Source: Acidimicrobiia bacterium
GTDB taxonomy: Bacteria; Actinomycetota; Acidimicrobiia; Spongiisociales; ZC4RG35
Assembly: GCA_965203555.1 (NCBI GenBank)
Contig: CBDBCY010000004.1
Location: forward strand, 1,696,001 to 1,760,000
Direction: 5' to 3'
DNA: 64,000 nucleotides
A model generated the notes under the pieces. That model did no database searches. It saw only the letters and a list, made by a program, of their open reading frames with translations, and was not told the origin of the DNA. Both the position numbers and the translations under genes were made by a program. Positions 1-64,000 of this stretch are shown here, piece after piece. Position 1 is the first letter of the stretch. Every line of letters begins with the position of its first letter.

Positions 1-692
1 GCCGACACCTCGACGTCGGCCGGATCGGGCGCTTCGATGATCACCGTGGCGGAGTCGTCCGACAACACCGGGGCGTCCGTCACCTCGATCTCGGCCTGGG
101 CTATTCGCTCCTTCGGAAGCGGAATCTCATCGGCGCCCGTATCCCGGATGGCGGCGAACATGCGACCGTAATGACTCCACGCCGCCTCGTCGTTGTCGAA
201 CACCACCAGGGTCTCGGGCTGGATACCGGAAAAGGCTCGCTCCGACAGGTTGGCCGAGCCCACGATGACCCGCGTCCCGTTCCCGCCCGACAACAGATAC
301 AGCTTGGCGTGGGCCACGTACTGGCGAAGGACCCAGAACCTGGCCTGCCCCTTGGCGATCTTCCCCAGGATGCGCCGGTGTCGTTCGTCCCGCAGGCCCA
401 TGATGGCCGCCCGGGTCTGTCCGGTCACCACCTTTTGGAAGGCGAGCACATCCAAGAAGTTGCCGAGCACGCCCTCGCTTCCGAACACGCACTCGAAGCT
501 TTCGAAAGAAAAGTCGTCGAGCATCCTGACCACGGCCGAGCTGCTGGCCGAATACGTGAGGACCCGTAGACTGTCGTATCCTTCGAATAGCGACCAGTCG
601 AACTTCTCCTCGTCCACGAACCGCGCACGCACCACCCGCAGCCCGGCGCCATCATCCAGTCCGAGAGTCTGGGTTAAGGCGGGAAATGACAC
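1..692 (-). CDS. PLD-superfamily (HKD-type) nuclease-like protein, 3' end runs off the window
   Basis: Hand translation (absent from the ORF track because there is no stop in the window). GTG at 692 follows AGAGGTGA and the frame is open to position 1. Contains HAKLYLL...RVIVGSANLSERAF...QPE, the HxK...GSxN...E signature. Confidence 0.75.
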   Translation of the reverse strand, partial: MSFPALTQTLGLDDGAGLRVVRARFVDEEKFDWSLFEGYDSLRVLTYSASSSAVVRMLDDFSFESFECVFGSEGVLGNFLDVLAFQKVVTGQTRAAIMGLRDERHRRILGKIAKGQARFWVLRQYVAHAKLYLLSGGNGTRVIVGSANLSERAFSGIQPETLVVFDNDEAAWSHYGRMFAAIRDTGADEIPLPKERIAQAEIEVTDAPVLSDDSATVIIEAPDPADVEVS

Positions 693-1026
693 TCGGTAAT
701 CACCTCTTGGTCGTCCTGCAAGCCGCCGCGTGACGTTCACAGTGTCGTTTGATCTTCATCCGCAGCATTCGACGTCCTTGCGCTCGGCTACCCGGCGGGT
801 ACCCAAGGATAGATTCGTGGCGGCATCGGGGACTGCCGGGTGATGCGCCTGCCGGTTCGGATATGCCGGATATTCTGCCCGGGGAGCGTGACGGTGCGAT
901 CCGATATCCGATCAGATACCTCTGGCCTGCCCTTGAGTCCGCCGATGTCTCTATACTGTTGAAACGACAGGAGGAAAGCGACCCGGCAGGGGCCGCGAAG
1001 GTATCGCTACAAGGGAAGGAACCGAA

Positions 1027-1386
1027 ATGGGCGTTACGTACGCTTCAGCAATTATTCGGAATGCCGCTGAGCCGGACAGATTCTGGGAGGGCGAGTTCCT
1101 GGTGGACTCCGGCGCAACGGACTCACTGGTGCCCAGACAACATCTGGAAGCTATCGGCTTGAAGCCCAGGGGCCGCCGGATGTATGAGATGGCCGACGGC
1201 AGCGAGATTGCAATGGACGTGACGACTGCCGAGGTGGAGATCATGGGAGAGATCGTCGGTACCAGGATCGTGTTCGGAGAAGCCGACATCGAGCCCCTGC
1301 TCGGGGTGACGGTTCTCCAATCGGCCGGGATCGCCATTGATCCCCGTAGCGAGTCCCTTTATAAACGACCGTCCGTGCGACTCTAG
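1027..1386 (+). CDS. Clan AA (retropepsin-like) aspartic protease, AF_0612-like
   Basis: 119 aa; FLVDSGATDSLVP and PLLGVTVL motifs; AAGGA upstream. Confidence 0.8.
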   Translation: MGVTYASAIIRNAAEPDRFWEGEFLVDSGATDSLVPRQHLEAIGLKPRGRRMYEMADGSEIAMDVTTAEVEIMGEIVGTRIVFGEADIEPLLGVTVLQSAGIAIDPRSESLYKRPSVRL

Positions 1387-2417
1387 ATGATTAGTTCCAA
1401 GGGGTGTTTGGGTTAATACCTTGTTTTGAGGGTGGGGGTGTCCAGAATCCGGGGGTGTAAAACTCTCCCGATCCCGGAGGACCTGGTATGAACCCGAACC
1501 TGGACACCCTCGCTACCGCATTGTACGTGACCATAGACGATCTGTTGATCCGAAACACCCATTGGGTTCCCCACCGGCCCGTGGTGGGAATAACTCCGAA
1601 ACTGTCCGATGCCGAGTTGATCACCTTGGCGGTTGTCCAGGCGATGTTGGGATACACAGCAGAGGCCCGTTTCCTCCGCTACGCCCGCGCCCATCTGAAA
1701 CCCTGGTTCCCGTACCTACCCACCCGACCGGCCTACAACAAGCGTCTGCGCCGCAGCACCCGGACGATGCAACACATCATAGACTATCTCAGTCGGATGT
1801 CCCCATCGTTCCATGATGACCTGTGGCTGATGGACTCCACCCCCATCGAATGCGGACGAAGCCGCCAAACCGTCCAACGCTCGGAACTGGCAGGCTGGGC
1901 CGAATACGGCTACAGCGCCTCCCACTCACGATACTTTTGGGGTCTGCGCCTCCACCTCATCGCTACCCCGTCCGGTCTGCCTATCACCTGGGCCCTCACT
2001 CCCGCCAAAACAGACGAACGCGACATCGCCCTGGACATGCTGGCCCGAAGCGGCCTAGCCCGCCCAGGTCAGACCATCATCGCCGACAAAGGATACCGAC
2101 GCAAAAGCTTCGAGCAGACCCTCAACCAGGCCGGTATCACCCTCATCCGACCAGCCACCAAAACAGAACAGCCCCGACCCGCACAACGGTACCTCCGCCC
2201 CTTCCGCCAAATCATCGAATCGGTCAACAACACCCTCAAAACCCAACTCGATCTCGAACGCCACGGCGGACGCACCAAACCAGGAGTCATAGCACGCATC
2301 CTGCAACGCCTCCTCGCCCTCACCGCAGCAATCTGGCACAACCAAACCACCAACCGACCAGGACCAGCCCGCTCCCTCATCGCATACGACCACTAACCCC
2401 TTGGAACTAACCATCTA
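1384..2417 (+). mobile_element. IS982-family insertion sequence
   Basis: Terminal inverted repeats TAGATGATTAGTTCCAAGGGGT (1384-1405) and ACCCCTTGGAACTAACCATCTA (2396-2417), 21/22 match, enclose one transposase. CTAG at both ends. Confidence 0.85.
1488..2396 (+). CDS. IS982-family DDE transposase
   Basis: PKLSDAELITLAV, MDSTPIEC, GLRLHL, IADKGY, RQIIESVN motifs; GGAGG upstream. Confidence 0.9.
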   Translation: MNPNLDTLATALYVTIDDLLIRNTHWVPHRPVVGITPKLSDAELITLAVVQAMLGYTAEARFLRYARAHLKPWFPYLPTRPAYNKRLRRSTRTMQHIIDYLSRMSPSFHDDLWLMDSTPIECGRSRQTVQRSELAGWAEYGYSASHSRYFWGLRLHLIATPSGLPITWALTPAKTDERDIALDMLARSGLARPGQTIIADKGYRRKSFEQTLNQAGITLIRPATKTEQPRPAQRYLRPFRQIIESVNNTLKTQLDLERHGGRTKPGVIARILQRLLALTAAIWHNQTTNRPGPARSLIAYDH

Positions 2418-3527
2418 GTGGTGCGTCGCGGTTTTGGTTTGGTGGAGGGCTGCGCGTCCTCGTTGGAATTTGGTGATGATTTCTTGTGCGGTTTTGTGCC
2501 AGATGAAGGGTTTGGGGTTTTGGTTCCAGTGGTCGGTCCAGGTGTTGATCGCTTCGATGAGCTGTCCGACGCTTCGGAAGCTGTCCCGGCGTAGCCGTTT
2601 TTGGGTGAGTTCCCGGAACCATCTTTCGACCAGGTTCAGCCACGACGCCGAAGTGGGCGTGTAATGGGTGTGCCAGCGGTCCCGACGGCGGGGATGCTCC
2701 AGCCAGCGGGTGACGTTGGCATGCTTGTGAGCGGCGTAGTTGTCGATCACCAGATGCACGTCCAGATCGGATGGGACATGACGTTCGATCAGTCTCAAAA
2801 AGCCCAAAAACTCCTGGTGACGATGTCTGGGTCGACAATCGGCGATGATCTTCCCCGTGGCGGTGTCCAACGCCGCGAACAAAGTGGTGGTGCCGTTGCG
2901 TTTGTAGTCATGGGTCATGGTCCCCGCCCGCCCGGGTTTCAGCGGCAGGGACCTCTGGGAGCGTTCCAGCGCCTGGATCTGGGACTTTTCGTCCACGCAC
3001 AACACCACCGCCCGTTCGGGCGGATTCATGTACAAACCCACCACGTCCACCAACTTCTCCTCAAAACGAGGATCATTGGACAACTTGAACGTCTCGATCT
3101 TCCACGGTTGCAGTCCCCGCGCTTTCCAGATACGAGCCACGGTGTCCTTTCCCACCCCAAAACGGGCCGCCATCGTCCTGGTCGACCAATGCGTCGACCC
3201 GTCCGCCGGGCGGGTACCCAACGTGTCCGAAACGATCTGTTCCACCACCTCCTGGCTGATCACCGGGGGACGGCCCCGACCCGGACGGATCACCCCCACC
3301 CCGTCAACACCGTCCTCGGAGAAACGTTTCCGCCAAGCCCGGACCGTGTTCGACGACACCCCCACCCTCCGGGCGGTCTCCTCGTTGGCCACACCATCAG
3401 CAGCCAACAACAGGCCCCTGGCCTGGCGAACCCGCCGAAACGGCAACGATTCCGACCTCGCTATCTGTTCCAACGCAGCACGCTGCTCAACCGACATCTC
3501 CAACGGGGGCGCAATAAAAACAGGCAT
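2415..3527 (-). CDS. IS630-family transposase
   Basis: N-terminal HTH; CVDEKSQIQA, HDYKRNGTT, VIDNYAAH, SWLNLVERWF motifs. Confidence 0.93.
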   Translation of the reverse strand: MPVFIAPPLEMSVEQRAALEQIARSESLPFRRVRQARGLLLAADGVANEETARRVGVSSNTVRAWRKRFSEDGVDGVGVIRPGRGRPPVISQEVVEQIVSDTLGTRPADGSTHWSTRTMAARFGVGKDTVARIWKARGLQPWKIETFKLSNDPRFEEKLVDVVGLYMNPPERAVVLCVDEKSQIQALERSQRSLPLKPGRAGTMTHDYKRNGTTTLFAALDTATGKIIADCRPRHRHQEFLGFLRLIERHVPSDLDVHLVIDNYAAHKHANVTRWLEHPRRRDRWHTHYTPTSASWLNLVERWFRELTQKRLRRDSFRSVGQLIEAINTWTDHWNQNPKPFIWHKTAQEIITKFQRGRAALHQTKTATHH

Positions 3528-3571
3528 ACCACAACATTAACCCACTCAACTACAAAACCGACGCACCACTA
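2416..3571 (-). mobile_element. IS630-family insertion sequence
   Basis: Inverted ends CTAGTGGTGCGTCG (2415-2428) and CGACGCACCACTAG (3559-3572); TA within CTAG at both ends, as typical for IS630. Confidence 0.85.
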
Positions 3572-3586
3572 GGGCGGCCTGAGCCG

Positions 3587-4144
3587 TCAGGTGGAGGGGT
3601 GGCGGGGTTCGGAGAGAATCCGGCGGACCATGGGCTCGAAGAACTCAAGCGGCTCGGTGGGATAGTCGGGATCGAACGAGACCTGGTCGTAGTCGGCACA
3701 GAACTGCACCGTGCGTTCGTACAGGGGATGGTCCCGGTACCGGTCCCGCGCGTCGGGGTCTCGCCCGTAGTGGTGGGCGTAGTACTTCTCCTGGAAGATC
3801 CCGTGGTACTTGACGATCCAGTAGTTCTCCTCCGACACGTAGGGACGCAACAGCGCAGCGGCCACCTCCGAATGGTTGGCGGGACCCAGGACATCGCCGA
3901 TGTCGTGGAGGAGTGTCACCACCACCATCTCCTCGTCCTCGCCGGCCCGGTGGGCGCGGGTGGCGGCTTGCAGGGAGTGACCGAGGCGGGTGATCTTGTA
4001 TCCGGTGTGCTCGTCCATGGAACGGAGCCACGCGAGCACCCGGTCCGGGAACTCGTCCAATTCTTCCTGCTCGTACCCGGTCAGGAGTGCGTAGTCCTCG
4101 GCCGTACCGTCCGACATTTTGGTGAAAGAAACCGTTACGTCCAT
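3587..4144 (-). CDS. HD-domain protein (PhnZ/TmpB-like diiron HD family)
   Basis: HSLQAATRA, LLHDIGD, NHSEVAA, HGIFQ, YDQ: the H..HD..H..H..D ligand set. Confidence 0.8.
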   Translation of the reverse strand: MDVTVSFTKMSDGTAEDYALLTGYEQEELDEFPDRVLAWLRSMDEHTGYKITRLGHSLQAATRAHRAGEDEEMVVVTLLHDIGDVLGPANHSEVAAALLRPYVSEENYWIVKYHGIFQEKYYAHHYGRDPDARDRYRDHPLYERTVQFCADYDQVSFDPDYPTEPLEFFEPMVRRILSEPRHPST

Positions 4145-4199
4145 CAGACCACCCCTTTACGAAGAGCCACATTGGAGGCTGTGGACCACGCCTGCTTCC

Positions 4200-5087
4200 C
4201 TACCGCATTTTATTGCCGGAATCCCCGGCCCGCACCCCGTCCGGGCTGTTATCCCACGACGATCTCACCTTCGGACGGCCGTGAAGGGTCAAACCTCCCA
4301 ACACCACGACCGCGATACCGACGGTTTGCATCCAGGTCAGGCTCTCTCCCAGCACCAGCCACGCCACCGCGGAGGACACCACCGGCTGGGCGGTGAGGAC
4401 TGTCCCCACCGTGCCCGGACCGGCGCGGGCCACCGAGGCAATCTCCAGCAGAATTCCGGCGGCGCTGGCCGCGGCGGCAATGCCCAGCACCAACCACTTC
4501 GAAAACGGCAGGTCGATGGGTCCTATCCCGGAGATCGGCAGTATCAGCACCGCGGCGGAGGCCCTGAACCACACCCCGATGGTTATCGGCGAAAGGCCCC
4601 CGAGGCGGTCCACCAAAAGCAGATAACCCCCCATGAACACTGCCGAGCCGATTCCGGCGGCAATGCCGATCGGATCGGCCCTCTCCCAGGTCCAGGTCTC
4701 GGTCGCCAGGGAGACACCCAGGAAAACGATGCCCGCCGCGGCCCACGCCCTGAACGGCACGGGGACACTCTGTTTCACCTGCGTCCAGATGAGAACCGTG
4801 GGGACCATGATGAAGGCGAACGTGGCCGAAGGACCCGGGCCGAGACGGGAGAGACTCACGTAATACAGCACCGTGGCGGCGACGACGCACACCCCCAGAA
4901 GTAAAAGTGTTCCCATACGGCCTCGCGGGTGCAGAGCCTTCCTCCACCATCCGATGACCATGAAGATTGCAAAGCCCGCCAGGTTCATCCGGAAGGTCAT
5001 CTCCAAAGTGGTGTGGTGGGAGAACAGGTCGAACACGCACACGGATACCACGGCGAACAGGACAGTGGAGATGGCCGCCATAGTCAT
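4200..5087 (-). CDS. EamA/DMT-family transporter
   Basis: About 295 aa, about 10 hydrophobic segments, C-terminal QPVVSSAVAWLVLGESLT. Confidence 0.8.
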   Translation of the reverse strand: MTMAAISTVLFAVVSVCVFDLFSHHTTLEMTFRMNLAGFAIFMVIGWWRKALHPRGRMGTLLLLGVCVVAATVLYYVSLSRLGPGPSATFAFIMVPTVLIWTQVKQSVPVPFRAWAAAGIVFLGVSLATETWTWERADPIGIAAGIGSAVFMGGYLLLVDRLGGLSPITIGVWFRASAAVLILPISGIGPIDLPFSKWLVLGIAAAASAAGILLEIASVARAGPGTVGTVLTAQPVVSSAVAWLVLGESLTWMQTVGIAVVVLGGLTLHGRPKVRSSWDNSPDGVRAGDSGNKMR

Positions 5088-5248
5088 CCCTCTCCCCGCG
5101 TGGGGACGGACGTAAGACTCGGTCGGTCGGACGGGCCCTGCCGCCTGGGCCGCCGCGTTGCTGGGCTTTCTGATGGGTCGGCTCCTTGCCGCGTAGAGGA
5201 CTACTCCTGTTCGCCCGCCGGACGCTCACGCATACAAGACCCTATCGC

Positions 5249-7036
5249 TCAGGTGTTCAGTTCGGCGGTGCGCAGCGGTAAACCCTCGGCGCCGTTGAGC
5301 ATGGCGGTGAGCGGCGCCACCTCCTCTTCCCAGCCGGGACTGGCCAGGATTCCCAGGCGGTCGGCGGTCGGGGTTAGGAAGAAACCCTGCTCCTCGTCGG
5401 CTTCGAAACGGTCGCGATCCACGAACAGCCGCGGCTTGACCACCGCCGGATCGCCTTCCTCCGGGCAGAAGGTCAGGCAGTTTCCACACTCGTTGCACAG
5501 CTCGGCCAGGATGAAGTACTGCCACCGGTCGGTCATCTCGTCCTTGAGTTCCGGGACGGTGGCCAGCCGGATCACCGCATCGTTGGGGCAGACGGTGACG
5601 CAGAAGTTGCAGGCCACGCATCCCCACATCTGCAGCTCCTTGTCCAGCGCCCGGGGCAGTTTTTCGTTGCCCGACAGGTGGTAGAAGCCGGTGTCGTCAC
5701 CCTCGGTCATGGCCATGACGTGCGCCTCCACCGGACCTCGGTGCCCGGTGGCCTGGGCCTCCCGCCACTTGTGATGATGCCAGGACCCCAGATCGGTGGC
5801 CCCGACCTTTCGCATTTCCATCGCCAGGCGGTTGAGCATCGGCGCCAAGCGACCGTAACCGCCCGGTTTGAGCAGATCCGAGCAGATGGTGACCGGCGCC
5901 ACTCCCATCCCCAGCGTGTCGGTGAGGTTGTCCCTGCTGACGCCGGCCGAGAAGCTCACCTGGACGTCGCCGCCGTGGCCCGCCAGGTTGAAAACCCCCG
6001 GTAGGGCGCAGATCAACTCGTCCAGCAAGGTCGAGGTGATGACGTGCAGCGGCGGTCCTGACAGGTACATGGGATCGTCGGGCATCCACCCCTTGTCGTT
6101 GCCCACCACCAGGGTGTTGCTCAGCTTGATCCCGAACTTCCTCCCGTGCCGGCGGGCGAATTCCCGCAGTCCCTCGATCAACTCCAAGCCCTGATCGAAC
6201 TGCAGGTCGTCCACGAAAGCCTGCGGCAACAGGGGAACGTGGTCGTAGCCGAGCGTCTCGTGGAGGATCTCCTGGACCCGGGCGATGCCCAGCAGAGTGG
6301 GATTGAGTTTCACGATCACATCGCACTCGTGACGGGTCATCAGGTGCTTGGTGATGGCGTCGATCTCGTGCGGGGGGCACCCGTGGAAGGTGGAGAGCGT
6401 CACCGTGTCGGCGATCCGGGACGGGAAGTCGAGGTCCCGAAGATGGGCGAACGGCTCGGGTATCTGAGGACGGAAGGAGTCGATCCGGTCCTTGGCGTTC
6501 TTCATCTCCACGATGAAACTGGAGACCTTTTCGGTGGAAATCCCCGCCAGGTCGTAGCCCACCGACATGTCGAAAACGTAAGACCCCGGATCGGGACCCA
6601 TAATCTCGGACACCGGCGCCCAGTTGCTCAGGATCCGGATCATCATCCAAGCCTTCACGTATTCGATCAGGGACTCCTCCACCCGCAGTTCCTGGCTCCA
6701 TTCGATGTTGTACCCGATGGTCTGCATATCGATGCAGGGCCGGCCGATCTCCAGGCGATCGAGGACCTGTACCGTCTTCAATTCGAACAGCCGCGATCCT
6801 CCCAGCCAGGAGAGCACGATGTTCTGGGCCATCTGGCTGTGCGGGCCCGCCGCCGGGCCGATGGGAGTGGCGCAGGGGCGTCCGAGGAAGGAAAAGCTCA
6901 GGTCCAGATCGGTTGGCCTTTTCCAGATCCTGGCCCTTAGAAGATCGAATATCCGCTGCCGGGACTCCCATTCGGAAGCCACCCTCCCCAGCAACAGATC
7001 CAACGGATAGGGAGTCAATGGATCGGCGCCGGACAT
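5249..7036 (-). CDS. ygfK: YgfK-like oxidoreductase, short form (flavin barrel-type N domain plus 2x[4Fe-4S])
   Basis: PIGPAAGPHSQMAQNIV, ELKTVQVLD, RPCID, YNIEWSQEL, TLSTFHGCPP, KLNPTLLG, KLSNT, CSDLLKPGGY; C-terminal CVACNFCVTVCPN and CNECGNCLTFCP. No GxGxxG Rossmann motif seen. Confidence 0.75.
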   Translation of the reverse strand: MSGADPLTPYPLDLLLGRVASEWESRQRIFDLLRARIWKRPTDLDLSFSFLGRPCATPIGPAAGPHSQMAQNIVLSWLGGSRLFELKTVQVLDRLEIGRPCIDMQTIGYNIEWSQELRVEESLIEYVKAWMMIRILSNWAPVSEIMGPDPGSYVFDMSVGYDLAGISTEKVSSFIVEMKNAKDRIDSFRPQIPEPFAHLRDLDFPSRIADTVTLSTFHGCPPHEIDAITKHLMTRHECDVIVKLNPTLLGIARVQEILHETLGYDHVPLLPQAFVDDLQFDQGLELIEGLREFARRHGRKFGIKLSNTLVVGNDKGWMPDDPMYLSGPPLHVITSTLLDELICALPGVFNLAGHGGDVQVSFSAGVSRDNLTDTLGMGVAPVTICSDLLKPGGYGRLAPMLNRLAMEMRKVGATDLGSWHHHKWREAQATGHRGPVEAHVMAMTEGDDTGFYHLSGNEKLPRALDKELQMWGCVACNFCVTVCPNDAVIRLATVPELKDEMTDRWQYFILAELCNECGNCLTFCPEEGDPAVVKPRLFVDRDRFEADEEQGFFLTPTADRLGILASPGWEEEVAPLTAMLNGAEGLPLRTAELNT

Positions 7037-7061
7037 GTCTACAACTTCCTTCCTTTACATC

Positions 7062-7107
7062 TCACAGGCGGGCATGGAGACGGGTCACAGGCGGGCATGG
7101 AGACGGG
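7062..7107. repeat. Perfect 23-bp tandem direct repeat
   Basis: TCACAGGCGGGCATGGAGACGGG at 7062-7084 and 7085-7107; duplicates the 3' end of the ssnA-like gene including its stop. Confidence 0.95.
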
Positions 7108-8101
7108 CCGCCTGTTCGGCGGCCTTCGCCCGCACCTCATCGGGGTCGACCCGCAGGGCCCGACCATCTTCCAACACCACCTCGCCGTCAACCTCCACGC
7201 GCAGAGGCCGGACACCCGGGGTGAACGCCAAGTGCCAGGGACCCATGGGATCGTATGACCAGACCACCCGATCCTCCCTCGCTTCGGGGAACAGTTCCCA
7301 GCCGGCCTCCAGCCATGACCACGCCGTCTCCGGCGAGGCCGTGACATCGTCCTCCCGCATCCGCAGGTAGGCGGCCCGGAAAGCCCCGATCATGTCCCCC
7401 CCGATCCCGTCCGTTCCCAGCGCCACAGGGTTGGGGAACCTGGCGGGGCGAGCATAACCCACCCCGTTGTTCATATTGGATTCGGGATTGTGCAGAATGG
7501 TCCCCTCCAACTCCCGGTCGAGATGGACACCGTGCGCCAGCAACCAGTCTGCCTGCGATCTGGGCTGCAGACGGCGCCCCGCCTCGGGGTCCTCCACTCC
7601 CTCCGCCACGTGGATGTGCACTCCCATCCCCAGATCCTCGGCCAGCCCGCACAACTCGTCCAGGGTTTGGTCGGACAGGGTGAAACAGGCATGGGCGCCC
7701 ACCCATCCCCTCCCTCCCTCCGACAGGAACCGGCGGTTCTCCTCCAGGCCCCGGCGGGCCCCGTCGGGCCCGTGGCGGTCGGTGACCTCGTAGGCGCAGG
7801 CCACCCTCACCCCCACCTCGGCGCAGGCGTCGGCGATCAGGGTGAGAGACCCCTCGATCGCAGAAGGGGAGGCGTGGTGGTCCACGATGGCGGTGGTACC
7901 CCGCTCCAATGCCTCCAGGGCGCCCAGCTTGGCCGACCAGTAGACCATCTCGTCATCCAGGGCGACATCCAGCCGCCACCAGACCTGTTCCAGTATCTCT
8001 CCAAAGCTGCGTGGGGTCCGGGGCGGAGCGGGCATGCCCCGTGCGAGGGCGGAGTAGAGATGATGATGAGCGCAGACCAGCCCGGGGGTTTCCCGGCCCA
8101 T
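7085..8101 (-). CDS. ssnA: SsnA-like amidohydrolase
   Basis: PGLVCAHHHLYSALARG, WWRLDVALD, GTTAIVDHHASP, GAHACFTL, HIHVAE, HNPESNMNNGVG, LGTDG. ATG at 8101 lies just after the upstream stop. Confidence 0.8.
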   Translation of the reverse strand: MGRETPGLVCAHHHLYSALARGMPAPPRTPRSFGEILEQVWWRLDVALDDEMVYWSAKLGALEALERGTTAIVDHHASPSAIEGSLTLIADACAEVGVRVACAYEVTDRHGPDGARRGLEENRRFLSEGGRGWVGAHACFTLSDQTLDELCGLAEDLGMGVHIHVAEGVEDPEAGRRLQPRSQADWLLAHGVHLDRELEGTILHNPESNMNNGVGYARPARFPNPVALGTDGIGGDMIGAFRAAYLRMREDDVTASPETAWSWLEAGWELFPEAREDRVVWSYDPMGPWHLAFTPGVRPLRVEVDGEVVLEDGRALRVDPDEVRAKAAEQAARLHARL

Positions 8102-8102
8102 G

Positions 8103-10694
8103 TCAGCGCCTTCGTCCAAGGGGATGATATTTGTTGAAAGGCAACCGGGTCCGCCAGACCCCGTCCACTTGGTGAAGGGCCGCGGCCACCGCCCCGGCGG
8201 TCGGCACCAGACCAATCTCCCCCACCCCTTTGATCCCGTAGGGTGAATCGGGCTGAGGCTCCTCCACCAGGATCACCTCCACCTCAGGCATGTCCTTGGC
8301 GCGAATGATTCCGAGACTGCGAAGCGTCATGTTGGTGGGCCGACTGTCGGAATCGCACGGGAAGTCTTCAGTCAGGGCATACCCCAGCCCCATGTGCACG
8401 GAGCCCTCGATCTGCCCCTCGCACAGCACCGGATTGACGGCCTTACCCACGTCATGAGCGGCCACCACCTTCTCCACTCTCCCAGTCCTGGGATCGGCGA
8501 TCACCAACTGGCTGGCGTAGCCAAAAGCGGAATGGATGACGGGATTCTCCAGTCCCTCCTTCAGGCTGTTGGTCCAGTCCACCACCCAGACTCCGTGATA
8601 ATCCACCCCCGGCTCGCACCCGCCTTCCAGGGCCTTGCGGCAGGCGTCGGCCACCGAACCTGCCACCATCAGCGTGCCCCGGGACCCGGTGGTCTGCCCG
8701 GCGCCCAATTCTCTGGATGTATCCACCAGGACCTCGATCCGATCCGGGTCGATACCCAACTCCTCCACCGCCACCTGCAGGGCCACGGTGTGCACGCCCT
8801 GGCCCATCTCCGTCCAGCAGTGCCGCACCTCCACCGTCCCGTCGTGCCGGAAGCGCACCACCGACCGGGAAACTTCCCGGAAGCCGTTGCCCAGGCCGGA
8901 GTTCTTCAACCCCAGCCCCACCCCAACGGCTTTGCCCTCCGCGATCGCCCGATCGTAATGAGGCTTCACCGCTTCCAAGCACCGACGGGCACCCCGCGAC
9001 CCCTCGTCCATGATCTGTCCCGGTCCCCATATCGAGCCGGGCTCCACCACGTTGCGAGCCCGCATCTCCCAGCCGCTGATTCCCACCTTCTCGGCCAGGC
9101 GGTCTATCACTCCCTCCATGGCGAACTGGGCCTGGTTCGCCCCGAAACCTCGGAAGGCGCCGCACACCGAATTGTTGGTGCGAACCGCCACCGCCTCCAC
9201 GTCTATGGCGTCCATCACGTACGGACCGCTGGCATGGCCCGCCGCCCGTTCCAGTACCTTCATCCCCACCGAGGCGTACGGCCCCGAGTCTCCCAGCATT
9301 CGCGCCTTCAAAGCGGTGAGTTTGCCGTCGGCGTCGCAACCGGCCCACAATTCCATGCGGATGGGATGCCGTTTTGGGTGGATGTGCAGGGACTGCTCCC
9401 GGGTGAGAGTGCACTTCACCGACCTTCCCAGCAAGTGGGCCGCCAATGCGGTTTGGGCCTGGTTGGCCATGTCCTCCTTGCCCCCGAAGGCGCCGCCGTT
9501 GGAGACCAACTCCACCGTGACGCGGGAGGGGTCCATCCCCAGCACCGAGGCGATCTGGTTGCGATCGTCCCACACCCCCTGACCTCCCGAGTACACGTGC
9601 AGGGCACCGTTGGGGAAGGGCACCGCCACTGTCGATTCCGGTTCCAGGAAGGCGTGCTCCACTCGCTGGGTCCGGAACACCTCGTGCACGGTGTGGGCCG
9701 ACTCGGCCAGCGCCCGGTCCACATCTCCCCGTTTGTAGACGGAGCGGGACAGTAGGTTCCCGTCCAATCCCCACACCGCGTCCTCCGAAGCAAGGGCCTG
9801 CTCAGGATCGCTGACGGGAGGAAGAACCCCGTATTCGACGTGGATCAGATCGGCGGCCTCGCGGGCGGTCTGCACGTCGTCGGCAACTACCATGGCCAGG
9901 ACGTCTCCCGAGTACGAGGTACGCCCGCCCACCGGGATGAAAACCGGCCAATCCTTGTGGATCAGGCCCACTCGCAGTTCACCGGGGACATCGGCGGCGG
10001 TTATCACCTTCACCACCCCCGGATAATGATCGGCGGCCAACGTCTCGATCGCCAACACGTCAGCCCGGGAGTGATCGGTGAGCCGCAGCGCGGCATGCAG
10101 CATCATCGGTGAAGCCAAGTCGTCGATGTAGGGGCGGTCGCCCAGAGACAACTCCAGCGCCTCGTATTTGGCGCCGTTCTTACCGACCCCTCCGGGCCGG
10201 GCGACGGTGGGAATCGGTTCCCCCGACGCCAGCAACTCGATCGCCTCCACGATCTTGGTGTAACCGGTGCAACGGCACAGGTGGGCGCCCAGTCGCCCGT
10301 TGATAGTCCTCCGATTGAGGGCCGGGCCCTTCTGGTCGATGAGCGCCTTGGCCCTTATGACAATGCCGGGAGTGCAGAAACCGCACTGCAGTGCCCCAGT
10401 GGCTGCGAACCCGCGGGCCAGGCGGTCCCGTTCCACGGGATCCAACCCCTCAAGCGTCACGACCTCACCTCCCTTGACCCGGGTGAGCGGCATCTGGCAA
10501 CTCACGATCGCCTTTCCGTTCACCAACACGGTGCAGCAACCACACTGACCGGAGGGAGCGCATCCGTCCTTGGGCGAGATCAACCCCAACTCCTCCCGCA
10601 GCGCGGCCAGCAGGTGGGGATGATCGGCCCGCACCGACACCTCCTCGCCGTTGACCCGGAAAGAGACGGTGGGACGGGCCTGCATCAAGGTCAT
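8103..10694 (-). CDS. Molybdenum hydroxylase with fused 2x[2Fe-2S] and Mo-binding domains (selenium-dependent xanthine dehydrogenase-like)
   Basis: GCAPSGQCGCC, QCGFCTPG, HLCRCTGY, GGAFGGK, AFRGFG, EMGQG, TTGSR, KGVGE; 863 aa; no FAD domain. Confidence 0.88.
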   Translation of the reverse strand: MTLMQARPTVSFRVNGEEVSVRADHPHLLAALREELGLISPKDGCAPSGQCGCCTVLVNGKAIVSCQMPLTRVKGGEVVTLEGLDPVERDRLARGFAATGALQCGFCTPGIVIRAKALIDQKGPALNRRTINGRLGAHLCRCTGYTKIVEAIELLASGEPIPTVARPGGVGKNGAKYEALELSLGDRPYIDDLASPMMLHAALRLTDHSRADVLAIETLAADHYPGVVKVITAADVPGELRVGLIHKDWPVFIPVGGRTSYSGDVLAMVVADDVQTAREAADLIHVEYGVLPPVSDPEQALASEDAVWGLDGNLLSRSVYKRGDVDRALAESAHTVHEVFRTQRVEHAFLEPESTVAVPFPNGALHVYSGGQGVWDDRNQIASVLGMDPSRVTVELVSNGGAFGGKEDMANQAQTALAAHLLGRSVKCTLTREQSLHIHPKRHPIRMELWAGCDADGKLTALKARMLGDSGPYASVGMKVLERAAGHASGPYVMDAIDVEAVAVRTNNSVCGAFRGFGANQAQFAMEGVIDRLAEKVGISGWEMRARNVVEPGSIWGPGQIMDEGSRGARRCLEAVKPHYDRAIAEGKAVGVGLGLKNSGLGNGFREVSRSVVRFRHDGTVEVRHCWTEMGQGVHTVALQVAVEELGIDPDRIEVLVDTSRELGAGQTTGSRGTLMVAGSVADACRKALEGGCEPGVDYHGVWVVDWTNSLKEGLENPVIHSAFGYASQLVIADPRTGRVEKVVAAHDVGKAVNPVLCEGQIEGSVHMGLGYALTEDFPCDSDSRPTNMTLRSLGIIRAKDMPEVEVILVEEPQPDSPYGIKGVGEIGLVPTAGAVAAALHQVDGVWRTRLPFNKYHPLGRRR

Positions 10695-10698
10695 CGTG

Positions 10699-11646
10699 CT
10701 ACTCCGCTTCGGGCGGGAGGATCGCGCCTCGGGTCTCGCTGATCAGTCGGTAGTGCTTCGGAACCCGGTACAGGTCGAAATTGAATACGTTGTCCTTGTA
10801 GAAGCGGCAGAAGTCCAGGTCGATCCTGGCTACCGCCAACTCGTCGCCGTCGGTGATGGTCTGGCACACGATCTGACCCGACGGAGCGATGATCACGCTC
10901 TGGGCGATGTTCTCCACCCCCTCCTCTATCCCTGCCTTGGCGACGCCCACCACCCAGCATCCGTTCTGATAGGCGCCGGCCTGCATAACCACATGACTGT
11001 GGAAGTTCTGCAACGCGTTCTGCTGGGGATCGGTGGCGTAAAAATAGGGGGTGTTGTATCCGATCAGGATCAATTCGACGCCCTGCAATCCCATCACCCG
11101 ATAGGTCTCCGACCACCGCCGGTCATTGCAGATAGCCATGCCCACGATCCCCCCGAACGCCCTCCAAACCCCGAAACCGTCCGGACCGGACTCGAAAAAG
11201 TATCTCTCGGCGTGCTGGAAGGGTCGCCACTCCTGGTGTTCCGCATGTCCGGGGATGTGGATCTTGCGAAATTTTGCGACCTCGGCGCCATCCCTCTCCA
11301 CCAGTATCTGGGTGTTGTAGCGATGAGTCACACCCTCATCATCGGTGAGCACCTCGGCATAACCCAAACAGAATCCGATTCCCAGACGGGCCGCCTCGTC
11401 GAACAGTGGCTGGGTGGCTTCCGAAGGCATTTTCTTCTCGAAGAAGGAGAGCATTTCTTCTTCGTCTTCTATAAACCAGCGTGGAAAGAAGGTAGTCAAC
11501 GCCAATTCGGGGTAGACCAGCAACTCGACTTTTCGGTCAGCGGCCTCATACAGCAACTCGACCATTCGCTTCACTACGTCTTCCCGGCAGGCGTCTCGGG
11601 CCGTAGGACCCATCTGGCCCATACCCACCGTCAAGTTGCGACTCAT
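10699..11646 (-). CDS. N-carbamoyl-D-amino-acid hydrolase (nitrilase superfamily)
   Basis: E-K-C triad in YPELALTTFFPRW, FRKIHIPGH, ICNDRRWSE; GYNTP. Confidence 0.85.
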   Translation of the reverse strand: MSRNLTVGMGQMGPTARDACREDVVKRMVELLYEAADRKVELLVYPELALTTFFPRWFIEDEEEMLSFFEKKMPSEATQPLFDEAARLGIGFCLGYAEVLTDDEGVTHRYNTQILVERDGAEVAKFRKIHIPGHAEHQEWRPFQHAERYFFESGPDGFGVWRAFGGIVGMAICNDRRWSETYRVMGLQGVELILIGYNTPYFYATDPQQNALQNFHSHVVMQAGAYQNGCWVVGVAKAGIEEGVENIAQSVIIAPSGQIVCQTITDGDELAVARIDLDFCRFYKDNVFNFDLYRVPKHYRLISETRGAILPPEAE

Positions 11647-11654
11647 GGAGAGTT

Positions 11655-11684
11655 AATGTACCATTGCGTTTTACAATTTGTCAA
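11655..11684 (-). promoter_or_regulatory. Housekeeping-sigma promoter of the carbamoylase-xdh-ssnA-ygfK operon
   Basis: Minus strand TTGACA-18 nt-TACATT (preceded by TGG), 8 nt before the ATG at 11646. Confidence 0.65.
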
Positions 11685-11715
11685 ATAACCAAGAGGGAAG
11701 ACTGCAGCAGGTTTT

Positions 11716-12330
11716 ATGACGATTGGCAGGCCAGTTCAGCAAGGGCGTTGCCGGCTCGAGTTTCTGATTGAGCCGTTCATGGAAGGAAACCCCGGACCAC
11801 ATGTTCTAAGTTCCCTGGAAGTGCTGCGCAACGCCGGTATGGAGGTGGTGCTGGGCCCCTTCGGGAACACCGCGGAGGGGGATGAGGAGACATTGACGTC
11901 GCTGCTTCCCATGATCGTGCAGTCCGCATTCGAGAAAGGGGCCTCCCGCATCCTGCTCAATCTCACCAAACCGGATGCCCGGCGTACCGCAACGCCCGAC
12001 CGAGCCGTGCAGCCGGCACCTTCGGCTCAAGACGAGGCACTGGCCGGCGGTTCGGCGGTGGTCGACCCGATGACCTGGAAGGAAGCCGTGATCGACCCGA
12101 GCCGTCGCGAAGACCTGCATGGCGCAGTGGAACGAATCGTCAACGCGGTGGAAACGCAGATGGGAGGCGCCCTCGGTGAGCTGACGAGAGAGAAAAAACA
12201 GGCGGCCGTGAGAATCTTGGATGAACAGGGCGTCTTCCTCATCCGCAAGTCGGTGGAAACGGTTGCCAAGGCGATGGGGGTGAGCAGGATTACCATCTAC
12301 AACTATCTCAACGCCATCCGAGGCGACTAG
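11716..12330 (+). CDS. Putative transcriptional regulator: thiamine-binding-protein-like N domain plus YheO-type C-terminal HTH
   Basis: N domain EFLIEPF...VLGPFGNTAEG; C domain KKQAAVRILDEQGVFLIRKSVETVAKAMGVSRITIYNYL. Confidence 0.75.
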   Translation: MTIGRPVQQGRCRLEFLIEPFMEGNPGPHVLSSLEVLRNAGMEVVLGPFGNTAEGDEETLTSLLPMIVQSAFEKGASRILLNLTKPDARRTATPDRAVQPAPSAQDEALAGGSAVVDPMTWKEAVIDPSRREDLHGAVERIVNAVETQMGGALGELTREKKQAAVRILDEQGVFLIRKSVETVAKAMGVSRITIYNYLNAIRGD

Positions 12331-12403
12331 GTCTGATGATGGTGATCTACCTGCCGACCGGTCGTCGAGAAGACCCTTGTCCCATGTCAGGAAGTGAGTC
12401 GGC

Positions 12404-13594
12404 ATGACCTCCGGCGGATCCTCGGAAGGCACAGCGGCAGGCTCTCGGCTGCGCACCCAGTTGCTTTCCTACAGCGTGCCCGTTCTGGCGGTCCTGGGCG
12501 CCTTGGCAATCGGGGCGGTGATGCTGGCGGCGTTGGGGGCCAATCCGTTCACGGGATTCTGGGCGATGGCCAAAGGAGCTTTCGGAAGCGGGGGCGCCCT
12601 GGTGGAGACAGCGCTGAAGTCCACTCCCCTGTTGCTGGTGGGAGTGGGAATCACCATCGCCTTCCGGGCCAATGTGATCAACATCGGGGGAGAGGGTCAG
12701 ATGGTTTCCGGCGCTTTGGCTTCCACCATCGTGGCCTTGGGGATGACCGACGTTCCCGCTTGGACAGCCCTGCCGCTGGCGCTCTTGGCGGGAGTGGCCG
12801 GGGGAGCCGTCTGGGGCGCCATACCCGGCGCCCTGAAGGCTTATTTCGGAGTAAACGAGATACTCAGCACCATCATGCTCAACGTCGTGGCCGTGCAGGC
12901 CATGAACTACCTGCTGAGGGCACCTCTCATCGACCCGATGGAAATAGAGCGGGGCACCCGTATTCCTCAGACCGCCCGATTGCCCGAAAGCACCGACCTG
13001 CCGTTGTTTGTGGAAGGCGGGCGACTTCACATAGGACCGGTCATCGCGGTGCTGGTGGCGGTGCTGGTGTACGTGCTACTGTGGCGGACCACCTCCGGCT
13101 ATCGCATACGAGCGGTAGGACTCTCCGGCGACGCCGCCCGCTATGCGGGTATGTCCGTGGAAAGAAACGTCGTATGGGCACTGACCCTGAGCGGAGCGAT
13201 GTCAGGACTGGCGGGAGCGATCCTGGTGCTGGGTTCCGAAGGACATCGGATGGTGACCGACGGCAGCACCATCGGATTCACCGGCAGCGCCGGGTTCAAC
13301 GGTATCGTGACCGCCCTGTTCGGCGGCCTCCATCCGCTGTGGACGATTCCCTCCTCCTTCCTGTTCGGCGGCCTGCTGGTGGGCGCCATCGCCCTGCAGC
13401 GGGCGGCCCAGGTCCCCACCGCCCTGGTACTGGCGCTCAACGGACTGGTGGTCCTGTTCGTGGTCAGCCTTGATCGATACCGACGCCAGTTGAAAGAGCG
13501 TGAGGAGCGGCGAATCTCTGCGATAGCCACCGCATCACCCGACGACCACGAATCCAACCAGCCCCCCTCCCGGGAGGACGACGACGATGGCTGA
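12404..13594 (+). CDS. Nucleoside/purine ABC transporter permease
   Basis: NIGGEGQ, VNEILSTIMLN, GYRIRAVG, GFNGIVTALFG. Confidence 0.9.
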   Translation: MTSGGSSEGTAAGSRLRTQLLSYSVPVLAVLGALAIGAVMLAALGANPFTGFWAMAKGAFGSGGALVETALKSTPLLLVGVGITIAFRANVINIGGEGQMVSGALASTIVALGMTDVPAWTALPLALLAGVAGGAVWGAIPGALKAYFGVNEILSTIMLNVVAVQAMNYLLRAPLIDPMEIERGTRIPQTARLPESTDLPLFVEGGRLHIGPVIAVLVAVLVYVLLWRTTSGYRIRAVGLSGDAARYAGMSVERNVVWALTLSGAMSGLAGAILVLGSEGHRMVTDGSTIGFTGSAGFNGIVTALFGGLHPLWTIPSSFLFGGLLVGAIALQRAAQVPTALVLALNGLVVLFVVSLDRYRRQLKEREERRISAIATASPDDHESNQPPSREDDDDG

Positions 13595-14519
13595 CCTGTT
13601 TTCCGGCGTGGTGATCGTAGCCACCCTGTCTTCGGGGATCCGTTTGGCGGTGCCGCTCCTGCTGGCTTCGCTGGGAGAGGCGTTCGGGCAGCGGAGCGGG
13701 GTCCTCAACCTGGGGGTGGACGGCATCATGTTGCTGGGCGCCTTCGGCGGCTACTACACCACTCTAAAAACACAGAGTCCCTGGTTGGGATTGGTGGTGG
13801 GGTTGGCTATCGGGCTGATCCTCGGACTCCTCTCCTCGGTGATCAGCGTCTCTCTTCTGGCGGAGCAGGGCATCAGCGGAATCGGCGTTTACCTGTTCGG
13901 GCTGGGCATGAGCGATCTGCTGTTTCAGAAGCTGGTCGGCACTCCTCTTCCTGTCCCGTCCTTCCAGAAGGCCCCCATCCCCCTGCTGTCGGAGATCCCC
14001 GTGGTGGGAGATCTCTTCTTCAATCACAGCATCCCGATCTACCTGGCGTTTCTGGCCATCCCGGTCTCCACGGTGATTATCAACCGCACCCGGTTCGGGA
14101 TGAACATCCGGGCAGTGGGAGAAAACCCCGAAGCGGCCGACTCGCAGGGCATCAGCGTGACCCGGGTTCGCTACGCGGCGGTCACCATCGGAGGGGTTCT
14201 CGCCGGAGCAGCCGGCGCCGTGCTGGCCATCGGCCTGGGCATCTTCCAGCAGAACCTCACCAACGCCCAGGGCTTCATCGCCATCGCCCTGGTGTACTTC
14301 GGAGCGTGGAGACCGATCGGGGTGATGGCCGGATCGCTGGTTTACGGAATGGTCTCGGCAGTGGTGCTGCTCTTGAAGACCCGGGGGATAATCCCGCTCG
14401 GCGCATCCGATCTGGCCGCCATGATCCCGGCGATTATCACCGTGCTGGCCCTGGTGGTCGCCGCCCGCCGGTTCCGGGCGCCCAGCGCTCTCACCAAGCC
14501 CTTCATCCGGGGGGGATAG
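13587..14519 (+). CDS. Nucleoside/purine ABC transporter permease
   Basis: QRSGVLNLGVDG, IRAVGENPEAA, GFIAIALVYFGAWRP. Confidence 0.9.
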   Translation: MADLFSGVVIVATLSSGIRLAVPLLLASLGEAFGQRSGVLNLGVDGIMLLGAFGGYYTTLKTQSPWLGLVVGLAIGLILGLLSSVISVSLLAEQGISGIGVYLFGLGMSDLLFQKLVGTPLPVPSFQKAPIPLLSEIPVVGDLFFNHSIPIYLAFLAIPVSTVIINRTRFGMNIRAVGENPEAADSQGISVTRVRYAAVTIGGVLAGAAGAVLAIGLGIFQQNLTNAQGFIAIALVYFGAWRPIGVMAGSLVYGMVSAVVLLLKTRGIIPLGASDLAAMIPAIITVLALVVAARRFRAPSALTKPFIRGG

Positions 14520-14575
14520 ATGGATTTTTCATCCGACACACCGTACGAACCCAATCAACCCAAGGAGCTAACCCA

Positions 14576-16591
14576 ATGAATGTTTACAGGAAACCGGGCT
14601 TCGCCCGACTCTTGGCTGTCCTGGCGGTTCTCGCTCTGGTGGCCACCGCCTGCGGAGACGACGCCGAGGAGACGGTGACGACCCAGGCGCCCACTTCCGA
14701 GACCACCGCTGTCCCGGAGGCCCCCGATGCTGAGGAAGAAGCGCCTGAGGCCGAAGAGATGGAAGACGAGATGGAAGAAATGCCGATGGAGCCGTTGCGG
14801 ATTGCGGTGGTTGCGCCGAGCGCTTCCAATGACTTGGCATTCACCCAGAGCATCGTGGACGCGGTGAACGTGATCGCCGCGGAGCATCCGGGCACCGAGG
14901 TGGCTATCACCGACGGGACGTTCATCGTGGAGGACGCCGCATCGGCGCTGCGCGGTTACGCCGAAGAGGGCTATGACCTGGTCATCGCCCACGGTTCCCA
15001 GTACGGTGGATCCCTCCAGGAGATCGCCGGGGACTTCCCCGACACCGCCTTCGCCTGGGGCACCTCCGCCGACACCCTCGGCCAGCCCAACGTCTCCGCC
15101 TACACCGCCGCCTCCGACCAGGGCGGCTACGTGATGGGCGTGATGGCCGCCGCCCTGTCCGACTCCAGCGTGATCGGCGTGGTCGGTCCCATCGAGGTGG
15201 GCGACGCCAAACTCTATGTGGACGGGTTCCACAACGGAGCGATCGCCGCCGGCGCGGGCACCGTCAACATCAACTACATCGGCTCGTTCAGCGACGTGGC
15301 TTTGGCTTCCGAAGCAGCCCAGGCCCACATCGCCTCCGGTGCTGACGTGTTGACCGGATCGGCGCAGATGGTCGTGGGAGCGGTGGGAGTCGCTCAGGCC
15401 AACGGCGCCCTGTGGTTCGGCACCCAGGCCAACCAGACCGCCCTGTCGCCCGACCTGGTAGTGGCGTCCCAGGTGTACAAGTGGGAAGTCGTGCTGCGAC
15501 AGATCGTGGCTGACATCTCCGCCGGTTCATTGGGCGGCAAGGCATACGAGATCAACCTGGCCAACGGCGGACTGGTGATCGAGTACAACGACGGCTTCGA
15601 CCTCCCCGCCGACGTAAGAGCCAACGCCGACAACACCATCGCCGGAATCATCAGCGGAACCGTCAACACCATGGAAGCCATGATGATGCCGATGGAGCCG
15701 TTGCGGATTGCGGTGGTTGCGCCGAGCGCTTCCAATGACTTGGCATTCACGCAGAGCATCGTGGACGCGGTGAACGTGATCGCCGCGGAGCATCCGGGCA
15801 CCGAGGTGGCTATCACCGACGGGACGTTCATCGTGGAGGACGCCGCATCGGCGCTGCGCGGTTACGCCGAAGAGGGCTATGACCTGGTCATCGCCCACGG
15901 TTCCCAGTACGGTGGATCCCTCCAGGAGATCGCCGGGGACTTCCCCGACACCGCCTTCGCCTGGGGCACCTCCGCCGACACCCTCGGCCAGCCCAACGTC
16001 TCCGCCTACACCGCCGCCTCCGACCAGGGCGGCTACGTGATGGGCGTGGCGGCCGCATTGATGTCCCAGTCGGGAGTGATCGGCGTGGTCGGTCCCATCG
16101 AGGTGGGCGACGCCAAACTGTACGTGGACGGCTTCCGCAACGGCGCGGTTGCTACCCGTGGCGACGTGACCGTGAATATCAACTACATCGGCTCGTTCAG
16201 TGACGTGGCTTTGGCTTCCGAAGCAGCCCAGGCCCACATCGCGGCCGGTGCCGATGTCTTGACCGGCTCCGCGCAGATGGTGGTCGGAGCGGTGGGAGTC
16301 GCCCAGGCCAACGGCGTCTTCTGGTTCGGCACCCAGGCCAACCAGACCGCCCTGTCGCCCGACCTGGTAGTGGCGTCCCAGGTGTACAAGTGGGAGGTCG
16401 TGCTGCGACAGATCATCGCCGACATCTCCGCCGGTTCATTGGGCGGCAAGGCATACGAGATCAATCTCGCCAACGGCGGGCTGGTCTTGGAGCCCAACCC
16501 TGCATTCGATATACCCGGGGCGATGATGGATCAGATGGGAGCCGTGGTTCAGGGAATCATCGACGGCAGCATCGATACCGGCGCCAACTAG
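14576..16591 (+). CDS. BMP-family ABC substrate-binding lipoprotein with two tandem BMP domains
   Basis: AAGGAG before ATG 14576; lipobox LVATAC; acidic linker; NDLAFTQS...LVIAHGSQY domain occurs twice. Confidence 0.88.
   Translation: MNVYRKPGFARLLAVLAVLALVATACGDDAEETVTTQAPTSETTAVPEAPDAEEEAPEAEEMEDEMEEMPMEPLRIAVVAPSASNDLAFTQSIVDAVNVIAAEHPGTEVAITDGTFIVEDAASALRGYAEEGYDLVIAHGSQYGGSLQEIAGDFPDTAFAWGTSADTLGQPNVSAYTAASDQGGYVMGVMAAALSDSSVIGVVGPIEVGDAKLYVDGFHNGAIAAGAGTVNINYIGSFSDVALASEAAQAHIASGADVLTGSAQMVVGAVGVAQANGALWFGTQANQTALSPDLVVASQVYKWEVVLRQIVADISAGSLGGKAYEINLANGGLVIEYNDGFDLPADVRANADNTIAGIISGTVNTMEAMMMPMEPLRIAVVAPSASNDLAFTQSIVDAVNVIAAEHPGTEVAITDGTFIVEDAASALRGYAEEGYDLVIAHGSQYGGSLQEIAGDFPDTAFAWGTSADTLGQPNVSAYTAASDQGGYVMGVAAALMSQSGVIGVVGPIEVGDAKLYVDGFRNGAVATRGDVTVNINYIGSFSDVALASEAAQAHIAAGADVLTGSAQMVVGAVGVAQANGVFWFGTQANQTALSPDLVVASQVYKWEVVLRQIIADISAGSLGGKAYEINLANGGLVLEPNPAFDIPGAMMDQMGAVVQGIIDGSIDTGAN
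14780..16570 (+). repeat. Intragenic tandem duplication, period about 906 bp
   Basis: 14780-15142 and 15686-16048 differ at one synonymous base by my reading; the rest alternates identical and divergent patches. Confidence 0.92.
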
Positions 16592-16626
16592 CCCGAATAG
16601 GAAAGGACCAACAGGGTGACGAAACG

Positions 16627-18147
16627 ATGACGCAACTCCTGGAGATGCGAGGAATCGTGAAGCGCTTCCCCGGCGTGCTGGCCAATGATCGAGTCGACTT
16701 CGATCTGCGCGCCGGGGAGGTGCACACCCTGTTGGGAGAAAACGGAGCCGGGAAAAGCACCCTCATGAACATCCTTTACGGGCTCTACCAGCCCGACGAA
16801 GGAGAACTTCTGATTGAAGGATCGCCAACCCGGATCACCAGCCCCATCGACGCCATCAACCACGGGATCGGCATGGTCCACCAGCACTTCATGCTGGTGC
16901 CCACCCTGACCGTGACGGAGAATGTGGCGATGGGCGCCGTCACCTCGAAGAGAGGACGCATGAATCTGCGGAGGGTTGCCGACCGCATCCGAGAGTTGTC
17001 GGAATCTCACGGGTTGGCCGTCGATCCCGACGCCTATATCTGGCAACTGTCAGTGGGGGAACGCCAGAGAGTGGAGATCATCAGGGCTCTGTACCGTGAC
17101 GTCAAACTCCTGGTGCTGGACGAACCCACCGCGGTTCTGACCCCCGGCGAAGTGGAACACCTGTTCAAGATCCTCCGGCAGATGGCCCAGGCCGGACGGG
17201 GCCTGGTGTTCATTTCCCACAAACTCCATGAGGTCCTGGCTCTGAGTGACCGTATCACCGTGCTTCGTCACGGACGCGTAATGGGCGAAGTCAACGCACA
17301 GGACGCCACCCGGGAGATGTTGGCCTCGATGATGGTCGGTAGACCGGTGCGCCTGGCGCCGGACAAACCGCCGTTGGATCCGGGTCGGGCCCGCCTGACT
17401 ATTCGCAACCTCAGTGTCATGGGTGACCGCGGCCTTCCGGCTCTGGAGGATCTGAACCTCTCGGTACGAGAAGGGGAGATCCTGGGGATCGCCGGGGTCT
17501 CCGGCAACGGCCAGCGGGAGTTGGCCGAGACCATCGCCGGACTGCGGAAGCCGACTGCGGGCGCCATCGAAGTGGACGGCGCCGATATCACCGGCCACAA
17601 ACCCTCGTCCGTGAGAGGAGCAGGATTGGCGTATGTTCCCGAGGAACGCCAGCGGGACGGCGCCATCGGAGCATTCAGTGTCTCCGAGAACCTGATTCTG
17701 GTGAACCACAACCAGGCACCCATGAGTCGCAGAGGTTTCCTGCGCAACGGCGAGATCCGCCAACGGAGCCGGCAACTGGTCGACGAGTTCTCGGTGGCCA
17801 CACCCGGACTGGACGTTCCGGCATCCAATCTTTCGGGAGGCAATCTGCAAAAGCTGATCCTCGCTCGCGAGCTTTCCGGGTCGCCTTCGGTGCTGGTGGC
17901 TTCCCAACCCACCCGGGGAGTGGACATCGGGGCGGCCGAGTACATCCATGATCGACTGATCGAACAGCGAGGGTCCAAGTCGGTCGCCATCCTGCTCATC
18001 TCCGAAGACCTGGACGAGATACTGGGCTTGGCCGACCGCATCGCCGTCATCTACGAGGGCCGCATAGTCGGAGAGGTCGGGGCCGATCGCGCCGACCGGC
18101 AGCAGATCGGCCTGATGATGGCTGGAGTTTCCAACTCAGACAACTGA
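16627..18147 (+). CDS. ABC transporter ATP-binding protein (two-domain, nucleoside/sugar type)
   Basis: GENGAGKST, LSVGERQR, LDEPT; second half LSGGNLQK, SQPTRGVD. Confidence 0.93.
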   Translation: MTQLLEMRGIVKRFPGVLANDRVDFDLRAGEVHTLLGENGAGKSTLMNILYGLYQPDEGELLIEGSPTRITSPIDAINHGIGMVHQHFMLVPTLTVTENVAMGAVTSKRGRMNLRRVADRIRELSESHGLAVDPDAYIWQLSVGERQRVEIIRALYRDVKLLVLDEPTAVLTPGEVEHLFKILRQMAQAGRGLVFISHKLHEVLALSDRITVLRHGRVMGEVNAQDATREMLASMMVGRPVRLAPDKPPLDPGRARLTIRNLSVMGDRGLPALEDLNLSVREGEILGIAGVSGNGQRELAETIAGLRKPTAGAIEVDGADITGHKPSSVRGAGLAYVPEERQRDGAIGAFSVSENLILVNHNQAPMSRRGFLRNGEIRQRSRQLVDEFSVATPGLDVPASNLSGGNLQKLILARELSGSPSVLVASQPTRGVDIGAAEYIHDRLIEQRGSKSVAILLISEDLDEILGLADRIAVIYEGRIVGEVGADRADRQQIGLMMAGVSNSDN

Positions 18148-18192
18148 CCTGCAAGGTCCAAGCATGACTATCAGCACCACAGGAGGCATTCG

Positions 18193-19035
18193 ATGTCCAA
18201 TCAGGTAACCGCCGCCCTGATCCAATCGGAGTGGACCGGCGACAAGGAGTCGATGGTCGACAAGAACATCGACTACGCTCGGGAGGCGGCAGAGCAGGGA
18301 GCGCAGGTGCTCTGCTTCCAGGAGATTTTCAACAGCCCTTACTTCTGCAACGTCCAGGACAGCGACAATTACTCCTACGCCGAGCCGATCCCGGACGGGC
18401 CGACCATTCGACGCATGATCTCATTGGCCGAGGAGACCGGGATGGTCCTGGTGGTCCCCATCTACGAGGTGGTCGACGAGGGAACGTTCTTCAACACCGC
18501 GGCGGTGATCGATGCCGACGGCACATTCCTGGGCAGATACCGCAAGACCCACATCCCGCAGGTGAAAGGGTTCTGGGAAAAGTTCTACTTCCGGCCCGGC
18601 AACCTGGGCTACCCGGTCTTCGACACGGCGGTGGGAAGGATCGGGGTCTACATCTGCTACGACCGCCACTTTCCCGAAGGGTGGAGAGTGCTGGGCCTCA
18701 AAGGCGCCCGCATCGTTTTCAACCCTTCCGCCACCACCCGGGGGCACTCGATGCACTTGTGGCAACTGGAGCAGACCGCCGCGGCGGTTGCAAACGAATA
18801 TTTCGTCGGCGCCATCAATCGGGTTGGACCGGAGGGTTACACCGACACCGACTACTACGGATCATCCTACTTCGCCAACCCCCGGGGGGAGATAGTGGGC
18901 GAAACAGCCTCGGACACCGAGGATGAGGTAGTGGTTCGCCAACTCGATCTGGGCCTGGTGGAGGAGGTACGGCGCTACTGGGCCTTCTACCGTGACCGTC
19001 GGCCCGAGGTCTACGAAGAGGTGGCGGCCGTCTAG
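18193..19035 (+). CDS. Beta-ureidopropionase-like nitrilase-family hydrolase
   Basis: CFQEIF, YRKTHIPQVKGFWEKFYFRPGN, YICYDRHFPEG; AGGAGG upstream. Confidence 0.88.
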   Translation: MSNQVTAALIQSEWTGDKESMVDKNIDYAREAAEQGAQVLCFQEIFNSPYFCNVQDSDNYSYAEPIPDGPTIRRMISLAEETGMVLVVPIYEVVDEGTFFNTAAVIDADGTFLGRYRKTHIPQVKGFWEKFYFRPGNLGYPVFDTAVGRIGVYICYDRHFPEGWRVLGLKGARIVFNPSATTRGHSMHLWQLEQTAAAVANEYFVGAINRVGPEGYTDTDYYGSSYFANPRGEIVGETASDTEDEVVVRQLDLGLVEEVRRYWAFYRDRRPEVYEEVAAV

Positions 19036-19046
19036 GCCGAAATCCT

Positions 19047-20084
19047 TTACTCGCCGGAAGGCTGCTCCGACTTCACCCACACGGTTCGTTGCGGGAAAGG
19101 TATCTCTATTCCGGCCTGGTCGAGGGCTTCTTTGAGGCGACCGCGCAACTCCCGGGCGGCGGCGAATTGTTCCCCCGGCTCGGTTTTGGCCATCAGTCTT
19201 ATCGCTATAGCACTTTCTCCAAAGCTCTGGACGCCGGCGATGGTGGGCTCTGCGATGATGGTGGCGTTCGGCAGTTGCTCACGCCACATCCCGTCAGCCA
19301 CCTGCTTGATGACCGCCATAGCCTCGCCGATGTTCGTGTCGTATGCGACCTCGATATCCAGGACCGCCTGTCCCCAGTCCTGTGACATGTTGGCCACCCG
19401 CCGGATCTCCCCGTTGGGAATGTGCCACAGTGTGCCGTTGATGTCCCGAACCTGCGTGGTGCGAAGCTTCACTTCTTCCACTACCCCGACCGTGTCTCCG
19501 GCGTCAATCACGTCGCCTACCCCGTACTGATCCTCCAGCAGCATGAACACTCCCGACAAAAAGTCCTTGACAAGACTCTGCGCACCGAAGCCAACCGCCA
19601 CGCCCACGATGCCAGCGCCGGCAATCAAGGGTCCCAGATTCACGTCAAACTCTGCCATAGCCATCATCACAGCCAGGCCGTAGATGGCGATAGAGGCCAT
19701 CGATCGCAACACGGCACCAAGCGTTCTGGTCCGCTGGCTGCTCCGTTCACTCTGCTCAACCACTATTCGGGCCCGGCGAAGCGCTGCCTCACGCAACCCG
19801 TCGACCAGGCCGGAGACCTCGGTCGACTCCTCACGAGCTTTGGCGACCGCCGCCACACGGCGTTCCAGCCAACCCTCCACCGCTCCGTCCAACCACCGCC
19901 GCACAATACGGTTGCCAATCCAGGCCGCCAGGAGAATCAGCGCAGCCTTGACGGGACGGGCCGCAATCTCAGAGATGCGAGCCGCATCCGTGCTGCCGGT
20001 CAGGTCGAAAACCATGCTGCACACCGCGCCCGCGTCAGCGCCGCAGGCGTCAGTTACCGTTTGTGCGAGTACAAGGTAAGGCAT
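19047..20084 (-). CDS. Small-conductance mechanosensitive channel (MscS family)
   Basis: AVGFGAQSLVKDFLSG, EDQYGVGD, HIPNGEI, GIEIPFPQR. Confidence 0.9.
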   Translation of the reverse strand: MPYLVLAQTVTDACGADAGAVCSMVFDLTGSTDAARISEIAARPVKAALILLAAWIGNRIVRRWLDGAVEGWLERRVAAVAKAREESTEVSGLVDGLREAALRRARIVVEQSERSSQRTRTLGAVLRSMASIAIYGLAVMMAMAEFDVNLGPLIAGAGIVGVAVGFGAQSLVKDFLSGVFMLLEDQYGVGDVIDAGDTVGVVEEVKLRTTQVRDINGTLWHIPNGEIRRVANMSQDWGQAVLDIEVAYDTNIGEAMAVIKQVADGMWREQLPNATIIAEPTIAGVQSFGESAIAIRLMAKTEPGEQFAAARELRGRLKEALDQAGIEIPFPQRTVWVKSEQPSGE

Positions 20085-20198
20085 TTCTGTCTCCTAAACG
20101 ATTCTGACGCCAGTTTAATTGGGCAAGGCGGATTAGCGTTTCCATACGTTGTCCACAGATGAGACAGCACGATTGGTCCGGTTCGATAGAGAGGCGCC

Positions 20199-20837
20199 AT
20201 GAGGTTCATCAACCGATCCCACGCCGGCCGTAGGCTGGCCCGCCGCCTCGACCACCTGCTCAACGAACCCATCGTGATCCTCGGCCTTCCCCGCGGCGGC
20301 ATACCCGTGGGTTTCGAAGTAGCCCGGCGACTATCCGCGCCTCTGGAGCTTTTGCTGGTGCGCAAGCTCGGTGCTCCGTTTCAGCCCGAACTCGCCATAG
20401 GAGCACTGGGTGAAGGGGAGATACGGATAATCGATGAACAACGCCTCACGTATCTTGGTATCAGCTCAGACCAGGTAGCCGAAGTTGAGCGGCGAGAGCG
20501 CAAGGAGATTACGAGACAGGCCGAATTGTTCCGGCAAGGCCGTCCAGCCGCCGATCTGAAGAAGAAGACCGCCGTAATTGTCGATGACGGCATCGCCACC
20601 GGATCCACGGCCCTGGCCGCCTGTTCCATTTCCCGCCAACTCGGCGCCGACCGGATAGTCCTGGCCACTCCGGTCGCCCCGCGGCAGGCTCCCGCCATCT
20701 TTGAAAACGCGGTCGACGAGTTCGTGGCTGTGGCCACTCCGCGACGCCTGGGCGCCATCGGCCTTTACTACACCGACTTTCGACCCACTTCGGACCGCGA
20801 GGTGATCGAGTTGCTGGAGCGGTCCCGCCTGGGATAG
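20199..20837 (+). CDS. Phosphoribosyltransferase-family protein
   Basis: LGLPRGG, VRKLGAP, IVDDGIATGST. Confidence 0.88.
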   Translation: MRFINRSHAGRRLARRLDHLLNEPIVILGLPRGGIPVGFEVARRLSAPLELLLVRKLGAPFQPELAIGALGEGEIRIIDEQRLTYLGISSDQVAEVERRERKEITRQAELFRQGRPAADLKKKTAVIVDDGIATGSTALAACSISRQLGADRIVLATPVAPRQAPAIFENAVDEFVAVATPRRLGAIGLYYTDFRPTSDREVIELLERSRLG

Positions 20838-20966
20838 TCGGGGCCGTGCCGGCAACCGCCTCACCTGACCGGAGCGTCGTGACGGGACCTGCCCTGGATA
20901 AGACGGTAATCAGGGCCGTCACTGAACCTTGATGCCCGGAAAGGTAGACGCCGGTGTATCCGGTAG

Positions 20967-21458
20967 TTACTCCCGGGACCCCAGTTCGTGGTCGATCAGC
21001 GCCAAGCCCACTTCACTGCCCTCGAGGCGCCGTATCCGCTCCCAGGTCCCTCCCACCGATGCCTCCTCCTCTATCTGCTCTGTCAAGAAGCCTTGCAGGA
21101 AAGGCAGGCTGTCGAGGTCATCGATTTCGACGGCCAACCGGTAAAGGTCACGAATCCGCTCGGACACCATCTGCTCATGGCGTAGGGCTTCTTCGAATAC
21201 GTGTGCCGGGTTGTCGAACTTGCTGGTCGGCGCCCCGATGGCGCCGATCTCCACCCTGCCGCCCCGTTCCAGAAGAAAGTCGATGAACATCCGGGCGTGC
21301 TCAGCCTCTTCTTCCGACTGGTGGGTCATCCAGCTCGCCATGCCCGGCCGCCCGTCCCTTTCCAGGTGCACCGACATCTGCAGGTAAGCCAACGCGGCGC
21401 TCAACTCGCAGGTGATCTGATCGTTGAGAGCCGCCTCCATCTGCTCTGTCAGGGCCAT
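20967..21458 (-). CDS. ftnA: Non-heme ferritin
   Basis: LNDQITCE, QSEEEAEHA, HEQMVS, EQIEEE ferroxidase pattern; 163 aa. Confidence 0.85.
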   Translation of the reverse strand: MALTEQMEAALNDQITCELSAALAYLQMSVHLERDGRPGMASWMTHQSEEEAEHARMFIDFLLERGGRVEIGAIGAPTSKFDNPAHVFEEALRHEQMVSERIRDLYRLAVEIDDLDSLPFLQGFLTEQIEEEASVGGTWERIRRLEGSEVGLALIDHELGSRE

Positions 21459-21620
21459 TTTCCTCTCCTCTGCTCGGTTTGGGATTACCAGGTTGCGTCA
21501 AGCTTAACGCCATCCGCCGGAAAGCAGCACCGTCGGGAGTGTCCGCTGCCCGCATGACGGCCTTTTCCACCCTCGTTGCGTCGGCGCCAAAGGCGACCCC
21601 CGCACATCGTGAAGGAGCCA

Positions 21621-22907
21621 CTACTCCAGCATGTAGACCCGCTTGGCCTTACCCACTTCCTGGCGGGGAAGTTCTCCCGGATCGCTGACCGTTACCTTCA
21701 CGCGCAGCCGAACGGCTTCGAGCAGTCTCTTCTCCAGCCGCCGCGCAACCGTCTCCCGGCGGGCCACCGAGTCCGGGTGCCGCAGCTCCACCCTGGCCTC
21801 GATCTCGGCCAGGACTCCCCGTTTGTCGACGCAGATGAGAAACTGGCCTCCCACATCGGGGTCAGCGAGCAACACGCTCTCGATTTCACGGGGATACACA
21901 TTGACGCCCCGCACGATCAGCATGTCGTCGACCCGGCCCCACAGTCGGTCCATACACCGAAACGGCAATCCGCCCACCGGCGGCAGGAGCCGGGTTATGT
22001 CACCGGTCCTGTATCTGATCACGGGCTGCGCCTGCTTGGTGAGGGTGGTGAGCACCAGTTCACCCACTTCACCGTCGGGAAGCCGCTTGTCGGTGGAAGG
22101 ATCGATGATCTCCGGATAGAAGTGGTCTTCGGCGATTACCAGCCGACCCTTGTGTTCCACCCATTCCGACGCCACCCCGGGACCGATGATCTCCGACAGG
22201 CCGTAGATGTCGCAGGCGTCGAACCCGCCGCCCCATGCCTGCTCGATCTTCTGCCGCATGCCCTCCGACCAAGGTTCGGCGCCGTGGATACCCCAACGAA
22301 GCGAGATCGAGTCCAATAAGCCTTCTTCGGCGGCTCGTTCGGCAAGCAGGAGTGAATAGGAAGGCGTGCATGCCAATCCGGTGGCACCCAGATCGGCCAG
22401 CATCTGCACCTGAAAGCCCGAATTCCCTCCCGAGGCGGGAACGGCGGTGGCGCCCAAGGCCTCCACTCCGAAGTGAAGTCCCAGACCCCCGGTGAAGAGT
22501 CCGTATCCGTAGGCAACATGGACCATCGAACCCGAATCGGCGCCCGCCAGGGCCAGGGACCGGGCGTTGACCTCCGCGAACATGCGCACGTCGGCGGCGG
22601 TGTAGGCGCCGATGGTGGGCTTACCCGAGGTCCCCGAAGAAGCATGGACCCGCACCACTTCCCTCATCGGAGCGGCCACCATCCCGAAGGGATAGGCCTG
22701 CCGGAACTCGGCCTTGGTGGTCATGGGCAATTGGTTCAGGTCATCAAGAGTTCTCACCGCGCCGGCATCTGCGAGTTTGCCGCGCCAGAAAGGACTGTCC
22801 ACTTCCCGCAGACGGTCGACGAGCGTCACCAGCCTGTCCGACTGAGTTCCGCGCAACTCCTCCTGCGTCAACGAAACGAAATCCGATGGATAAAGGCCGG
22901 TCCCCAT
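21621..22907 (-). CDS. paaK: Phenylacetate-CoA ligase
   Basis: HASSGTSGKP, YGYGLFTGGLG, DIYGLSEIIGPG, RYRTGD, GRVDDMLIVRGVNVYP; AGGAG before ATG 22907. Confidence 0.85.
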   Translation of the reverse strand: MGTGLYPSDFVSLTQEELRGTQSDRLVTLVDRLREVDSPFWRGKLADAGAVRTLDDLNQLPMTTKAEFRQAYPFGMVAAPMREVVRVHASSGTSGKPTIGAYTAADVRMFAEVNARSLALAGADSGSMVHVAYGYGLFTGGLGLHFGVEALGATAVPASGGNSGFQVQMLADLGATGLACTPSYSLLLAERAAEEGLLDSISLRWGIHGAEPWSEGMRQKIEQAWGGGFDACDIYGLSEIIGPGVASEWVEHKGRLVIAEDHFYPEIIDPSTDKRLPDGEVGELVLTTLTKQAQPVIRYRTGDITRLLPPVGGLPFRCMDRLWGRVDDMLIVRGVNVYPREIESVLLADPDVGGQFLICVDKRGVLAEIEARVELRHPDSVARRETVARRLEKRLLEAVRLRVKVTVSDPGELPRQEVGKAKRVYMLE

Positions 22908-23125
22908 GTGTGCTCCTACTCTATTCTGCCGACGCCGTCTGCGCCATGGCGCCTCGCGCCGACCCCTGTCGGTTTCGGGCGGTAGCCGGGACAACCCCTG
23001 AGAGCTTCATCATCGGGTCATGGACGCGGGGCTGCGGCGGCCGTATTTCGACCCCACCACCTGGCGGCGCTGTATGTCTCCCAAGTCCGGTTCGGCGCAA
23101 CATTTCCCTTTCGCAAGCAATTCCT

Positions 23126-23163
23126 TCCTTATATCTATATATAATGATCTCTTTATATAAGGA
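23126..23163 (+). promoter_or_regulatory. AT-rich promoter/operator of the amide-transport operon
   Basis: TATAAT at 23140-23145 flanked by a 9-bp inverted repeat TCCTTATAT / ATATAAGGA that overlaps the AAGGAGG RBS. Confidence 0.55.
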
Positions 23164-23169
23164 GGTATT

Positions 23170-24462
23170 ATGCCACTAATCAAGGTCAGATCAAAGCCGC
23201 GGTTATCCGGCGCCATCAGGTGGTCGGCGTTGCTGGCTGCACTTTCATTGCTGTTCACGGCCTGCTCGAATGATGCCGATTCGCCGACCACCACCGCCAC
23301 AGAAGTTGCTCCCACAACCCAGGCGCCCAGCACCACAACTCAAGCGCCGACCACAACCACCTCTGCGCCCGCCGAACCTATCCGCATCGGCATTCTTTAC
23401 TCGGCGACCGGCCCGGCGGGCGTCTTCGGACCACCGGTGGAGAACATTGCCAAACTCATCGAATCGGATATCAATGGGGCGGGTGGAATCCTCGGCCGAA
23501 CAGTTGAAACGGTTATGGCTGACGACGCCACCGACCCGGAGGTGGGCCGTGCGAGCATGGAACGCCTGCTTGACGAGGAAAGGGTCGATGTTGTAATCGG
23601 GACCCACTCCTCGGCGACCCGCGCCGCCGCCAAGCCATTGGCCGAGGCAGCCGACACCCTGTACATCTATGCCGCTCTATACGAGGGCGGCGAATGCTCC
23701 CCGGTCATGTTCAACACCGGTGAAGTCCCCAGCCAACAGCTTCAAACCACCATCCCATGGATGATGGAAGACACGGGTGGAAGTACATGGTTCCTCCTCG
23801 GAAACGACTACCTGTGGCCTCGCCGAAGCTTCGAATGGGCCCGTCAATACATAGAATCCGCAGGCGGCGAGGTGGTTGGAGAGGAATACGTGCCCTTGGG
23901 CACCACCGATTTTTCATCGGTGGCCCAGCAAATCATCTCCGCCGATCCCGACCTGATCTTCCCGGCGCTGGTGGGCGGCGACGCCATCGCCTTCGAAACC
24001 CAGGCCTTCGACTTCGGGATCGGACAGGCCGAAATACCCCGTCTGGCCAACATCTATGAAGAAAACGTGATAGGCGCCATGGGTCCCAGCGTGGCATCCG
24101 GGATGCGGGTGACGCTTGGTTATTTCAAGGAAGCCGGGGGCGCCGAAAACTCCGCCTTCGTGGAACGTTATCTGGAGACGTTCGGAGCGGACGCCGCGCC
24201 CCACGCCACCTTCAGCGCTCATGTTTACGACGCCGCACTGTTGTACGCCGAGGCGGCCAACCGGGCCGGAACCATCGAGACGTACGATGTTGCCGACGCC
24301 ATGATCGGCCTGTCCATCGAAACGCCGACGGGCGTCATCACGGTCACCGACAGCCGTCACCTCACTCAACCCATCTATGTAGTGGAAGTGCAGGAAGACG
24401 GTACCCAGACCGTGGTGCAAACCTTCGAAGGGGTGCACCCCGAGGAAAGCTGTACACCCTGA
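23170..24462 (+). CDS. Urea/amide-type (UrtA/AmiC-like) ABC substrate-binding lipoprotein
   Basis: Lipobox LFTAC, Thr-rich linker, GTHSSATR, LYEGGEC, GNDYLWPR. Confidence 0.85.
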   Translation: MPLIKVRSKPRLSGAIRWSALLAALSLLFTACSNDADSPTTTATEVAPTTQAPSTTTQAPTTTTSAPAEPIRIGILYSATGPAGVFGPPVENIAKLIESDINGAGGILGRTVETVMADDATDPEVGRASMERLLDEERVDVVIGTHSSATRAAAKPLAEAADTLYIYAALYEGGECSPVMFNTGEVPSQQLQTTIPWMMEDTGGSTWFLLGNDYLWPRRSFEWARQYIESAGGEVVGEEYVPLGTTDFSSVAQQIISADPDLIFPALVGGDAIAFETQAFDFGIGQAEIPRLANIYEENVIGAMGPSVASGMRVTLGYFKEAGGAENSAFVERYLETFGADAAPHATFSAHVYDAALLYAEAANRAGTIETYDVADAMIGLSIETPTGVITVTDSRHLTQPIYVVEVQEDGTQTVVQTFEGVHPEESCTP

Positions 24463-24474
24463 GCCGGGTCCGCC

Positions 24475-24515
24475 GTAGCGGCCGACGAAAGCCAATGCTT
24501 TTTGTCGGCCGCTAC
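24475..24515 (+). terminator. Intercistronic stem-loop after the binding-protein gene (partial terminator or mRNA stabiliser)
   Basis: GTAGCGGCCGAC...GTCGGCCGCTAC, 12-bp perfect stem. Confidence 0.6.
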
Positions 24516-24583
24516 TCAAACGACCGGAGGTCCGCCTGCTGACGGGTAGTCGGTCTCCGCGTTTGACGAAAGAGAGCTGCTAA

Positions 24584-25435
24584 ATGGACGATTTGACGGT
24601 CGAGTTCCTGAACGGGGTGAGCTTGATGTCGGTCCTGGGCATTGCGGCACTGGGAATGGGAATCGTCTTCGGTCTGATGGGAGTCATCAATCTGGCGCAC
24701 GGCGAATTCCTGATGCTGGGCGCCTATGTTGCAGTGGTCTTCCATCAAGCCAATGTCAATCACTGGTTGTCCCTGGGCATGGCCGGATTGCTGATGTTCC
24801 TGGTAGGCGGCGCCGTAGAGATCGGATTGATCCGCCGCATCCACCAACACCCGGAACTGACCATCCTGGCCACCTTCGGTCTCTCCATAGTGCTGCGCCA
24901 GATCGCCGAATTGATCTTTTCGAAGGATCTGCGGTCGGTGCCCAACCCGAACCCGGGCGCCACCGAGGCATTCGGTGTCCTCTACCCGACTTACCGGTAC
25001 TACGTGATCTTGATAGCGATGGCCATCGTTATCGCCACTCTGCTCGTCTTCACCCGGTCACGGTTCGGGCTTCAAATACGGGCTGTGGTCGCCAACACGG
25101 ACTTGGCGGAGATGGTCGGCCTTCGGACCAGCAGGGTGAACTTCCTCGCATTCGGGGTTGGGGCGGCAACTGCCGGCATTGCCGGGGCACTGATAGCACC
25201 CCTGGGAAGCGTCTCTCCCGACCTCGGTCGTCTATACCTGCCAGGGGCATTCCTGGTGGTTATCGCCGGGGGGATAGGACGGATGTGGAGCGTCCCGATC
25301 GGAGCATTGGTGGTTGCCGCCACCCAGACCGGTGTAACCCACTACATAGACGCGGTTTGGGGCCAGATCGCCGTTCTGCTGCTGGCGGTCATCGTCCTGC
25401 AAATGCGCAAACACCAAAAGGCATTGGCTGTTTAG
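24584..25435 (+). CDS. Branched-chain/urea-type ABC permease
   Basis: FGLMGVINLAHGEF, FGLQIRAV. Confidence 0.9.
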   Translation: MDDLTVEFLNGVSLMSVLGIAALGMGIVFGLMGVINLAHGEFLMLGAYVAVVFHQANVNHWLSLGMAGLLMFLVGGAVEIGLIRRIHQHPELTILATFGLSIVLRQIAELIFSKDLRSVPNPNPGATEAFGVLYPTYRYYVILIAMAIVIATLLVFTRSRFGLQIRAVVANTDLAEMVGLRTSRVNFLAFGVGAATAGIAGALIAPLGSVSPDLGRLYLPGAFLVVIAGGIGRMWSVPIGALVVAATQTGVTHYIDAVWGQIAVLLLAVIVLQMRKHQKALAV

Positions 25436-25436
25436 C

Positions 25437-27182
25437 ATGAGCAAACCCTGGTCGGCGGCGATCTTGGGAACCTGTCTTGTGATAGGCGTCAACTTTGGCC
25501 TGGGGGCTTTCCGAGGCGGGCAACTCTCCTTGTTCTTGGTGCTGGCCCTGGTGGCGGTCAGTCTCGATCTGGTCTGGGGATTTGCCGGCATTCTCTCCTT
25601 CGGGCAATCCATTCCATTCGGCGTTGCCGCCTACGTGACGGCCAAGATCACCATCGCCGCCCCGGAACTGGGAGTCGCGGCGATACCGGTGGCTGTTCTG
25701 GCGGGATCCGCGGTGGCATTCGTCATTGCACAAGCTGCCTTCCGGCGTCGACTCTCGGTGGTGGTGATCGGCCTGCTCACCTTGATGCTGTCCCTGGCCA
25801 CCGAGACGATCGTTCGCCAAATGCGGGACATAACCGGAGGTTTCAACGGTCTGACCAACATTCCCCGCCTCCAACTGGGATCCGTGCAACTCGATGATCG
25901 GACCCAGGACATCGTCATCGCGGTGGTCTGCATGCTGGTTTTCTCGTTGATCGCCACCTTGGTTCGCCGCCCGCTGGGCGCGGTGCTGATCGGCGTTCGA
26001 GACAACGAACCCCGTATGGCCGCTCTGGGATACGACACCGTCTCGTTGAAGATATGGGTCTTCACGCTGGGAGGCGCCGTCGCCGGACTGGCCGGAGCGC
26101 TCTACGCCCCTCGCACCGCATTCGTCTCGCCGGGACTGTTCGGATTCGTGTTCGCCACCAACCTGGTGCTGTGGGTGCTGATCGGAGGCCGGGAAACGAT
26201 TATCGGCCCGGTCGTGGGAACGCTCGTCATCAATTTCGTCACCGCCGCCCTGGCTGACGAGTGGCTCCAGTATTGGGTCCTGGCTACCGGGGCCATCTTC
26301 ATAGTGGCGGTCCTGTTCATTCCCGAGGGTTTGATCCCCACCCTGTTACGGCTGTTCGGCAAACCGATCCGCGCGGCACCCGTCGTCGACCTGACCGTAT
26401 CCGCTGGAGGCGAGGCGCCTCCCCGCCAGGATGACATCTTCGCGGTCAGAGGGCTGTCCATGACCTATGGGCAGTTCACAGCCATCGACGACCTCACGCT
26501 GACCATGTCCAAGCCCCTGCTTCACTGTCTCATCGGACCGAACGGCGCCGGCAAGTCCACCCTCCTGGACGGTCTCTGCGGACAGCAATCACCCAGCAAA
26601 GGAGGGGTGACCCTCCTCGGCGCGGATATGACCAACCGCAAATCATGGCAGATAGCCCGTCATGGCGTGTCGCGAAAATTCCAGGCGCCCCAGGTGCTTC
26701 CGACCCTGACGGTTGCGGAGAATCTGGCGGTGGCGAGTTGGGGCGCCCGCGCCTCCTTTTGGTCACTGGTCAGCCAACGTTGGGAAGCAGTCGTCTCTGC
26801 GGCGGCCAATGAGATCCTTCAACAGACCGGACTCGTCGACAGTGGCCATCGTCCGGCCGGGGAGTTGTCACACGGAAAAAAGCAGTGGCTTGAAATAGCC
26901 ATGGCCCTGAGCCGAAACTGCCGGCTCCTCCTACTGGATGAACCTACCGCCGGATTGACACCGTCCGAAAGTCAGTACGCCGCCGCCCTGCTGCGGAGAG
27001 TACACCAGCAGTACCACTTACCTGTGGTAATCGTCGAACACGACATGGCATTCATTCGATCGGTGGCCGATCGGGTCACCGTCCTGGCCCGAGGCGTCCT
27101 GTTGGCTGACGGCGCCGTCTCGGAGATAGAAGCCCACCCTGGCGTACGGGCCGTCTACATCGGCAAGGACAGTCACAGATGA
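25437..27182 (+). CDS. Fused ABC permease plus ATP-binding protein (UrtC-UrtD-like)
   Basis: WGFAGILSFGQ and GVRDNEPR, then GPNGAGKST, LSHGKKQWLE, LDEPTAG. Confidence 0.88.
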   Translation: MSKPWSAAILGTCLVIGVNFGLGAFRGGQLSLFLVLALVAVSLDLVWGFAGILSFGQSIPFGVAAYVTAKITIAAPELGVAAIPVAVLAGSAVAFVIAQAAFRRRLSVVVIGLLTLMLSLATETIVRQMRDITGGFNGLTNIPRLQLGSVQLDDRTQDIVIAVVCMLVFSLIATLVRRPLGAVLIGVRDNEPRMAALGYDTVSLKIWVFTLGGAVAGLAGALYAPRTAFVSPGLFGFVFATNLVLWVLIGGRETIIGPVVGTLVINFVTAALADEWLQYWVLATGAIFIVAVLFIPEGLIPTLLRLFGKPIRAAPVVDLTVSAGGEAPPRQDDIFAVRGLSMTYGQFTAIDDLTLTMSKPLLHCLIGPNGAGKSTLLDGLCGQQSPSKGGVTLLGADMTNRKSWQIARHGVSRKFQAPQVLPTLTVAENLAVASWGARASFWSLVSQRWEAVVSAAANEILQQTGLVDSGHRPAGELSHGKKQWLEIAMALSRNCRLLLLDEPTAGLTPSESQYAAALLRRVHQQYHLPVVIVEHDMAFIRSVADRVTVLARGVLLADGAVSEIEAHPGVRAVYIGKDSHR

Positions 27183-27868
27183 ATGGTCTCACCGTCCAGG
27201 AGATCTCGGCGGGATACGACACGGTCCCCGTTCTGCATTCGGTGAGCTTTTCCATCACCGGGGGCGAGATCGTGGCCCTGATTGGCCGCAACGGCGTGGG
27301 CAAGACCACTTTGGCTTCCGCTCTGGCCGGTCTGTTGCCGGCCACCTCCGGGTCGGTCCGGCTCGGCCCGGTGGACATAACTGCCGTCGCGCCGTCACGA
27401 CGAGTGCGGTGCGGCCTGAGGCTGGCGCCCCAGGAACAAGCGGTGTTTCCGAATCTGACCGTGGCGGAGAACCTGGAGGTTGCAGGCCTGTCCGGGGCCG
27501 GGATCAGGCGTTGCCTCGCTCTATTCCCCGAGTCGCTGCAGGGTCGGGAGAATCAGACCGCCGGCACGCTGTCGGGTGGGGAGCAGAAAATGCTGGCGGT
27601 GGCGCGCACCTTGATCCCGAACGCCGACATCCTGATACTGGACGAACCGGCCGAAGGCCTCCAGCCGTCAAACGTGGATCTATTGGGAAACCATCTCTCC
27701 CACGCCCGCGCCGCAGGGAAGGGGCTGTTGCTCATCGAACAACACCTGGCGTTGGCTCATCGACTCTCGGACCGATTCTTGGTGATGGAAAGAGGAGAAA
27801 TCGTGGACAGCGGCCCAGCCGGCGACCCGGAACTGGGCAAACGGATTGAAAAGCGACTTGTCATCTAA
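27179..27868 (+). CDS. ABC ATP-binding protein (LivF/UrtE-like)
   Basis: GRNGVGKTT, LSGGEQKML, LDEPAEGLQP. Confidence 0.9.
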   Translation: MNGLTVQEISAGYDTVPVLHSVSFSITGGEIVALIGRNGVGKTTLASALAGLLPATSGSVRLGPVDITAVAPSRRVRCGLRLAPQEQAVFPNLTVAENLEVAGLSGAGIRRCLALFPESLQGRENQTAGTLSGGEQKMLAVARTLIPNADILILDEPAEGLQPSNVDLLGNHLSHARAAGKGLLLIEQHLALAHRLSDRFLVMERGEIVDSGPAGDPELGKRIEKRLVI

Positions 27869-27882
27869 TAAGGAGTTGAGCG

Positions 27883-29247
27883 ATGACATACCCAAACGAA
27901 TTGACCCTGGTGGAAGCGGCGTCTCAAATCAAAAAGGGAAAACTGTCCGCCCGCGAACTTCTGGAAGCGTGTCTCAGCCGGTTGGAAGAGACCGAACCGA
28001 CCGTTGGGGCCTTCGCCCTGGTTGCGGCCGACACCGCCCGAGCCGAGGCCCTGCGGTTGGACTCCCAGCCGGCGACCGGGCCGCTTCATGGCTTGCCCAT
28101 CGCGTTGAAGGACCTGATCTTCACCTCGGACATGAACACCGAGGCCAATTGTGAGGCTCTCGCCGGTTTTCGGCCCGACGCCGACGCCACCGTGGTAACC
28201 AGGCTCAAAGCGGCCGGGGCAATCATCGTGGGAAAGACCAATACGCACGAGCTCGCATACGGCGTTTCGTGTCCCGCTTCGCGAAACCCATGGGACGTCA
28301 ACAGAATGACCGGTGGGTCATCCGGTGGCAGCGCGGCCGCATTGGCTGCCCGGATGGCGCCGGGCGCCATCGGAACCGACACGGGTGGATCGGTACGGAT
28401 TCCCTCCGGTTGCTGTGGCGTCACCGCCATCAAGACCACCGCCGGTCTGGTGCCGCGGGACGGTGTTCATCTCATTTCCACCACCTACGACACCGTGGGT
28501 CCCATGGCCCGTACCGCCGCCGACTGCGCCCTGCTGCTGGAGGTGATAGCCGGTCCGTCGTCACATGACCCGTATTCGAGACCCATTCACCTCAATCACC
28601 ATATCGATGTTTCCGCCACTCGACTCGGCGTGCCCACCGACGCCTACTTCCACGGCATCGAGACCGACCCGGAGGTGATGGGGATCATGGAAGCCGCCAT
28701 CGATTTGCTAACCGGGCTGCTCGGTGGTGTCAAGTCGGTCGAGGCGCCGAACACCGCCGAACATTTCGAGGCGGGCGCCGCGATCGTCTTTGCCGAATCA
28801 GCCTATCTGCTCGGAAAGATCAGAGAGTCAAGTCCCGAAAAGATCGGCGCAGAACCACGCCAGATCATGGACATGGGCGCGGCTATCCGCGCTCCCGAAC
28901 TGGCGGCGGCCTATGACGCACGGGCACGCTTCCAAAACAAATACAGAAAGATCTTTTCCGAGCAGCAGGTGGACGTGATCATCGCTCCGGTCATTCCCAC
29001 GCAGACCCTGCCGCACGGCGTGGAAACTCTGAACGATCTGCCTCTCATTCCCGCCCTGACTCAATTCTGCTTCCCGGTCAATGGGGCCGGATTGCCCTCT
29101 ATCGCGCTTCCCGGAGGTTTCGCTCCGGACCGACTCCCCATCGGGTTCCAACTGATCGGCAGACCCGGCGCCGATCTTGACCTCGCCCGAATCGGGGAAC
29201 GTTATCAAGAGGCGACCGAATGGCATCGCCGCGCTCCGATCTTATGA
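27883..29247 (+). CDS. Amidase-signature enzyme
   Basis: ALKDL, GKTNTHE, GGSSGGS, GTDTGGSVRIP. Confidence 0.92.
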   Translation: MTYPNELTLVEAASQIKKGKLSARELLEACLSRLEETEPTVGAFALVAADTARAEALRLDSQPATGPLHGLPIALKDLIFTSDMNTEANCEALAGFRPDADATVVTRLKAAGAIIVGKTNTHELAYGVSCPASRNPWDVNRMTGGSSGGSAAALAARMAPGAIGTDTGGSVRIPSGCCGVTAIKTTAGLVPRDGVHLISTTYDTVGPMARTAADCALLLEVIAGPSSHDPYSRPIHLNHHIDVSATRLGVPTDAYFHGIETDPEVMGIMEAAIDLLTGLLGGVKSVEAPNTAEHFEAGAAIVFAESAYLLGKIRESSPEKIGAEPRQIMDMGAAIRAPELAAAYDARARFQNKYRKIFSEQQVDVIIAPVIPTQTLPHGVETLNDLPLIPALTQFCFPVNGAGLPSIALPGGFAPDRLPIGFQLIGRPGADLDLARIGERYQEATEWHRRAPIL

Positions 29248-30077
29248 GGTCCGTCATGTCAACGGACCCGAAGCTGTGGACTGATCTGATCGACTACGCC
29301 GGCGTGTTCCCTCCGGCGCGGCTGGGGGTGGCCGAGGCGCTGGCCCGGTATGACAAAGCGGCTTCGGGAGAGGACTGCTGGATGCTCGGCGCCTGTCTCC
29401 TCAAGGCAAGCCAACTATACGGCCTCATGCCCGGTCAGGCGCCAAGCCGCCTGGGAGTGGTCCTCGACCTCCCGACGGTCGAAATCGCCGATCACTGGAA
29501 AATGAACCAGATAGAAATGGTCCTTGCCGCCGGACCGGTCGAGGAGCAGGTGAGGCCGGTGGCGGAAAGGTCTTCGGTTGTTTATGTCGAGAGTCGGCAT
29601 CCGACCGACCTGACCCATCTCGGGGAACTAGCCGCCCTGCGAAAGGCCGGCATCGACGCCAGAGCCAAACTTCGGACCGGCGGGGTCTCCGCCAATTCGT
29701 TTCCATCGGTCGAGCAGGTAGCGAGGTTCATCGAAGCCACCCTCGAACTCGGAGTGCCTTTCAAGGCCACCGCCGGCCTGCATCATCCGATCCGCCGTAC
29801 ATCGGACACGCCGGGCATCACCGAACACGGCTTCATCAACCTGCTGGCCGCGGTGCGAGCTGCCCTGGCCGACACCCCCTCCGATGTCCGGAATGCGCTC
29901 TCCTCGACCGACGCGAAACAATTCGATCTGACCAACGCCACCTGGCGGAAAGTGGGGAGGGCCGTGCCTCCCGCATCCATCCGGACAGTCTTTCGGTCTT
30001 TCGGATCATGCAGCTTCGAAGAACCCTCCCACTACCTCCGCAAACTGGGAGTAGCTCCCCACAGGGCCGATCGGTGA
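29244..30077 (+). CDS. Conserved hypothetical protein adjacent to fahA
   Basis: ATGA and GTGA overlaps with both neighbours; motif-like LIDYAGVFPP, KLRTGG, FKATAGLHHP, HGFINL, FGSCSFEEP. Confidence 0.8.
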   Translation: MRSVMSTDPKLWTDLIDYAGVFPPARLGVAEALARYDKAASGEDCWMLGACLLKASQLYGLMPGQAPSRLGVVLDLPTVEIADHWKMNQIEMVLAAGPVEEQVRPVAERSSVVYVESRHPTDLTHLGELAALRKAGIDARAKLRTGGVSANSFPSVEQVARFIEATLELGVPFKATAGLHHPIRRTSDTPGITEHGFINLLAAVRAALADTPSDVRNALSSTDAKQFDLTNATWRKVGRAVPPASIRTVFRSFGSCSFEEPSHYLRKLGVAPHRADR

Positions 30078-31261
30078 CCACCTGTTTTCCCCCCGCGGCG
30101 CTCCCCTACGGGGTATTCGATTGCGGAGACCATCGCCGGCTGGGAGTGGGCCTGGGCAACGAGATCATAGACCTGGAGGCGGAGGCGCGCTCCCGCCGTA
30201 TCACTTCCGTCGATCCCGATCTGTTGACAACCGGTCGGCTGAACGAACTGCTGGCCGCCGGACTCCCTTCCTGGAAGGCCCTCCGGGAAGAGCTCGCCGT
30301 CTTGGTGGCGGAAGGCGATTTCGCAGAACAGCCCATCCCCCAATCCCAGGCGAACATGCACCTTGCCTGGGACATCGGCGACTACGTGGACTTCTACTCG
30401 TCACTCTGTCACGCTGAAAACGTGGGGAGGATGTTCCGTCCCGGCCAGGCGCCTCTTTTCCCCAATTGGCGCCACCTGCCGGTTGCGTACCACGGCCGAA
30501 GCGGCACGGTAGTGGTGGACGGCACGCCTATTCGCCGTCCTGTCGGCCAGTACAAGACCAAAGACGGGAAGGTGGTGTTCGGCCCCAGCATCCGGCTGGA
30601 CATCGAGTTGGAGATTGGTTTCGTCCTCGGGGGAGAATCCACTTCGGGGGAACCGATACCCATCACCGAGGCGGCCGACCATTTATTCGGAGTAGTACTG
30701 GTCAACGATTGGAGCGCCCGCGATCTGCAAGCCTGGGAATACCTACCCCTGGGACCCTTTCTGGGCAAGTCGTTCGCCACCTCGGCGTCGGCCTGGGTTA
30801 TACCCATCGATGCCCTGCAAGCCGTCAGGGTTTGGGGGCCCGAGCAAACCGATCCGACACCCCTTCCCTATTTGCAGAGCGCCGAACCCTGGGGCCTCTC
30901 GCTGGATCTGCAGATCTGGATGCGCCCTTCAGGCGCCGGGGCGGCGGCCAGGATTGCCGAGGTCAACACGGCTGAGGCCCTCTACTGGAACGCCGCTCAG
31001 CAACTCGCCCATATGACAGTCAACGGCGCCACCGTCCGCCCAGGTGACCTGTTCGCTTCCGGCACCGTGTCCGGACCGGAAAAGAGCCAACGAGGGAGCT
31101 TGCTGGAACTCGGCTGGGCTGGGGCCGAACCTATCAGAGTGGCCGGAGTGGAGCGCTCGTTTCTGCAAGACGGTGACGAAATCATCCTGACCGGATCGGC
31201 GCCGGATCCGCACGGCCCGATTCCACTTGGACCAGTGGCCGGAGTTGTTCATCCTCGCTAA
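30074..31261 (+). CDS. fahA: Fumarylacetoacetase
   Basis: DYVDFYSS, YHGRSGT, LDIELE, NDWSARDLQAWEYLPLGPFLGKSF, SGTVSG. Confidence 0.93.
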   Translation: MTTCFPPAALPYGVFDCGDHRRLGVGLGNEIIDLEAEARSRRITSVDPDLLTTGRLNELLAAGLPSWKALREELAVLVAEGDFAEQPIPQSQANMHLAWDIGDYVDFYSSLCHAENVGRMFRPGQAPLFPNWRHLPVAYHGRSGTVVVDGTPIRRPVGQYKTKDGKVVFGPSIRLDIELEIGFVLGGESTSGEPIPITEAADHLFGVVLVNDWSARDLQAWEYLPLGPFLGKSFATSASAWVIPIDALQAVRVWGPEQTDPTPLPYLQSAEPWGLSLDLQIWMRPSGAGAAARIAEVNTAEALYWNAAQQLAHMTVNGATVRPGDLFASGTVSGPEKSQRGSLLELGWAGAEPIRVAGVERSFLQDGDEIILTGSAPDPHGPIPLGPVAGVVHPR

Positions 31262-31277
31262 AGAGAAAGGAAATACC

Positions 31278-32231
31278 ATGTCCAAACCATTTGCCTCTTC
31301 CGAGGACCTGACTCCGATTGAGGACATCCTCGAAATCCTCGCCGACGGTGTGTACGCCCTCACCGCCGGCGGCGATCCCACCGTGGGCGCCATAGAAGGT
31401 GAAGATTTCTTGATCTGCTTCGAAGCCCGCGCCACCCCCTACATGGCCGGCCTCTGGCTGGACAGGCTGCGGGAACATACCGACAAACCGATCCGCTACC
31501 TGGTGCTGTCCCACTATCACGCGGTGCGGACGCTGGGCGCCGCCGCTTTTGACGCCGAGATGATCGTTTCCTCGACGGAGACCCGTCGTCTCATCGCCGA
31601 GCGAGGACGCCAGGACTGGGAATCGGAAGCCGCCCGCATGCCGCGCCTCTTCCAAGGCGCAGAAACCATACCGGGGTTGACCTGGCCCACTGTCACCTTC
31701 ACCGACTCGGTCACCATTCACCTGGGCGGAGAACGGGGCACGGTGGATCTTCGCTTTCTGGGCCGGGGTCACACCTCCGGCGACATCGTGGCGTGGATGC
31801 CACGGCAGCGGATTCTGTTCGCAGGCGACCTGGTCGAGTCGGAAGCCGCTCTTTACACCGGCGACGCATACCACCTCGAATGGATGTCCACCACCTTGGA
31901 CCGGGTAAAAGCCCTGGACGCCTCCACTTTGGTGGGCGGACGCGGAAGGGTGGTCAGGGAAGAGGAAGTCGGCGCCGCCATCGACCAGACCCGGGGATTT
32001 CTGTTGACTTTGAAGGATGCTGTCGAGTCGGTCCAGAGTCGGGGCGGCACTCTCAAAGACGCTTTCGAATCCGCCCACCGGGCGCTGGCGCCCCGGTACG
32101 GGCGGTGGCCGATTTTCGAGCACTGTCTCCCCTTCGATGTCTCCCGGATTTGGGACGAGTTGGCCGGGGCCCAACCGGTGATCTGGACGACGGAGCGGGA
32201 CCAGGCGATCTGGAACCAACTGCAGAGATAG
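31278..32231 (+). CDS. MBL-fold protein with variant metal motif (HYHAVR)
   Basis: LVLSHYHAVRTLG, GRGHTSGD, FAGDLVE, FEHCLPF; AAGGA before ATG 31278. Confidence 0.82.
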   Translation: MSKPFASSEDLTPIEDILEILADGVYALTAGGDPTVGAIEGEDFLICFEARATPYMAGLWLDRLREHTDKPIRYLVLSHYHAVRTLGAAAFDAEMIVSSTETRRLIAERGRQDWESEAARMPRLFQGAETIPGLTWPTVTFTDSVTIHLGGERGTVDLRFLGRGHTSGDIVAWMPRQRILFAGDLVESEAALYTGDAYHLEWMSTTLDRVKALDASTLVGGRGRVVREEEVGAAIDQTRGFLLTLKDAVESVQSRGGTLKDAFESAHRALAPRYGRWPIFEHCLPFDVSRIWDELAGAQPVIWTTERDQAIWNQLQR

Positions 32232-32234
32232 AAC

Positions 32235-33785
32235 GTGCCCGACACTCAGGTGCTGATCGTCGGCGCCGGCCCGGTAGGAATGACCGCCGCTCTGCTTCTC
32301 GCCAGGTTCGGGGTTGAATCGATCATGTTGGAATCCCGGTCCCGCCGTGACCCGATCGGTTCCAAATCCCTCTGTATCCAGGGGGACGTGCTGGAGGTGC
32401 TGGAACGAGTCGGCATCGCGGAGAACCTCGTCTCCGAGGGGGTCACCTGGCAATTGGGGCGCACTTATTACCGGCGCCACGAGTTGTTCCGGATTACCTT
32501 TCCCCGCACCGGCCAGGCCCACTTTCCGCCCTTCGTCAACATCGGACAGGATCGCGTCGAATACTGGCTGGAAAGAAGGGTCCGGGCCGAGCCTCTCACC
32601 AGTATCCGCTACCGCCATCGGGTCGTGGGGATCTCCAACCATCCCGATCAGGTGGCCGTCACCGTCAGCCGGGACGGCCGAACCCACACCATAGCGGGCC
32701 GGTATGCCATCTGCGCCGGCGGGGCCAGGGATCCGGGTCGCAGGCTCCTGGGAATCGGCTTTCCCGGGAAGTCGTTCGACGACCGGTTCCTGATCTGCGA
32801 CATCCGGGCGGCGCTGCCTTTCGGCGCCGAACGCCGTTTCTTCTTCGATCCCCCTTGGAACCCCGATCGGCAGGTGCTGATCCATCCCCAGGCCGACTCG
32901 GTGTGGCGAATCGACTGGCAGGTACCTCCCGATTTCGACCTGGAGCGGGCCCGCGCCTCCGGCGCTCTGGAGGATCTGATCAGACAGATTGTCGGCAACC
33001 AGGACTACGAGATTATTTGGATGTCGGTCTACCGATTCCACCAGAGGCTCGCTGATCGTTTCGCGGTGGGACGATCCTATTTGGCCGGGGACGCCGCCCA
33101 CCTGTACGCCCCCTTCGGCGCCAGGGGCCTGAACTCCGGCATCCAGGATGCGGAGAATATCGCCTGGAAGCTGGCCTCCGTTTTCCGCGGCTGGGCGCCC
33201 GACTCTCTTCTCGGCACGTACGAAACCGAACGCCGGGCCGCCGCCGAGGAGAATCTGGCGGCAACCGGCGCCACCATGGATTTCCTGGTACCCCGGGACG
33301 AGGCTGGCTGGCGCCGACGGCGGGCTCTTCTCGACCGGGCGATCACCGACGCAAGCGCCCGCCGTCTCATCGACTCCGGACGATTGGCGGAACCGTACGT
33401 ATACCTCGACTCACCCCTCACCACACCGGGAGCGGCGCCGGGGGAGACGGTGGAGAGCGCCACGCCGCCCGGAGCAGTGTGCCCGGACGGCCCCTGCCAA
33501 GTCGAAGCCCGTCCCGGGATCTTCCGACTCCGCCAGTTGTTCGGACAGGGGTTGGTCATGCTTTACCGGGACGTCAAACCTCCCGACCTGAACATCGGAC
33601 CGGTCCCGCTTGACATCTACGACCTCGACGCCATGGACAACCAGGGCCGACTGGGACCGCTCCTGGGCGTCGAACCCGGCCACGCAGCCCTGATCCGCCC
33701 CGACGGTCACATCGCGGCGAAGGTTCCCACCCGAGGGAGAATCCTGAACGCCGCGGCGCGCAGAGCGATTGGAGAAACCTTATGA
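32235..33785 (+). CDS. FAD-dependent aromatic monooxygenase (MhpA/PcpB-like)
   Basis: IVGAGPVG, AGDAAHLYAPFGARGLNSGIQDA, LIRPDGHIA. Confidence 0.88.
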   Translation: MPDTQVLIVGAGPVGMTAALLLARFGVESIMLESRSRRDPIGSKSLCIQGDVLEVLERVGIAENLVSEGVTWQLGRTYYRRHELFRITFPRTGQAHFPPFVNIGQDRVEYWLERRVRAEPLTSIRYRHRVVGISNHPDQVAVTVSRDGRTHTIAGRYAICAGGARDPGRRLLGIGFPGKSFDDRFLICDIRAALPFGAERRFFFDPPWNPDRQVLIHPQADSVWRIDWQVPPDFDLERARASGALEDLIRQIVGNQDYEIIWMSVYRFHQRLADRFAVGRSYLAGDAAHLYAPFGARGLNSGIQDAENIAWKLASVFRGWAPDSLLGTYETERRAAAEENLAATGATMDFLVPRDEAGWRRRRALLDRAITDASARRLIDSGRLAEPYVYLDSPLTTPGAAPGETVESATPPGAVCPDGPCQVEARPGIFRLRQLFGQGLVMLYRDVKPPDLNIGPVPLDIYDLDAMDNQGRLGPLLGVEPGHAALIRPDGHIAAKVPTRGRILNAAARRAIGETL

Positions 33786-35101
33786 ACGAATATCAGGAAC
33801 CCACCCCGCTACAGCATCCTCCCTATCTGTCCGGCTTCGGCGCACAGCTTGAGTCGGAAGCTGTGGAAGGAGCGCTGCCGACGGGACAGAACAACCCTCA
33901 AAAGCCGCCGCTGGGTCTTTACACTGAGCAGCTTTCCGGCACGGCTTTCACCGTTCCCAACCACCGCAACCGGCGCACTTGGTTCTATCGCATCCGCCCT
34001 TCGGTGCGCCATGCCTGGCGCTTCACAGAGGCTTCCAGTTACATGATCCGCACTTCTCCCTGCCGGGAGGAGGCGGCGGTCATCGGTCAGTTGCGGTGGA
34101 ACCCTCCGGCTTTCCCCGATCATTCCACCACCTTCGTCACCGGTATCCACACCATCGCCGCCAACGGGAACGCCCATCTGCAGACCGGAATGGCGGCTCA
34201 CATATACATGGCGACCGAATCGATGACCGACACCTATTTCTACAACGCCGACGGTGAGTTTCTGATCGTGCTGCAGGAGGGCAGCCTGCGATTCATCACC
34301 GAATGCGGGGTCCTGGTGGCCTCGCCCGGCGACATAGTGGTGATACCCCGGGGGCTGGTCTACCGCGTGGAGTTGACAGAGGCCCGGGCGAGGGGCTACA
34401 TCTGTGAGAACTACGGCCTCTACTTCGAACTTCCGGAAAGAGGCCCGATCGGCGCCAACGGTCTGGCCAATCCTCGCGACTTCCTACATCCCACCGCGTA
34501 TTTTGAAGACATCGAGAAGCCGGGCGAACTCTCCGTTAAATTCGACGGACGCCTGTTCTCGGTGGAGACCGACTACTCGCCGCTTGACGTGGTGGGTTGG
34601 CACGGGAACCACGTTCCGTACAAATATGACCTGCGGCTTTTCAATGTGATCGGCTCCATCAGCTTCGACCATCCCGATCCTTCGATCTTCACCGTATTGA
34701 CCTCACCTTCCCCCGATGAAGGGGTGGCGAACGTAGACCTGGCAGTCTTCACCGATCGCTGGTTGGTGGGAGAACACACCTTCCGTCCGCCCTATTACCA
34801 CAAGAACATCATGAGCGAATTCATGGGCATCCTCTACGGTCAGTACGACGCCAAGGAGGAGGGGTTCTCACCGGGGGGTATGAGCCTCCACAACATGTAC
34901 TTCCCGCACGGCCCCGATCACGACGCCTGGCTGAAGGCCACCACCTCCGACCTGGCGCCTGAAAAGCTGTCCGACACCATGGCTTTCATGTTCGAGACGC
35001 GTTATCCGCTGACGCCGACTCGCTATGCCGGGTCGATACCGGCCCTCCAGGAGGACTATCCCAGCGTGTGGCACAGCCTGGAAAGGCACTTTTCCGGTTG
35101 A
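33782..35101 (+). CDS. hmgA: Homogentisate 1,2-dioxygenase
   Basis: LYTEQLSGTAFT, YRIRPS, DHPDPSIFTVLT, FRPPYYHKNIMSEFMG, PHGPD. Confidence 0.96.
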   Translation: MNEYQEPTPLQHPPYLSGFGAQLESEAVEGALPTGQNNPQKPPLGLYTEQLSGTAFTVPNHRNRRTWFYRIRPSVRHAWRFTEASSYMIRTSPCREEAAVIGQLRWNPPAFPDHSTTFVTGIHTIAANGNAHLQTGMAAHIYMATESMTDTYFYNADGEFLIVLQEGSLRFITECGVLVASPGDIVVIPRGLVYRVELTEARARGYICENYGLYFELPERGPIGANGLANPRDFLHPTAYFEDIEKPGELSVKFDGRLFSVETDYSPLDVVGWHGNHVPYKYDLRLFNVIGSISFDHPDPSIFTVLTSPSPDEGVANVDLAVFTDRWLVGEHTFRPPYYHKNIMSEFMGILYGQYDAKEEGFSPGGMSLHNMYFPHGPDHDAWLKATTSDLAPEKLSDTMAFMFETRYPLTPTRYAGSIPALQEDYPSVWHSLERHFSG

Positions 35102-35151
35102 CCGGCGCCACCTGTGGCCATGCCGGCAGGAAACAACCCGGAGCAACCGCA

Positions 35152-36603
35152 TCAGGCCGAATGACGGCGAACGCCGTCCAGCGAGTCCAGCACGGACAGC
35201 CTTTCGGAGGTTGCCACAGCAAGATAGAGAGGCTGGGAGACATGGCCCCGTCCGCTTACTGCCAGCCTTCCTCGAGGACTGTCGAAACGGCGTCCCCTGA
35301 GTTTTCTCATCACCGACAGTCCCTGGGTGGTGCGGGCCTCACGTGCTGCGTCGCACCAAAGACGGACCGCGTTGTAGACGCTTTCCGACAAACCGGATAC
35401 GGGGGGAGCGCAATCTCCGAAGGCGGAAAGGTACCGGTCCAGGAATTGCCGGTTTTCAACCGTTCGAAGGTCCTTGAAGTAGCCGAGCACATTCCACATG
35501 CCATCGGCGGCAGGGCCGATGTGTTCCAAAGTTGTTTCGTCCAGCAGAGGGGCGAAGGTTCGGGTCGTGGAACGCAGTCCGGCCGCGGCGAATTCCCTTT
35601 CAAAACGCACTTGGTCCTGGCCCACGAAACTCGACACCACCAATTCCGCTCCCACAGTCGAGATATCCTCGATGAGCGCGTCGAAATTTCGGCTGCCCAA
35701 CGGCAGGTAGGACTCACCCAGGACGGCTCCTCGCATATTATGGATGATCCCCTGGGCCGTAGCGCCGATGGCCCGCGGCCAGGAGTAGTCGTTGCCCACC
35801 AAATACCATCGATAACCTCCCGTCTCGGCCGCCAACCGGGGCAGAGCCCGATGCAGTTGATCGATCGGGGTCTCCCCCAACCGCAGCAGCAAAGGATGGG
35901 TGCCCATTTCCTCACTGGTGGGTGCGTACAGGTAGGGAACCCCATCTTGGACAGGCATTTCTCTTACCGCCCTGTACGTGGCAGAACTGTGCATGCCTAC
36001 CACCGCTTGCACTCTATGCACCCGGAGCAAGCGGCGCATGGCCACCGCCGCGGTGTCGATGTCCGTCCCGTCGTCAGCTGTGACGATCCGTACCCGACGG
36101 CCGGTGACTCCCCCGTCGGCGTTTACTTCGGCTACGGCCATCTCTGCACAGTTGACGGTGGCCCGTCCAAAAATTCCAGCGGGACCGGAAAGCGAGACCA
36201 GCAGCCCGATTCTTATCTCATTGGCGGAAAGCGGTCCGGGAACATTCAAACCGAGCCGCTCGGAAAGCCATCCGATATCGCCGCTGTCGACTTCGACCAC
36301 CAGTCGTATTCTGGAACCGGCGCCGGACCGCTTGAACCGGCAACTCACTCGTCCCGACCACGGCGACTCATGAACAATGTCTATGCGGCGATAGGGGACA
36401 ACCCTGTGCACCCGGGCTACGCCCTCGGTGGCGCCCAGGCCGCCGAGGGGCACCATCATTCTGACCGGCGCGCCCCTTTTGAGATCGGCGATGTCGGCGC
36501 CGAACAGCCATCCCAAAGACTCATCGCCTGTGCCAAACTTTTCGAACAGGATGGCGGGAGGTAGATCAATGTCCATGAATCGGGAGAAGGCCAGAAGGGG
36601 CAT
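35152..36603 (-). CDS. Putative cytoplasmic sensor: SRPBCC/START-like N domain fused to an AmiC-like ligand-binding domain
   Basis: No signal peptide. C part IRIGLLVSLSGPAGIFG, GMHSSA, GNDYSWPR resembles the binding protein at 23170. N-domain assignment and start codon are uncertain. Confidence 0.65.
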   Translation of the reverse strand: MPLLAFSRFMDIDLPPAILFEKFGTGDESLGWLFGADIADLKRGAPVRMMVPLGGLGATEGVARVHRVVPYRRIDIVHESPWSGRVSCRFKRSGAGSRIRLVVEVDSGDIGWLSERLGLNVPGPLSANEIRIGLLVSLSGPAGIFGRATVNCAEMAVAEVNADGGVTGRRVRIVTADDGTDIDTAAVAMRRLLRVHRVQAVVGMHSSATYRAVREMPVQDGVPYLYAPTSEEMGTHPLLLRLGETPIDQLHRALPRLAAETGGYRWYLVGNDYSWPRAIGATAQGIIHNMRGAVLGESYLPLGSRNFDALIEDISTVGAELVVSSFVGQDQVRFEREFAAAGLRSTTRTFAPLLDETTLEHIGPAADGMWNVLGYFKDLRTVENRQFLDRYLSAFGDCAPPVSGLSESVYNAVRLWCDAAREARTTQGLSVMRKLRGRRFDSPRGRLAVSGRGHVSQPLYLAVATSERLSVLDSLDGVRRHSA

Positions 36604-36613
36604 AGCCGGTTGA

Positions 36614-36952
36614 CTAGGCGGTCTTCTCTGCCGCGCTCCGGCCGGGCGCCGCTTCGAGCACAGCTTCCCGAAGTTGATCCAAAGAGTCGTGATAGACCGA
36701 CATGAGAAAGGAGACCACCGCATCCGCCCGGTTGGAACCCAGGGAATAGATGCGAAAACGACCCTCGCTGCGTTTTACGACCAGATTCGCCAACCGGAGG
36801 ATCCTCAAATGCGCGGAGACCGCGTTACGGCTCATGTGTGGAAAGGACTCTGCGATCTGGGTAACCGTGACGGCTTCGTTCTGGCCTATAAGGCACAGGA
36901 TCTCTCGTCTGGTGGGATCGGCCAAGGCTTGGAAAACTGTATCGTCGTCCAT
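36614..36952 (-). CDS. ArsR/SmtB-family transcriptional regulator
   Basis: FQALADPTRREIL, AVSAHLRILRLANLV, EGRFRIY. Confidence 0.88.
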   Translation of the reverse strand: MDDDTVFQALADPTRREILCLIGQNEAVTVTQIAESFPHMSRNAVSAHLRILRLANLVVKRSEGRFRIYSLGSNRADAVVSFLMSVYHDSLDQLREAVLEAAPGRSAAEKTA

Positions 36953-37058
36953 GTCAGAGAATAAGCAGTCGATATGTATCCATGTTTTTACATGATAGGC
37001 GCCTCGGGCCGCCAGTCCCTCGAGAAGCCGTCCTCGTGGAACCGTCCGGCGGCGATCG

Positions 37059-37475
37059 TCAACGGAACAGAGTGAAACCTTGGTCAGCGAAGTCCCTGTC
37101 AAATGCCAGGGCCAGCTCCACCGAACACTTTCGCATCAGTTCGAATGAAGTCCAATCCGCCAGTGAAACATCTCGGCGACCGGCTGCGAGCATGGCGCTG
37201 ACCGCCCTGGTGTGCAATGCCTCATCAGGCCGGACCACCTGTATCACGTCCAGGAGATCGTCGTGAAGATCCCGCAGCGCCGACATTCCGAGCCGCCGCT
37301 GCACGAGTGCGCTGCTCTCCACGACAACTCCGTGATGGGTCAGAGCCGCAAGGCGCCCATCCTCAATCCCTTCCAGCAATCGATCCCACCCTGCGGCGGC
37401 ATCCTGGTGGACGGTGTCATCGCGGTCCAACAACGCGTACAGGGCAGACGTGTCGACCAAAACGGAGGTACTCAT
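37059..37475 (-). CDS. vapC: PIN-domain toxin
   Basis: LVDTSALYAL, VVVES, SLADWTSF, AFDRDF. Confidence 0.88.
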   Translation of the reverse strand: MSTSVLVDTSALYALLDRDDTVHQDAAAGWDRLLEGIEDGRLAALTHHGVVVESSALVQRRLGMSALRDLHDDLLDVIQVVRPDEALHTRAVSAMLAAGRRDVSLADWTSFELMRKCSVELALAFDRDFADQGFTLFR

Positions 37476-37711
37476 ACCGAGAATGCGTCGTCCAGGGCCT
37501 CATCATGTCGGACGGCGGTTCTTGAGTGTCCTGACCGGTAAACACCGACCGGACGCCGCGCTCTTTGCACTCGTTGGGAGAGATCATCCTCGGCGAGCAG
37601 AACTTCCAACGCTTGGCGCATGAGAGAAGCCTGTGAAACGTTCCTTGCCCTGGCGAGCAAACGCAGGCGCTCGGCCTGTTCCTCCGTAAGGGATATCTGG
37701 GTACGGATCAT
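37472..37711 (-). CDS. vapB: Ribbon-helix-helix antitoxin
   Basis: MIRTQISLTEEQ...SLMRQAL...RHDEAL; ATGA overlap with the toxin; CATCATGATG palindrome at 37738-37747 upstream. Confidence 0.85.
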   Translation of the reverse strand: MIRTQISLTEEQAERLRLLARARNVSQASLMRQALEVLLAEDDLSQRVQRARRPVGVYRSGHSRTAVRHDEALDDAFSV

Positions 37712-37931
37712 AGCCCATCAATGATAACAACAAATGCCATCATGATGTATTGAGAGATCAACAGGGTCCCTCCCCCGCGGGCCCGCTCGCACAAACACAC
37801 AGTACGCGCCACCACCTTTCGAGACCTTCACACACCGGCGACTCCAGACTCGGATCAACCTGATCTCTTGCCGGAAACCAAGGCAGGGTTAAGATTCCTC
37901 CTAAGTAGCAAACCCAACGGAGGAGCCTGCC

Positions 37932-39083
37932 TTGGTAGTCCCCATGAGTAATCTGGCCGCCGAGTACCGATCACTGAAAACCGAAATCGACGAGGCTGTG
38001 GGACGGGTACTGGCCAGCGGCAACTATGTTCTCGGCGACGAACTCGAGGCTTTCGAAGAAGCCTTTGCCGACTATGTGGGCGCCCGCTATGCAATGGGCG
38101 TTGGCTCGGGAACCGCGTCTTTGCACCTGGCCCTTGCGGCGCTGAATCTGGAGCCCGAAGACGAGGTCATCACCGTTCCCAACACCGACAACCCCACCGC
38201 CTCGGCGGTGACCCACGCCGGAGCGAATGTGGTCCTGGCAGACACCACCGAGGACACCTTCACCATGGATCCGGAGATGCTCGAGGAAAAGATCACTCCC
38301 CGCACCAAGGTGATCATCCCCGTTCATCTCTTCGGGCATCCCGCCGATATGGACCCGATCTGCCAGATCGCCGACCGGCACGGGATAACCGTGTTGGAAG
38401 ACTCGGCGCTGGCGGTGGGCGGCCAGTACAAGGGCCGGCGCACGGGAACCTTCGGACCGCTGGGATGCTTCAGCGTAGCGCCCGGAAAGATTCTGGGGGG
38501 CTACGGCGACGGGGGAATGGTGGTCACCGACGACCCCGATCTGGCCCACCGCATCCGAGTGCTCAGAAACTACGGCCATGCGCCTGGCATGCGGCTATCC
38601 GGAAAGGACCTGACCGGCGGGAGTGGTTGGAGGGTGTTGGAGGAGGGTTTCAACCAGCGGCTCGACACCATCCAGGCGGCGATCCTCAACGCCAAACTTC
38701 CCACCCTGGAAGATCGGATCGCTGGGCGCCGACGGGCTGCTGCCCTCTACCGGGAGATCTTTGCAGACACCCCGGTCACTGCGGTCCATGAGGCGCCATG
38801 GGCTCGTCACGTTTATTTCGCATACAACGCCATGATCCCCGAAAACATCCGCGACCAGGCGCGGGAGTATCTGGCGGCGCGAGGAATCGCCACCAGGCTT
38901 TACTACAACCCGCCCCTGCATCTGCATCCCGCCTATCGGTGGATGGGCCTCGGTCCTGGTTCTCTACCCGCTGCTGAAAAGACCGCATCGCGCATGATCG
39001 GTCTGCCTTGCTTCCCCCAGATCACCGAATCACAAGTGGAGGAGGCCGCGTCAACGCTACTGGAATTTGTGGGCGCTGCTTGA
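37932..39083 (+). CDS. DegT/DnrJ/EryC1/StrS-family PLP aminotransferase
   Basis: SGTASL, PVHLFGHPADM, LEDSA, PGKILGGYGDGG, NQRLDTIQAA. Confidence 0.88.
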   Translation: MVVPMSNLAAEYRSLKTEIDEAVGRVLASGNYVLGDELEAFEEAFADYVGARYAMGVGSGTASLHLALAALNLEPEDEVITVPNTDNPTASAVTHAGANVVLADTTEDTFTMDPEMLEEKITPRTKVIIPVHLFGHPADMDPICQIADRHGITVLEDSALAVGGQYKGRRTGTFGPLGCFSVAPGKILGGYGDGGMVVTDDPDLAHRIRVLRNYGHAPGMRLSGKDLTGGSGWRVLEEGFNQRLDTIQAAILNAKLPTLEDRIAGRRRAAALYREIFADTPVTAVHEAPWARHVYFAYNAMIPENIRDQAREYLAARGIATRLYYNPPLHLHPAYRWMGLGPGSLPAAEKTASRMIGLPCFPQITESQVEEAASTLLEFVGAA

Positions 39084-39478
39084 GCGGCCGACAACCTCCG
39101 GGGGGACACGTATGCACTCCCTGTGCGATCCCGCTCCCTGTTTGATCTGACGCCTTGGTCCGGTTCTGCCTGACCCGCTCAATTCCAGCAGGCCCGCGCA
39201 CGCCTGCGCCGGATCGAGCAAACCAGGCTTCTCCGGGGAGACTGTGAGCAAACCGGCGGCCCACCGGGCTGCCCGACGGGTGGTGGGACCGTTGCGCGCG
39301 GTCCGCGGACAGGCATTGCCCGCCCCCTGTTTGGACTCTATTCATCCTGAGCCAAAGGCTGACCCTCCCTCTCCACCGATTCTGATTGATCTCAACCGCA
39401 GACCCAGGTGGAGAACGGTCCCGAGCACCGAAGTAAAGGCATGCCCGGGAGGCTGTTCCTGACTTTTGGTTCCCCTTC

Positions 39479-39787
39479 CTAGCAGGCCAATGCGTAGCGG
39501 ATAGCCTGGCACACCCTTCTCATCGCGAGTTCGTCGAGAGTCCCGACACGGCTCGCCAATGACGACCTCCTCACCGTGTGAAGACCGTCGCAGTTGACCA
39601 CGCAGACGCGGCGAAGTCCGGCGCGGGCGTAATCGAACTCGACTTCAGCGTGGAGGCCCCGGATGGTGGTCGTGATTTCGGCAACGGTGACCAGCCTTCG
39701 CACGTCGATGACCTCTGGACGCGTCACTATCAGGACGGGTCGCATCTTGCCCCCGGCCTGCGCCAGCCATATCTCACCTCGGGTCAT
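39479..39787 (-). CDS. mazF: PemK/MazF-family toxin
   Basis: RGEIWLA, MRPVLIVT, AEITTTIRG, VVNCDGL. Confidence 0.85.
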   Translation of the reverse strand: MTRGEIWLAQAGGKMRPVLIVTRPEVIDVRRLVTVAEITTTIRGLHAEVEFDYARAGLRRVCVVNCDGLHTVRRSSLASRVGTLDELAMRRVCQAIRYALAC

Positions 39788-39993
39788 TCGTCTCCCCACG
39801 CCTCGGCATCTGTCCAGAACGGATCCGGCTGCTCGGGATATCGCTGGTACGCCGCCCGATCGGATTGTACCAAGGAGGCACGGACCGCTTCTGCGACCCC
39901 GCGGCGAGCAGCGGCCGAGACGTTGATGCCGAGACGCCGCGCCTGCTCGGCCAGATCCTTGCTCAAAGTGAAGGTGGTGCGTATACCAGCCAT
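39784..39993 (-). CDS. Antitoxin (CcdA-like RHH)
   Basis: RTTFTLSKDLAEQARRLGINVSAAA; ATGA overlap with the toxin. Confidence 0.8.
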   Translation of the reverse strand: MAGIRTTFTLSKDLAEQARRLGINVSAAARRGVAEAVRASLVQSDRAAYQRYPEQPDPFWTDAEAWGDE

Positions 39994-40067
39994 ACTAAAA
40001 TGCTAGCACGAAGCGACGCTGCCTTCCGGCTATCGGCTGGCTGGAGCGCCGGGAGGCAGGGACGGAT

Positions 40068-40880
40068 TCAGGAGGCGGAGGTGAGATCGCGGATCAAGGC
40101 TTCGCGGGTGAGATCTTCCGATCTGGCCCGTAGGTCCAGGTAGAGCACGGTCCCGATCACCGAGGCGAGGGGCACGCTCCACAGGCTGGCGAGCAGAGCC
40201 GCCAGGAATCCGGGAAACAGCCTGTAGAGAACCGCCATGGGTGGAGCGATCACCGCGGCGGACAGCAGAAGCACCCCGATGGTTCTCCAGTAGTGGGGCA
40301 GGATCAGCTGCCATGACCGCCGAAGTGCGGCAACGGGGGCCTTTCCCTGGACCATCACCGCCATCGGAGCGGCCCACCACGCCACCCCCAGCGCGATGGC
40401 GGGGAGAACCATCACGAAAGTCCACACCAGGAAGGGCAGGATGAGCTCCGCAGGCGCGGCAAAGGGATCATCCGCATAGAAACTCAGTTGCTCCAGCATC
40501 CCGGGAGCGACCACCGCCAAAATGACGGCCCCGATCATGATCATCACCGTCGCCACCACCGCCACTCCCAGCGTGAAGATCAGCGACATCCCCAGCATCC
40601 TCCCGAATCTGCTCCACGCCGCCCGGACAGATTCGGCGGCGGAGACCGGAAGGTCGACGCAGTGGGAGGCCGTGATCCATATGAAAGCGCCGGTGGCCAG
40701 GAGTTCGGTCAGCAACAGCAGCAAAGTCATCAGCAATCCGATGCCGGGAAGCCACTGGAGCAACGAGGGGACTCCCACCAACGCCAGGCCGATCGCCATC
40801 AGCGCGCCGAATCGCTGCTTGTACAGGGACCAGGAGAACCCGACGACCTCTCCGGCTCGGAGCGGGCGAAAATCCTGCAT
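40068..40880 (-). CDS. Integral membrane protein (glycerophosphodiesterase-membrane-domain-like)
   Basis: FRPLRAGEVV, ALRRSWQL, VLYLDLRARSE; several TM segments; GAGGAGG upstream. Confidence 0.72.
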   Translation of the reverse strand: MQDFRPLRAGEVVGFSWSLYKQRFGALMAIGLALVGVPSLLQWLPGIGLLMTLLLLLTELLATGAFIWITASHCVDLPVSAAESVRAAWSRFGRMLGMSLIFTLGVAVVATVMIMIGAVILAVVAPGMLEQLSFYADDPFAAPAELILPFLVWTFVMVLPAIALGVAWWAAPMAVMVQGKAPVAALRRSWQLILPHYWRTIGVLLLSAAVIAPPMAVLYRLFPGFLAALLASLWSVPLASVIGTVLYLDLRARSEDLTREALIRDLTSAS

Positions 40881-41054
40881 CGAAAAGTTCCTCCTCAGAG
40901 GCCGGCGTCCCGTATCACCAGCGGGAAGTCAGCGGAAGACCGGGCCGTCACGGCCCACTCTCAGATTACCGTCGTCGCCGTGATCCGGGTTCCGCTATCC
41001 GCATCAGGAGCATATGTCCAGAGGGTCTGTGAAGGGTCGGACGACCGGCACGGG

Positions 41055-41260
41055 CTAAGGGTCCTTTCGGGCAGTGGCGTCCCTCACGTTGACTCGGAAC
41101 TCGATGACGACGCGCTCCGCCAGCCAGTCGGCGTCCTCGAGCGTCACCCTTGTGCATCCGTGGGAAGCCGGAGAGGCGGGCACGCTGGTGGCGCCATGGA
41201 TGGCGAACCCTCCATCGAAGTACCAGGGCCGATACAGTAGGCCGAGAGGAGCGCGGCCGG
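41055..41260 (-). pseudogene. C-terminal remnant of an L,D-transpeptidase (YkuD) gene
   Basis: RAPLGLLYRPWYFDGGFAIHGATSVPASPASHGCTRV; no N-terminal part or start before the amidase stop at 41306. Confidence 0.72.
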
Positions 41261-41305
41261 TCGAACCCGCCCGGTGAAGAGCCAACCGAAACGTCGACTG
41301 CCGCT

Positions 41306-42709
41306 TCAGAACCCGGCAGAGACGGGCGGGGTCAGATCCCAGCCGGCTGCTTGGTGATAGGCCTGTCCGATGCGGGCGATCTCGGTCTCCGCCAAGGGAC
41401 GGCCGATGATCTGCAAACCGATCGGAAGCCCCGACGGATCGAAACCGCACGGAACGGAAAGAGCGGGCAGGCCGGTGAGGTTGGCCGGCGCAGTGGTCCT
41501 CACATAGGCCGAGATCACATCCTCGCCGGCCCCTCCGTAGTCGAAGAAGTCCTGGTCCTTCAGGGCAGCTGTCGCAGCCAGGGTCGGCGTGAGCATCGCC
41601 GTGAGGCGGTTGGAGTCGAAGCATCCCCGCACTGCTTTCCGGATGCGCTCCCTTCCCCGTATTGCCGTGAGGTAATACTCGGCGGGCATTACCAGTCCGG
41701 CGGCGAAGAGTGTCCTGATGGAAGGGCCGATCAAGTGGGGCGTTTCCACCATCAACTGCCGGTGATAGGCGGCGCCCTCGGTGCTGACCAGGGAAAACTC
41801 CACTTCCATCACCATGTCGAGTTCGTCGATCTCGACCGTCGCCACGTCGGCCCCCAAGTCGGCCAGCACCTTCACCGCGGCTTCGAAAGCCTCGGCCACC
41901 GATCGCTGAACCAGGTGACCCCGGTAGCGATCGACGACTCCCAGCCTCACCCCTTCCAGACCCCCGTCGGTAGCGGGATAGCCGTCCGGGGGACCCTCCG
42001 TCAAGGTGGTGGGATCGGAGGGGTGGAAACCGGAAATCACCGATTGGACCAGCATGCAATCGGCGGGGGTGGGCGCCAGCGGTCCGATATGGTCGAGCGA
42101 CCAACTGAGCGCCGCCACCCCACTCTTCGGGACCCGCCCGTAAGTCCCCTTCAGGCCGGCCGTCCCGCACAGAGAGGCCGGGATCCGGATCGAGCCGCCG
42201 GTGTCGCTTCCCAGCGCGGCGGCGGTGATGCCGGCGGCAACCGCCGCGGCGGACCCTCCGCTGGAACCGCCGGGAATGCGGTCGGTGTCCCAGGGGTTGG
42301 AGGCGGGCGGCGAAATAACCCCGCAGGCCAGTTCGTGGGTGACGGTCTTTCCCACGATCACCGCCCCGGCCGCTTTCAGACGTTCCACCACCGGAGCGTC
42401 GCGTCGGGCTGCGGGCACATCGGCATAGGCGGCGGATCCGCACCGAGTGGGGTGGCCGGCCATGTCGATGATGTCCTTCACACCCACCGGGATACCCGCC
42501 AGGGGGCCCGGGTCGATTCCCTGCGCCAACCGGCGGTCCACCCGGTCGGCCGCCTCCCGGGCGCCCCGCTGATCGATGATCCCGAATGCCTGCAGTCGGG
42601 GGTTGAGCTCCTCGGCGGCCGCCAGGGACCGGTCGGCCACTTCACGGGCGGAGATCTCACCGGAACGGATCCGCCGCCCCAACTCGGCGATGACTCCCCG
42701 AGGACTCAT
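41306..42709 (-). CDS. Amidase-signature enzyme (GatA/AtzE-like)
   Basis: GVKDII, GKTVTHE, GGSSGGS, GSDTGGSIRIPAS, SWSLDHIGP. Confidence 0.92.
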   Translation of the reverse strand: MSPRGVIAELGRRIRSGEISAREVADRSLAAAEELNPRLQAFGIIDQRGAREAADRVDRRLAQGIDPGPLAGIPVGVKDIIDMAGHPTRCGSAAYADVPAARRDAPVVERLKAAGAVIVGKTVTHELACGVISPPASNPWDTDRIPGGSSGGSAAAVAAGITAAALGSDTGGSIRIPASLCGTAGLKGTYGRVPKSGVAALSWSLDHIGPLAPTPADCMLVQSVISGFHPSDPTTLTEGPPDGYPATDGGLEGVRLGVVDRYRGHLVQRSVAEAFEAAVKVLADLGADVATVEIDELDMVMEVEFSLVSTEGAAYHRQLMVETPHLIGPSIRTLFAAGLVMPAEYYLTAIRGRERIRKAVRGCFDSNRLTAMLTPTLAATAALKDQDFFDYGGAGEDVISAYVRTTAPANLTGLPALSVPCGFDPSGLPIGLQIIGRPLAETEIARIGQAYHQAAGWDLTPPVSAGF

Positions 42710-42891
42710 TCCCATCGGGCGTCGAAGCTCAGCGCCGGCTCATCGGTCCGGGCCAATCGCTCCCGGACGGACTCGATTCCGGATCTCTGACCGTTCAGCA
42801 TCTCAGCCAACTCCGCCGTATCCCAATCTTCGGCCACCAGCCCAACGGCGATCAACAGATACCTGACGTCTTCGGGGCTGAATCCGCTCAT
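42706..42891 (-). CDS. Small GatC/AtzG-like amidase partner
   Basis: 61 aa, ATGA-coupled to the amidase, C-terminal DEPALSF. Confidence 0.65.
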   Translation of the reverse strand: MSGFSPEDVRYLLIAVGLVAEDWDTAELAEMLNGQRSGIESVRERLARTDEPALSFDARWE

Positions 42892-43322
42892 TGCCGTTCA
42901 GCGGCCGTGTAACGGTCGAAGACACCGGCAGCGTTCCTGCTGTACCAGGCAGTTACTTCCTCTGCAAACCACTGCGCCTGGGAAATGCTCTTCCCGGCGT
43001 CTTCATCCGTCCAGCTTCTCCCGTGAGCCTGGTCGTAGTCCGCTCTCGCGCGCTGCTCGAACAGGTTCGGCAGCACGGTGCCGCCCTCAGCGGGAAAATC
43101 GGAGTCGCGTATGGCAATTCCCGAGAATTCCCTCAGCACACCGGCATGCGTTTTGGCCCCGCTTCGGGCATGGGCGAGAATGCTCTGCGCGGCATGGAAC
43201 GCCGCATAATATGAAAGGGCGACCGCCACCCTGTAAATGCCGATGCGGCGGTTGTCCCTGGCATGCTGTACCGTGTCGTGTGCATCAGCCAGAAGCCCGA
43301 CTGCCTCCTGGTCGCATGTCAC
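42888..43322 (-). CDS. HEPN-domain protein
   Basis: SYYAAFHAA, KTHAGV, RARADY; GTG start overlaps the MNT stop (GTGA). Confidence 0.82.
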   Translation of the reverse strand: MTCDQEAVGLLADAHDTVQHARDNRRIGIYRVAVALSYYAAFHAAQSILAHARSGAKTHAGVLREFSGIAIRDSDFPAEGGTVLPNLFEQRARADYDQAHGRSWTDEDAGKSISQAQWFAEEVTAWYSRNAAGVFDRYTAAERQ

Positions 43323-43771
43323 GACCGTTCTTCCCGGTAATACTTCGACTCGAATACGCGGATGGCGTCCTTCCGCACGTTTCTGTAGAACATGGTGTCC
43401 CAGGTTCGAAATTGCTCTGGTCCGGCCCTCCAGATTGCGATGATGCAGGCGATGGAGATATCGAAAAAGGAGCAGAGCGCCGCCCACTCCCGGTCGAACT
43501 CGTCCTGATCGCGCGTGAAGTCTCCAACCAGGAGCACATCGAGATCCGACTCTTCGTGGTGATCCCCTCGCGCTCTCGATCCGTACAGCCAAACGCTTTC
43601 CAAGGCAGGCCCGTACACCGCTGCCAGCAAACGCCCGGCAATCCCGGCCGACCGGATGGCGTCCGCGCGAGTAGGCCACGGATCGACTCCGGAGGGCACA
43701 GATTCCAGTCGAGGTCTCTCGGCCGCTTCTTCGGCGGACACCTCCTCGAGGAGAGAAACCGTAGCAGGCAT
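43319..43771 (-). CDS. Minimal nucleotidyltransferase (MNT) antitoxin
   Basis: LYGSRARGDHHEESDLDVLLV. Confidence 0.85.
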   Translation of the reverse strand: MPATVSLLEEVSAEEAAERPRLESVPSGVDPWPTRADAIRSAGIAGRLLAAVYGPALESVWLYGSRARGDHHEESDLDVLLVGDFTRDQDEFDREWAALCSFFDISIACIIAIWRAGPEQFRTWDTMFYRNVRKDAIRVFESKYYREERS

Positions 43772-43810
43772 GTCCCGAAAGCGTAGCGATGCGCCGACAG
43801 CCGATACCTG

Positions 43811-44200
43811 TCACTTCGGAATGACCGCTATTACATCCACCTCCAGTTTGAGGCCGGGCAGACCCAGGGCCGCTGCCTGGCAGGCAGTTACCGCCGGGTA
43901 GGGGCCACCGCCGAACACCCGGCAGCGCACCTCCATCTCCTCGGGGAGTTCCCGGATGTCCTGGCAGAAGTAGGTGATCTTCACCACGTCGGCCAACGAA
44001 CCTCCGCACGCCTCCAGAACCTCCGCGATATTCTTCCAGATCTGTTCCGCCTGCTCACCGGTGGTCTCGCCCACGATCTCCCCCGCCGCGTCGAACGCCA
44101 CCTGCCCGGCCAGATAGACGGTGTCCCCGGCCCGGACCGCGTAGGAGTAGGGCTCGGGCGGCTCACACATGCCTTCGGGATTGATCGCCTCTATCTTCAT
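43811..44200 (-). CDS. RidA/YjgF-family protein
   Basis: PYSYAVRAGDTVYLAGQV, DVVKIT, PAVT, LEVDVIA. Confidence 0.9.
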   Translation of the reverse strand: MKIEAINPEGMCEPPEPYSYAVRAGDTVYLAGQVAFDAAGEIVGETTGEQAEQIWKNIAEVLEACGGSLADVVKITYFCQDIRELPEEMEVRCRVFGGGPYPAVTACQAAALGLPGLKLEVDVIAVIPK

Positions 44201-44256
44201 AGTCTGACTCTCCTGATTGTCGACATCGCCGGATTAACAAGCACCGACAAACACCT

Positions 44257-44514
44257 CTACAGGGGAGGTATTCGCACAGATTCTCCCCTCATGGTGGCAT
44301 CCCATGCCTCTGACAGTTCCCCTTGGCGCAACCTCGCCCACTTCCTGGTGATTCTCGCCGCACGGGGAGGAAGATATCCCCTCTTGATCTCCAACGTCCC
44401 GATTGCGACTACTGCGCGGTGCTCCCCGTACCTGACATGGAAGTGGGGTGGCTCATGGTCCCTGTAGTGGAAGGTGATGACTATGCCATGGAAACGGCTG
44501 ACTGTCGGGGACAT
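44257..44514 (-). CDS. DUF4160-family protein
   Basis: PTVSRFHGIVI, DHEPPHFHVRYG, GYLPPR, KWARL. Confidence 0.85.
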   Translation of the reverse strand: MSPTVSRFHGIVITFHYRDHEPPHFHVRYGEHRAVVAIGTLEIKRGYLPPRAARITRKWARLRQGELSEAWDATMRGESVRIPPL

Positions 44515-44831
44515 CAAGCAATCGGCTTCACTGGAAGGATATCTTCCAGTGGCCTACCGGTGACAGCCATGTAGACCGTTTCTGGGGCTATGTCGATGTT
44601 CCGATCCCACACCAGCGTGTCTCCCTCTATTCGCACTGTGCTGAACAGTTTCTTCTCCGTCTTCCACAAATCGAAGGGTTTCTCATTCACCAACTCCGAC
44701 AGATCCGCCTCCCCGGCCTCACCATTGTCGTATTCGACGCGAAGACACCAAGGCTTCCCCGGCACCTCCTCCACCCGCACAGGGTAAGGCGCCAGACCCT
44801 CAACCTGTCTCTGTTTGGTTGGATCCCACAT
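44514..44831 (-). CDS. DUF2442-family protein
   Basis: LRVEYDNG, DLSELV, FSTVRI, TLVW, DIAPETVY; ATG 44831 after AGGGGG. Confidence 0.8.
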   Translation of the reverse strand: MWDPTKQRQVEGLAPYPVRVEEVPGKPWCLRVEYDNGEAGEADLSELVNEKPFDLWKTEKKLFSTVRIEGDTLVWDRNIDIAPETVYMAVTGRPLEDILPVKPIA

Positions 44832-44869
44832 GTAACCCCCTTGTTTCGGGGAAGGCACCCTTCCCACAG

Positions 44870-45145
44870 CTATTCCAGAGGATCGATGGGAGAAGGATGC
44901 TCTCCTGTCCTGACCGACTCCCACGCCCTTCGAAGTTCCGACTTGTGCTCGTGTGCCCAGTCCTCGACGAGTTCTATGCACAAGGGCGGCAGCCAGCCAC
45001 TGGTCATCCTGAGATCTCTCACGCGGAAGACCGCCTCGCATTCGGGGCCGTCCCAATCCCAATAGCGCACATGGAAATCCGGCTCCCGACCGGTGTCTCT
45101 GTCGACACTCACCGTCATACCCAAGAATTCTGACACGGGACGCAT
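44870..45145 (-). CDS. Divergent DUF4160-family protein
   Basis: VSEFLGMTV, EPDFHVRY, GWLPP, VEDWAHEHKSEL, IDPLE. Confidence 0.75.
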   Translation of the reverse strand: MRPVSEFLGMTVSVDRDTGREPDFHVRYWDWDGPECEAVFRVRDLRMTSGWLPPLCIELVEDWAHEHKSELRRAWESVRTGEHPSPIDPLE

Positions 45146-45335
45146 GGTTACCAATGGTAGGGTTTCCAATCAGGTTCGGGGAGACGGCCTGTTGGAGGGG
45201 AATCAACCCAAGACGGCCGCCGTCTGGACCGCCGAGCCACCCCCGAGACCACCTACCAAAGACAGAACTGATCGGCGCACTACCGTTCGTTTGCCTAATC
45301 CGCCCGCTCGCTTGATGGTCGGCTCGACATCGGGA

Positions 45336-46427
45336 TCATCCGGGAACGACCACGGTGCGGATCGCCGAGTTTGACTCCAGGTTCTCAAAGCCCTTCTCCA
45401 TGTCGGAAAGCGGGATGGTGTGGGTAACCATGACGTCGAGGTCAAGGCTGCCCAGTTGGTAGAGGGAGTCCAGCACCGGGAAGTCCTGGGCCGGTATCCC
45501 CTCTCCGCCGTGGGTGGTCATCAGGGTGGAGGTGTTGCGAAAGAACGCCGACGGGTTGAGATCGGTCTCCGAACCCACCGGGGGAACGCCGATCAGGGTG
45601 GCGACTCCTCCGTAGGACAGCATCCCCAAAGCCTGCTCCAGGGTGGCGCCCATCCCAACCGCCTCGAAGGAGAAGTCCACTCCCTCGCCGTCGGTGAGAG
45701 CCCGCACCGCCTCGACCGCGTCTTCTTTGGCCGAGTTGACCGCGTGGGTGGCGCCCATCGACAACGCCCACTCCAGCTTGAGGTCGGAGATGTCCACCGC
45801 GATCACCTTCGAGGCGTTGGCCATCTTGGCGCCCTGGACCGTGGCAAGGCCGATGCCCCCGCAACCGATCACCGCGGCGGTGGCGCCGGGCCACACCTTG
45901 GCGGTGTGGAAAACCGCCCCGGTACCGGTCATCACCGCACATCCGAGCAACGAGGCGGACGTCAACGGCATGCCGTCGCTGACGGTGAAGGTAGCGCCCG
46001 CGTCCACCCCGATCCGCTCGGAGTACATCCCCAACCCCATGGGCACCTCCACCCTGGATCCGTCGGACGCCAACGAGACCGTCGGAGCGCGCGGCGAGGA
46101 ATTATTGCACCGCCGGGGATCGTTGCGCCGGCACATCGAGCATGATCCGCACGGGACCCGGCAGCCCACCGCCACCCGGTCGCCTTCCTTCAGGCGTGTC
46201 ACGCCCGAACCCACCTGCTCCACCACCCCGGCGCCCTCGTGGCCCAGCAACATGGGATAACGAGGCGCCCGCCCCGACTGGAGGCCCTTGGAGACCTTGT
46301 AGTCGGTCCGGCAGACCCCGGCCGCTTCCATCCTGAGGATCACTTCCCCCTCTCGGGGAGGGTCGAACTCGATGTCCGCAATCTCGATCCGTCCCGGAGC
46401 AGTCACCAGGGCTGCTCGGCTATGCAT
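45336..46427 (-). CDS. Zn-dependent alcohol dehydrogenase (class III/formaldehyde-dehydrogenase-like)
   Basis: GVCRTD, LLGHEGAGVV, CGSCSMC...C, LLGCAVMTG, IGCGGIG. Confidence 0.9.
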   Translation of the reverse strand: MHSRAALVTAPGRIEIADIEFDPPREGEVILRMEAAGVCRTDYKVSKGLQSGRAPRYPMLLGHEGAGVVEQVGSGVTRLKEGDRVAVGCRVPCGSCSMCRRNDPRRCNNSSPRAPTVSLASDGSRVEVPMGLGMYSERIGVDAGATFTVSDGMPLTSASLLGCAVMTGTGAVFHTAKVWPGATAAVIGCGGIGLATVQGAKMANASKVIAVDISDLKLEWALSMGATHAVNSAKEDAVEAVRALTDGEGVDFSFEAVGMGATLEQALGMLSYGGVATLIGVPPVGSETDLNPSAFFRNTSTLMTTHGGEGIPAQDFPVLDSLYQLGSLDLDVMVTHTIPLSDMEKGFENLESNSAIRTVVVPG

Positions 46428-47586
46428 CCAGATCCACCAGGATGTCTTCGTCGTAGGTGAGCCTTTCCCCGCCGTCGGGGGTTACTCGCACGTTGTCGGA
46501 GAGACAGATCCCCCCTACCGCCAAACCCTCATCCGGATCGTCGAAGCTGATCTGGGGGTGAAGGTTGATCACCATGTCGGTCTGCATGATGCGATCCTTA
46601 CCCGGCACCCAGGGAGGCTCATGCGAGTCGAGTCCGATGCCGTGGGCGGTGTAGTTCACCGAGTCGAGCCCACCCTGACCCCACTTGCGGTGCACCCGGT
46701 CGCGGGCGGCCAGCACCTCTGTGGAAGAGTCGCCGGTTTTCATCGCATCTATGCAGGCATTCAGGGTCTCCACCCGGCTCTCCCAGAACCGCAGGATCTG
46801 ATCGGAGGGACGCCCGAAGCTGTAGGTTCTCCGCACTTCCACCCAATAGCCCGACGGGCCTCCCCACTCCAGGTCTATGCAGATAACATCGTCCCGGTCG
46901 ATCTCGGCGTCCATCCCGAAGGTGTAGGCCCGGTAGGGGGGACGGCTCATCTGGGCTATCCCGTCCAGGCACCCGTACTGACGGCACAGACGATGAGCCT
47001 CGGCCAGCACATCCCGCTCGATCGCCCCGGGACGGATGTGACCCTCCAGGCTGGTGAAGACCTGGGCAATGATCCGAGAGGTCTCCCGCAGGTTCTCCAT
47101 CTCTTCGGCGCTTTTGATCGAACGAATGTCATCGAAGAAATCGGTGGCGTCGATCAACGCGGCGGTCTGCCCGAAGGCGCTCTGGAACTGCATGTAGTGA
47201 GCAGCGGAGGTTATGTCGGCCAGTCCCACAATTCCGATGGTCCCGCTCGATATGCCGTGGTCCGACAGGATTCCGGCGATCTCGGTCGCCGGGGTCTGCG
47301 TGGCGCGAAAGTCCTGGATCCAGTTGACCAGGGCCACCCGCGAAAGGCCCCACAGCGGGTCGCCGATGAAAGTCGGTTCGCCTTTTTGGGGAAGCACCAC
47401 CATCCCCCAACCGGCCCATTGGAAGACGTCGCTCACATACTGCACGCGGCCCCGTACGAACTCGTCGCCGCGGCTGCAGATGATCAGTGCATCGATCCCC
47501 GACTCGGCCATGGCCTCGCGCAGCACGCGATGGCGTCGTTCCCGCTCGGCGGGGGAAGAAATGTGGGTCAGTTTGCCTTCAGCCAT
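46420..47586 (-). CDS. M24 (creatinase/prolidase-fold) enzyme, paralog A
   Basis: Creatinase-type N domain; IKSAEE, IDLEWGG, GYWVEVRRT, AHGIGLDSHE, NLHP; AAGGAG before ATG 47586. Confidence 0.85.
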   Translation of the reverse strand: MAEGKLTHISSPAERERRHRVLREAMAESGIDALIICSRGDEFVRGRVQYVSDVFQWAGWGMVVLPQKGEPTFIGDPLWGLSRVALVNWIQDFRATQTPATEIAGILSDHGISSGTIGIVGLADITSAAHYMQFQSAFGQTAALIDATDFFDDIRSIKSAEEMENLRETSRIIAQVFTSLEGHIRPGAIERDVLAEAHRLCRQYGCLDGIAQMSRPPYRAYTFGMDAEIDRDDVICIDLEWGGPSGYWVEVRRTYSFGRPSDQILRFWESRVETLNACIDAMKTGDSSTEVLAARDRVHRKWGQGGLDSVNYTAHGIGLDSHEPPWVPGKDRIMQTDMVINLHPQISFDDPDEGLAVGGICLSDNVRVTPDGGERLTYDEDILVDLDA

Positions 47587-47600
47587 AGTCTCAACTCCTT

Positions 47601-48329
47601 TTAGCTGCTCGGTGTAGGCACGGAGGCCGGCCTGTAAGGGGCGGATGGTTGGGGGTTTTCCAGTTCTTCGCATATCTCGTCAGTGGTCCGGGAGGCGATG
47701 AAACCGCCGTCGGTCATCCTGACCAGAGCGTTCTCATGAAGGTCCTTGGTGGAAGAGGTGCAGGCGTCGTTAACCAATGTCACGGTGTAGCCCTGATCGG
47801 CGGCGTCGCGGGCGGAAAGCTCCACGCAGCCCTCGGTGACAATGCCGGTGAGAACCAGGTTGGTGATGCCCATGCGGCGCAGGACATTGTCGATGGCGGT
47901 GGTGCTGAAGACGCTGGCGGAGGTCTTGGTGAAGATCATCTCGTCACCCTGGGATGCAACTTCGGGCAGGAGGTCGTCGTCGAAGGGCTCCCGGGCCACC
48001 GGCTCGAGATCGGCGGTCGGCATGAAGGCCTTCCCCGCGTCCCGTCCGTCGGAGGTCCGATACCCCACCCGCACGTGGATTACCTCCTCGCCCGCTGCTC
48101 GAAAGGCATCCTGGCACCTTCTCACGTTGGGCAGGATGCCGTTGATGTTGTCCCAGCGCTCCTGCATGAGTTCGGGCCGCCCGGCAGCGGCGGCGATTCT
48201 TCCTATCCAGCCATCGACGTGCGCATCCAGATACTGCAGGTCAATGGTCAACAGGGCGGTCTTCCCCGGCGCCACGGAGGGGAATGACCGGCGGGGGAAC
48301 AGATCGTAAAAGGGGTCGTGCAAGTTCAA
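47601..48329 (-). CDS. Isochorismatase-family cysteine hydrolase
   Basis: D-K-C triad in TIDLQY, FTKTSASVF, TEGCVELSARDA. Confidence 0.88.
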   Translation of the reverse strand: MNLHDPFYDLFPRRSFPSVAPGKTALLTIDLQYLDAHVDGWIGRIAAAAGRPELMQERWDNINGILPNVRRCQDAFRAAGEEVIHVRVGYRTSDGRDAGKAFMPTADLEPVAREPFDDDLLPEVASQGDEMIFTKTSASVFSTTAIDNVLRRMGITNLVLTGIVTEGCVELSARDAADQGYTVTLVNDACTSSTKDLHENALVRMTDGGFIASRTTDEICEELENPQPSAPYRPASVPTPSS

Positions 48330-48519
48330 TGTCTTCAGCCTTCCTCGGTACTGGCCGGTGCGTGCAAAGGAGGCCGGCCTGCGCCACAGAACCGCCTCCG
48401 GTTCGCACTAAGTATATTTAGCAGAGATTTGACCAACCGTGGCGCCACGGAACCGTCATAATCCAACACAAAATGCCGAGCCTGGGCGTCCGCGCAGGAG
48501 AAGGGAACTGGACAGCGAG

Positions 48520-49452
48520 ATGAGAGTACTGGTGACAGGAGCGGGGGGATTCTTCGGAAGAGCGCTGGTCCGGGCCTTCGCTCGGGGGGGAGATCAGGTG
48601 GCGGCGGCGGACATCCTTTCGCCCGAGGACTTTGCCCCCCGTTCAGGCGCCCCCCGCGGCAGCGTTGAATACGTGGTGCTGGATGTGGCGGACCCGGCGG
48701 CCTGGTCGACCGACGTCACGGGCCCGGTGGACGGGATCGTCCACGCCGCGGCGTTGACGCCCAGTATCCAGGAGGCGCGGGAGGACCCGTCCAAACTGGT
48801 GAAAGTCAACCTGATCGGAACCCTCAACGCCCTGGAGTTCGCCAGAAAAGAGAACGTGGGCAAGTTCCTGTTCATCTCCTCCGCCGGGGTCTACAACCAG
48901 TTCGAAGAAGAAGTGCTCACCGAGGAAGACGCCGACGGCGGTTTCTCTCTGTACGGCTCCGCCAAGCTGGCCGCCGAGATCATGCTGTATCGCTACGCCG
49001 ACATGTTCGGCTTCGACGCAGGGGCCATCCGTCCCACCTCCATGTACGGTCCGGCCGAGGAGTTCCGAAACACCCGCCCATTCGTCACCCAGGCCAAGCA
49101 ACTGGCCGATGCCGCCATGGACGGAGCGCCGGTACGGGTGATCGGCCTGGAGGACCGTTGCGACTGGGTGTTCGTGGACGATGTCGCCGAGGGCGCCCAA
49201 CGGTTCTTTTCCGGGGAGATGGGAAGTCGCTCTTTCGCCTTCTCGTCAGGAAACCCCATCCCGTTCCAGGATGTATTGGACGCAGCCGTGGCGTCGTTCG
49301 GCGTGGTGGTGGATCCCGACGCCGAAATGCTCATAGACGCCACACCGGACCGGGCCACCACCATCTCCTGCGACAAGGCCAGAACCGAACTCGGCTGGAA
49401 CCCGGTCGGTATAGCGGAAGGCATGCAGCGCTACGCCGATCTGGGCGGCTGA
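48520..49452 (+). CDS. NAD-dependent epimerase/dehydratase (extended SDR)
   Basis: VTGAGGFFG, HAAA, SSAGVY, YGSAK. Confidence 0.88.
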   Translation: MRVLVTGAGGFFGRALVRAFARGGDQVAAADILSPEDFAPRSGAPRGSVEYVVLDVADPAAWSTDVTGPVDGIVHAAALTPSIQEAREDPSKLVKVNLIGTLNALEFARKENVGKFLFISSAGVYNQFEEEVLTEEDADGGFSLYGSAKLAAEIMLYRYADMFGFDAGAIRPTSMYGPAEEFRNTRPFVTQAKQLADAAMDGAPVRVIGLEDRCDWVFVDDVAEGAQRFFSGEMGSRSFAFSSGNPIPFQDVLDAAVASFGVVVDPDAEMLIDATPDRATTISCDKARTELGWNPVGIAEGMQRYADLGG

Positions 49453-49518
49453 GTTTCAGCGCAGACTTTCAACCCGACCTGACAGAACCAACCCCGAAGC
49501 CTCAGATATGGAGTCCCA

Positions 49519-50715
49519 ATGAGCCAAAGCACACTGAGATCAGCGCTAGCCGAGCGCACCCTGCGCATTCGCGGCGGCCACGAGTCACCCTATTTCCAGA
49601 TAATGCGGAAGGTCCAGGACCGTGACGACATAATCCGCCTGGTGAGAGGAGAGCCGGATATACCGACTCCCTCCCACATCGTAGAAGCCGCCAAGCGCTG
49701 CCTGGACACCGGTCACATCGGCTACACCCCTCCGGGAGGCATGATCGAGTTGCGGGAAGCCATTGCCCGCAAGTTCAAGAAGGACAACAACCTTGAATAC
49801 GACGCCGAGTCGGAGATTCTCGTTACCGCCGGGGCCCAGGAGTCGATGGCGGTCAGCCTCCAGACATTGCTGGATCCCGGTGACGAAGTCCTGCTGGCGA
49901 CTCCCCACTACATGGCCTATCCGGCCAATATCACCATGGCGGGGGGACACATCGTATACGTCCCCACGGTCGAGGAAGAAGACTTCGAACTGAAGCCCGA
50001 AGCCATCGAGGCGGCGATCACCGACAGGACCAAGCTGTTGGTGCTGGTCACCCCCAACAATCCCACCGCCGGGGTAATAACCGAGGAGACCCTGCATGCT
50101 ATCGCTGAGGTAGTTCGGGCGCATCCCGGTCTGGTGGTGATCTCCGACGAGTTGTACGAGAAGGTGGTCTACGACGGCTTCGAGCACATCAGCTTCGCCA
50201 CCCTGCCGGACATGTGGGACCGCACCATCACCATCAACGGGTTCTCCAAGGCCTACAGCATGACGGGATTCCGGGTGGGCTACATGGCCGGTCCGGCCGA
50301 CTACATCCTGGCCGCCACCGAGCCAAGACACTCGCTGAGCATCTCCACTTCGCTTCCTTCCCAGCACGGCGCACTGGCCGCCTTGGAAGGACCGCAGGAC
50401 TTCCTGGATGAGATGATGGAGGAGTATCACCATCGCCGGCAAGTTATGAGGGAGACCTTCGACAAGCTGGGCGTCACCTACGGAGAGCCCAAGGGCGGGT
50501 TCTACTTTTTCGCCAACGTATCAGGCTCGGGGATGGATGCCGTCTCCTTTGCCGACAAGGCGGTTGATTACGGCATTCTCTTCTCGCCCGGCAACATCTT
50601 CGCCGAGGGCGCGGTCAAGTACATTCGCATCTCGTACCTGGCGCCGAGGGACCAGCTGCACGAAGCCATGGATCGCTTCACGCGCCTGTGGAACGACTGC
50701 CGGAGCGGCAAGTGA
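49519..50715 (+). CDS. Class I/II PLP aminotransferase
   Basis: GEPD, PNNPTA, SDELY, NGFSKAYSMTGFRVG. Confidence 0.92.
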   Translation: MSQSTLRSALAERTLRIRGGHESPYFQIMRKVQDRDDIIRLVRGEPDIPTPSHIVEAAKRCLDTGHIGYTPPGGMIELREAIARKFKKDNNLEYDAESEILVTAGAQESMAVSLQTLLDPGDEVLLATPHYMAYPANITMAGGHIVYVPTVEEEDFELKPEAIEAAITDRTKLLVLVTPNNPTAGVITEETLHAIAEVVRAHPGLVVISDELYEKVVYDGFEHISFATLPDMWDRTITINGFSKAYSMTGFRVGYMAGPADYILAATEPRHSLSISTSLPSQHGALAALEGPQDFLDEMMEEYHHRRQVMRETFDKLGVTYGEPKGGFYFFANVSGSGMDAVSFADKAVDYGILFSPGNIFAEGAVKYIRISYLAPRDQLHEAMDRFTRLWNDCRSGK

Positions 50716-51689
50716 GCAGTCCCACCGTAGCCCTGGTAGAAGAGTTCACGCCCGCCCAGATTGCCACCCTGCTGAAAGCCCTCCCCGATGGCGCCACGCT
50801 GCTAACAGACGCCCTCGGTTCGGGATTGATAGGCCGGGCCGATTACCTGGTGCTCCGTGAGCAAACCTTGGATGACAACCAGTTGAGTGCCCTCTCCTCG
50901 CTGCGGGGAGTGGTCACCATCGACTCGGGAGGCGCCACCGTCTCATCGGAGATCTGCGACTCCCTGGGAGCGTGGACCGAAGGCGTCGTGTCTCCCGGGC
51001 CGACCAGTGTGGCGGAACACACCGTGATGATGATCCTGGCGCTCTTCAAGCGCTTGCCGACCGCCAACCAACGCTTGATGGACGGGGTGATAGTGGAAGG
51101 CATGGCGCCGTTCGTCACCGACCAGTTGAACTATTCCTACAACTGGGTGGGCCTGGAGCTATTCGAGGCGGTGTTGGGCAAGACAGTGGGGCTGGTCGGG
51201 GTCGGCCAGATCGGACTGGTGGCGGCCAGGCTGCTGGTGGCGTTCGGAGTGGATGTGGTCTATTACAAGCGCAACCGCTTCACCCCCGAGGAGGAACAGG
51301 AGTTGGGCATCCGCTACCTTCCCTTCAACGAACTCCTGGCAGAGTCCCACTGCGTATCGCTCCACAACAAGTTCACACCGGAGACCGAGAAGATGATGGG
51401 CGCCCGCGAGTTCGCCATGATGCCCAGGGGTTCGTTTTTCGTCAACACCGCCCGCGGGCGGTTGGTGGATGAGGATGCCCTGATGGCTGCCCTGCACAGC
51501 GGGCATCTGGCCGGCGCCGCCCTGGATGTCTTCTGGTGGGAGCCCATCCTCCCGGACAGTCCTCTCCGGAATACTCCCAACCTGTTGATGACGCCCCATA
51601 CCGCCGGGACTCCGGCAGGCGATAACGTGGCCCTGGAACTGGGCTCCGCCGGAAGGGTGATCCGCCGGCGGCACGGCTTGGCGAGATGA
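50712..51689 (+). CDS. D-isomer-specific 2-hydroxyacid dehydrogenase
   Basis: SVAEH, GVGQIG, VNTARG, LDVFWWEP, TPHTAG. Confidence 0.88.
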   Translation: MSSPTVALVEEFTPAQIATLLKALPDGATLLTDALGSGLIGRADYLVLREQTLDDNQLSALSSLRGVVTIDSGGATVSSEICDSLGAWTEGVVSPGPTSVAEHTVMMILALFKRLPTANQRLMDGVIVEGMAPFVTDQLNYSYNWVGLELFEAVLGKTVGLVGVGQIGLVAARLLVAFGVDVVYYKRNRFTPEEEQELGIRYLPFNELLAESHCVSLHNKFTPETEKMMGAREFAMMPRGSFFVNTARGRLVDEDALMAALHSGHLAGAALDVFWWEPILPDSPLRNTPNLLMTPHTAGTPAGDNVALELGSAGRVIRRRHGLAR

Positions 51690-53068
51690 GCGAACAGACC
51701 TTTGTCGGCATGCAGGTGGGAGGGATCAGCTTCATCGACGAGGGCATCGAGGAAACCCTCGACATCTTCGCGGAACTGGCCGGCGTCAACGCCATCTTCA
51801 TCTCGGCCCTCTCGTGGGCGCGGGGCAACGCCGGACGCTCCGGCAGCGGCGACTATCCCGACCACGGAGGACAGGAACCTGACAACCTGCAGGGCGGCGC
51901 CTTCTTCCCACCCGACCCCAAGTACTACCACGGCACCTCCATCAAGGACTTCACCGCTCCCGACCCCCTGTACGAAGGCTGGGACATCCTGGGAGATGTG
52001 ATCCCCGCGGCCCGTGCCCGGGGCATGGAGGTCTTCCCCTACTACTGCGAGACCGCCCACGTCAACCCCAAGCCGCTCTGGCAGCCGGGATTCGCCCAGG
52101 TGCTGGAGATCGACCCGTGGGGCCGCAAGGCCAGCCGCCCATGCCTGTACAACCCCGACTACCGCAACTGGTGGTTCGGGGTGATCGACAACTGGCTGAA
52201 CGAGTACGACCTGAACGGCATGCTGTGGGGAATAGAGCGCGAGGACCCACTGTCGTCGATGATTGTCAGCGACGAGGTCCCCACCTGCTTTTGCGTCCAC
52301 TGTCGATCGGAGGCCCACCGTCGCAATATCGACGCCGGGCGGGCCGCCGAGGGCTACCGGAGAATCAGCGATTACCTGAAAGCAGTTCGGGGTGGCTACG
52401 AGCCCCGTGACGGCAAGCTGATCACATTCCTCCGACATCTCTTCGACTACCCCGAGGTGTCGCAGTGGCAGAAGCTGTGGTGGGACGGACACAAGGACCT
52501 GTACCGGGAGATCTCCGGGCTGATCCGCTTCTTCGGCGACGACTACCAGGTGGGTTTCGGTATCTGGCAGATGATCAACACTTTTAACCCCCTGCTGCGA
52601 GCCGCCCACGACCCGGCCGAGTACAAGCTGTACGCCGACTGGCTGAAGCCGGTGTTCTACAACGCCCCGGGAGGCGCTCGGTTCGCCAAGTTCGTCACCA
52701 ACCTGTGCCAGACCATCCTGGGAGACGCCAGTCCTGCCGAATGGACCCCGATTCTCTACAAGATTCTCGGCTTGGACGAGGCGCCGTTCGAGGACCTGCC
52801 ACCCGCCGGCTTCAGCCCGCAATACGTGGCTGACTTCACCCGTCGTTACGTCGAGGCATGCGGCCCCGAGGTGGCTGTCTACCCCGGCATCGGACTGGGA
52901 GTGGAAACGGTGGCCCGCGACATCTCTCCGGCCGACTGCGAAGCGATGGTGGAAGCCTCCTTCGAAGGCGGGGCCGAGGGCGTGATGATCTCCCGCAACT
53001 ACTCGGAATTGACTCTTCCCAACCTGGCCGCGGTGGGCAATGCCCTACGCCGCCTCGGAAAACTCTGA
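51686..53068 (+). CDS. Uncharacterised cytoplasmic protein, possibly a glycoside-hydrolase-like TIM barrel
   Basis: 460 aa, ATGA-coupled, no signal peptide; PCLYNPDYR, WGIER, CFCVHC. Fold assignment is inference. Confidence 0.65.
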   Translation: MSEQTFVGMQVGGISFIDEGIEETLDIFAELAGVNAIFISALSWARGNAGRSGSGDYPDHGGQEPDNLQGGAFFPPDPKYYHGTSIKDFTAPDPLYEGWDILGDVIPAARARGMEVFPYYCETAHVNPKPLWQPGFAQVLEIDPWGRKASRPCLYNPDYRNWWFGVIDNWLNEYDLNGMLWGIEREDPLSSMIVSDEVPTCFCVHCRSEAHRRNIDAGRAAEGYRRISDYLKAVRGGYEPRDGKLITFLRHLFDYPEVSQWQKLWWDGHKDLYREISGLIRFFGDDYQVGFGIWQMINTFNPLLRAAHDPAEYKLYADWLKPVFYNAPGGARFAKFVTNLCQTILGDASPAEWTPILYKILGLDEAPFEDLPPAGFSPQYVADFTRRYVEACGPEVAVYPGIGLGVETVARDISPADCEAMVEASFEGGAEGVMISRNYSELTLPNLAAVGNALRRLGKL

Positions 53069-53099
53069 TCCTCTTCTCAACAAGAAAGGAAACCTAACC

Positions 53100-54344
53100 G
53101 TGCGCACAATTCTCAAAGGCGGAGTCGTCGTTAACCTGGACGGCGGACCCTCGGAGCAACAGGACCTGGTCATCGAAGGCGAGCAGATCACCTCGGTGGG
53201 TGCCGCCGAAGCCCGGACGGGAGACAATGTCGTAGATGTTTCCGGCATGCACCTGTTGCCCGGTATGGCGAACTGTCACGTTCACCTGGGGTGGGACGGC
53301 ACCCACGACCTGGAGGACCAGGCCAATGAATCGCCGGCCGTCAATGCCATGAAGGCGGTGATGAACATTCACCGGACCCTGTCGGCCGGGGTTACCACCA
53401 TCCGCGACCTGGGCATGAACAACGCCAACATCGACGCCAAAATCGCTATCGACAACGGCTGGGCACCCTGGATCCGCCTGTTCCCCAACGGGCGGGCCAT
53501 CTGCACCACCGGCGGGCACACCTGGTGGTGCTGCCGCGAAGCGGACGGCATCTATGGAGTGCGGAAGGCGATCCGGGAGCAGTTCAAGGCCGGCGCCGAG
53601 TGGATCAAGATCATGGGATCTCACGAGGAAGTGCAGTTCACCATGGACGAACTGCGGGCCATGTGCGAGGAAGCCCACCAGAACGGGATGAAGGTAACCG
53701 CTCATGCCACTTTCGACGAGGCCATTTCGCGGGTGGTCGACGCCGGAGTGGACTGCGTGGAGCACGGCGGGTCGATGACTCCCGCCACCATCGAGAAGAT
53801 AGTTGACAAGGGCATTCCCATCGTAACGACCTTCTCGCCGCTGGTGCAGCAGGTCAAATTCGGGTTGGACTTCGGGATGACCGTCTCCGACGTCGAGCGG
53901 CGCAAGGACCAGATGGCCGACAAGAGCCGGTTCGCCGGCAACGTGGCCGCCGCCCGGGCGGGCATTCCCATCGTGTTCGGCACCGACGCCGGAAGCCCGG
54001 TCGTTCCCCACTACGCCATTGCGGAGGAACTCAAGTTCATGGTGGAGATCGGAGTCTGCCCCGACAACCTGGACGCGCTCCACTCCATCTGCCGCCGGGG
54101 TATCAAGCTTTTGGGCCTGGAGGACCAATTGGGGAGCCTCGAGGTCGGCAAGACCGCCGACGTGGTGGCCCTGGGAGGCGACCCGCTGGCTTCGCTCGAC
54201 CACATGAAGGACGTGAAGCGGGTGTTCGTGAGAGGCCATATGGCGTTTTCCTCCGAAGGCGGCTACACGCAGACCGGTCGCGACCTGGAAGGCATCGGCA
54301 CCCGCTGGGGTCCGGGCCCCGAAATCGGGTACCGGCGGGCATAG
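53100..54344 (+). CDS. Metal-dependent amidohydrolase (prolidase-like subgroup)
   Basis: PGMANCHVH, GVTTIRDLG, TGGH, WIKIM, AHA, EHG, FGTDAG; AAAGGA before GTG 53100. Confidence 0.88.
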   Translation: MRTILKGGVVVNLDGGPSEQQDLVIEGEQITSVGAAEARTGDNVVDVSGMHLLPGMANCHVHLGWDGTHDLEDQANESPAVNAMKAVMNIHRTLSAGVTTIRDLGMNNANIDAKIAIDNGWAPWIRLFPNGRAICTTGGHTWWCCREADGIYGVRKAIREQFKAGAEWIKIMGSHEEVQFTMDELRAMCEEAHQNGMKVTAHATFDEAISRVVDAGVDCVEHGGSMTPATIEKIVDKGIPIVTTFSPLVQQVKFGLDFGMTVSDVERRKDQMADKSRFAGNVAAARAGIPIVFGTDAGSPVVPHYAIAEELKFMVEIGVCPDNLDALHSICRRGIKLLGLEDQLGSLEVGKTADVVALGGDPLASLDHMKDVKRVFVRGHMAFSSEGGYTQTGRDLEGIGTRWGPGPEIGYRRA

Positions 54345-54384
54345 GGAACCGTTCGGATAGAAGAGACGATCCCGAGAGCAGTAC

Positions 54385-55800
54385 ATGCTTGATCTGAGAA
54401 TCGTCGGAGCAACGGTGGTGAGCGACGGTCGCTCCCACCCGGCGGATGTCGGGGTGGAGGGAGAGCTCATCACCGAGGTCTCCCCACCCGGAGGCCTGGG
54501 TCCGGCGCGCCGCGAGATCGACGCTTCGGGGTTGCTGGTCATCCCCGGCGCGGTGGACGCCCACTTCCACTGCCGGGCGCCCAGCCACCCCGAGCGCGCC
54601 ACCTTCGCCTCGGAATCGCGCGCCGCGGCTTCGTCGGGAATCACCACCCTGTTCGAGATGCCCATCTCCAATCCGCCCTGCAGCACCCCCGAGGCGTTTG
54701 CCTACCGCAGGGAGTTGGCAGAGGCCGAGAGCCTGGTGGACTTCGCTCTCTACTCGGGCGCGGGCATCACCGATCCGGCTCGGGCGGAGGCGATGGCCGA
54801 ATCAGGGGCGATCGGATTCAAATTGTTCACTCACAATCCCCCGCCCGAACGGGTAAACGAGTTCGAGGGCCTGTGTGCGTCGGCGCCGGGGCACATCTAT
54901 GACTGCCTGCGAACGGTGAGCGCCACCGGCCTGCGGTGCGCGGTCCACTCCGAAAGCCAGCAGATGATGGACCGCTTCCGCGGCGACCTCGATCGCTTCG
55001 GAAATCCGTCCCGACCTCCCCTGGTGGAGGCGGCGGCGGTAGCCCTGGTGGCCACCATTGCCCGGGACCTCGGCATGCCCGCTCATATCGTCCATATCAC
55101 CTCCCGGCTGGCCACCGAAGAGGTGGAGGCGGCTCAATCCCTGGGAGTGGACCTGTCCGGCGAGTCCTGCCCGCACTACCTGCTGTTCGACGAGTCCTAC
55201 ATCTCCCGGTTCGGTAACTTCGTGAAGGTGGGGCCGCCGCTGAGACCGGTCGAGGATGTCGCCTACCTCTGGAAAGCGCTGTCCCAGGGGGCCTTGACGG
55301 TGGTGGCGTCCGACCACGCCCCGTTCACGCCCGAAGAGAAGGCGGCCGCCGACTTCGCCAGTTCCGGACAGGGTATCCCCTCCCTGGAGATGCTGGTCCC
55401 CACCATGGTCTCCGCTGGATTGACCGGACGCTTCCCCCTGGCAAGAGCAGTGGAGGTTATAACCGCCAACCCGGCCAAGCTGTTCGGCATCTACCCCCGG
55501 AAGGGAACGATCTCACCGGGGTCGGATGCCGACATCGTGCTGGTGGATCCCGACGGTGGATTGACCGTCGACTCGGCACGCTTTTTGAGCAGGTCGGGGG
55601 GAAGCGGCAAGGCATACAACGGCATGGAACTGGCCGGCCGGGTGCTGACCACCCTTTCTCGAGGCCGGACCGTGTTCACGGACGGCAAGGTTGTAGGAGA
55701 CTCGGGAGGAAGGTTGGTTTCCCCGGACAGTCCTCCGCTTCACGTCATCCATACCCAGCGGGCGGGCGGCCAAGACCCTGTATCCCTCCCGGTGGGCTGA
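54385..55800 (+). CDS. Cyclic amidohydrolase (allantoinase/dihydroorotase/hydantoinase family)
   Basis: PGAVDAHFH, GFKLF, VHSE, HIVHIT, ESCPHYL, PPLR, ASDHAP. Confidence 0.88.
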   Translation: MLDLRIVGATVVSDGRSHPADVGVEGELITEVSPPGGLGPARREIDASGLLVIPGAVDAHFHCRAPSHPERATFASESRAAASSGITTLFEMPISNPPCSTPEAFAYRRELAEAESLVDFALYSGAGITDPARAEAMAESGAIGFKLFTHNPPPERVNEFEGLCASAPGHIYDCLRTVSATGLRCAVHSESQQMMDRFRGDLDRFGNPSRPPLVEAAAVALVATIARDLGMPAHIVHITSRLATEEVEAAQSLGVDLSGESCPHYLLFDESYISRFGNFVKVGPPLRPVEDVAYLWKALSQGALTVVASDHAPFTPEEKAAADFASSGQGIPSLEMLVPTMVSAGLTGRFPLARAVEVITANPAKLFGIYPRKGTISPGSDADIVLVDPDGGLTVDSARFLSRSGGSGKAYNGMELAGRVLTTLSRGRTVFTDGKVVGDSGGRLVSPDSPPLHVIHTQRAGGQDPVSLPVG

Positions 55801-55816
55801 CATCCGGTAACCCGTC

Positions 55817-56125
55817 TCATCTGATCAAAAGGAGGATGAGAAAAGCCAGTAGGGCGCCACCTGACAGGCCAAGGGCAACTCCCTCAAGCAGACTGCACCT
55901 AAATTCGGCCGATTCGGCGCGTATTCTCCGAATCTCTTCGCGAATCCGATCCTGCAAATCGCGGTCCAGGCCTTTTATCTCAAGACGCACGCCATCGATC
56001 TCGCGTCTTACTTCGCCAATCCTCCTATCCATGGCAAGGCGCTCACCGACACACCGGCACTCTGGATCGGTAGTGACCCGTCTCCAGTCCTGATCATGGG
56101 CCTTTCCGACGGCTTGACGACTCAC
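55817..56125 (-). CDS. Small coiled-coil protein with C-terminal TM anchor
   Basis: Charged helical core, hydrophobic C-terminus, GTGA overlap with the upstream gene. Confidence 0.55.
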   Translation of the reverse strand: MSRQAVGKAHDQDWRRVTTDPECRCVGERLAMDRRIGEVRREIDGVRLEIKGLDRDLQDRIREEIRRIRAESAEFRCSLLEGVALGLSGGALLAFLILLLIR

Positions 56126-56649
56126 CGTAGCAACGCTATCAAAGTCATCAGTACGGTGATGAACGAGATTCCCAGGGCCATCCAGTTGCCCAGGCTCTTC
56201 TTCATGCCCGCCATCTCAGCTCTCAGGCCTCCATCCACCTCAACAATCCGATCCACCAACTCTGCCCTCATACCCGCCATCTCAACTCTCAGACCTCCAT
56301 CCACCTCAACAATCCGATCCACCAACTCTGCCCTCATACCCGCCATCTCAACTCTCAGACCTCCATCCACCTCAACAATCCGATCCACCAACTCCTCCTT
56401 CACACCCGCCATCTCAACTCTCAGACCTCCATCCACCTCAACAATCCGATCCACCAACTCCTCCTTCACACCCGCCGTGTCAGATCGCATTCTCTGGACC
56501 TCAAACCGTATCTCGACAATCTGGTCTATCAGGTTTTCAATCCCTAGCTGATCTTTGATAGACCTCGTTGGATCTGCTTCAAGTGCTTCCGACTTGGCCT
56601 CTGGACCGCCAACGGCAATCCCCGGCCCGCTAAGTTCTATTTCAGCCAT
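56122..56649 (-). CDS. Repeat coiled-coil protein with C-terminal TM anchor (CCDC90/DUF1640-like architecture)
   Basis: GAAGGAGG before ATG 56649; four 22-aa repeats AG(VK/MR)(E/A)ELVDRIVEVDGGLRVEM; hydrophobic tail. Confidence 0.75.
   Translation of the reverse strand: MAEIELSGPGIAVGGPEAKSEALEADPTRSIKDQLGIENLIDQIVEIRFEVQRMRSDTAGVKEELVDRIVEVDGGLRVEMAGVKEELVDRIVEVDGGLRVEMAGMRAELVDRIVEVDGGLRVEMAGMRAELVDRIVEVDGGLRAEMAGMKKSLGNWMALGISFITVLMTLIALLR
56207..56476. repeat. 66-bp tandem repeat, 4 copies plus a partial copy
   Basis: Units begin CCCGCC at 56207, 56273, 56339, 56405 and 56471. Confidence 0.95.
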
Positions 56650-56847
56650 GGTGCTCCCTCCTTCTGGTACTCGCATAGCTCCCCTTCGTGGCCTTCTACT
56701 ATACCAGAACTGCCTTTCGTTAAGCACCTGTATATATGGTTATATAGTATCAAATCCCCGATTGAGGAGAGTGTCGCCGGGATGACTGCCTTGATCTCCG
56801 GCCAGGACGGCCACCCGCCAAGCATGGCGACCCGGATGAAGGACACA

Positions 56848-57870
56848 CTACGGACTCAAGGCACCTTTCCGCCAGGCGGCGATGTAGTTCATGCAGAATT
56901 CGTCCCGGCCCAGCAGGACGTCCTCGGCCATCCGATAGGGCTCTGAATCCCGGTCGGCGGCGAGAACATCGGAGAGCGGATTCATCACCGGATCGATGAT
57001 GCCGCTGTCGGCGCCGGCCTCGACCGTCAAGTTGATAAAAGCGGCGTTCATCAACTTGCGGGCCGGGATCCCGAAGGAGACGTTGCTCATACCGCCAGTG
57101 ATGTTCATCTCGGCGCCGAAGCGGCCGCGGAGGGTTCGAATGGCGTCGAGAGTGTGCAAGCCGAAGCTGCTGTCCACCGATATGGGAAACACCAAGGGAT
57201 CAACAAAAATGTCGCCGAGATCCACCCCGGCAGCCAGGGCCGCCTCAACCATGCGGGAGGCGTTGGCGACCCGTTCGGCGGCATCGGAGGGCATGCCTTC
57301 CCCTCCGGCCGCGGTGACGATCACCCGCGCTCCGTATTCCACGGCCAGTTGCACTGCTTCGGTGCGTTCCAAGGACGCCGAGTTGAGCAGCGGCCGGCTA
57401 TCCCCTCCGACGGCGGCGGCGAGACCGGTCTCGATGACCGATATGTCGGAAGAGTCCACCGAAATGGGAAGTAGGGTCAACGACCGCACGTAACCCACCA
57501 GCCAGGCCATCGCCCGGCGCTGCTCGGCGGTCTTGAGCGAGATCTCATCGACATTGACGTCCAGGTAGTGGGCCCCGGCGCGTTCCTGGTCGAGGACCAC
57601 CCGGCGCAGGTACTCGTAACCGGTGTCGGCGTCCGCCCCTCCGGCCATCGCCGCCTCGACCGCCAGGGCTATGTGCTTTATTCGACCCTCCCTGTAGGCC
57701 TGGCTGGCGCGCATCGACTCCGAGATCGGCAGTAACCCCGGTTCGCCGTCCTCCGAAACGAATGTGACTCCGTCCACCCCGTCCCGGGTGTCGAACCGTT
57801 TTCCCTTCCGAAGGACGATCCGGGTGGTGTGGACGTTCTCACCGATGAGGGTGAAACGTTCTGCGGTCAT
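56848..57870 (-). CDS. Methyltetrahydrofolate:corrinoid methyltransferase (pterin-binding, AcsE/MetH-like)
   Basis: LIGENVH, LDVNVD, ISVDSS, LLNSAS, FVDPLVFP, GGMSNVSFG. Confidence 0.88.
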   Translation of the reverse strand: MTAERFTLIGENVHTTRIVLRKGKRFDTRDGVDGVTFVSEDGEPGLLPISESMRASQAYREGRIKHIALAVEAAMAGGADADTGYEYLRRVVLDQERAGAHYLDVNVDEISLKTAEQRRAMAWLVGYVRSLTLLPISVDSSDISVIETGLAAAVGGDSRPLLNSASLERTEAVQLAVEYGARVIVTAAGGEGMPSDAAERVANASRMVEAALAAGVDLGDIFVDPLVFPISVDSSFGLHTLDAIRTLRGRFGAEMNITGGMSNVSFGIPARKLMNAAFINLTVEAGADSGIIDPVMNPLSDVLAADRDSEPYRMAEDVLLGRDEFCMNYIAAWRKGALSP

Positions 57871-59546
57871 GCGCCCACCAGCTGGGCCTTCGATTCCACC
57901 CCGGCAAAGGTAGCGGGCATCGGCTTGAATTGACAACCCTCCACGAAGATGTCGAAGAAGTCCGGGGTGGTCTCCAATTCGATGTGGGTCACCGACTTGG
58001 TCAACTCCTCCGCCCAGCCCCGCTTTCTTTCGGACAACAACAGAGAACGGGCGCCCTCCACCGCCGCATTGCCCGCCTTCACCACCCGCTCCTCCGGCAC
58101 CGGCGCGATCAGACCGATGTCGATCGCGTTCCCCACATCGAGATAGGTGGCGAATCCCCCTGCCAGATAGAGTCGTTCGATGTCGGCCGGTTGCACCCCG
58201 GCGTTTCTCATCACGATGAACTGCCCGCAGTAGTTGGCGGCTTTGGCCTGGGCAAGGTTGCTGGCATCTTCTCGCGAGAAGGTGATGCCGCGCTCGGGCA
58301 CCACTTCGATGGCGAACCGCTTGCGATCGCGGGTAAAGGCGCTTCGTTCGGTCATAAGACCTCGGCGGCGGAGTTCCGCCAGGATGTCCACCAGGCCCGA
58401 GCCGCAGATCCCCACCGCAGGTTCTCCCCCGATGGTCTCATACGAGACGGCCGTACCGTCCGCCGATAGGCGGATCGACTCGATGGCGCCGTCGTAGGCG
58501 CGCATCCCGTAGGTGACCAGGCCGCCCTCGAAGGCCGGACCGGCCGGGCAGGAAGCGGCCCACATGCGGCCGTTGTGGCTGACAATCACCTCGGTGTTGG
58601 TTCCCATGTCCACCAGCATCTCCGTCCGTCCCCCCTCTCCCAGTTGGACCGTCTCCAGGCACGCCACCGCGTCGGCGCCCACATGGCTGGCCACCAACGG
58701 TATCCCGTACACCTTGGCCCGGCGGTTGGCCCGCAACCCCAGGGTTCTGCTGTCCGCCAAGAGCGCCGTATGGGGCCGCTGTCCGGCCAGGTATTCGTGC
58801 TCTGTCAGGGACTTGTAGGGCATTTCCCCGATGCTCTGCACGCTGAGACCGAACAGGATGTCGCGCATGGTGGAGTTGCCCGCCACCACGATCTCATATA
58901 CTGTCGGAGGACGTCGACCCGCCCTTCGGCACAGATCCCGGGTGGCCTGGTTGATGGCCGCCACCACCGCCTTGCGCAACTCGTTCGCCACTTCGGTACG
59001 GGCCTCGTAGGAGATCCGGTGCATCACGTCGCTTCCACCAAACTGCTGAGGGTTTTCGAAGCTCGCCACCCCCAGAGTCATGCCCGTTTCCAGGTCCACC
59101 AACTCCACCACCACCGTGGTGGTGCCCAGATCGATCGCCAAGCCGCAAATGGACCGCCGGTACCGGTCCACAACCGTATCCCCGTACCTGACCTTGTCTC
59201 CCGCTCGGGTCACGGCCGGACGGAACTCGGTGGGTCTCCCATGGTCGTAGCGGCTGCTCTCTACGATCCTCGGCCGCCTCCGAAGCGGGGAAAACCTGAT
59301 GGACGGGCCGTCTCGCATCACCTGCGCCTGGCATGCCAAGCGATAATTGCCCCGAAGGTACTGCTCGTTTTCGGTCCTCTCCACCAGTGCTTCCATCCCC
59401 TGGGTGATCTCCACCACGCATTCGTGGCACTCGCCGTTGCGCAGGCACGAGGTGGCTACCTCGACTTCGAGTTCGTCGGCGTAGTCGAAGATGGTCTTGC
59501 CCGCCACCTGGGGGCGGGCTCTGTCATCGTGGGAAACGGTGCTCAC
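57867..59546 (-). CDS. Reductive activator of corrinoid proteins (RACo; 2Fe-2S plus ASKHA ATPase)
   Basis: SCLRNGECHEC...RLACQ, IDLGTTT, GSDVMHRI, VDMGTNTE, AGPAFEG, GICGSG, LAGGF, GNAA. Confidence 0.9.
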   Translation of the reverse strand: MSTVSHDDRARPQVAGKTIFDYADELEVEVATSCLRNGECHECVVEITQGMEALVERTENEQYLRGNYRLACQAQVMRDGPSIRFSPLRRRPRIVESSRYDHGRPTEFRPAVTRAGDKVRYGDTVVDRYRRSICGLAIDLGTTTVVVELVDLETGMTLGVASFENPQQFGGSDVMHRISYEARTEVANELRKAVVAAINQATRDLCRRAGRRPPTVYEIVVAGNSTMRDILFGLSVQSIGEMPYKSLTEHEYLAGQRPHTALLADSRTLGLRANRRAKVYGIPLVASHVGADAVACLETVQLGEGGRTEMLVDMGTNTEVIVSHNGRMWAASCPAGPAFEGGLVTYGMRAYDGAIESIRLSADGTAVSYETIGGEPAVGICGSGLVDILAELRRRGLMTERSAFTRDRKRFAIEVVPERGITFSREDASNLAQAKAANYCGQFIVMRNAGVQPADIERLYLAGGFATYLDVGNAIDIGLIAPVPEERVVKAGNAAVEGARSLLLSERKRGWAEELTKSVTHIELETTPDFFDIFVEGCQFKPMPATFAGVESKAQLVGA

Positions 59547-59884
59547 CGGTCGTCGGTCTCCCCGCGCCGGCCTCTCCGCCTCTGTTCGGCGTCTCGCCTG
59601 ATCCGCACGATCCTCTCCCGGGTCCGCTTCACGGCGCGCGGGTTCGACTCCCAGGCGGTCCGATAGTCGAAGACGCCGTCATGACCGCAGGCCAGATCAT
59701 CCGGATCACCATCGGTCACCGGGAGTTGGTTACGGCAACGGAACAACGCCGTGCACAGGTCGAAACGGTTGCGGTAGGGGCAGCGGGTGAGCGACTGCTC
59801 CTCGGCGTGAACAACGATGTCGGAGAAAATGGCGGCCATCCGGTCGAGTCGCTCCTGGAAGGCCTGCATCTCCGATTCGGACAT
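59543..59884 (-). CDS. Small Cys-containing hypothetical protein in the methyltransferase operon
   Basis: 113 aa; CPY-x6-C-x5-C...C; stop overlaps the RACo start. Confidence 0.72.
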   Translation of the reverse strand: MSESEMQAFQERLDRMAAIFSDIVVHAEEQSLTRCPYRNRFDLCTALFRCRNQLPVTDGDPDDLACGHDGVFDYRTAWESNPRAVKRTRERIVRIRRDAEQRRRGRRGETDDR

Positions 59885-59894
59885 CGTCCCCTGC

Positions 59895-60650
59895 TCAGTA
59901 GACCTCTACGGCAAGTTTCTTGGCCAACTCCACACAGGCAAGGGCGTCCTTGCCGTAACCGTCGGCGCCCACATCCATGCCGAACTCGGGAGTCACCGGA
60001 GCTCCTCCCACCATGAAACGCACCCCGTCCCGCAATCCGATGTCCTTGAACGCCTCCACCGTCTTGGCCATGTTGGGCATGGTGGTGGTGAGCAGAGCGG
60101 ACATGCCGACTATGAAAGCCTGGTTCTCCTGCACCGCGGCGATGAACTCGTCGGGTTTGGTGTTGACGCCGAGGTCTATGACCGTGAAACCTCCGCCTCG
60201 CAGAAGCATGATGCACAGGTTCTTTCCTATGTCGTGCAGATCCCCCTGAACGGTGCCCATGATCACCGTGCCGATCGGCTCCACCCCCGAGGCGGCCAGG
60301 ATCGGCTCGATGTGCGCCATTCCGGCTTTCATCGCCCGGGCGGAGATGAGCACTTCCGGAACGAAGACGTAACCCTCACGGAATTTGATTCCGACGATCC
60401 CCATACCGGCGATCAACCCGTCGTCCATGATCTCCAGAGCGCCCACCCCGTCGTCCAGGGCCTGCCTGGTGAGTTGGTCCACGGTGACCATGTCACCATC
60501 GATGAGGGCTGCGGCAATGTCCTGCATGAGCGGCGAGGCGCGGCTGAAGACTGCGATGGTCCTCTCGATCTCTTCGGGTACCTCGAGAAACTCCTCGATC
60601 TCCTCGCGGATGAACTCGTTGGCAATGTCAGATAGTCGGTGCATCAGCAA
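59895..60650 (-). CDS. Corrinoid (B12-binding) protein
   Basis: GLIAGMGIVG, FVPEVL, GDLHDIGKNL (DxHxxG), SALLTTT, VGGAP. Confidence 0.93.
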   Translation of the reverse strand: MLMHRLSDIANEFIREEIEEFLEVPEEIERTIAVFSRASPLMQDIAAALIDGDMVTVDQLTRQALDDGVGALEIMDDGLIAGMGIVGIKFREGYVFVPEVLISARAMKAGMAHIEPILAASGVEPIGTVIMGTVQGDLHDIGKNLCIMLLRGGGFTVIDLGVNTKPDEFIAAVQENQAFIVGMSALLTTTMPNMAKTVEAFKDIGLRDGVRFMVGGAPVTPEFGMDVGADGYGKDALACVELAKKLAVEVY

Positions 60651-60651
60651 A

Positions 60652-61701
60652 TCATATGTCAGGTTGGTCTTCGTGGACGACGAGCCGACCGTCGGGCCGG
60701 TGGCCGTTGGAGTAGTCCCGGGCGGAGTCGGTCAATGCTCGAAGGACTTCCATCTTGGTCCCGAGCGGCACGGAACCTTCGGGAGCGATACCGTTGACCC
60801 CGGCCTCCAACACCTTCATGCAAGCATCGTAGGTGTCCTCATAGGTACCGCTGAACAGGGTGGTGGGATTGTTGATGTTGCCCATCAGGGACATCCGATC
60901 TCCGGTGATCCGCTTGGCGACATAGGGATCCACCTGGGACTCGAAGTGGAAGCAGTCCCAACCCGCCTCGGCGAAATAGTCGATCCGGTCGGTGGTCTCG
61001 CCACAACAATGGAAGATGCTGGGTCCGCCCATCTCCACGGTTACCTCTTTGTGCATCTCGAGGAGGAAATCACGGTAGGTCTCCGGGCTGACCAGTTCCC
61101 GGTTGGCGTGGTCGGCCCACATGATGGCGTCGGCGCCCGCCTCCAACTGCGCGTGGGCGGACATCATGCAGGCCGGCAGCATCACTTCCAGGTAACGGCG
61201 GATCTTGTCAGGATCCAAAATGGTGTCCATCAGATAATTCTCGATCCCAACCAGGTGATATCCGACCGACCAGGGTCCGTACACCTTTCCGACGATCCCA
61301 ACATCGGGGTAGCGTTTCCGAAGCAGCCTGATTGCTCCCAGCACCGCCTGGAATGATTGTCGCTTCAGATAATCGGATGGGATCTTGAAGTCTTCGGGAT
61401 CAGTGAGCACATGGTCGCTGGTGGCCGGCCAGTTGTCAACGGTGCCCCACCAGGTGGCGGCATCCAGGGCGTCTGCTTCCAACTGGGAATGGAATACCGG
61501 CATGATCGTGTCGAGACCCAACTCCTCGTAGGCGGTGGCCGCCAGGCGAGCCATCTTCTCCGCATCCAGATGCGCTTCGGGAAACCACGCGTCCGTAATC
61601 TCCATCGCTTCCAGGGTCACCACCGAACTGAGCGTCATGGCAGGTACCTTGTCCACCCGTCCCCCGTACAGCGCCGAAAGGAAACGGCGACGAGGAGTCA
61701 T
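60652..61701 (-). CDS. MtaA/CmuA-family (UROD-fold) methyltransferase
   Basis: MTPRRRFLSAL, AHLDAEKMA, GPWS, AGAD, FHCCG, FHFE, GNIN; GGAGAG before ATG 61701 (the frame extends to 61791). Confidence 0.85.
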   Translation of the reverse strand: MTPRRRFLSALYGGRVDKVPAMTLSSVVTLEAMEITDAWFPEAHLDAEKMARLAATAYEELGLDTIMPVFHSQLEADALDAATWWGTVDNWPATSDHVLTDPEDFKIPSDYLKRQSFQAVLGAIRLLRKRYPDVGIVGKVYGPWSVGYHLVGIENYLMDTILDPDKIRRYLEVMLPACMMSAHAQLEAGADAIMWADHANRELVSPETYRDFLLEMHKEVTVEMGGPSIFHCCGETTDRIDYFAEAGWDCFHFESQVDPYVAKRITGDRMSLMGNINNPTTLFSGTYEDTYDACMKVLEAGVNGIAPEGSVPLGTKMEVLRALTDSARDYSNGHRPDGRLVVHEDQPDI

Positions 61702-61960
61702 CCACTCTCCGGTCAGCCGGGTGAAATTCTCACCCTTGAGCTTTATCTTTGCAGGAGAAATGGCAAGTCCTTTCCACAGTGGCCTCACCAAGTGAGGGCA
61801 GGGGTTTCAGGAGATTTTCCCAATAAGAATACCGCCAGTTGACGGCGGCCGTGCCTTCGGCGGGAAACGAATTCGCTTTCAACCGTGTTCAACAATGTTC
61901 CCATACCCGCTCCAACTAGTATCGGCTCAAAGTCAGCGTCTGAAACAAGGAGCGCCAGCG

Positions 61961-63124
61961 ATGACACAAGTCCCAGTAAACCACATCACCTCGGATGCCG
62001 AGCGTGCTCGGCGATATGCCGCCCTACGAGAAGCCATGGCCGGCGCGGGTATGGATGCTTTTGTCATCTGCAGCCGCGGCGACGAGTTCGTACGGGGACG
62101 CGTCCAGTACGTAAGCGACATTTTCCAGTGGGCGGGACGCGGATTTGTGGTTCTTCCCATGAAGGGAGAGGCCATTTTCGTGACCGATCCCCTGTGGGGT
62201 ACCGGGTTCGCAATGCAGGGCATGTGGCTCAACGACTACCGCCAGCCCGACGACGCCGGCACGGAGATCGGATCGATCATCTCCGATCTGGGTCTGTCCA
62301 ACGGCACCATCGGGATAGTGGGCCTGGCCGACATAACATCGGTGGCCGACTACAACAGCATGAAGGTCTCGATGCCCAACGCCACCCTGGTGGACGCCAC
62401 TGACCTGTTCGACGACGTGCGGGCCATCAAGAGCCAGGAGGAGATCGACACCACTATCCACACCGGAAACATCATTCGCCGGGTATTCAGCGCCCTGGAG
62501 GCAGAGATGCGGCCCGGAGTCCAGGAAGTGGACGTGCTGTCAGAGGCCCATCGCCTCGCTCGCCAGTTGGGGTGTCTGGAGGGGATCGCCCTGATGGGTC
62601 GGGCGCCTTTCGCGTGCTTCGGGCCGGGAACCAACGGCGTGATCGAGAAAGACGATGTCATCGTGATCGACCTGGAGTGGGGAGGCCCAATGGGATACTG
62701 GGTCGAAGTTCGCCGGGTGTACAGCTTCAAGCCTCCCACCCCTGAACAGAAGGCTTTCTGGGACCTGCGGGTCGAGAGTTTCGAGGCGTGCGTCCAGGCC
62801 ATGAAGGCCGGAGAGTCTTCTGAGACCATCCTCGATGCCCGCGATCGGGTTTACGATGAATGGGGCTATTCCGCCATGGGCGCCAACTCCTACACTGCCC
62901 ACGGCATCGGCGTCGACTCCCTGGAGCCGCCCTGGGTGCCCGGCAAGGAGCGGATCATGCAGGAGAACATGATGATCAACCTGCATCCGGCCATCGGCTT
63001 CTCGGATCCCCAAAAGGGCGCCATGCTGGGCGGCATCAGCTTGGCCGACAACGTCCTGGTCGGGCCCGACGGAGGAACCCGCATGGTGGACCAGAAAGAC
63101 GAATGGATCGTGCTCGACGCCTAA
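61961..63124 (+). CDS. M24 (creatinase/prolidase-fold) enzyme, paralog B
   Basis: Shares ICSRGDEFVRGRVQYVSD, IDLEWGGP, GYWVEVRR, YTAHGIG, EPPWVPGK with paralog A; AAGGAG RBS. Confidence 0.87.
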   Translation: MTQVPVNHITSDAERARRYAALREAMAGAGMDAFVICSRGDEFVRGRVQYVSDIFQWAGRGFVVLPMKGEAIFVTDPLWGTGFAMQGMWLNDYRQPDDAGTEIGSIISDLGLSNGTIGIVGLADITSVADYNSMKVSMPNATLVDATDLFDDVRAIKSQEEIDTTIHTGNIIRRVFSALEAEMRPGVQEVDVLSEAHRLARQLGCLEGIALMGRAPFACFGPGTNGVIEKDDVIVIDLEWGGPMGYWVEVRRVYSFKPPTPEQKAFWDLRVESFEACVQAMKAGESSETILDARDRVYDEWGYSAMGANSYTAHGIGVDSLEPPWVPGKERIMQENMMINLHPAIGFSDPQKGAMLGGISLADNVLVGPDGGTRMVDQKDEWIVLDA

Positions 63125-63156
63125 GCGAGCTGATCGACAGCAATCGAACCTACTGC

Positions 63157-63182
63157 AGGCCGGGGCCCCGGCGCCCCGGCCT
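63157..63182. terminator. GC-rich hairpin between convergent genes
   Basis: AGGCCGGGGC-6 nt-GCCCCGGCCT. Confidence 0.55.
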
Positions 63183-63220
63183 CCTGATATCCGATCCGGC
63201 CGCCGCTCGGACCCACAACA

Positions 63221-63649
63221 TCAGGCCAGGGGATTGACCCAACGAAGCCCCGGGAAACGAGCGAAGTCCCAATCGCAGGAGTACAACTCGGCGCCGTGTT
63301 CGACAGCCAGGGCAGCCAAGTGGGCATCAGAGGTCAGATTTCCCCCGATGCCCGGTGGTCCCGGCAAATCTCGTAGGACGGCAGAGTGCCGCGGCGTGGG
63401 GTGAACGACAGTGGTACATGGTTGCTGCAACCAAGAGTCAACAATGTCAAGAGCCTTCACGACACTCATGGGATTCGGGAAGATCGTAGGTGAGGTTGAC
63501 AACCGCAGGAAAGCCAGTAGCACCGACCAGGTCAACGCGACAGTCTCCGTTCCCGACAACGTCTCCTCCAACCAAGAGGGGGCCGGTCCCTGATGTGGCG
63601 AGTCCGAATTGTACGCGTAGAGAAGCAGGTTGACGTCGGGGAGTCTCAC
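63221..63649 (-). CDS. vapC: PIN-domain toxin
   Basis: PDVNLLLYA, AFLRLST, TSDAHLAALAVEHGA, SCDWDFARF. Confidence 0.9.
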   Translation of the reverse strand: MRLPDVNLLLYAYNSDSPHQGPAPSWLEETLSGTETVALTWSVLLAFLRLSTSPTIFPNPMSVVKALDIVDSWLQQPCTTVVHPTPRHSAVLRDLPGPPGIGGNLTSDAHLAALAVEHGAELYSCDWDFARFPGLRWVNPLA

Positions 63650-63907
63650 TTACCAAGTTCCATCTTGTAGGCGATTCGCCTCGTCTTCAAGTCGGTCCGC
63701 CAGTCGCAACGCCCGATCAAGGTCAAGACCGGGCCGCGTTCCCATGGGCCTCGGATGAACTACGAATCGTCGCGAGGCGGGCGTCTCTGCAGCAAGGCCG
63801 GCGCGAACAGCGGCGTTCAACACCTCCTTGAAGGAGACATCCCGCTCGCGGGCCAACGCTTTCAGCCGTTCACCAAGATCGGGATCGAGAGTAACGGTGG
63901 TCCGCAT
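63650..63907 (-). CDS. vapB: RHH antitoxin
   Basis: MRTTVTLDPDL...SFKEVLNAAVRAGL...LADRLEDE, directly upstream of the PIN gene. Confidence 0.87.
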   Translation of the reverse strand: MRTTVTLDPDLGERLKALARERDVSFKEVLNAAVRAGLAAETPASRRFVVHPRPMGTRPGLDLDRALRLADRLEDEANRLQDGTW

Positions 63908-64000
63908 TGGAGACATCTTAGATCATCAATAGGAGCATCATCGCATCAACTGTTGAGAAGCACTGCGGCTGTTTAGATGGCGATGCCTTCCCAAACCATG

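Follow-up and report, generated by a model that had tools for sequence, protein, structure and literature searches.

According to the available text of two recent studies (10.1101/2025.05.19.654654 and 10.1101/2025.04.24.650524), which give the roles of XdhD/XdhAC, YgfK, and SsnA, the reductive uric acid cluster of E. coli comprises xdhD-ygfM, ygfK, ssnA, hyuA, ygeW-yqeA, ygeY, and ygeX. The variants of C. difficile and C. sporogenes combine an FAD-less XdhD/XdhAC with UacX, a PydA-like FMN-only reductase, and use the D-aminoacylase-like hydrolase UacY in place of YgeW-YqeA; for C. difficile, the available part of 10.1101/2025.05.19.654654 thus offers a precedent for an FAD-less Xdh paired with a reductase lacking an NAD(P)H domain. 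The same text (Li et al.) predicts an F420/LLM-type variant for Chloroflexota. The known reductive purine pathway has been described as one of anaerobes, with ureido intermediates proposed to have the R, i.e., D, configuration (PMC12990295). The physiological role of N-carbamoyl-D-amino-acid hydrolase is still called unclear in the available text of a 2026 paper (PMC13011192).

Here, a stretch of 64,000 nucleotides from an Acidimicrobiia bacterium (GCA_965203555.1 CBDBCY010000004.1:1696001-1760000), hereafter the window, was analyzed (Table 1). Its locus probably represents an Acidimicrobiia variant of reductive (2,8-dioxopurine) purine degradation in which both ureido groups would be hydrolyzed off. 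All genes named in a preliminary description of the window were recovered in place, and ygeW, ygeY, ygeX, and hyuA were indeed lacking within the locus. The same order of genes is seen in 80 species-level genomes (11 near-clade and 69 far loci), indicating that the arrangement is not due to chance.

Table 1. Features of the locus in the window
Feature	Position	Strand	Evidence
EamA/DMT transporter	4200..5087	(-)	EamA domains; RhtA and 2A78 matched weakly
Short YgfK, DPD/DHODH-like FMN barrel + two 4Fe-4S motifs	5249..7036	(-)	TIGR03315 match
Short SsnA-like amidohydrolase, 338 aa	7085..8101	(-)	NF005540 match
Xdh, fused 2x[2Fe-2S] + molybdopterin hydroxylase	8103..10694	(-)	Fer2, Fer2_2, hammerhead (Ald_Xan_dh_C), MoCoBD_1/2 domains
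CNH_A, D-carbamoylase (homologue of N-carbamoyl-D-amino-acid hydrolase), heading the operon	10699..11646	(-)	CN_hydrolase domain, 159.9 bits
Sigma-70-like promoter candidate for CNH_A operon	11655..11684	(-)	Pattern match only
Divergent regulator, YheO-type HTH_22	11716..12330	(+)	HTH_22 domain, 74.4 bits
Two ABC permeases	12404-13594, 13587-14519	(+)	BPD_transp_2, 141.6 and 141.5 bits
BMP/PnrA-family lipoprotein binding protein, two tandem Bmp domains	14576..16591	(+)	Bmp, 228 bits, two stretches
ABC ATPase, two ATP-binding domains	16627..18147	(+)	ABC_tran domains; in-frame ATG at 16627
CNH_B, beta-ureidopropionase/N-carbamoylputrescine-amidase-like CN hydrolase, last gene of ABC operon	18193..19035	(+)	CN_hydrolase, 214.7 bits

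The minus-strand genes at 5249-11646 form one tightly coupled operon, with gaps of 4, 1, 48, and 161 nt from CNH_A through to the EamA gene, the last of these lying between short YgfK and EamA; the ATG of the SsnA homologue comes 2 nt after the stop of Xdh. The promoter candidate (TTGACA, 18 nt, and TACATT, with a preceding TG; 10/12 matches) falls in the 69-nt divergent intergenic region and ends ∼8 nt before the ATG of CNH_A. ORF clustering placed homologues of the HTH_22 regulator beside the core in 29/80 loci. Besides a signal/lipobox sequence, the BMP binding protein has an internal repeat, with 300-nt blocks that are 100% identical. The EamA gene directly follows short YgfK in 11/11 near-clade loci and 0/69 far loci, standing where other lineages have a diaminopropionate ammonia-lyase; its product is possibly an exporter or importer of the pathway.

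As the preliminary description had proposed, Xdh, short SsnA, and short YgfK are homologues of the core proteins for ring reduction and ring opening in the 2,8-dioxopurine pathway, judging from family profile matches and identities to the E. coli proteins, with all three scoring under their NCBIfam cut-offs. Xdh reached 813.2 bits on TIGR03311 (cut-off, 830.45) and 196.6 bits on TIGR03313, the E. coli XdhD-type model, and the operon contains no FAD subunit for it. The SsnA homologue, with ∼55 N-terminal residues missing, matches NF005540 from profile position 58 (256 bits versus a 444-bit cut-off), is 34% identical to residues 56-438 of E. coli SsnA, and has an HxH motif at residues 11-14. Short YgfK matches positions 2-397 of the 1012 in TIGR03315 (430 bits versus an 835-bit cut-off) and, by BLASTP, shares 39% identity with E. 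coli YgfK over residues 2-405 and 38% over residues 898-978, the middle FAD/NADPH (GltD-like) part being missing; the best PDB folds for its AlphaFold model (pLDDT 75.5) are DPD and DHODH. Domain and family profile searches revealed no pyridine-nucleotide or electron-input module for Xdh or short YgfK.

Over its full length, CNH_A can be aligned with D-carbamoylases of solved structure (6LEI, E 2e-113), and it keeps the YPELAL, RKIH, and ICNDRRW stretches. CNH_B, for which 5H8I (E 3e-57) and 2VHH (E 4e-54) are the best relatives among solved structures, groups with beta-ureidopropionase and N-carbamoylputrescine amidase. Such similarities are consistent with the alpha- and beta-type identities suggested earlier for the two nitrilase-family carbamoylases. 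Neither enzyme is mentioned in the available text of 10.1101/2025.05.19.654654 and 10.1101/2025.04.24.650524 or in the accessible results of a wider literature search. Phylogenetic analysis placed the 17 D-carbamoylase-linked CNH_B copies, including that of the window, on one side of a branch (SH-aLRT 99) versus 32 other copies. Moreover, among genomes of the window's order, an extra CNH_B-like copy was present in 9/9 D-carbamoylase-positive and 0/12 D-carbamoylase-negative genomes, all 12 negative genomes with any match having only the copy adjacent to dihydropyrimidinase. Since the clade holds linked copies exclusively, the genome's dihydropyrimidinase has its own paralogue (C4:1306528-1307357), and, in locus L022 as well as in 14 far loci, CNH_B immediately neighbors CNH_A or the regulator without an intervening transporter, it is very unlikely that the ABC transporter and CNH_B are an ordinary nucleoside/pyrimidine (PydC) module adjoining the Xdh operon by chance, despite the 6.5-kb ABC operon between CNH_B and CNH_A in the window and the CNH_B-like genes found beside dihydropyrimidinase in many Acidimicrobiia without SsnA.

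Both carbamoylases are conserved and specific partners of the core, a linkage that is kept in related loci. In 45 far loci, the available sequence extended 4.8 kb or more upstream; among these, 38 had Xdh, 40 SsnA, and 30 CNH_A. The 33 far loci with CNH_A contained CNH_B (14), an AmaB-type M20 hydrolase (10), or neither (9), and never both; thus, CNH_B alternates with AmaB-type M20 rather than with YgeY, the alternative expected earlier. Strict mutual exclusion with carbamoyltransferases was not seen either, as carbamate kinase and OTC-like genes adjoin CNH_A in four far loci, three of which also have CNH_B, and these three loci count against the pathway reading. In 13/69 far loci, the core contains or is immediately followed by a diaminopropionate ammonia-lyase, a true family member (337 bits versus a 276-bit cut-off); this fits a route from 2,3-diureidopropionate to diaminopropionate. 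Beside the core, 20/80 loci have a CDA-type deaminase (best PDB match 2G84, followed by guanine deaminase 1WKQ) and 18/80 a classical FAD-containing XDH.

To describe co-occurrence, we used 101 Acidimicrobiia genomes, 31 with and 70 without SsnA, which are kin, so that the counts overstate independence. The D-carbamoylase occurred in 27/101 genomes, all among the 31 SsnA-positive and none among the 70 SsnA-negative ones, and in 14/14 genomes with short YgfK. Each of the 27 also had a second carbamoylase, of either the CNH_B-like paralogue clade or the AmaB type; in the 18 outside the window's order it was AmaB-type M20, directly adjacent in 14. Diaminopropionate ammonia-lyase exceeded the cut-off in six genomes, all with SsnA, and was missing from 13/14 sampled short-YgfK genomes. 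D-hydantoinase was present in 14/14 short-YgfK genomes but, as whole families without YgfK have it too, is not specific to them. Because no hydantoinase was found within 10 kb of the core in any of the 80 loci, the step from SsnA to the carbamoylases has no assigned enzyme.

The missing neighboring hydantoinase counts against the pathway reading, as do the hydantoin-type contexts of the D-carbamoylases on six inspected proteobacterial plasmids. There, Xdh, SsnA, and YgfK are missing, and the neighbors are dihydropyrimidinase, M20 hydrolases, or genes resembling hydantoin racemase. The only D-carbamoylase outside Acidimicrobiia among 251 Actinomycetota genomes was in a genome without SsnA. Such contexts would suit classical hydantoin or D-amino acid utilization by D-hydantoinase and D-carbamoylase, with Xdh, YgfK, and SsnA serving an unrelated oxidation. 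This explanation is highly improbable, however, considering that CNH_A lies only 4 nt from Xdh in the same operon, that the D-carbamoylase co-occurs with SsnA in all 27 Acidimicrobiia genomes, and that a hydantoinase or racemase is linked to the core in 0/80 loci. In support of the pathway reading, a Cupriavidus oxalaticus plasmid, from an independent phylum, carries the ammonia-lyase, an AmaB-type M20, and a D-carbamoylase consecutively.

The genome (completeness 95.2%), of an actinobacterium of sponges and corals, was searched for the remaining pathway genes. YgeW (best, 21 bits versus a 500-bit cut-off), YgeY (118.5 versus 321.5), and carbamate kinase (26 versus 358) are absent, and the diaminopropionate ammonia-lyase (YgeX) was matched neither by two protein queries nor by the family model. 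Accordingly, no ygeY or ygeW elsewhere speaks against the carbamoylases as replacements. The genes that the preliminary description proposed to look for were recovered in part: two D-hydantoinases above the cut-off (C4:1290200 and C4:1305110) lie ∼400 kb from the locus, whereas, like the ammonia-lyase, the selenium-cofactor genes YqeB and YqeC were not found in the genome. The host respires oxygen (COX1, 515 bits; homogentisate dioxygenase within the window), and its more than eight Mo hydroxylases and 10 hydantoinase-family paralogues indicate that it degrades many heterocycles.

The aerobic host and the lack of an electron-input module for either redox enzyme weigh against the pathway reading, together with the below-cut-off core scores, the absent ammonia-lyase, and the absence from Xdh of the XdhD Glu606 insertion, which the available text of Li et al. 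(10.1101/2025.05.19.654654) ties to XdhD regiochemistry; the regiochemistry of Xdh is not readable from its sequence. Considering these points, the many Mo hydroxylases and hydantoinase paralogues, and the lack of an ammonia-lyase match in most carriers, the same enzyme logic (Mo hydroxylase, flavin ring reduction, ring opening, and two decarbamoylations) could serve a substrate or entry point other than urate to 2,8-dioxopurine, for instance an aminopurine product, a different oxopurine, or some similar bicyclic N-heterocycle imported from the sponge or coral host, and Xdh may work in the oxidative direction. We regard this as rather unlikely, since guanine-deaminase-type and classical XDH genes adjoin the core in 18-20/80 loci, the known route yields a three-carbon product, with which the ammonia-lyase of 13 loci agrees, and short YgfK shares 39% identity with the FMN domain that binds the substrate in E. 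coli YgfK.

Based on the observed gene content, order, coupling, family memberships, cross-genome conservation, and co-occurrence, reductive purine degradation would start with import of a purine base or nucleoside by the BMP-type ABC transporter. The FAD-less Fe-S/Mo Xdh would convert urate to 2,8-dioxopurine, short YgfK (FMN barrel and two 4Fe-4S clusters) would reduce the ring, and short SsnA would open the pyrimidine ring to a ureidomethyl-hydantoin. The hydantoin might be converted to D-2,3-diureidopropionate by a hydantoinase encoded elsewhere or by SsnA itself, and CNH_A and CNH_B would then remove the 2-ureido and 3-ureido groups, respectively, yielding 2,3-diaminopropionate, 2 NH3, and 2 CO2. 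Inferred in this scheme are each substrate, which way the Xdh reaction runs, what donates the electrons, how the second ring is opened, and what becomes of diaminopropionate. The hydrolytic replacement suggested earlier is supported in part, as to core homology, carbamoylase linkage, and lack of YgeW and YgeY, but not as to strict exclusion of carbamoyltransferases and alternation with a YgeY type.

Like the E. coli cluster, the locus unites homologues of the Mo hydroxylase, the YgfK FMN domain with the C-terminal 4Fe-4S part, and SsnA in one operon; it also has two enzymes for decarbamoylation, as predicted here, and a transporter of purine type linked to the operon. Unlike that cluster, it lacks the YgfM FAD subunit and HyuA, its YgfK is without residues ∼406-897 (the FAD/NADPH part), its SsnA is ∼55 N-terminal residues shorter, and its Xdh is of the TIGR03311 rather than the XdhD (TIGR03313) type; YgeX was not found, the host is aerobic, and two CN hydrolases would replace YgeW-YqeA and YgeY, so that no ATP would come from carbamoyl phosphate. 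The variants of C. difficile and C. sporogenes share the Xdh without flavin subunit, the reductase without NAD(P)H domain, and, as predicted here, removal of one ureido group by a D-specific hydrolase instead of phosphorolysis. They differ in having PF01180 UacX rather than a truncated YgfK, amidohydrolase-fold UacY rather than a CN-hydrolase D-carbamoylase, M20 YgeY rather than a second CN hydrolase, and YqeB and YqeC. As in the Chloroflexota variant, SsnA can retain its partners and yet have a different ring reductase, 13/31 SsnA-positive Acidimicrobiia genomes having no YgfK match, yet the window has a truncated YgfK and not an LLM enzyme. CNH_A is a full-length homologue of the enzymes of the industrial hydantoinase process (PDB 1ERZ, 1FO6, and 6LEI) with the catalytic stretches kept, and D-hydantoinases occur in the genome, but its operon partners are Xdh, SsnA, and YgfK instead of a hydantoinase or racemase. 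With the Pyd pathway, i.e., PydA (DPD), PydB (dihydropyrimidinase), and PydC (beta-ureidopropionase), the locus shares the chemical logic of flavin ring reduction, cyclic-amide opening, and decarbamoylation; the modeled short YgfK folds like DPD, and CNH_B and the PydC-like gene beside dihydropyrimidinase are paralogues, although the CNH_B clade is separate and the window adds a Mo hydroxylase and a second, putatively alpha-specific carbamoylase. The pathway itself is known; the version predicted here, with two hydrolases replacing the carbamoyl-removing enzymes, in an aerobe, is new judging from the literature searched.

The operon headed by CNH_A, a D-carbamoylase homolog, comprised five consecutive minus-strand genes with gaps of 4, 1, 48, and 161 nt and included a core of Xdh, a short SsnA, and a short YgfK, with CNH_B, a beta-ureidopropionase-like CN hydrolase, on the opposite strand (see the table below). 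All genes named in the preliminary description were present as described. The window (G+C content, 61 to 65%; G000:C4:1696001-1760000) belongs to a host genome (G000) of 3.4 Mb with an estimated completeness of 95.2%. Public DNA runs with this exact stretch were from sponge, coral, and marine metagenomes, and no RNA run was listed for it. In a coral metatranscriptome from the same sample as one of the DNA runs, only short contigs (183 to 324 nt among those listed) fell on 21 of 30 bins; since the library may contain DNA, they are no proof of transcription.

Features of the window and their positions
Feature	Position (nt)	Strand	Remark
DDE_Tnp_1 transposase	1488-2396	+	
DDE_3 transposase with HTH	2415-3527	-	
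EamA transporter	4200-5087	-	
YgfK homolog	5249-7036	-	595 aa
SsnA homolog	7085-8101	-	
Xdh	8103-10694	-	Fer2, Fer2_2, hammerhead, MoCoBD domains
CNH_A, CN hydrolase	10699-11646	-	
Sigma-70-like promoter match	11684-11655	-	Ends ~8 nt before CNH_A start codon; pattern match only
YheO-type HTH_22 regulator	11716-12330	+	Divergent
Permease	12404-13594	+	
Permease	13587-14519	+	
BMP-family binding protein	14576-16591	+	
Double ATPase	16627-18147	+	
CNH_B, second CN hydrolase	18193-19035	+	
Fumarylacetoacetase-like, metallo-beta-lactamase-fold, FAD monooxygenase, and homogentisate 1,2-dioxygenase genes	30008-35101	+	Together

The BMP protein contained two near-identical Bmp domains in one reading frame with a single lipoprotein signal, and its gene carried 300-nt blocks that were 100% identical (14780-15079 and 15686-15985). 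Either the receptor genuinely has tandem domains or the assembly is collapsed or expanded at this point; the long form (median, 671 aa) also occurred in near relatives. The two transposase genes lay just past an HD-domain gene downstream of EamA and were absent from the related loci in ORF clustering, in which the clusters unk9 and unk39 were taken as antisense ORFs over real genes in GC-rich DNA and left uncounted.

Work on gut anaerobes resolved the reductive urate pathway in 2025. It is restricted to obligate or facultative anaerobes according to a commentary, in which the R (D) configuration is proposed for the ureido intermediates (Percudani, PMC12990295). As laid out in the accessible parts of two preprints (10.1101/2025.05.19.654654; 10.1101/2025.04.24.650524), XdhD-YgfM or XdhAC reduces urate to 2,8-dioxopurine, the ring of which is reduced by YgfK; ring opening by SsnA gives ureidomethyl-hydantoin, which HyuA converts to 2,3-diureidopropionate; the ureido groups are removed by YgeW (with YqeA) or UacY, plus YgeY; and YgeX converts 2,3-diaminopropionate to pyruvate. 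The main texts of both preprints, as distinct from their supplements, mention no nitrilase, carbamoylase, ureidopropionase, or Acidimicrobiia, and the SsnA network figure of one of them colors Actinomycetota nodes and may show these neighborhoods (Li et al., 10.1101/2025.05.19.654654). Among the matches listed in a literature search, none paired 2,8-dioxopurine-pathway terms with Acidimicrobiia, and "carbamoylase" appeared only in the reference list of a 2013 paper. We lean toward reading the locus as a variant of the reductive purine pathway that works by hydrolysis in an aerobe; of the two ureido groups of D-2,3-diureidopropionate, CNH_A would remove the one at position 2 and CNH_B the one at position 3.

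Like the Mo hydroxylase (XdhD or XdhAC type) of the reductive urate cluster, Xdh had its own Fe-S domains, and the operon contained no FAD subunit for it. It scored 813.2 bits on TIGR03311 ("selenium-dependent xanthine dehydrogenase"), just below the cutoff of 830.45, and only 196.6 bits on the Escherichia coli XdhD-type model TIGR03313. In the alignment, Glu606 of XdhD fell in an insertion that the window Xdh lacks, and this residue is therefore uninformative on its product or regiochemistry. The short SsnA, which started 2 nt past the Xdh stop and adjoined the reductase gene, retained the HxH motif (residues 11 to 14) and was 34% identical to residues 56 to 438 of E. coli SsnA, with 55 N-terminal residues missing and a score of 256 bits versus a cutoff of 444. 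The short YgfK matched the FMN-barrel and C-terminal 4Fe-4S parts of E. coli YgfK (39% identity over residues 2 to 405 and 38% over residues 898 to 978) and was without the ∼490 residues in between, i.e., the FAD/NADPH part, where the model of Li et al. (10.1101/2025.05.19.654654) puts FAD/NAD(P)H input. Its whole-protein score was 430 bits on the YgfK model (IPR017701/TIGR03315; cutoff, 835), and Pfam detected two 4Fe-4S motifs and nothing else. The best PDB matches to its AlphaFold model (16 input sequences; pLDDT, 75.5) were dihydropyrimidine dehydrogenase and dihydroorotate dehydrogenases, with a probability of 1.00 and modest TM-scores.

CNH_A aligned end to end with solved N-carbamoyl-D-amino-acid hydrolases (6LEI, residues 1 to 306; phmmer E value, 2e-113), with the YPELAL, RKIH, and ICNDRRW stretches aligned and identical. 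These stretches carry the catalytic Glu, Lys, and Cys of D-carbamoylases and the two Arg residues that follow the Cys. Full-length similarity together with these stretches makes CNH_A a putative member of the D-carbamoylase family, for which Cys172, Asn173, and Arg176 are named in the accessible part of a recent paper (PMC13011192). The nearest solved relatives of CNH_B were N-carbamoylputrescine amidase 5H8I (E value, 3e-57) and the beta-ureidopropionases 2VHH and 6FTQ, and it fell outside the curated aguB equivalog TIGR03381 (262.3 bits versus a cutoff of 410.25). A quick IQ-TREE search on 49 hand-chosen rows, which omitted the possibly frameshifted CNH_B paralog of the host genome and partial genes of two sampled genomes (G015 and G090), placed all 17 D-carbamoylase-linked copies, the window's included, on one side of a branch (SH-aLRT, 99) and the 32 others (dihydropyrimidinase neighbors, single copies, and representatives of other families) on the other. 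Thus, CNH_B is a dedicated paralog rather than the pyrimidine-pathway enzyme. The other CNH_B paralog of the host genome (52% identical) matched in two reading frames, which suggests a frameshift; its locus (G000:C4:1305110-1308921, L098/L099), in which it follows a second D-hydantoinase and adjoins an F420-type LLM oxidoreductase, may represent a pathway of the pyrimidine type in which the reductase depends on F420.

The preliminary description proposed the two nitrilase-family enzymes as possible replacements for YgeW and YgeY, to be expected in mutual exclusion with them. This held for the host genome, in which the best scores were 21 bits for YgeW (cutoff, 500), 118.5 bits for the YgeY M20 peptidase (321.5), and 26 bits for carbamate kinase (358), and neither of two protein queries nor the family model found YgeX/diaminopropionate ammonia-lyase. 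It did not hold strictly across the related loci: four far loci carried carbamate kinase and OTC-like genes beside CNH_A, in three of them alongside both CN hydrolases. No HyuA-type hydantoinase was found at the window locus or at the 80 related loci; the host genome encoded two D-hydantoinases above cutoff (C4:1290200 and C4:1305110), 400 kb away, and eight further full-length paralogs. It also encoded at least eight other Mo hydroxylases and a heme-copper oxidase (515 bits), and OHCU decarboxylase, which belongs to oxidative urate breakdown, was not found in it. The fumarylacetoacetase-to-homogentisate dioxygenase genes of the window represent an aromatic pathway that requires oxygen, as fits an aerobe. 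SelD (G000:C4:2892744-2893658; 379.8 bits, above cutoff) had one in-frame TGA and is probably selenocysteine containing. YqeC gave no match in the host genome, and a true YqeB was not found there (weak XdhC-like matches of 27 to 32% identity, with one short segment at 39%), leaving the SelD-YqeB-YqeC set of the selenium-dependent Mo hydroxylase trait incomplete; YqeB and YqeC were present in five to six related loci.

Elsewhere in the host genome, L100 (G000:C4:1879856-1886180) contained a classical XDH operon, in which the Mo subunit and a fused FAD/Fe-S subunit are accompanied by two CDA-type genes resembling guanine deaminase, along with a divergent 487-aa CysK-like PLP enzyme. Homologs of this enzyme (47% identical) lay beside CNH_B in one related locus (L075) and downstream of the short YgfK in another (L035). 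As an ammonia-lyase substitute it was set aside, being core linked in just 2 to 3 of the 80 loci, and is kept as a lead only.

Co-occurrence was surveyed in 101 Acidimicrobiia genomes (each ≥85% complete, host genome included), which include kin and hence are not independent, and counts are given without statistics. YgfK matches occurred in 18 genomes, 14 with the short form and 4 with a ∼40% identical match in open frames of >1100 residues. In these four (G053, G065, G077, and G093), the frames spanned 1116 to 1260 residues and adjoined an SsnA ortholog, which suggests a full-length YgfK; three of the four were without D-carbamoylase. SsnA orthologs were present in 31 genomes and D-carbamoylase in 27, all 27 with SsnA and including all 14 short-YgfK genomes; the 70 genomes that lack SsnA all lack D-carbamoylase. 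Ammonia-lyase family members above cutoff occurred in six genomes, each with SsnA, and in 1 of the 14 short-YgfK genomes. D-hydantoinase above cutoff was present in 40 genomes, including all 14 with short YgfK, but also in whole families without YgfK, so that its presence is not specific. CNH_B-like genes were detected in 34 genomes. Within the window's order, all 12 D-carbamoylase-negative genomes with a CNH_B-like match had one copy, ≤∼3 kb from dihydropyrimidinase in 11, whereas all nine D-carbamoylase-positive genomes had a second copy, which, except in the host genome, lay beside or ≤∼3 kb from D-carbamoylase. AmaB-type M20 occurred in 19 genomes, 18 of them D-carbamoylase positive (adjacent to D-carbamoylase in 14, ≤2 kb away in 1, and elsewhere in 3). 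By CNH_B-like or M20 counts, every D-carbamoylase carrier of the sample thus has a second carbamoylase.

A search with the truncated YgfK, which took lengths of 327 to 1042 residues and so included full-length YgfK, gave 7976 relatives at an E value of ≤1e-10 among 7996 scored candidates. The best 120 had 576 to 638 residues and mostly no functional name, those named being "putative selenate reductase" or "4Fe-4S dicluster protein" of Acidimicrobiia. With one genome scanned per species, 566 stretches encoded a YgfK relative, and the best 80 of these 566 loci were retained, nearly all from Acidimicrobiia MAGs of sponges, corals, sediments, and soils. Many of the 80 end at contig edges, and the linkage counts are therefore lower bounds: SsnA (≥55% identity to the query) in 69, Xdh (≥60%) in 58, CNH_A (≥50%) in 44, CNH_B (≥60%) in 17, AmaB-type M20 in 10, diaminopropionate ammonia-lyase in 13, carbamate kinase in 6, a CDA-type deaminase (closest PDB entry 2G84, then Bacillus guanine deaminase 1WKQ) in 20, the FAD/Fe-S subunit of a second, classical XDH in 18, and D-hydantoinase (own and E. 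coli queries) in none. Among the 45 of 69 far loci with ≥4.8 kb upstream, Xdh was found in 38, SsnA in 40, and CNH_A in 30. Examined for a stand-in at the hydantoin-opening step, the variable genes of the related loci (GNAT, tRNA_edit, P450, MFS, MOSC, YczE, malic enzyme, alpha/beta hydrolase, cytochrome c, and a 455-aa protein with no family match) included no cyclic amidase.

The true alternation is between CNH_B and the AmaB-type M20, which exceeded the cutoff of the hydantoinase/carbamoylase amidase model (395.8 versus 204 bits): of 33 far loci with CNH_A, 14 had CNH_B, 10 had M20, none had both, and 9 had neither. The ammonia-lyase (337 bits versus the NF006058 cutoff of 276) was confined to 13 of the 69 far loci, in all of which it lay directly after the short YgfK or between SsnA and YgfK. 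EamA was directly downstream of the short YgfK in all 11 near loci (short YgfK ≥85% identical), and in the window's clade this transporter stands in place of the ammonia-lyase.

Neither Xdh nor the short YgfK contains an electron-input module. A reading in which the two form a closed electron circuit, with net hydration, EamA export, and a double-opening SsnA, seems improbable to us as a whole. Here the FAD-less Xdh would hydroxylate a less oxidized purine, and the electrons would pass via the Fe-S chain to the YgfK flavin and on to the ring; hypoxanthine plus water, for example, has the elemental formula of dihydro-2,8-dioxopurine. The "reductive" purine pathway of an oxygen respirer would then need no external reductant and amount to a net hydration. 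Plain hydrolysis would yield two of the four nitrogens, and diaminopropionate would pass to the EamA transporter and not to a lyase. Opening of both rings by the short SsnA would account for the hydantoinase never being linked. Complex prediction for Xdh residues 1 to 850 with short YgfK residues 450 to 595 scored 0.02, with the mark at 0.32, an outcome that speaks neither for nor against direct docking. Under the hydrolytic variant proposed here, hydantoin opening must be due to a D-hydantoinase encoded elsewhere or to the short SsnA. In three related loci without CNH_A (L092, L095, and L097; ∼5.0 to 5.3 kb), a 107-aa cytochrome c (Cytochrome_CBB3) was encoded on the opposite strand just upstream of the regulator and Xdh, and might be an electron partner.

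As an independent case outside the Acidimicrobiia, a Cupriavidus oxalaticus plasmid (NZ_CP038636, L141; 9303-12951) carried in a row an ammonia-lyase homolog (41% identical to E. coli YgeX), an AmaB-type M20 (59% identical to that of Acidimicrobiia), and a D-carbamoylase (59% identical to CNH_A), next to a polar amino-acid-type ABC transporter and an RpiR regulator. This trio has what looks like the expected makeup of a diureidopropionate-to-pyruvate module and resembles a stand-alone module for ureido-diaminopropionate compounds. In five other plasmid contexts, all without Xdh, SsnA, and YgfK, the D-carbamoylase gene was accompanied by dihydropyrimidinase, racemase-like genes, M20 hydrolases, or a BMP transporter together with a gene resembling adenine deaminase. 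Among 251 Actinomycetota genomes, D-carbamoylase was found in 11, of which 10 were Acidimicrobiia and the eleventh was without SsnA. Considering this genome and the varied contexts on the six plasmids, the purine link is not extendable to the whole D-carbamoylase family.

These findings place the core of the reductive urate pathway in Acidimicrobiia that respire oxygen and come from sponges, corals, sediments, and soils, with a lower pathway that appears modular, i.e., D-carbamoylase plus either a dedicated beta-ureidopropionase paralog or an AmaB-type M20, with or without ammonia-lyase. Moreover, they provide a concrete candidate substrate for D-carbamoylase, the natural role of which is described as still unclear in the accessible part of PMC13011192. 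According to Li et al. (10.1101/2025.05.19.654654), Clostridioides difficile already has an Xdh that lacks a flavin subunit and a reductase with FMN alone, and a D-specific hydrolase takes the place of YgeW there.

Follow-up and report, generated by a model that had tools for sequence, protein, structure and literature searches.

According to the available part of PMC13222342, known demethylases share one gene set, comprising a substrate:corrinoid methyltransferase (MT I), a corrinoid protein, a second methyltransferase (MT II) and an activator; the MT I enzymes are UroD-superfamily proteins, with relatives that act on aryl methyl ethers or haloalkanes, and the MT II type falls in one group with AcsE and MetH. 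MtgBCD provides a precedent for corrinoid methyltransferases working in aerobic marine bacteria, and some marine bacteria have methionine synthases split into modules, with a common corrinoid protein and a pterin module that works in both directions, as the accessible portion of PMC12478193 describes. Here, we analyzed a block of genes (45336..63124) that places a corrinoid operon beside hydrolases and redox enzymes, within a 64,000-nucleotide stretch of DNA from a sponge-associated Acidimicrobiia bacterium (the window).

Gene content of the block

We found that all genes listed for the block by the initial annotation are present as ORFs, and that Pfam and NCBIfam uphold their family assignments (Table 1). 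This holds for at least five putative C-N hydrolases (M24A, M24B, IsoC, AmhX and CycAmh), for the close relationship of the two M24 paralogs (56% identity over 407 residues) and for a five-gene corrinoid operon (56848-61791, minus strand) divergent from M24B (61895-63124, plus strand). No block enzyme reached an NCBIfam equivalog cut-off; the MtaA-like protein is a marginal exception, on a subfamily model (NF004889, 244.3 bits against a cut-off of 244; TIGR01463, 235.2 against 235.4). Since the GC content of the block (0.59-0.65) is the same as that of the remainder of the window, its description as an island, in the sense of a recent horizontal acquisition, is not supported. The conserved neighborhood reaches left to the AtzE-like amidase and RidA genes.

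The block itself contains no importer; among the ABC systems of the window are one PnrA-type and two Peripla_BP_6-type. Elsewhere, the window encodes two amidases, a CN-hydrolase, a xanthine-dehydrogenase-like enzyme and homogentisate-pathway genes. Because homogentisate 1,2-dioxygenase and an FAD monooxygenase are among the enzymes encoded in the window, the host uses O2.

Table 1. Features in and around the block, in order of position.
Feature	Position	Strand	Basis
AtzE-like amidase-signature amidase, conserved left arm	41306..42715	-	Pfam Amidase, 336 bits
RidA (L-PSP) family protein, left arm	43811..44200	-	Pfam Ribonuc_L-PSP, 94 bits
DUF4160 + DUF2442 pair, toxin-antitoxin-like cassette	44257..45206	-	Pfam
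Zn-dependent alcohol dehydrogenase (ADH), class-III-like	45336..46427	-	Pfam ADH_N + ADH_zinc_N
M24A, Creatinase_N + M24 hydrolase, D-E-H-H-S	46420..47673	-	Pfam, ligand columns
IsoC, isochorismatase-type cysteine hydrolase	47601..48329	-	Pfam, 119 bits
SDRepi, NAD-dependent epimerase/dehydratase-type SDR, first core gene	48439..49452	+	Pfam Epimerase, 127 bits
Class I/II (aspartate-aminotransferase-fold) PLP aminotransferase	49519..50715	+	Pfam, 223 bits
D-isomer-specific 2-hydroxyacid dehydrogenase	50688..51689	+	Pfam 2-Hacid_dh_C, 173 bits
UNK460, 460 aa, core signature gene	51686..53068	+	Fold prediction
AmhX, cog1228-type amidohydrolase	53040..54344	+	Pfam Amidohydro_1
CycAmh, allantoinase/hydantoinase-like cyclic amidohydrolase, last core gene here	54385..55800	+	NCBIfam, PDB
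o102 + o201, small ORFs with hydrophobic C-termini	55817-56125, 56122-56727	-	3' of corrinoid operon
MeTr, pterin-binding methyl-corrinoid:THF methyltransferase (MT II)	56848..57936	-	Pfam Pterin_bind, 81 bits
RACo-type reductive activator (2Fe-2S + ASKHA ATPase)	57867..59546	-	Pfam Fer2, Raco_middle, RACo_C_ter
o113, small Cys-rich conserved protein, 113 aa	59543..59884	-	Orthologues in 10 loci
Corrinoid protein (B12-binding_2 + B12-binding)	59895..60650	-	Pfam
MtaA/CmuA-family (UroD-superfamily) methyltransferase, presumed MT I	60652..61791	-	Pfam URO-D, 192 bits
M24B, second M24 hydrolase, D-E-H-H-A	61895..63124	+	Pfam, ligand columns
VapC/VapB toxin-antitoxin pair, right edge	63221..63916	-	PIN / TIGR00028, 124.6 bits; RHH_1

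A conserved core and its accessory hydrolases

We compared the window with 80 fetched loci: 29 related loci from sponge/coral Acidimicrobiia / Ca. Spongiisociaceae MAGs, the nearest to the window (UNK460 identity 86-98%), and 51 loci from other phyla that hold UNK460. Linkage of the corrinoid, M24 and IsoC genes was counted over 24 assessable related loci. What the analysis establishes is gene presence, family and fold assignments, synteny statistics and active-site patterns. The core, on the plus strand, runs SDRepi, aminotransferase, D-2-hydroxyacid dehydrogenase, UNK460, AmhX and CycAmh; because all six genes keep this order and orientation in 27/29 related loci (contig ends cut the core in the other two), the arrangement exceeds chance.

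The aminotransferase reached no NCBIfam equivalog cut-off, and the best matches of the D-2-hydroxyacid dehydrogenase, all under cut-off, were glyoxylate/hydroxypyruvate reductase types. AmhX scored 207 bits against the Caulobacter-type Xaa-Pro dipeptidase (cut-off 500) and matched PDB entries 3feq, 3be7, 3mtw and 4c5y; its relatives are prolidases, Arg-carboxypeptidases and ochratoxinase of the cog1228 type. CycAmh scored 301.7 bits against NCBIfam allantoinase (cut-off 357.85), and its PDB matches were allantoinase 3hm7 (221 bits) and L-hydantoinase 1gkr (211 bits). Beyond the core, o102 and o201, the latter with a tandem repeat (66 bp x 4.2, 56202-56476), had no match in any of the 80 fetched loci and are probably outside the system.

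UNK460, listed by the initial annotation as an unknown protein, indeed had no match in Pfam, NCBIfam or PDB sequence searches, but its predicted fold is glycoside-hydrolase-like. With the AF2 model (pLDDT 88.9, pTM 0.89), Foldseek returned Cwp19, PgaB GH153 (PgaB-C) and GH42 beta-galactosidases at probability 1.0; the TM score to Cwp19 (GHL10) was 0.67 on target length, and the atlas placed the protein in a GHL10 cluster with a score of 0.96. Among 40 distant relatives, 13 gave weak GHL10/GHL6 matches, one of them over the GHL10 cut-off; a GH31 C-terminal domain scored over its cut-off in one distant relative, and a second has weak, sub-threshold matches to a GH2 N-terminal domain. Homologues also occur in a Parabacteroides SusC/SusD locus and in Granulicella, where GH127 and aminopeptidase P are neighbors in the cluster. 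Together, these results identify UNK460 as a GHL10-like TIM barrel; its family is large (1564 representatives after clustering at 50%) and unnamed. By inspection, there is no obvious Glu at the strand that bears the clan GH-A nucleophile, and UNK460 may thus be no hydrolase.

Dormibacterota and Chloroflexota have altered versions of the core. In the Dormibacterota locus L035, one cluster holds IsoC, SDRepi, the 2-hydroxyacid dehydrogenase, UNK460, two AmhX and CycAmh; GFO/MocA oxidoreductases, aminotransferases, GntR and a binding protein of the SBP_bac_5 type accompany them. Among six fully annotated loci from other phyla, a GntR/FCD regulator was present in five, GFO/MocA genes adjoined UNK460 in four, and an SBP_bac_5 binding protein occurred in four, three of which had adjoining ABC permease genes. 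AmhX-like genes and CycAmh-like genes (at least 40% identity) were each found in 12/51 non-Acidimicrobiia loci. The partners of the core in other phyla are sugar oxidoreductases and an Opp/Dpp-type importer.

Close to the core stand the M24 genes, with an M24 of the D-E-H-H subfamily inside 23/24 assessable loci. The metal-ligand columns read D-E-H-H-(A/S/G) in 119/119 subfamily sequences and D-D-H-E-E in three canonical M24 proteins (of L012, L068 and the Granulicella plasmid, all among the fetched loci); the subfamily's metal ligands are remodeled. M24A and M24B, which have D-E-H-H-A/S ligands, are not canonical prolidases, and they are not creatinases either. M24A likely starts near 47586 and M24B, whose homologues are 385-388 aa long, at 61961. 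M24B is divergent from the MtaA-like gene in the three loci that show that end (the window, L017 and L027). It is attached directly to the core in 12 loci without corrinoid genes, which weakens the earlier view that the M24 pair brackets the block.

In the ADH-M24A-IsoC arm, IsoC (14/24 assessable loci) is nearest to biuret hydrolase (6xjm, 60.9 bits, versus 34.7 to N-carbamoylsarcosine amidase 1nba), and the solved cysteine hydrolase 6xix has Asp, Lys and Cys at the same aligned positions. The best NCBIfam match of ADH was mycothiol-dependent formaldehyde dehydrogenase (297 bits, cut-off 513), and the amidase scored 320 bits against the AtzE family, below the cut-off of 461. In type-A loci, orthologues of the amidase are found to the left of ADH, and RidA orthologues (87-91%) adjoin the amidase in 13 loci. 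A phosphoribosyltransferase gene holds the DUF4160/DUF2442 position in 11 related loci, and the cassette was apparently inserted at that site; a 5'-nucleotidase-like gene occurs in seven loci.

The corrinoid module and its linkage to the core

The module is complete, with candidates for MT I, corrinoid protein, MT II and RACo. The corrinoid protein contains DxHxxG, read as 'GDLHDIGKN', and scored 202 bits against the MtgC-type model (cut-off 370); MeTr scored 190 bits against the methyl-THF:corrinoid methyltransferase domain (cut-off 259). In o113, four Cys and one His are invariant among orthologues, and the nearest atlas clusters are all 'hypothetical'. Capture of the methyl group on THF, as initially proposed, is plausible: every part that would carry a methyl group from a substrate to THF is present.

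We found the module beside the core in 9/24 assessable related loci (nine species), besides the window, always in the arrangement with the ADH-M24A-IsoC arm. It is absent within ~7 kb in the other 15, one of which (L019) retains an o113 remnant; the chromosome of L015, without the module at its core, probably carries an MtaA-like gene (87%) elsewhere. In a tree, the module-plus-core arrangement falls on both sides of the sponge-clade root, and the adjacency is probably ancestral. The corrinoid operon occurs in 0/51 UNK460 loci of other phyla; in L034 there are just RACo and DUF1638, at a distance of 5.5 kb with unrelated genes in between. Linkage of the corrinoid operon to the core is thus facultative, and the single pathway proposed by the initial annotation finds only partial support.

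Four loci without the corrinoid operon (L012, L013, L023 and L026) carry a betaine-homocysteine S-methyltransferase (BHMT) operon downstream of the core (371 bits, cut-off 338). In L012, the sole BHMT locus with ORFs read, this minus-strand operon points toward the core, which is the orientation of the corrinoid operon in the window. Because the module persists in nine species and a BHMT operon lies downstream of the core in four other loci, the word 'facultative' may understate how closely methyl removal belongs to the pathway.

A three-unit reading and its rivals

We propose that three units of differing evolutionary persistence make up the block as a mosaic, the third being facultative, and we give this reading as a whole a probability of roughly 0.55. 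In it, every catalytic step, the direction of methyl flow and the substrate class are inferred. Unit 1, the core, most likely dismantles a small imported glycoconjugate with amide or ureide bonds: UNK460 would split off the sugar, AmhX and CycAmh would open or cleave the amide/ureide part, the aminotransferase and 2-hydroxyacid dehydrogenase would convert a released amino acid to a 2-oxo or 2-hydroxy acid, and SDRepi would handle the sugar or alcohol moiety. Unit 2 (M24A, M24B, IsoC, Zn-ADH, AtzE-like amidase and RidA), which is tightly linked to unit 1 within the sponge clade, would supply accessory hydrolases for further nitrogen release. In unit 3, the MtaA/CmuA-type enzyme would move a methyl group from an O-, N-, S- or halide-methyl donor to the corrinoid protein's Co(I), from which the pterin-binding enzyme would pass it to THF, and RACo would re-reduce oxidized cobalt. 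This unit may take the methyl group off methylated members of the same substrate class, and would not be obligatory.

A glycoconjugate fits better than a simple methylated ureide or guanidine, because UNK460 is glycoside-hydrolase-like and the core, in other phyla, goes with sugar oxidoreductases and an importer of the Opp/Dpp type. Leads to its class conflict: the 5'-nucleotidase-like gene, phosphoribosyltransferase, AtzE-like amidase, IsoC and CycAmh point to a nucleoside/ureide-like compound, whereas a glycopeptide-like one is indicated by M24, the cog1228 amidohydrolase, Opp-type binding proteins and the hydroxyproline context in Granulicella.

It is possible, if doubtful, that the block is instead a hot spot of unrelated nitrogen-scavenging operons, with the corrinoid system acting on something different (methoxylated aromatics, methyl halides or methylated sulfur compounds, for example). 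The window is full of other C-N hydrolases and importers, the core flanks are rearranged again and again among relatives, and MT I relatives use aryl methyl ethers or haloalkanes (available part of PMC13222342). However, linkage of M24 and IsoC to the core is too consistent for chance, and IsoC, AmhX and CycAmh accompany UNK460 in Dormibacterota; only the corrinoid unit can therefore fit this alternative, and there it overlaps the three-unit reading.

We consider it unlikely that all sub-operons act on one methylated, N-rich compound, with the methyl group passing to THF and the remaining enzymes degrading the rest, as the initial annotation had it. The adjacency in nine related species and the window, the constant M24B/MtaA-like pairing and the non-homologous BHMT downstream of other cores are consistent with a single pathway; the module's absence from 15 of the 24 assessable loci and from the 51 loci of other phyla, and the probable separate location of the MtaA-like gene in L015, argue against one. 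In addition, the core and corrinoid operon are convergent and thus not co-transcribed, and the two divergent promoter regions have no 9-mer in common.

That the module works in reverse, as a split methionine-synthase-like methylase carrying methyl groups from methyl-THF via the corrinoid protein to a thiol or other acceptor through an MtaA-like Zn-type enzyme, is improbable, even though marine split methionine synthases with a bidirectional pterin module exist (accessible portion of PMC12478193). The module's surroundings are catabolic.

Least probable of all is a creatine/creatinine pathway (M24 as creatinase, the amidohydrolase as creatinine deaminase, CycAmh as N-methylhydantoinase, IsoC as N-carbamoylsarcosine amidase, and the module turning sarcosine into glycine and methyl-THF): the enzymes of that pathway belong to these families, so that each step has a family-level counterpart in the block, M24 combines a Creatinase_N domain with a non-canonical metal site, IsoC matches 1nba and hydantoinase A/B genes adjoin the cluster in L079, but the M24 profile gives 107 bits to prolidases and just 47 to creatinase 1chm, IsoC scores higher to biuret hydrolase, AmhX groups with cog1228 peptidase-like enzymes rather than cytosine/creatinine deaminases, nothing in the pathway accounts for UNK460, SDRepi, ADH or the sugar-type partners that the core has in other phyla, and no corrinoid-dependent sarcosine demethylase turned up in the papers surveyed.

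The closest solved relative of the MtaA-like protein is MtaA (4ay7, 157 bits), a methyl-cobalamin:thiol methyltransferase, and the protein retains the His-x-Cys part of the MtaA metal motif; both points favor the reverse direction. Against it, the protein's clade, with the motif H-C-C...E-G-S (81/118 sequences), has lost the third Cys, and the module's gene set is that of known demethylases, as given in the available part of PMC13222342.

Layout of the block and of related loci

By ORF listing and by Pfam and NCBIfam scans, we found every gene named in the initial annotation where it had been placed (see table), and its claim of a close M24 paralogue pair was borne out, since M24A and M24B are 56% identical over 407 residues. 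The core of the block consists of six plus-strand genes running from SDRepi to CycAmh, and includes UNK460, the 460-residue protein initially annotated as unknown. GC content shows no deviation in the block and is uniform over the whole window. The small ORFs o102 and o201 are matched in none of the 80 loci retrieved (the best 80 of 163); within o201, 4.2 tandem copies of a 66-bp unit (96% matches) code for a 22-residue repeat. At the position of these two ORFs, relatives carry a 5'-nucleotidase-like gene or nothing.

Features of the block and its flanks
Feature	Coordinates	Strand	Basis or setting
Zn-dependent alcohol dehydrogenase (Zn-ADH)	45336-46427	-	ORF, Pfam/NCBIfam
M24A (Creatinase_N + Peptidase_M24)	46420-47673	-	ORF, Pfam/NCBIfam
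IsoC, isochorismatase-type cysteine hydrolase	47601-48329	-	ORF, Pfam/NCBIfam
SDRepi, NAD epimerase/dehydratase-type SDR	48439-49452	+	ORF, Pfam/NCBIfam
Class I/II aminotransferase	49519-50715	+	ORF, Pfam/NCBIfam
D-2-hydroxyacid dehydrogenase (2HADH)	50688-51689	+	ORF, Pfam/NCBIfam
UNK460, 460 aa, without family match	51686-53068	+	ORF
AmhX, amidohydrolase	53040-54344	+	ORF, Pfam/NCBIfam
CycAmh, cyclic amidohydrolase	54385-55800	+	ORF, Pfam/NCBIfam
o102, small ORF, hydrophobic C-terminus	55817-56125	-	between core and corrinoid operon
o201, small ORF, hydrophobic C-terminus	56122-56727	-	between core and corrinoid operon
Pterin-binding methyltransferase (MeTr)	56848-57936	-	corrinoid operon
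RACo	57867-59546	-	corrinoid operon
o113, 113-aa ORF	59543-59884	-	corrinoid operon
Corrinoid protein	59895-60650	-	corrinoid operon
MtaA/CmuA-type URO-D protein	60652-61791	-	corrinoid operon
M24B	61895-63124	+	divergent from MtaA-like gene
HEPN-domain ORF and DUF4160/DUF2442 pair, toxin-antitoxin-like	42888-45206		left flank
VapC/VapB, toxin-antitoxin-like	63221-63916		right flank

Several other gene sets lie in the window. Two transposase genes (DDE_Tnp_1 and DDE_3 types) occupy 1488-3527 at its left end. A nucleobase- or nucleoside-looking set follows at 7085-19035, comprising an amidohydrolase, a molybdoenzyme of the xanthine dehydrogenase family that has a fused 2Fe-2S domain, the permeases, binding protein and ATPase of a PnrA/Bmp-type ABC importer, and a CN-hydrolase, and after it comes a phosphoribosyltransferase (20199-20837). 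The stretches 23170-29247 and 30008-35101 encode a Peripla_BP_6-type ABC importer, an amidase-signature amidase and then homogentisate-pathway genes, namely a fumarylacetoacetase-family protein, an FAD monooxygenase and homogentisate 1,2-dioxygenase. Because the last two enzymes are O2-dependent, the host evidently uses oxygen. A DegT/DnrJ/EryC1-type (sugar) aminotransferase gene (37932-39083) lies about 2 kb to the left of the extended block, whose leftmost gene is the amidase (from 41306), and a gene of the same family is also found inside the UNK460 cluster of a Dormibacterota locus, L035.

Related loci were collected by a genome scan that took 10-kb flanks and was driven by a profile built from UNK460 homologues. 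It gave 171 pattern matches, of which 163 encode a relative; the analysis uses the best 80 of these. Among these best 80 of 163, the 29 closest loci (86-98% identity) come from metagenome-assembled genomes titled Acidimicrobiia, Ca. Spongiisociaceae, Ca. Spongiisocius or 'bacterium', which, from their isolate names, we take to be sponge- and coral-derived. The remaining 51 belong to Dormibacterota, Chloroflexota (mostly Anaerolineae), one Propionibacteriaceae and one Armatimonadetes. Gene order and orientation of the core are kept in 27 of the 29 Acidimicrobiia loci, the other two (L011 and L023) being interrupted by contig ends.

The genes around the core follow two main arrangements. In type A, seen in 13 loci and the window, the core is flanked by a divergent arm of IsoC, M24A and ADH, followed by a phosphoribosyltransferase (11 loci), RidA and an AtzE-like amidase. 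The window retains RidA (43811-44200) and the amidase (41306-42715), and its left toxin-antitoxin-like cassette, with the DUF4160/DUF2442 pair, sits at the site of the relatives' phosphoribosyltransferase gene. In the 12 type-B loci, M24B immediately precedes the SDR gene and shares its strand, with a cupin and a CN-hydrolase further left, and the IsoC-M24A(-ADH) arm is found downstream in 3 loci. One further locus, L015, has the core alone. Among the 24 loci that we considered assessable, in which the core has 5.4 kb or more of sequence on either side, an M24 protein of the window's subfamily is present in 23 and IsoC in 14.

UNK460 and the hydrolases

A word-indexed search returned 354 homologues of UNK460, all called 'hypothetical' where named, and a profile search returned 1564 representatives at 50% clustering with E ≤0.001, 282 of them with E ≤1e-30. 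UNK460 has no Pfam match, the GHL10 model included, and a PDB sequence search with it gave 0 matches at E values up to 1. Its AF2 model (pLDDT 88.9, pTM 0.89) was matched by Foldseek, with probability 1.0, to Cwp19 (GHL10), the C-terminal glycosidase domain of PgaB, GH42 beta-galactosidases and GH164 in the PDB; the match to the (beta/alpha)8 barrel of Cwp19/GHL10 has an E value of 6e-11 and a TM-score of 0.67 on target length. Similarly, the ESM atlas places it with a GHL10-annotated cluster at 0.96, in which PF02638 occurs in 20% of the members. Of 40 distant relatives scanned, 13 gave weak GHL10 and/or GHL6 matches, one of them above the GHL10 cut-off; one relative carries a GH31 C-terminal domain above cut-off, and another gave weak, sub-threshold matches to the GH2 N-terminal domain. 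Residues E122, E184, K321 and R437 are invariant and lie at strand ends. The window protein has no predicted signal peptide and no N-terminal extension; in many relatives the match begins only at about residue 40-50, and one has a weak TAT-signal match.

Two annotated homologues are plasmid-borne. On a Parabacteroides distasonis plasmid (L081, 35%), a tandem pair comes after SusC/SusD genes and before a glycerate kinase gene. On the Granulicella tundricola plasmid NC_015057.1 (L082, 383202-404584), the homologue (31.6%) lies between a peptidyl-prolyl isomerase and aminopeptidase P, in a cluster with GH127, proline-racemase-family, FAD oxidoreductase, DHDPS-family, aldehyde dehydrogenase and GntR genes. 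We take this set to be that of hydroxyproline catabolism; GH127 enzymes act on hydroxyproline-linked arabinosides. From these results, we conclude that UNK460 is a predicted glycosidase-like enzyme acting on a glycoconjugate. Its family is real, conserved and uncharacterised, with a glycoside-hydrolase-like TIM barrel as judged from the model.

Outside the Acidimicrobiia, the partners of UNK460 were assessed by Pfam annotation of six loci and by tblastn maps. A GntR/FCD regulator occurs in five of the six annotated loci, an SBP_bac_5 (Opp/Dpp-type) binding protein in four, with adjoining ABC permease genes in three, and one or two GFO/IDH/MocA sugar-type oxidoreductases in four; in NCBIfam, these oxidoreductases come nearest to inositol, levoglucosan and glycoside-3 dehydrogenases, with scores that all stay under the cut-offs. 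Two further recurrent partners are an SDR epimerase-like gene and a class I/II aminotransferase. Across the 51 non-Acidimicrobiia loci in the best 80 of 163, the aminotransferase is found in 29, AmhX-like genes in 12 and CycAmh-like genes (at least 40% identity) in 12. L035 carries the string IsoC, SDR, GFO, 2HADH, UNK460, two AmhX, GFO and CycAmh, with GntR, two aminotransferases and SBP_bac_5 nearby, and the Armatimonadetes locus (L068) has SBP5, two permeases, M24, AmhX and UNK460 in that order.

The M24 pair departs from the canonical metal site. In an alignment to Pyrococcus prolidase (1pv9), whose ligand numbering was used, and in a multiple alignment, the five metal-ligand columns read D-E-H-H-S in M24A and D-E-H-H-A in M24B, compared with D-D-H-E-E in the canonical M24 proteins of L068, the Granulicella plasmid and an Acidimicrobiia locus, L012. 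Every one of the 119 subfamily sequences examined, comprising the two window proteins and 117 database homologues at least 360 residues long, has the D-E-H-H pattern, and the fifth column shows A in 84, S in 31, G in 3 and a gap in 1. Hosts of the subfamily are marine and other Acidimicrobiia and Actinomycetota, and its members bear only generic names; the plasmid collection has no M24B match at 1e-20. Against the PDB, the subfamily profile scores 107 bits with prolidase 1pv9, 47 with creatinase 1chm, 45 with the ectoine hydrolase DoeA and 43 with 7yto. The prolidase-nearest profile and the conserved, altered ligands together indicate a prolidase-derived M24 subfamily with a remodelled, conserved active site. 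Three assignments for the pair were rejected: a canonical M24B prolidase or Xaa-Pro peptidase, as the ligands are not D-D-H-E-E; creatinase, as the profile is nearer prolidase; and ectoine hydrolase DoeA/EutD, with 49.8 and 42.4 bits against an NCBIfam cut-off of 613. The D-E-H-H subfamily is uncharacterised.

The other hydrolases are likewise placed at family level. The Asp-Lys-Cys triad of IsoC aligns with that of the solved cysteine hydrolase 6xix, and its nearest PDB entry is biuret hydrolase (60.9 bits), N-carbamoylsarcosine amidase scoring 34.7 bits; with 75 bits against the BiuH equivalog cut-off of 370, IsoC is therefore not a BiuH orthologue. AmhX groups with cog1228 amidohydrolases, which include prolidases, Arg/Lys carboxypeptidases and ochratoxinase. 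CycAmh comes closest to allantoinase and L-hydantoinase. We rejected allantoinase AllB as its identity (TIGR03178, 301.7 bits against a cut-off of 357.85), and its scores with hydantoinase and dihydroorotase models are similar. The amidase of the left arm resembles AtzE, below cut-off. Ureido and carbamoyl groups are typical targets of three or four of the families to which IsoC, AmhX, CycAmh and the AtzE-like amidase belong.

The corrinoid operon and its linkage to the core

All four canonical components of a corrinoid methyltransferase system were recognised with Pfam and NCBIfam. The MtaA/CmuA-like protein (MT I, UroD superfamily) scores 192 bits with Pfam URO-D, 244.3 with NF004889 (cut-off 244) and 235.2 with TIGR01463 (cut-off 235.4), and its nearest solved structure is MtaA (157 bits). 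The corrinoid protein has a B12-binding_2 cap (72 bits) and a Rossmann B12-binding domain (90 bits) in Pfam, with the DxHxxG motif present as DLHDIG. The pterin-binding methyltransferase (MT II) exceeds the cut-off of Pfam Pterin_bind (81 bits) and falls below that of the NCBIfam domain model (190 against 259), and the activator RACo has Fer2, Raco_middle and RACo_C_ter domains. The fifth product, o113, has four invariant Cys and one His in 11 sequences and is kept in all 9 related loci with the operon; it has no named relatives, and its nearest atlas clusters are all hypothetical.

Of 118 MT I sequences, 81, forming the window's clade, carry the motif H-C-C...P-E-G-S, whereas homologues from anaerobes (Neomoorella thermoacetica, 56% identity, and Thermoanaerobacterium) have H-I-C...P-E-C-A; thus the third MtaA-type Cys has been lost and a Cys gained beside the His. 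The MtaA-type motif functions in zinc binding. Sources of the clade, where named, are mostly soil, freshwater and marine Actinomycetota and Chloroflexota, and the plasmid collection yielded only 22-26% matches to the MtaA-like protein, for example CmuA. According to PMC13222342, the MT I proteins that act on aryl methyl ethers and haloalkanes belong to the UroD superfamily, MT II enzymes cluster with AcsE and MetH, and zinc is required in some such systems and not in others. PMC12478193 describes MtgBCD as a modular corrinoid/pterin system that works in both directions in aerobic marine bacteria. Given this precedent and the four components, the window module therefore belongs to a known type of system. 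We infer that methyl transfer would run from the substrate to THF, the direction initially proposed. An MtgBCD-type glycine betaine demethylase was rejected, as no MttB-family match was found by Pfam and NCBIfam among the 18 block ORFs scanned.

The linkage of the corrinoid genes to the hydrolases, on which the initial annotation had built one pathway for a methylated, nitrogen-rich compound, held in part: it is seen in the window and in 9 of the 24 assessable relatives, and not in the other 15 or in any of the 51 loci from other phyla (best 80 of 163). The nine (L003, L005, L017, L018, L020-L022, L027 and L030) are all type A and carry the operon convergent after the core, with a 5'-nucleotidase-like gene in between in seven. 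Of the remainder, L019 retains only o113, followed by M24B, and the other 14 have no corrinoid operon. The L015 genome probably carries an MtaA-like gene (P0132, 87% identical) unlinked to the core. In the other-phyla locus L034, RACo-like and DUF1638 genes lie 5.5 kb away, behind LysM and NUDIX genes. In a FastTree tree of UNK460 rooted on Dormibacterota, loci with the corrinoid operon beside the core fall on either side of the sponge-clade root, so that this adjacency is probably an ancestral state that was lost or moved several times.

These data fit best with a mosaic of units with a facultative, possibly substrate-variant-specific demethylase, a reading to which we assign a probability of about 0.55. 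That all units form one fully integrated pathway is unlikely. Such a pathway would account for the corrinoid-core adjacency kept in nine species and the window, and for the divergent MtaA/M24B pair in three of three visible cases. It would also agree with the betaine-homocysteine S-methyltransferase gene (371 bits against an NCBIfam cut-off of 338) found downstream of the core in L012, L013, L023 and L026. In L012, the one of these whose ORFs we read, that gene belongs to a minus-strand operon (15382-20892), in which it stands between a cog1228 amidohydrolase and a canonical D-D-H-E-E M24; the operon is convergent on the core, at the type-A site of the corrinoid operon, and the methyltransferase might substitute, non-orthologously, for the methyl-removal step. 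Next to this operon is an EutA-like gene of the arylmalonate-decarboxylase family. Yet the corrinoid link is absent from most relatives and all other phyla in the best 80 of 163 loci, and the core and the corrinoid operon are convergent. Moreover, the promoter regions lack a common motif, the divergent IsoC/SDRepi and MtaA/M24B regions having no common k-mer of at least 9 bases. A promoter and terminator scan of 44800-64000 (1 promoter-like and 12 terminator-like sites, against shuffle means of 3.8 and 10.7) was uninformative and gave no guide to operon borders.

Candidate substrates and likeness to known systems

For the substrate of the mosaic there are two conflicting leads, both tentative and about equally likely, and the remaining probability belongs to something else. 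A nucleoside- or ureide-like substrate is suggested by the 5'-nucleotidase-like gene (7 loci), the phosphoribosyltransferase (11 loci) and the ureide-type hydrolases, and by the PnrA-type ABC system, CN-hydrolase and xanthine-dehydrogenase-like enzyme also encoded in the window. A glycopeptide-like substrate is suggested by the M24 and cog1228 enzymes, the Opp-type binding proteins and the gene contexts seen in Granulicella and Armatimonadetes. A creatine/creatinine-to-sarcosine scheme matches at family level only and was rejected, as the sequence tests of M24, IsoC and AmhX failed.

A more specific scheme, which we consider quite improbable, combines these elements. An O2-using sponge symbiont would follow an undescribed pathway in which a host- or diet-derived methylated glycoconjugate is demethylated first by the H-C-C-type MtaA/CmuA corrinoid system, yielding methyl-THF, and is then dismantled by the GH-like family, the remodelled M24 enzymes and the ureide-type amidohydrolases; in sister lineages, betaine-homocysteine methyltransferase would replace the corrinoid step. 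Candidate substrates would be a methoxylated or methylated nucleoside, or an N-methylated glyco-amino acid.

Host-derived nitrogen-rich compounds are believed to sustain sponge symbionts, and few of the pathways are known. The block exposes a large unnamed GH-like family found together with peptidase-like and ureide-type hydrolases across several phyla, and an M24 subfamily with conserved D-E-H-H instead of the canonical dinuclear metal site. A complete corrinoid system in an oxygenase-encoding bacterium is also further evidence that B12-dependent demethylation is not restricted to anaerobes, and the identity of the methyl donor would reveal methylated metabolites passed from sponge to symbiont and add to the B12 demand of the holobiont. 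We found no published description of the gene block in the literature on sponge symbionts, Acidimicrobiia, corrinoid methyltransferases and creatinase/hydantoinase, and, as far as our literature searches reach, the association of the GH-like family and the D-E-H-H M24 proteins with ureide-type hydrolases is undescribed. The homarine pathway was rejected as a model, as the main text of PMC13236597 makes no mention of amidohydrolase, creatinase, isochorismatase or corrinoid; the main text of a paper on sponge methane cycling (PMC9999580) makes none of corrinoid, Acidimicrobiia or MtaA.

In comparison with known proteins, UNK460 shares its fold with GHL10/Cwp19, the PgaB C-terminal GH153 domain and GH42 (TM 0.63-0.68 on target length), but its sequence identity to them is just 9-13%. 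The M24 pair shares the Creatinase_N plus pita-bread M24 architecture with PepQ, creatinase and DoeA and is nearest, by profile, to archaeal prolidases, but scores far under the PepQ cut-off.

The corrinoid module has the same parts list as the four-component demethylases of anaerobes (the Odm/Mtv/Vdm O-demethylases, Mto and the chloromethane system Cdm) covered in PMC13222342. It differs from them in that its host encodes O2-dependent enzymes, its MT I is nearer archaeal MtaA than any other solved protein and belongs to a clade with H-C-C...E-G-S rather than H-x-C...E-C, and the operon adds the conserved Cys-rich o113. With MtgBCD and split methionine synthase, as presented in PMC12478193, it shares a corrinoid protein and a pterin methyltransferase with reductive reactivation in an aerobic marine bacterium. 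The best NCBIfam match of its corrinoid protein is the MtgC model (202 bits against a cut-off of 370), whereas its substrate module is UroD-type. Finally, as in hydantoinase-carbamoylase and allantoin/ureide catabolism, CycAmh lies beside removers of carbamoyl or amide groups (IsoC and the AtzE-like amidase). Unlike hydantoin utilisation operons, the window operon has no M20 or CN-hydrolase carbamoylase, and its cyclic amidohydrolase instead has a GH-like protein, an SDR and M24 enzymes as partners.
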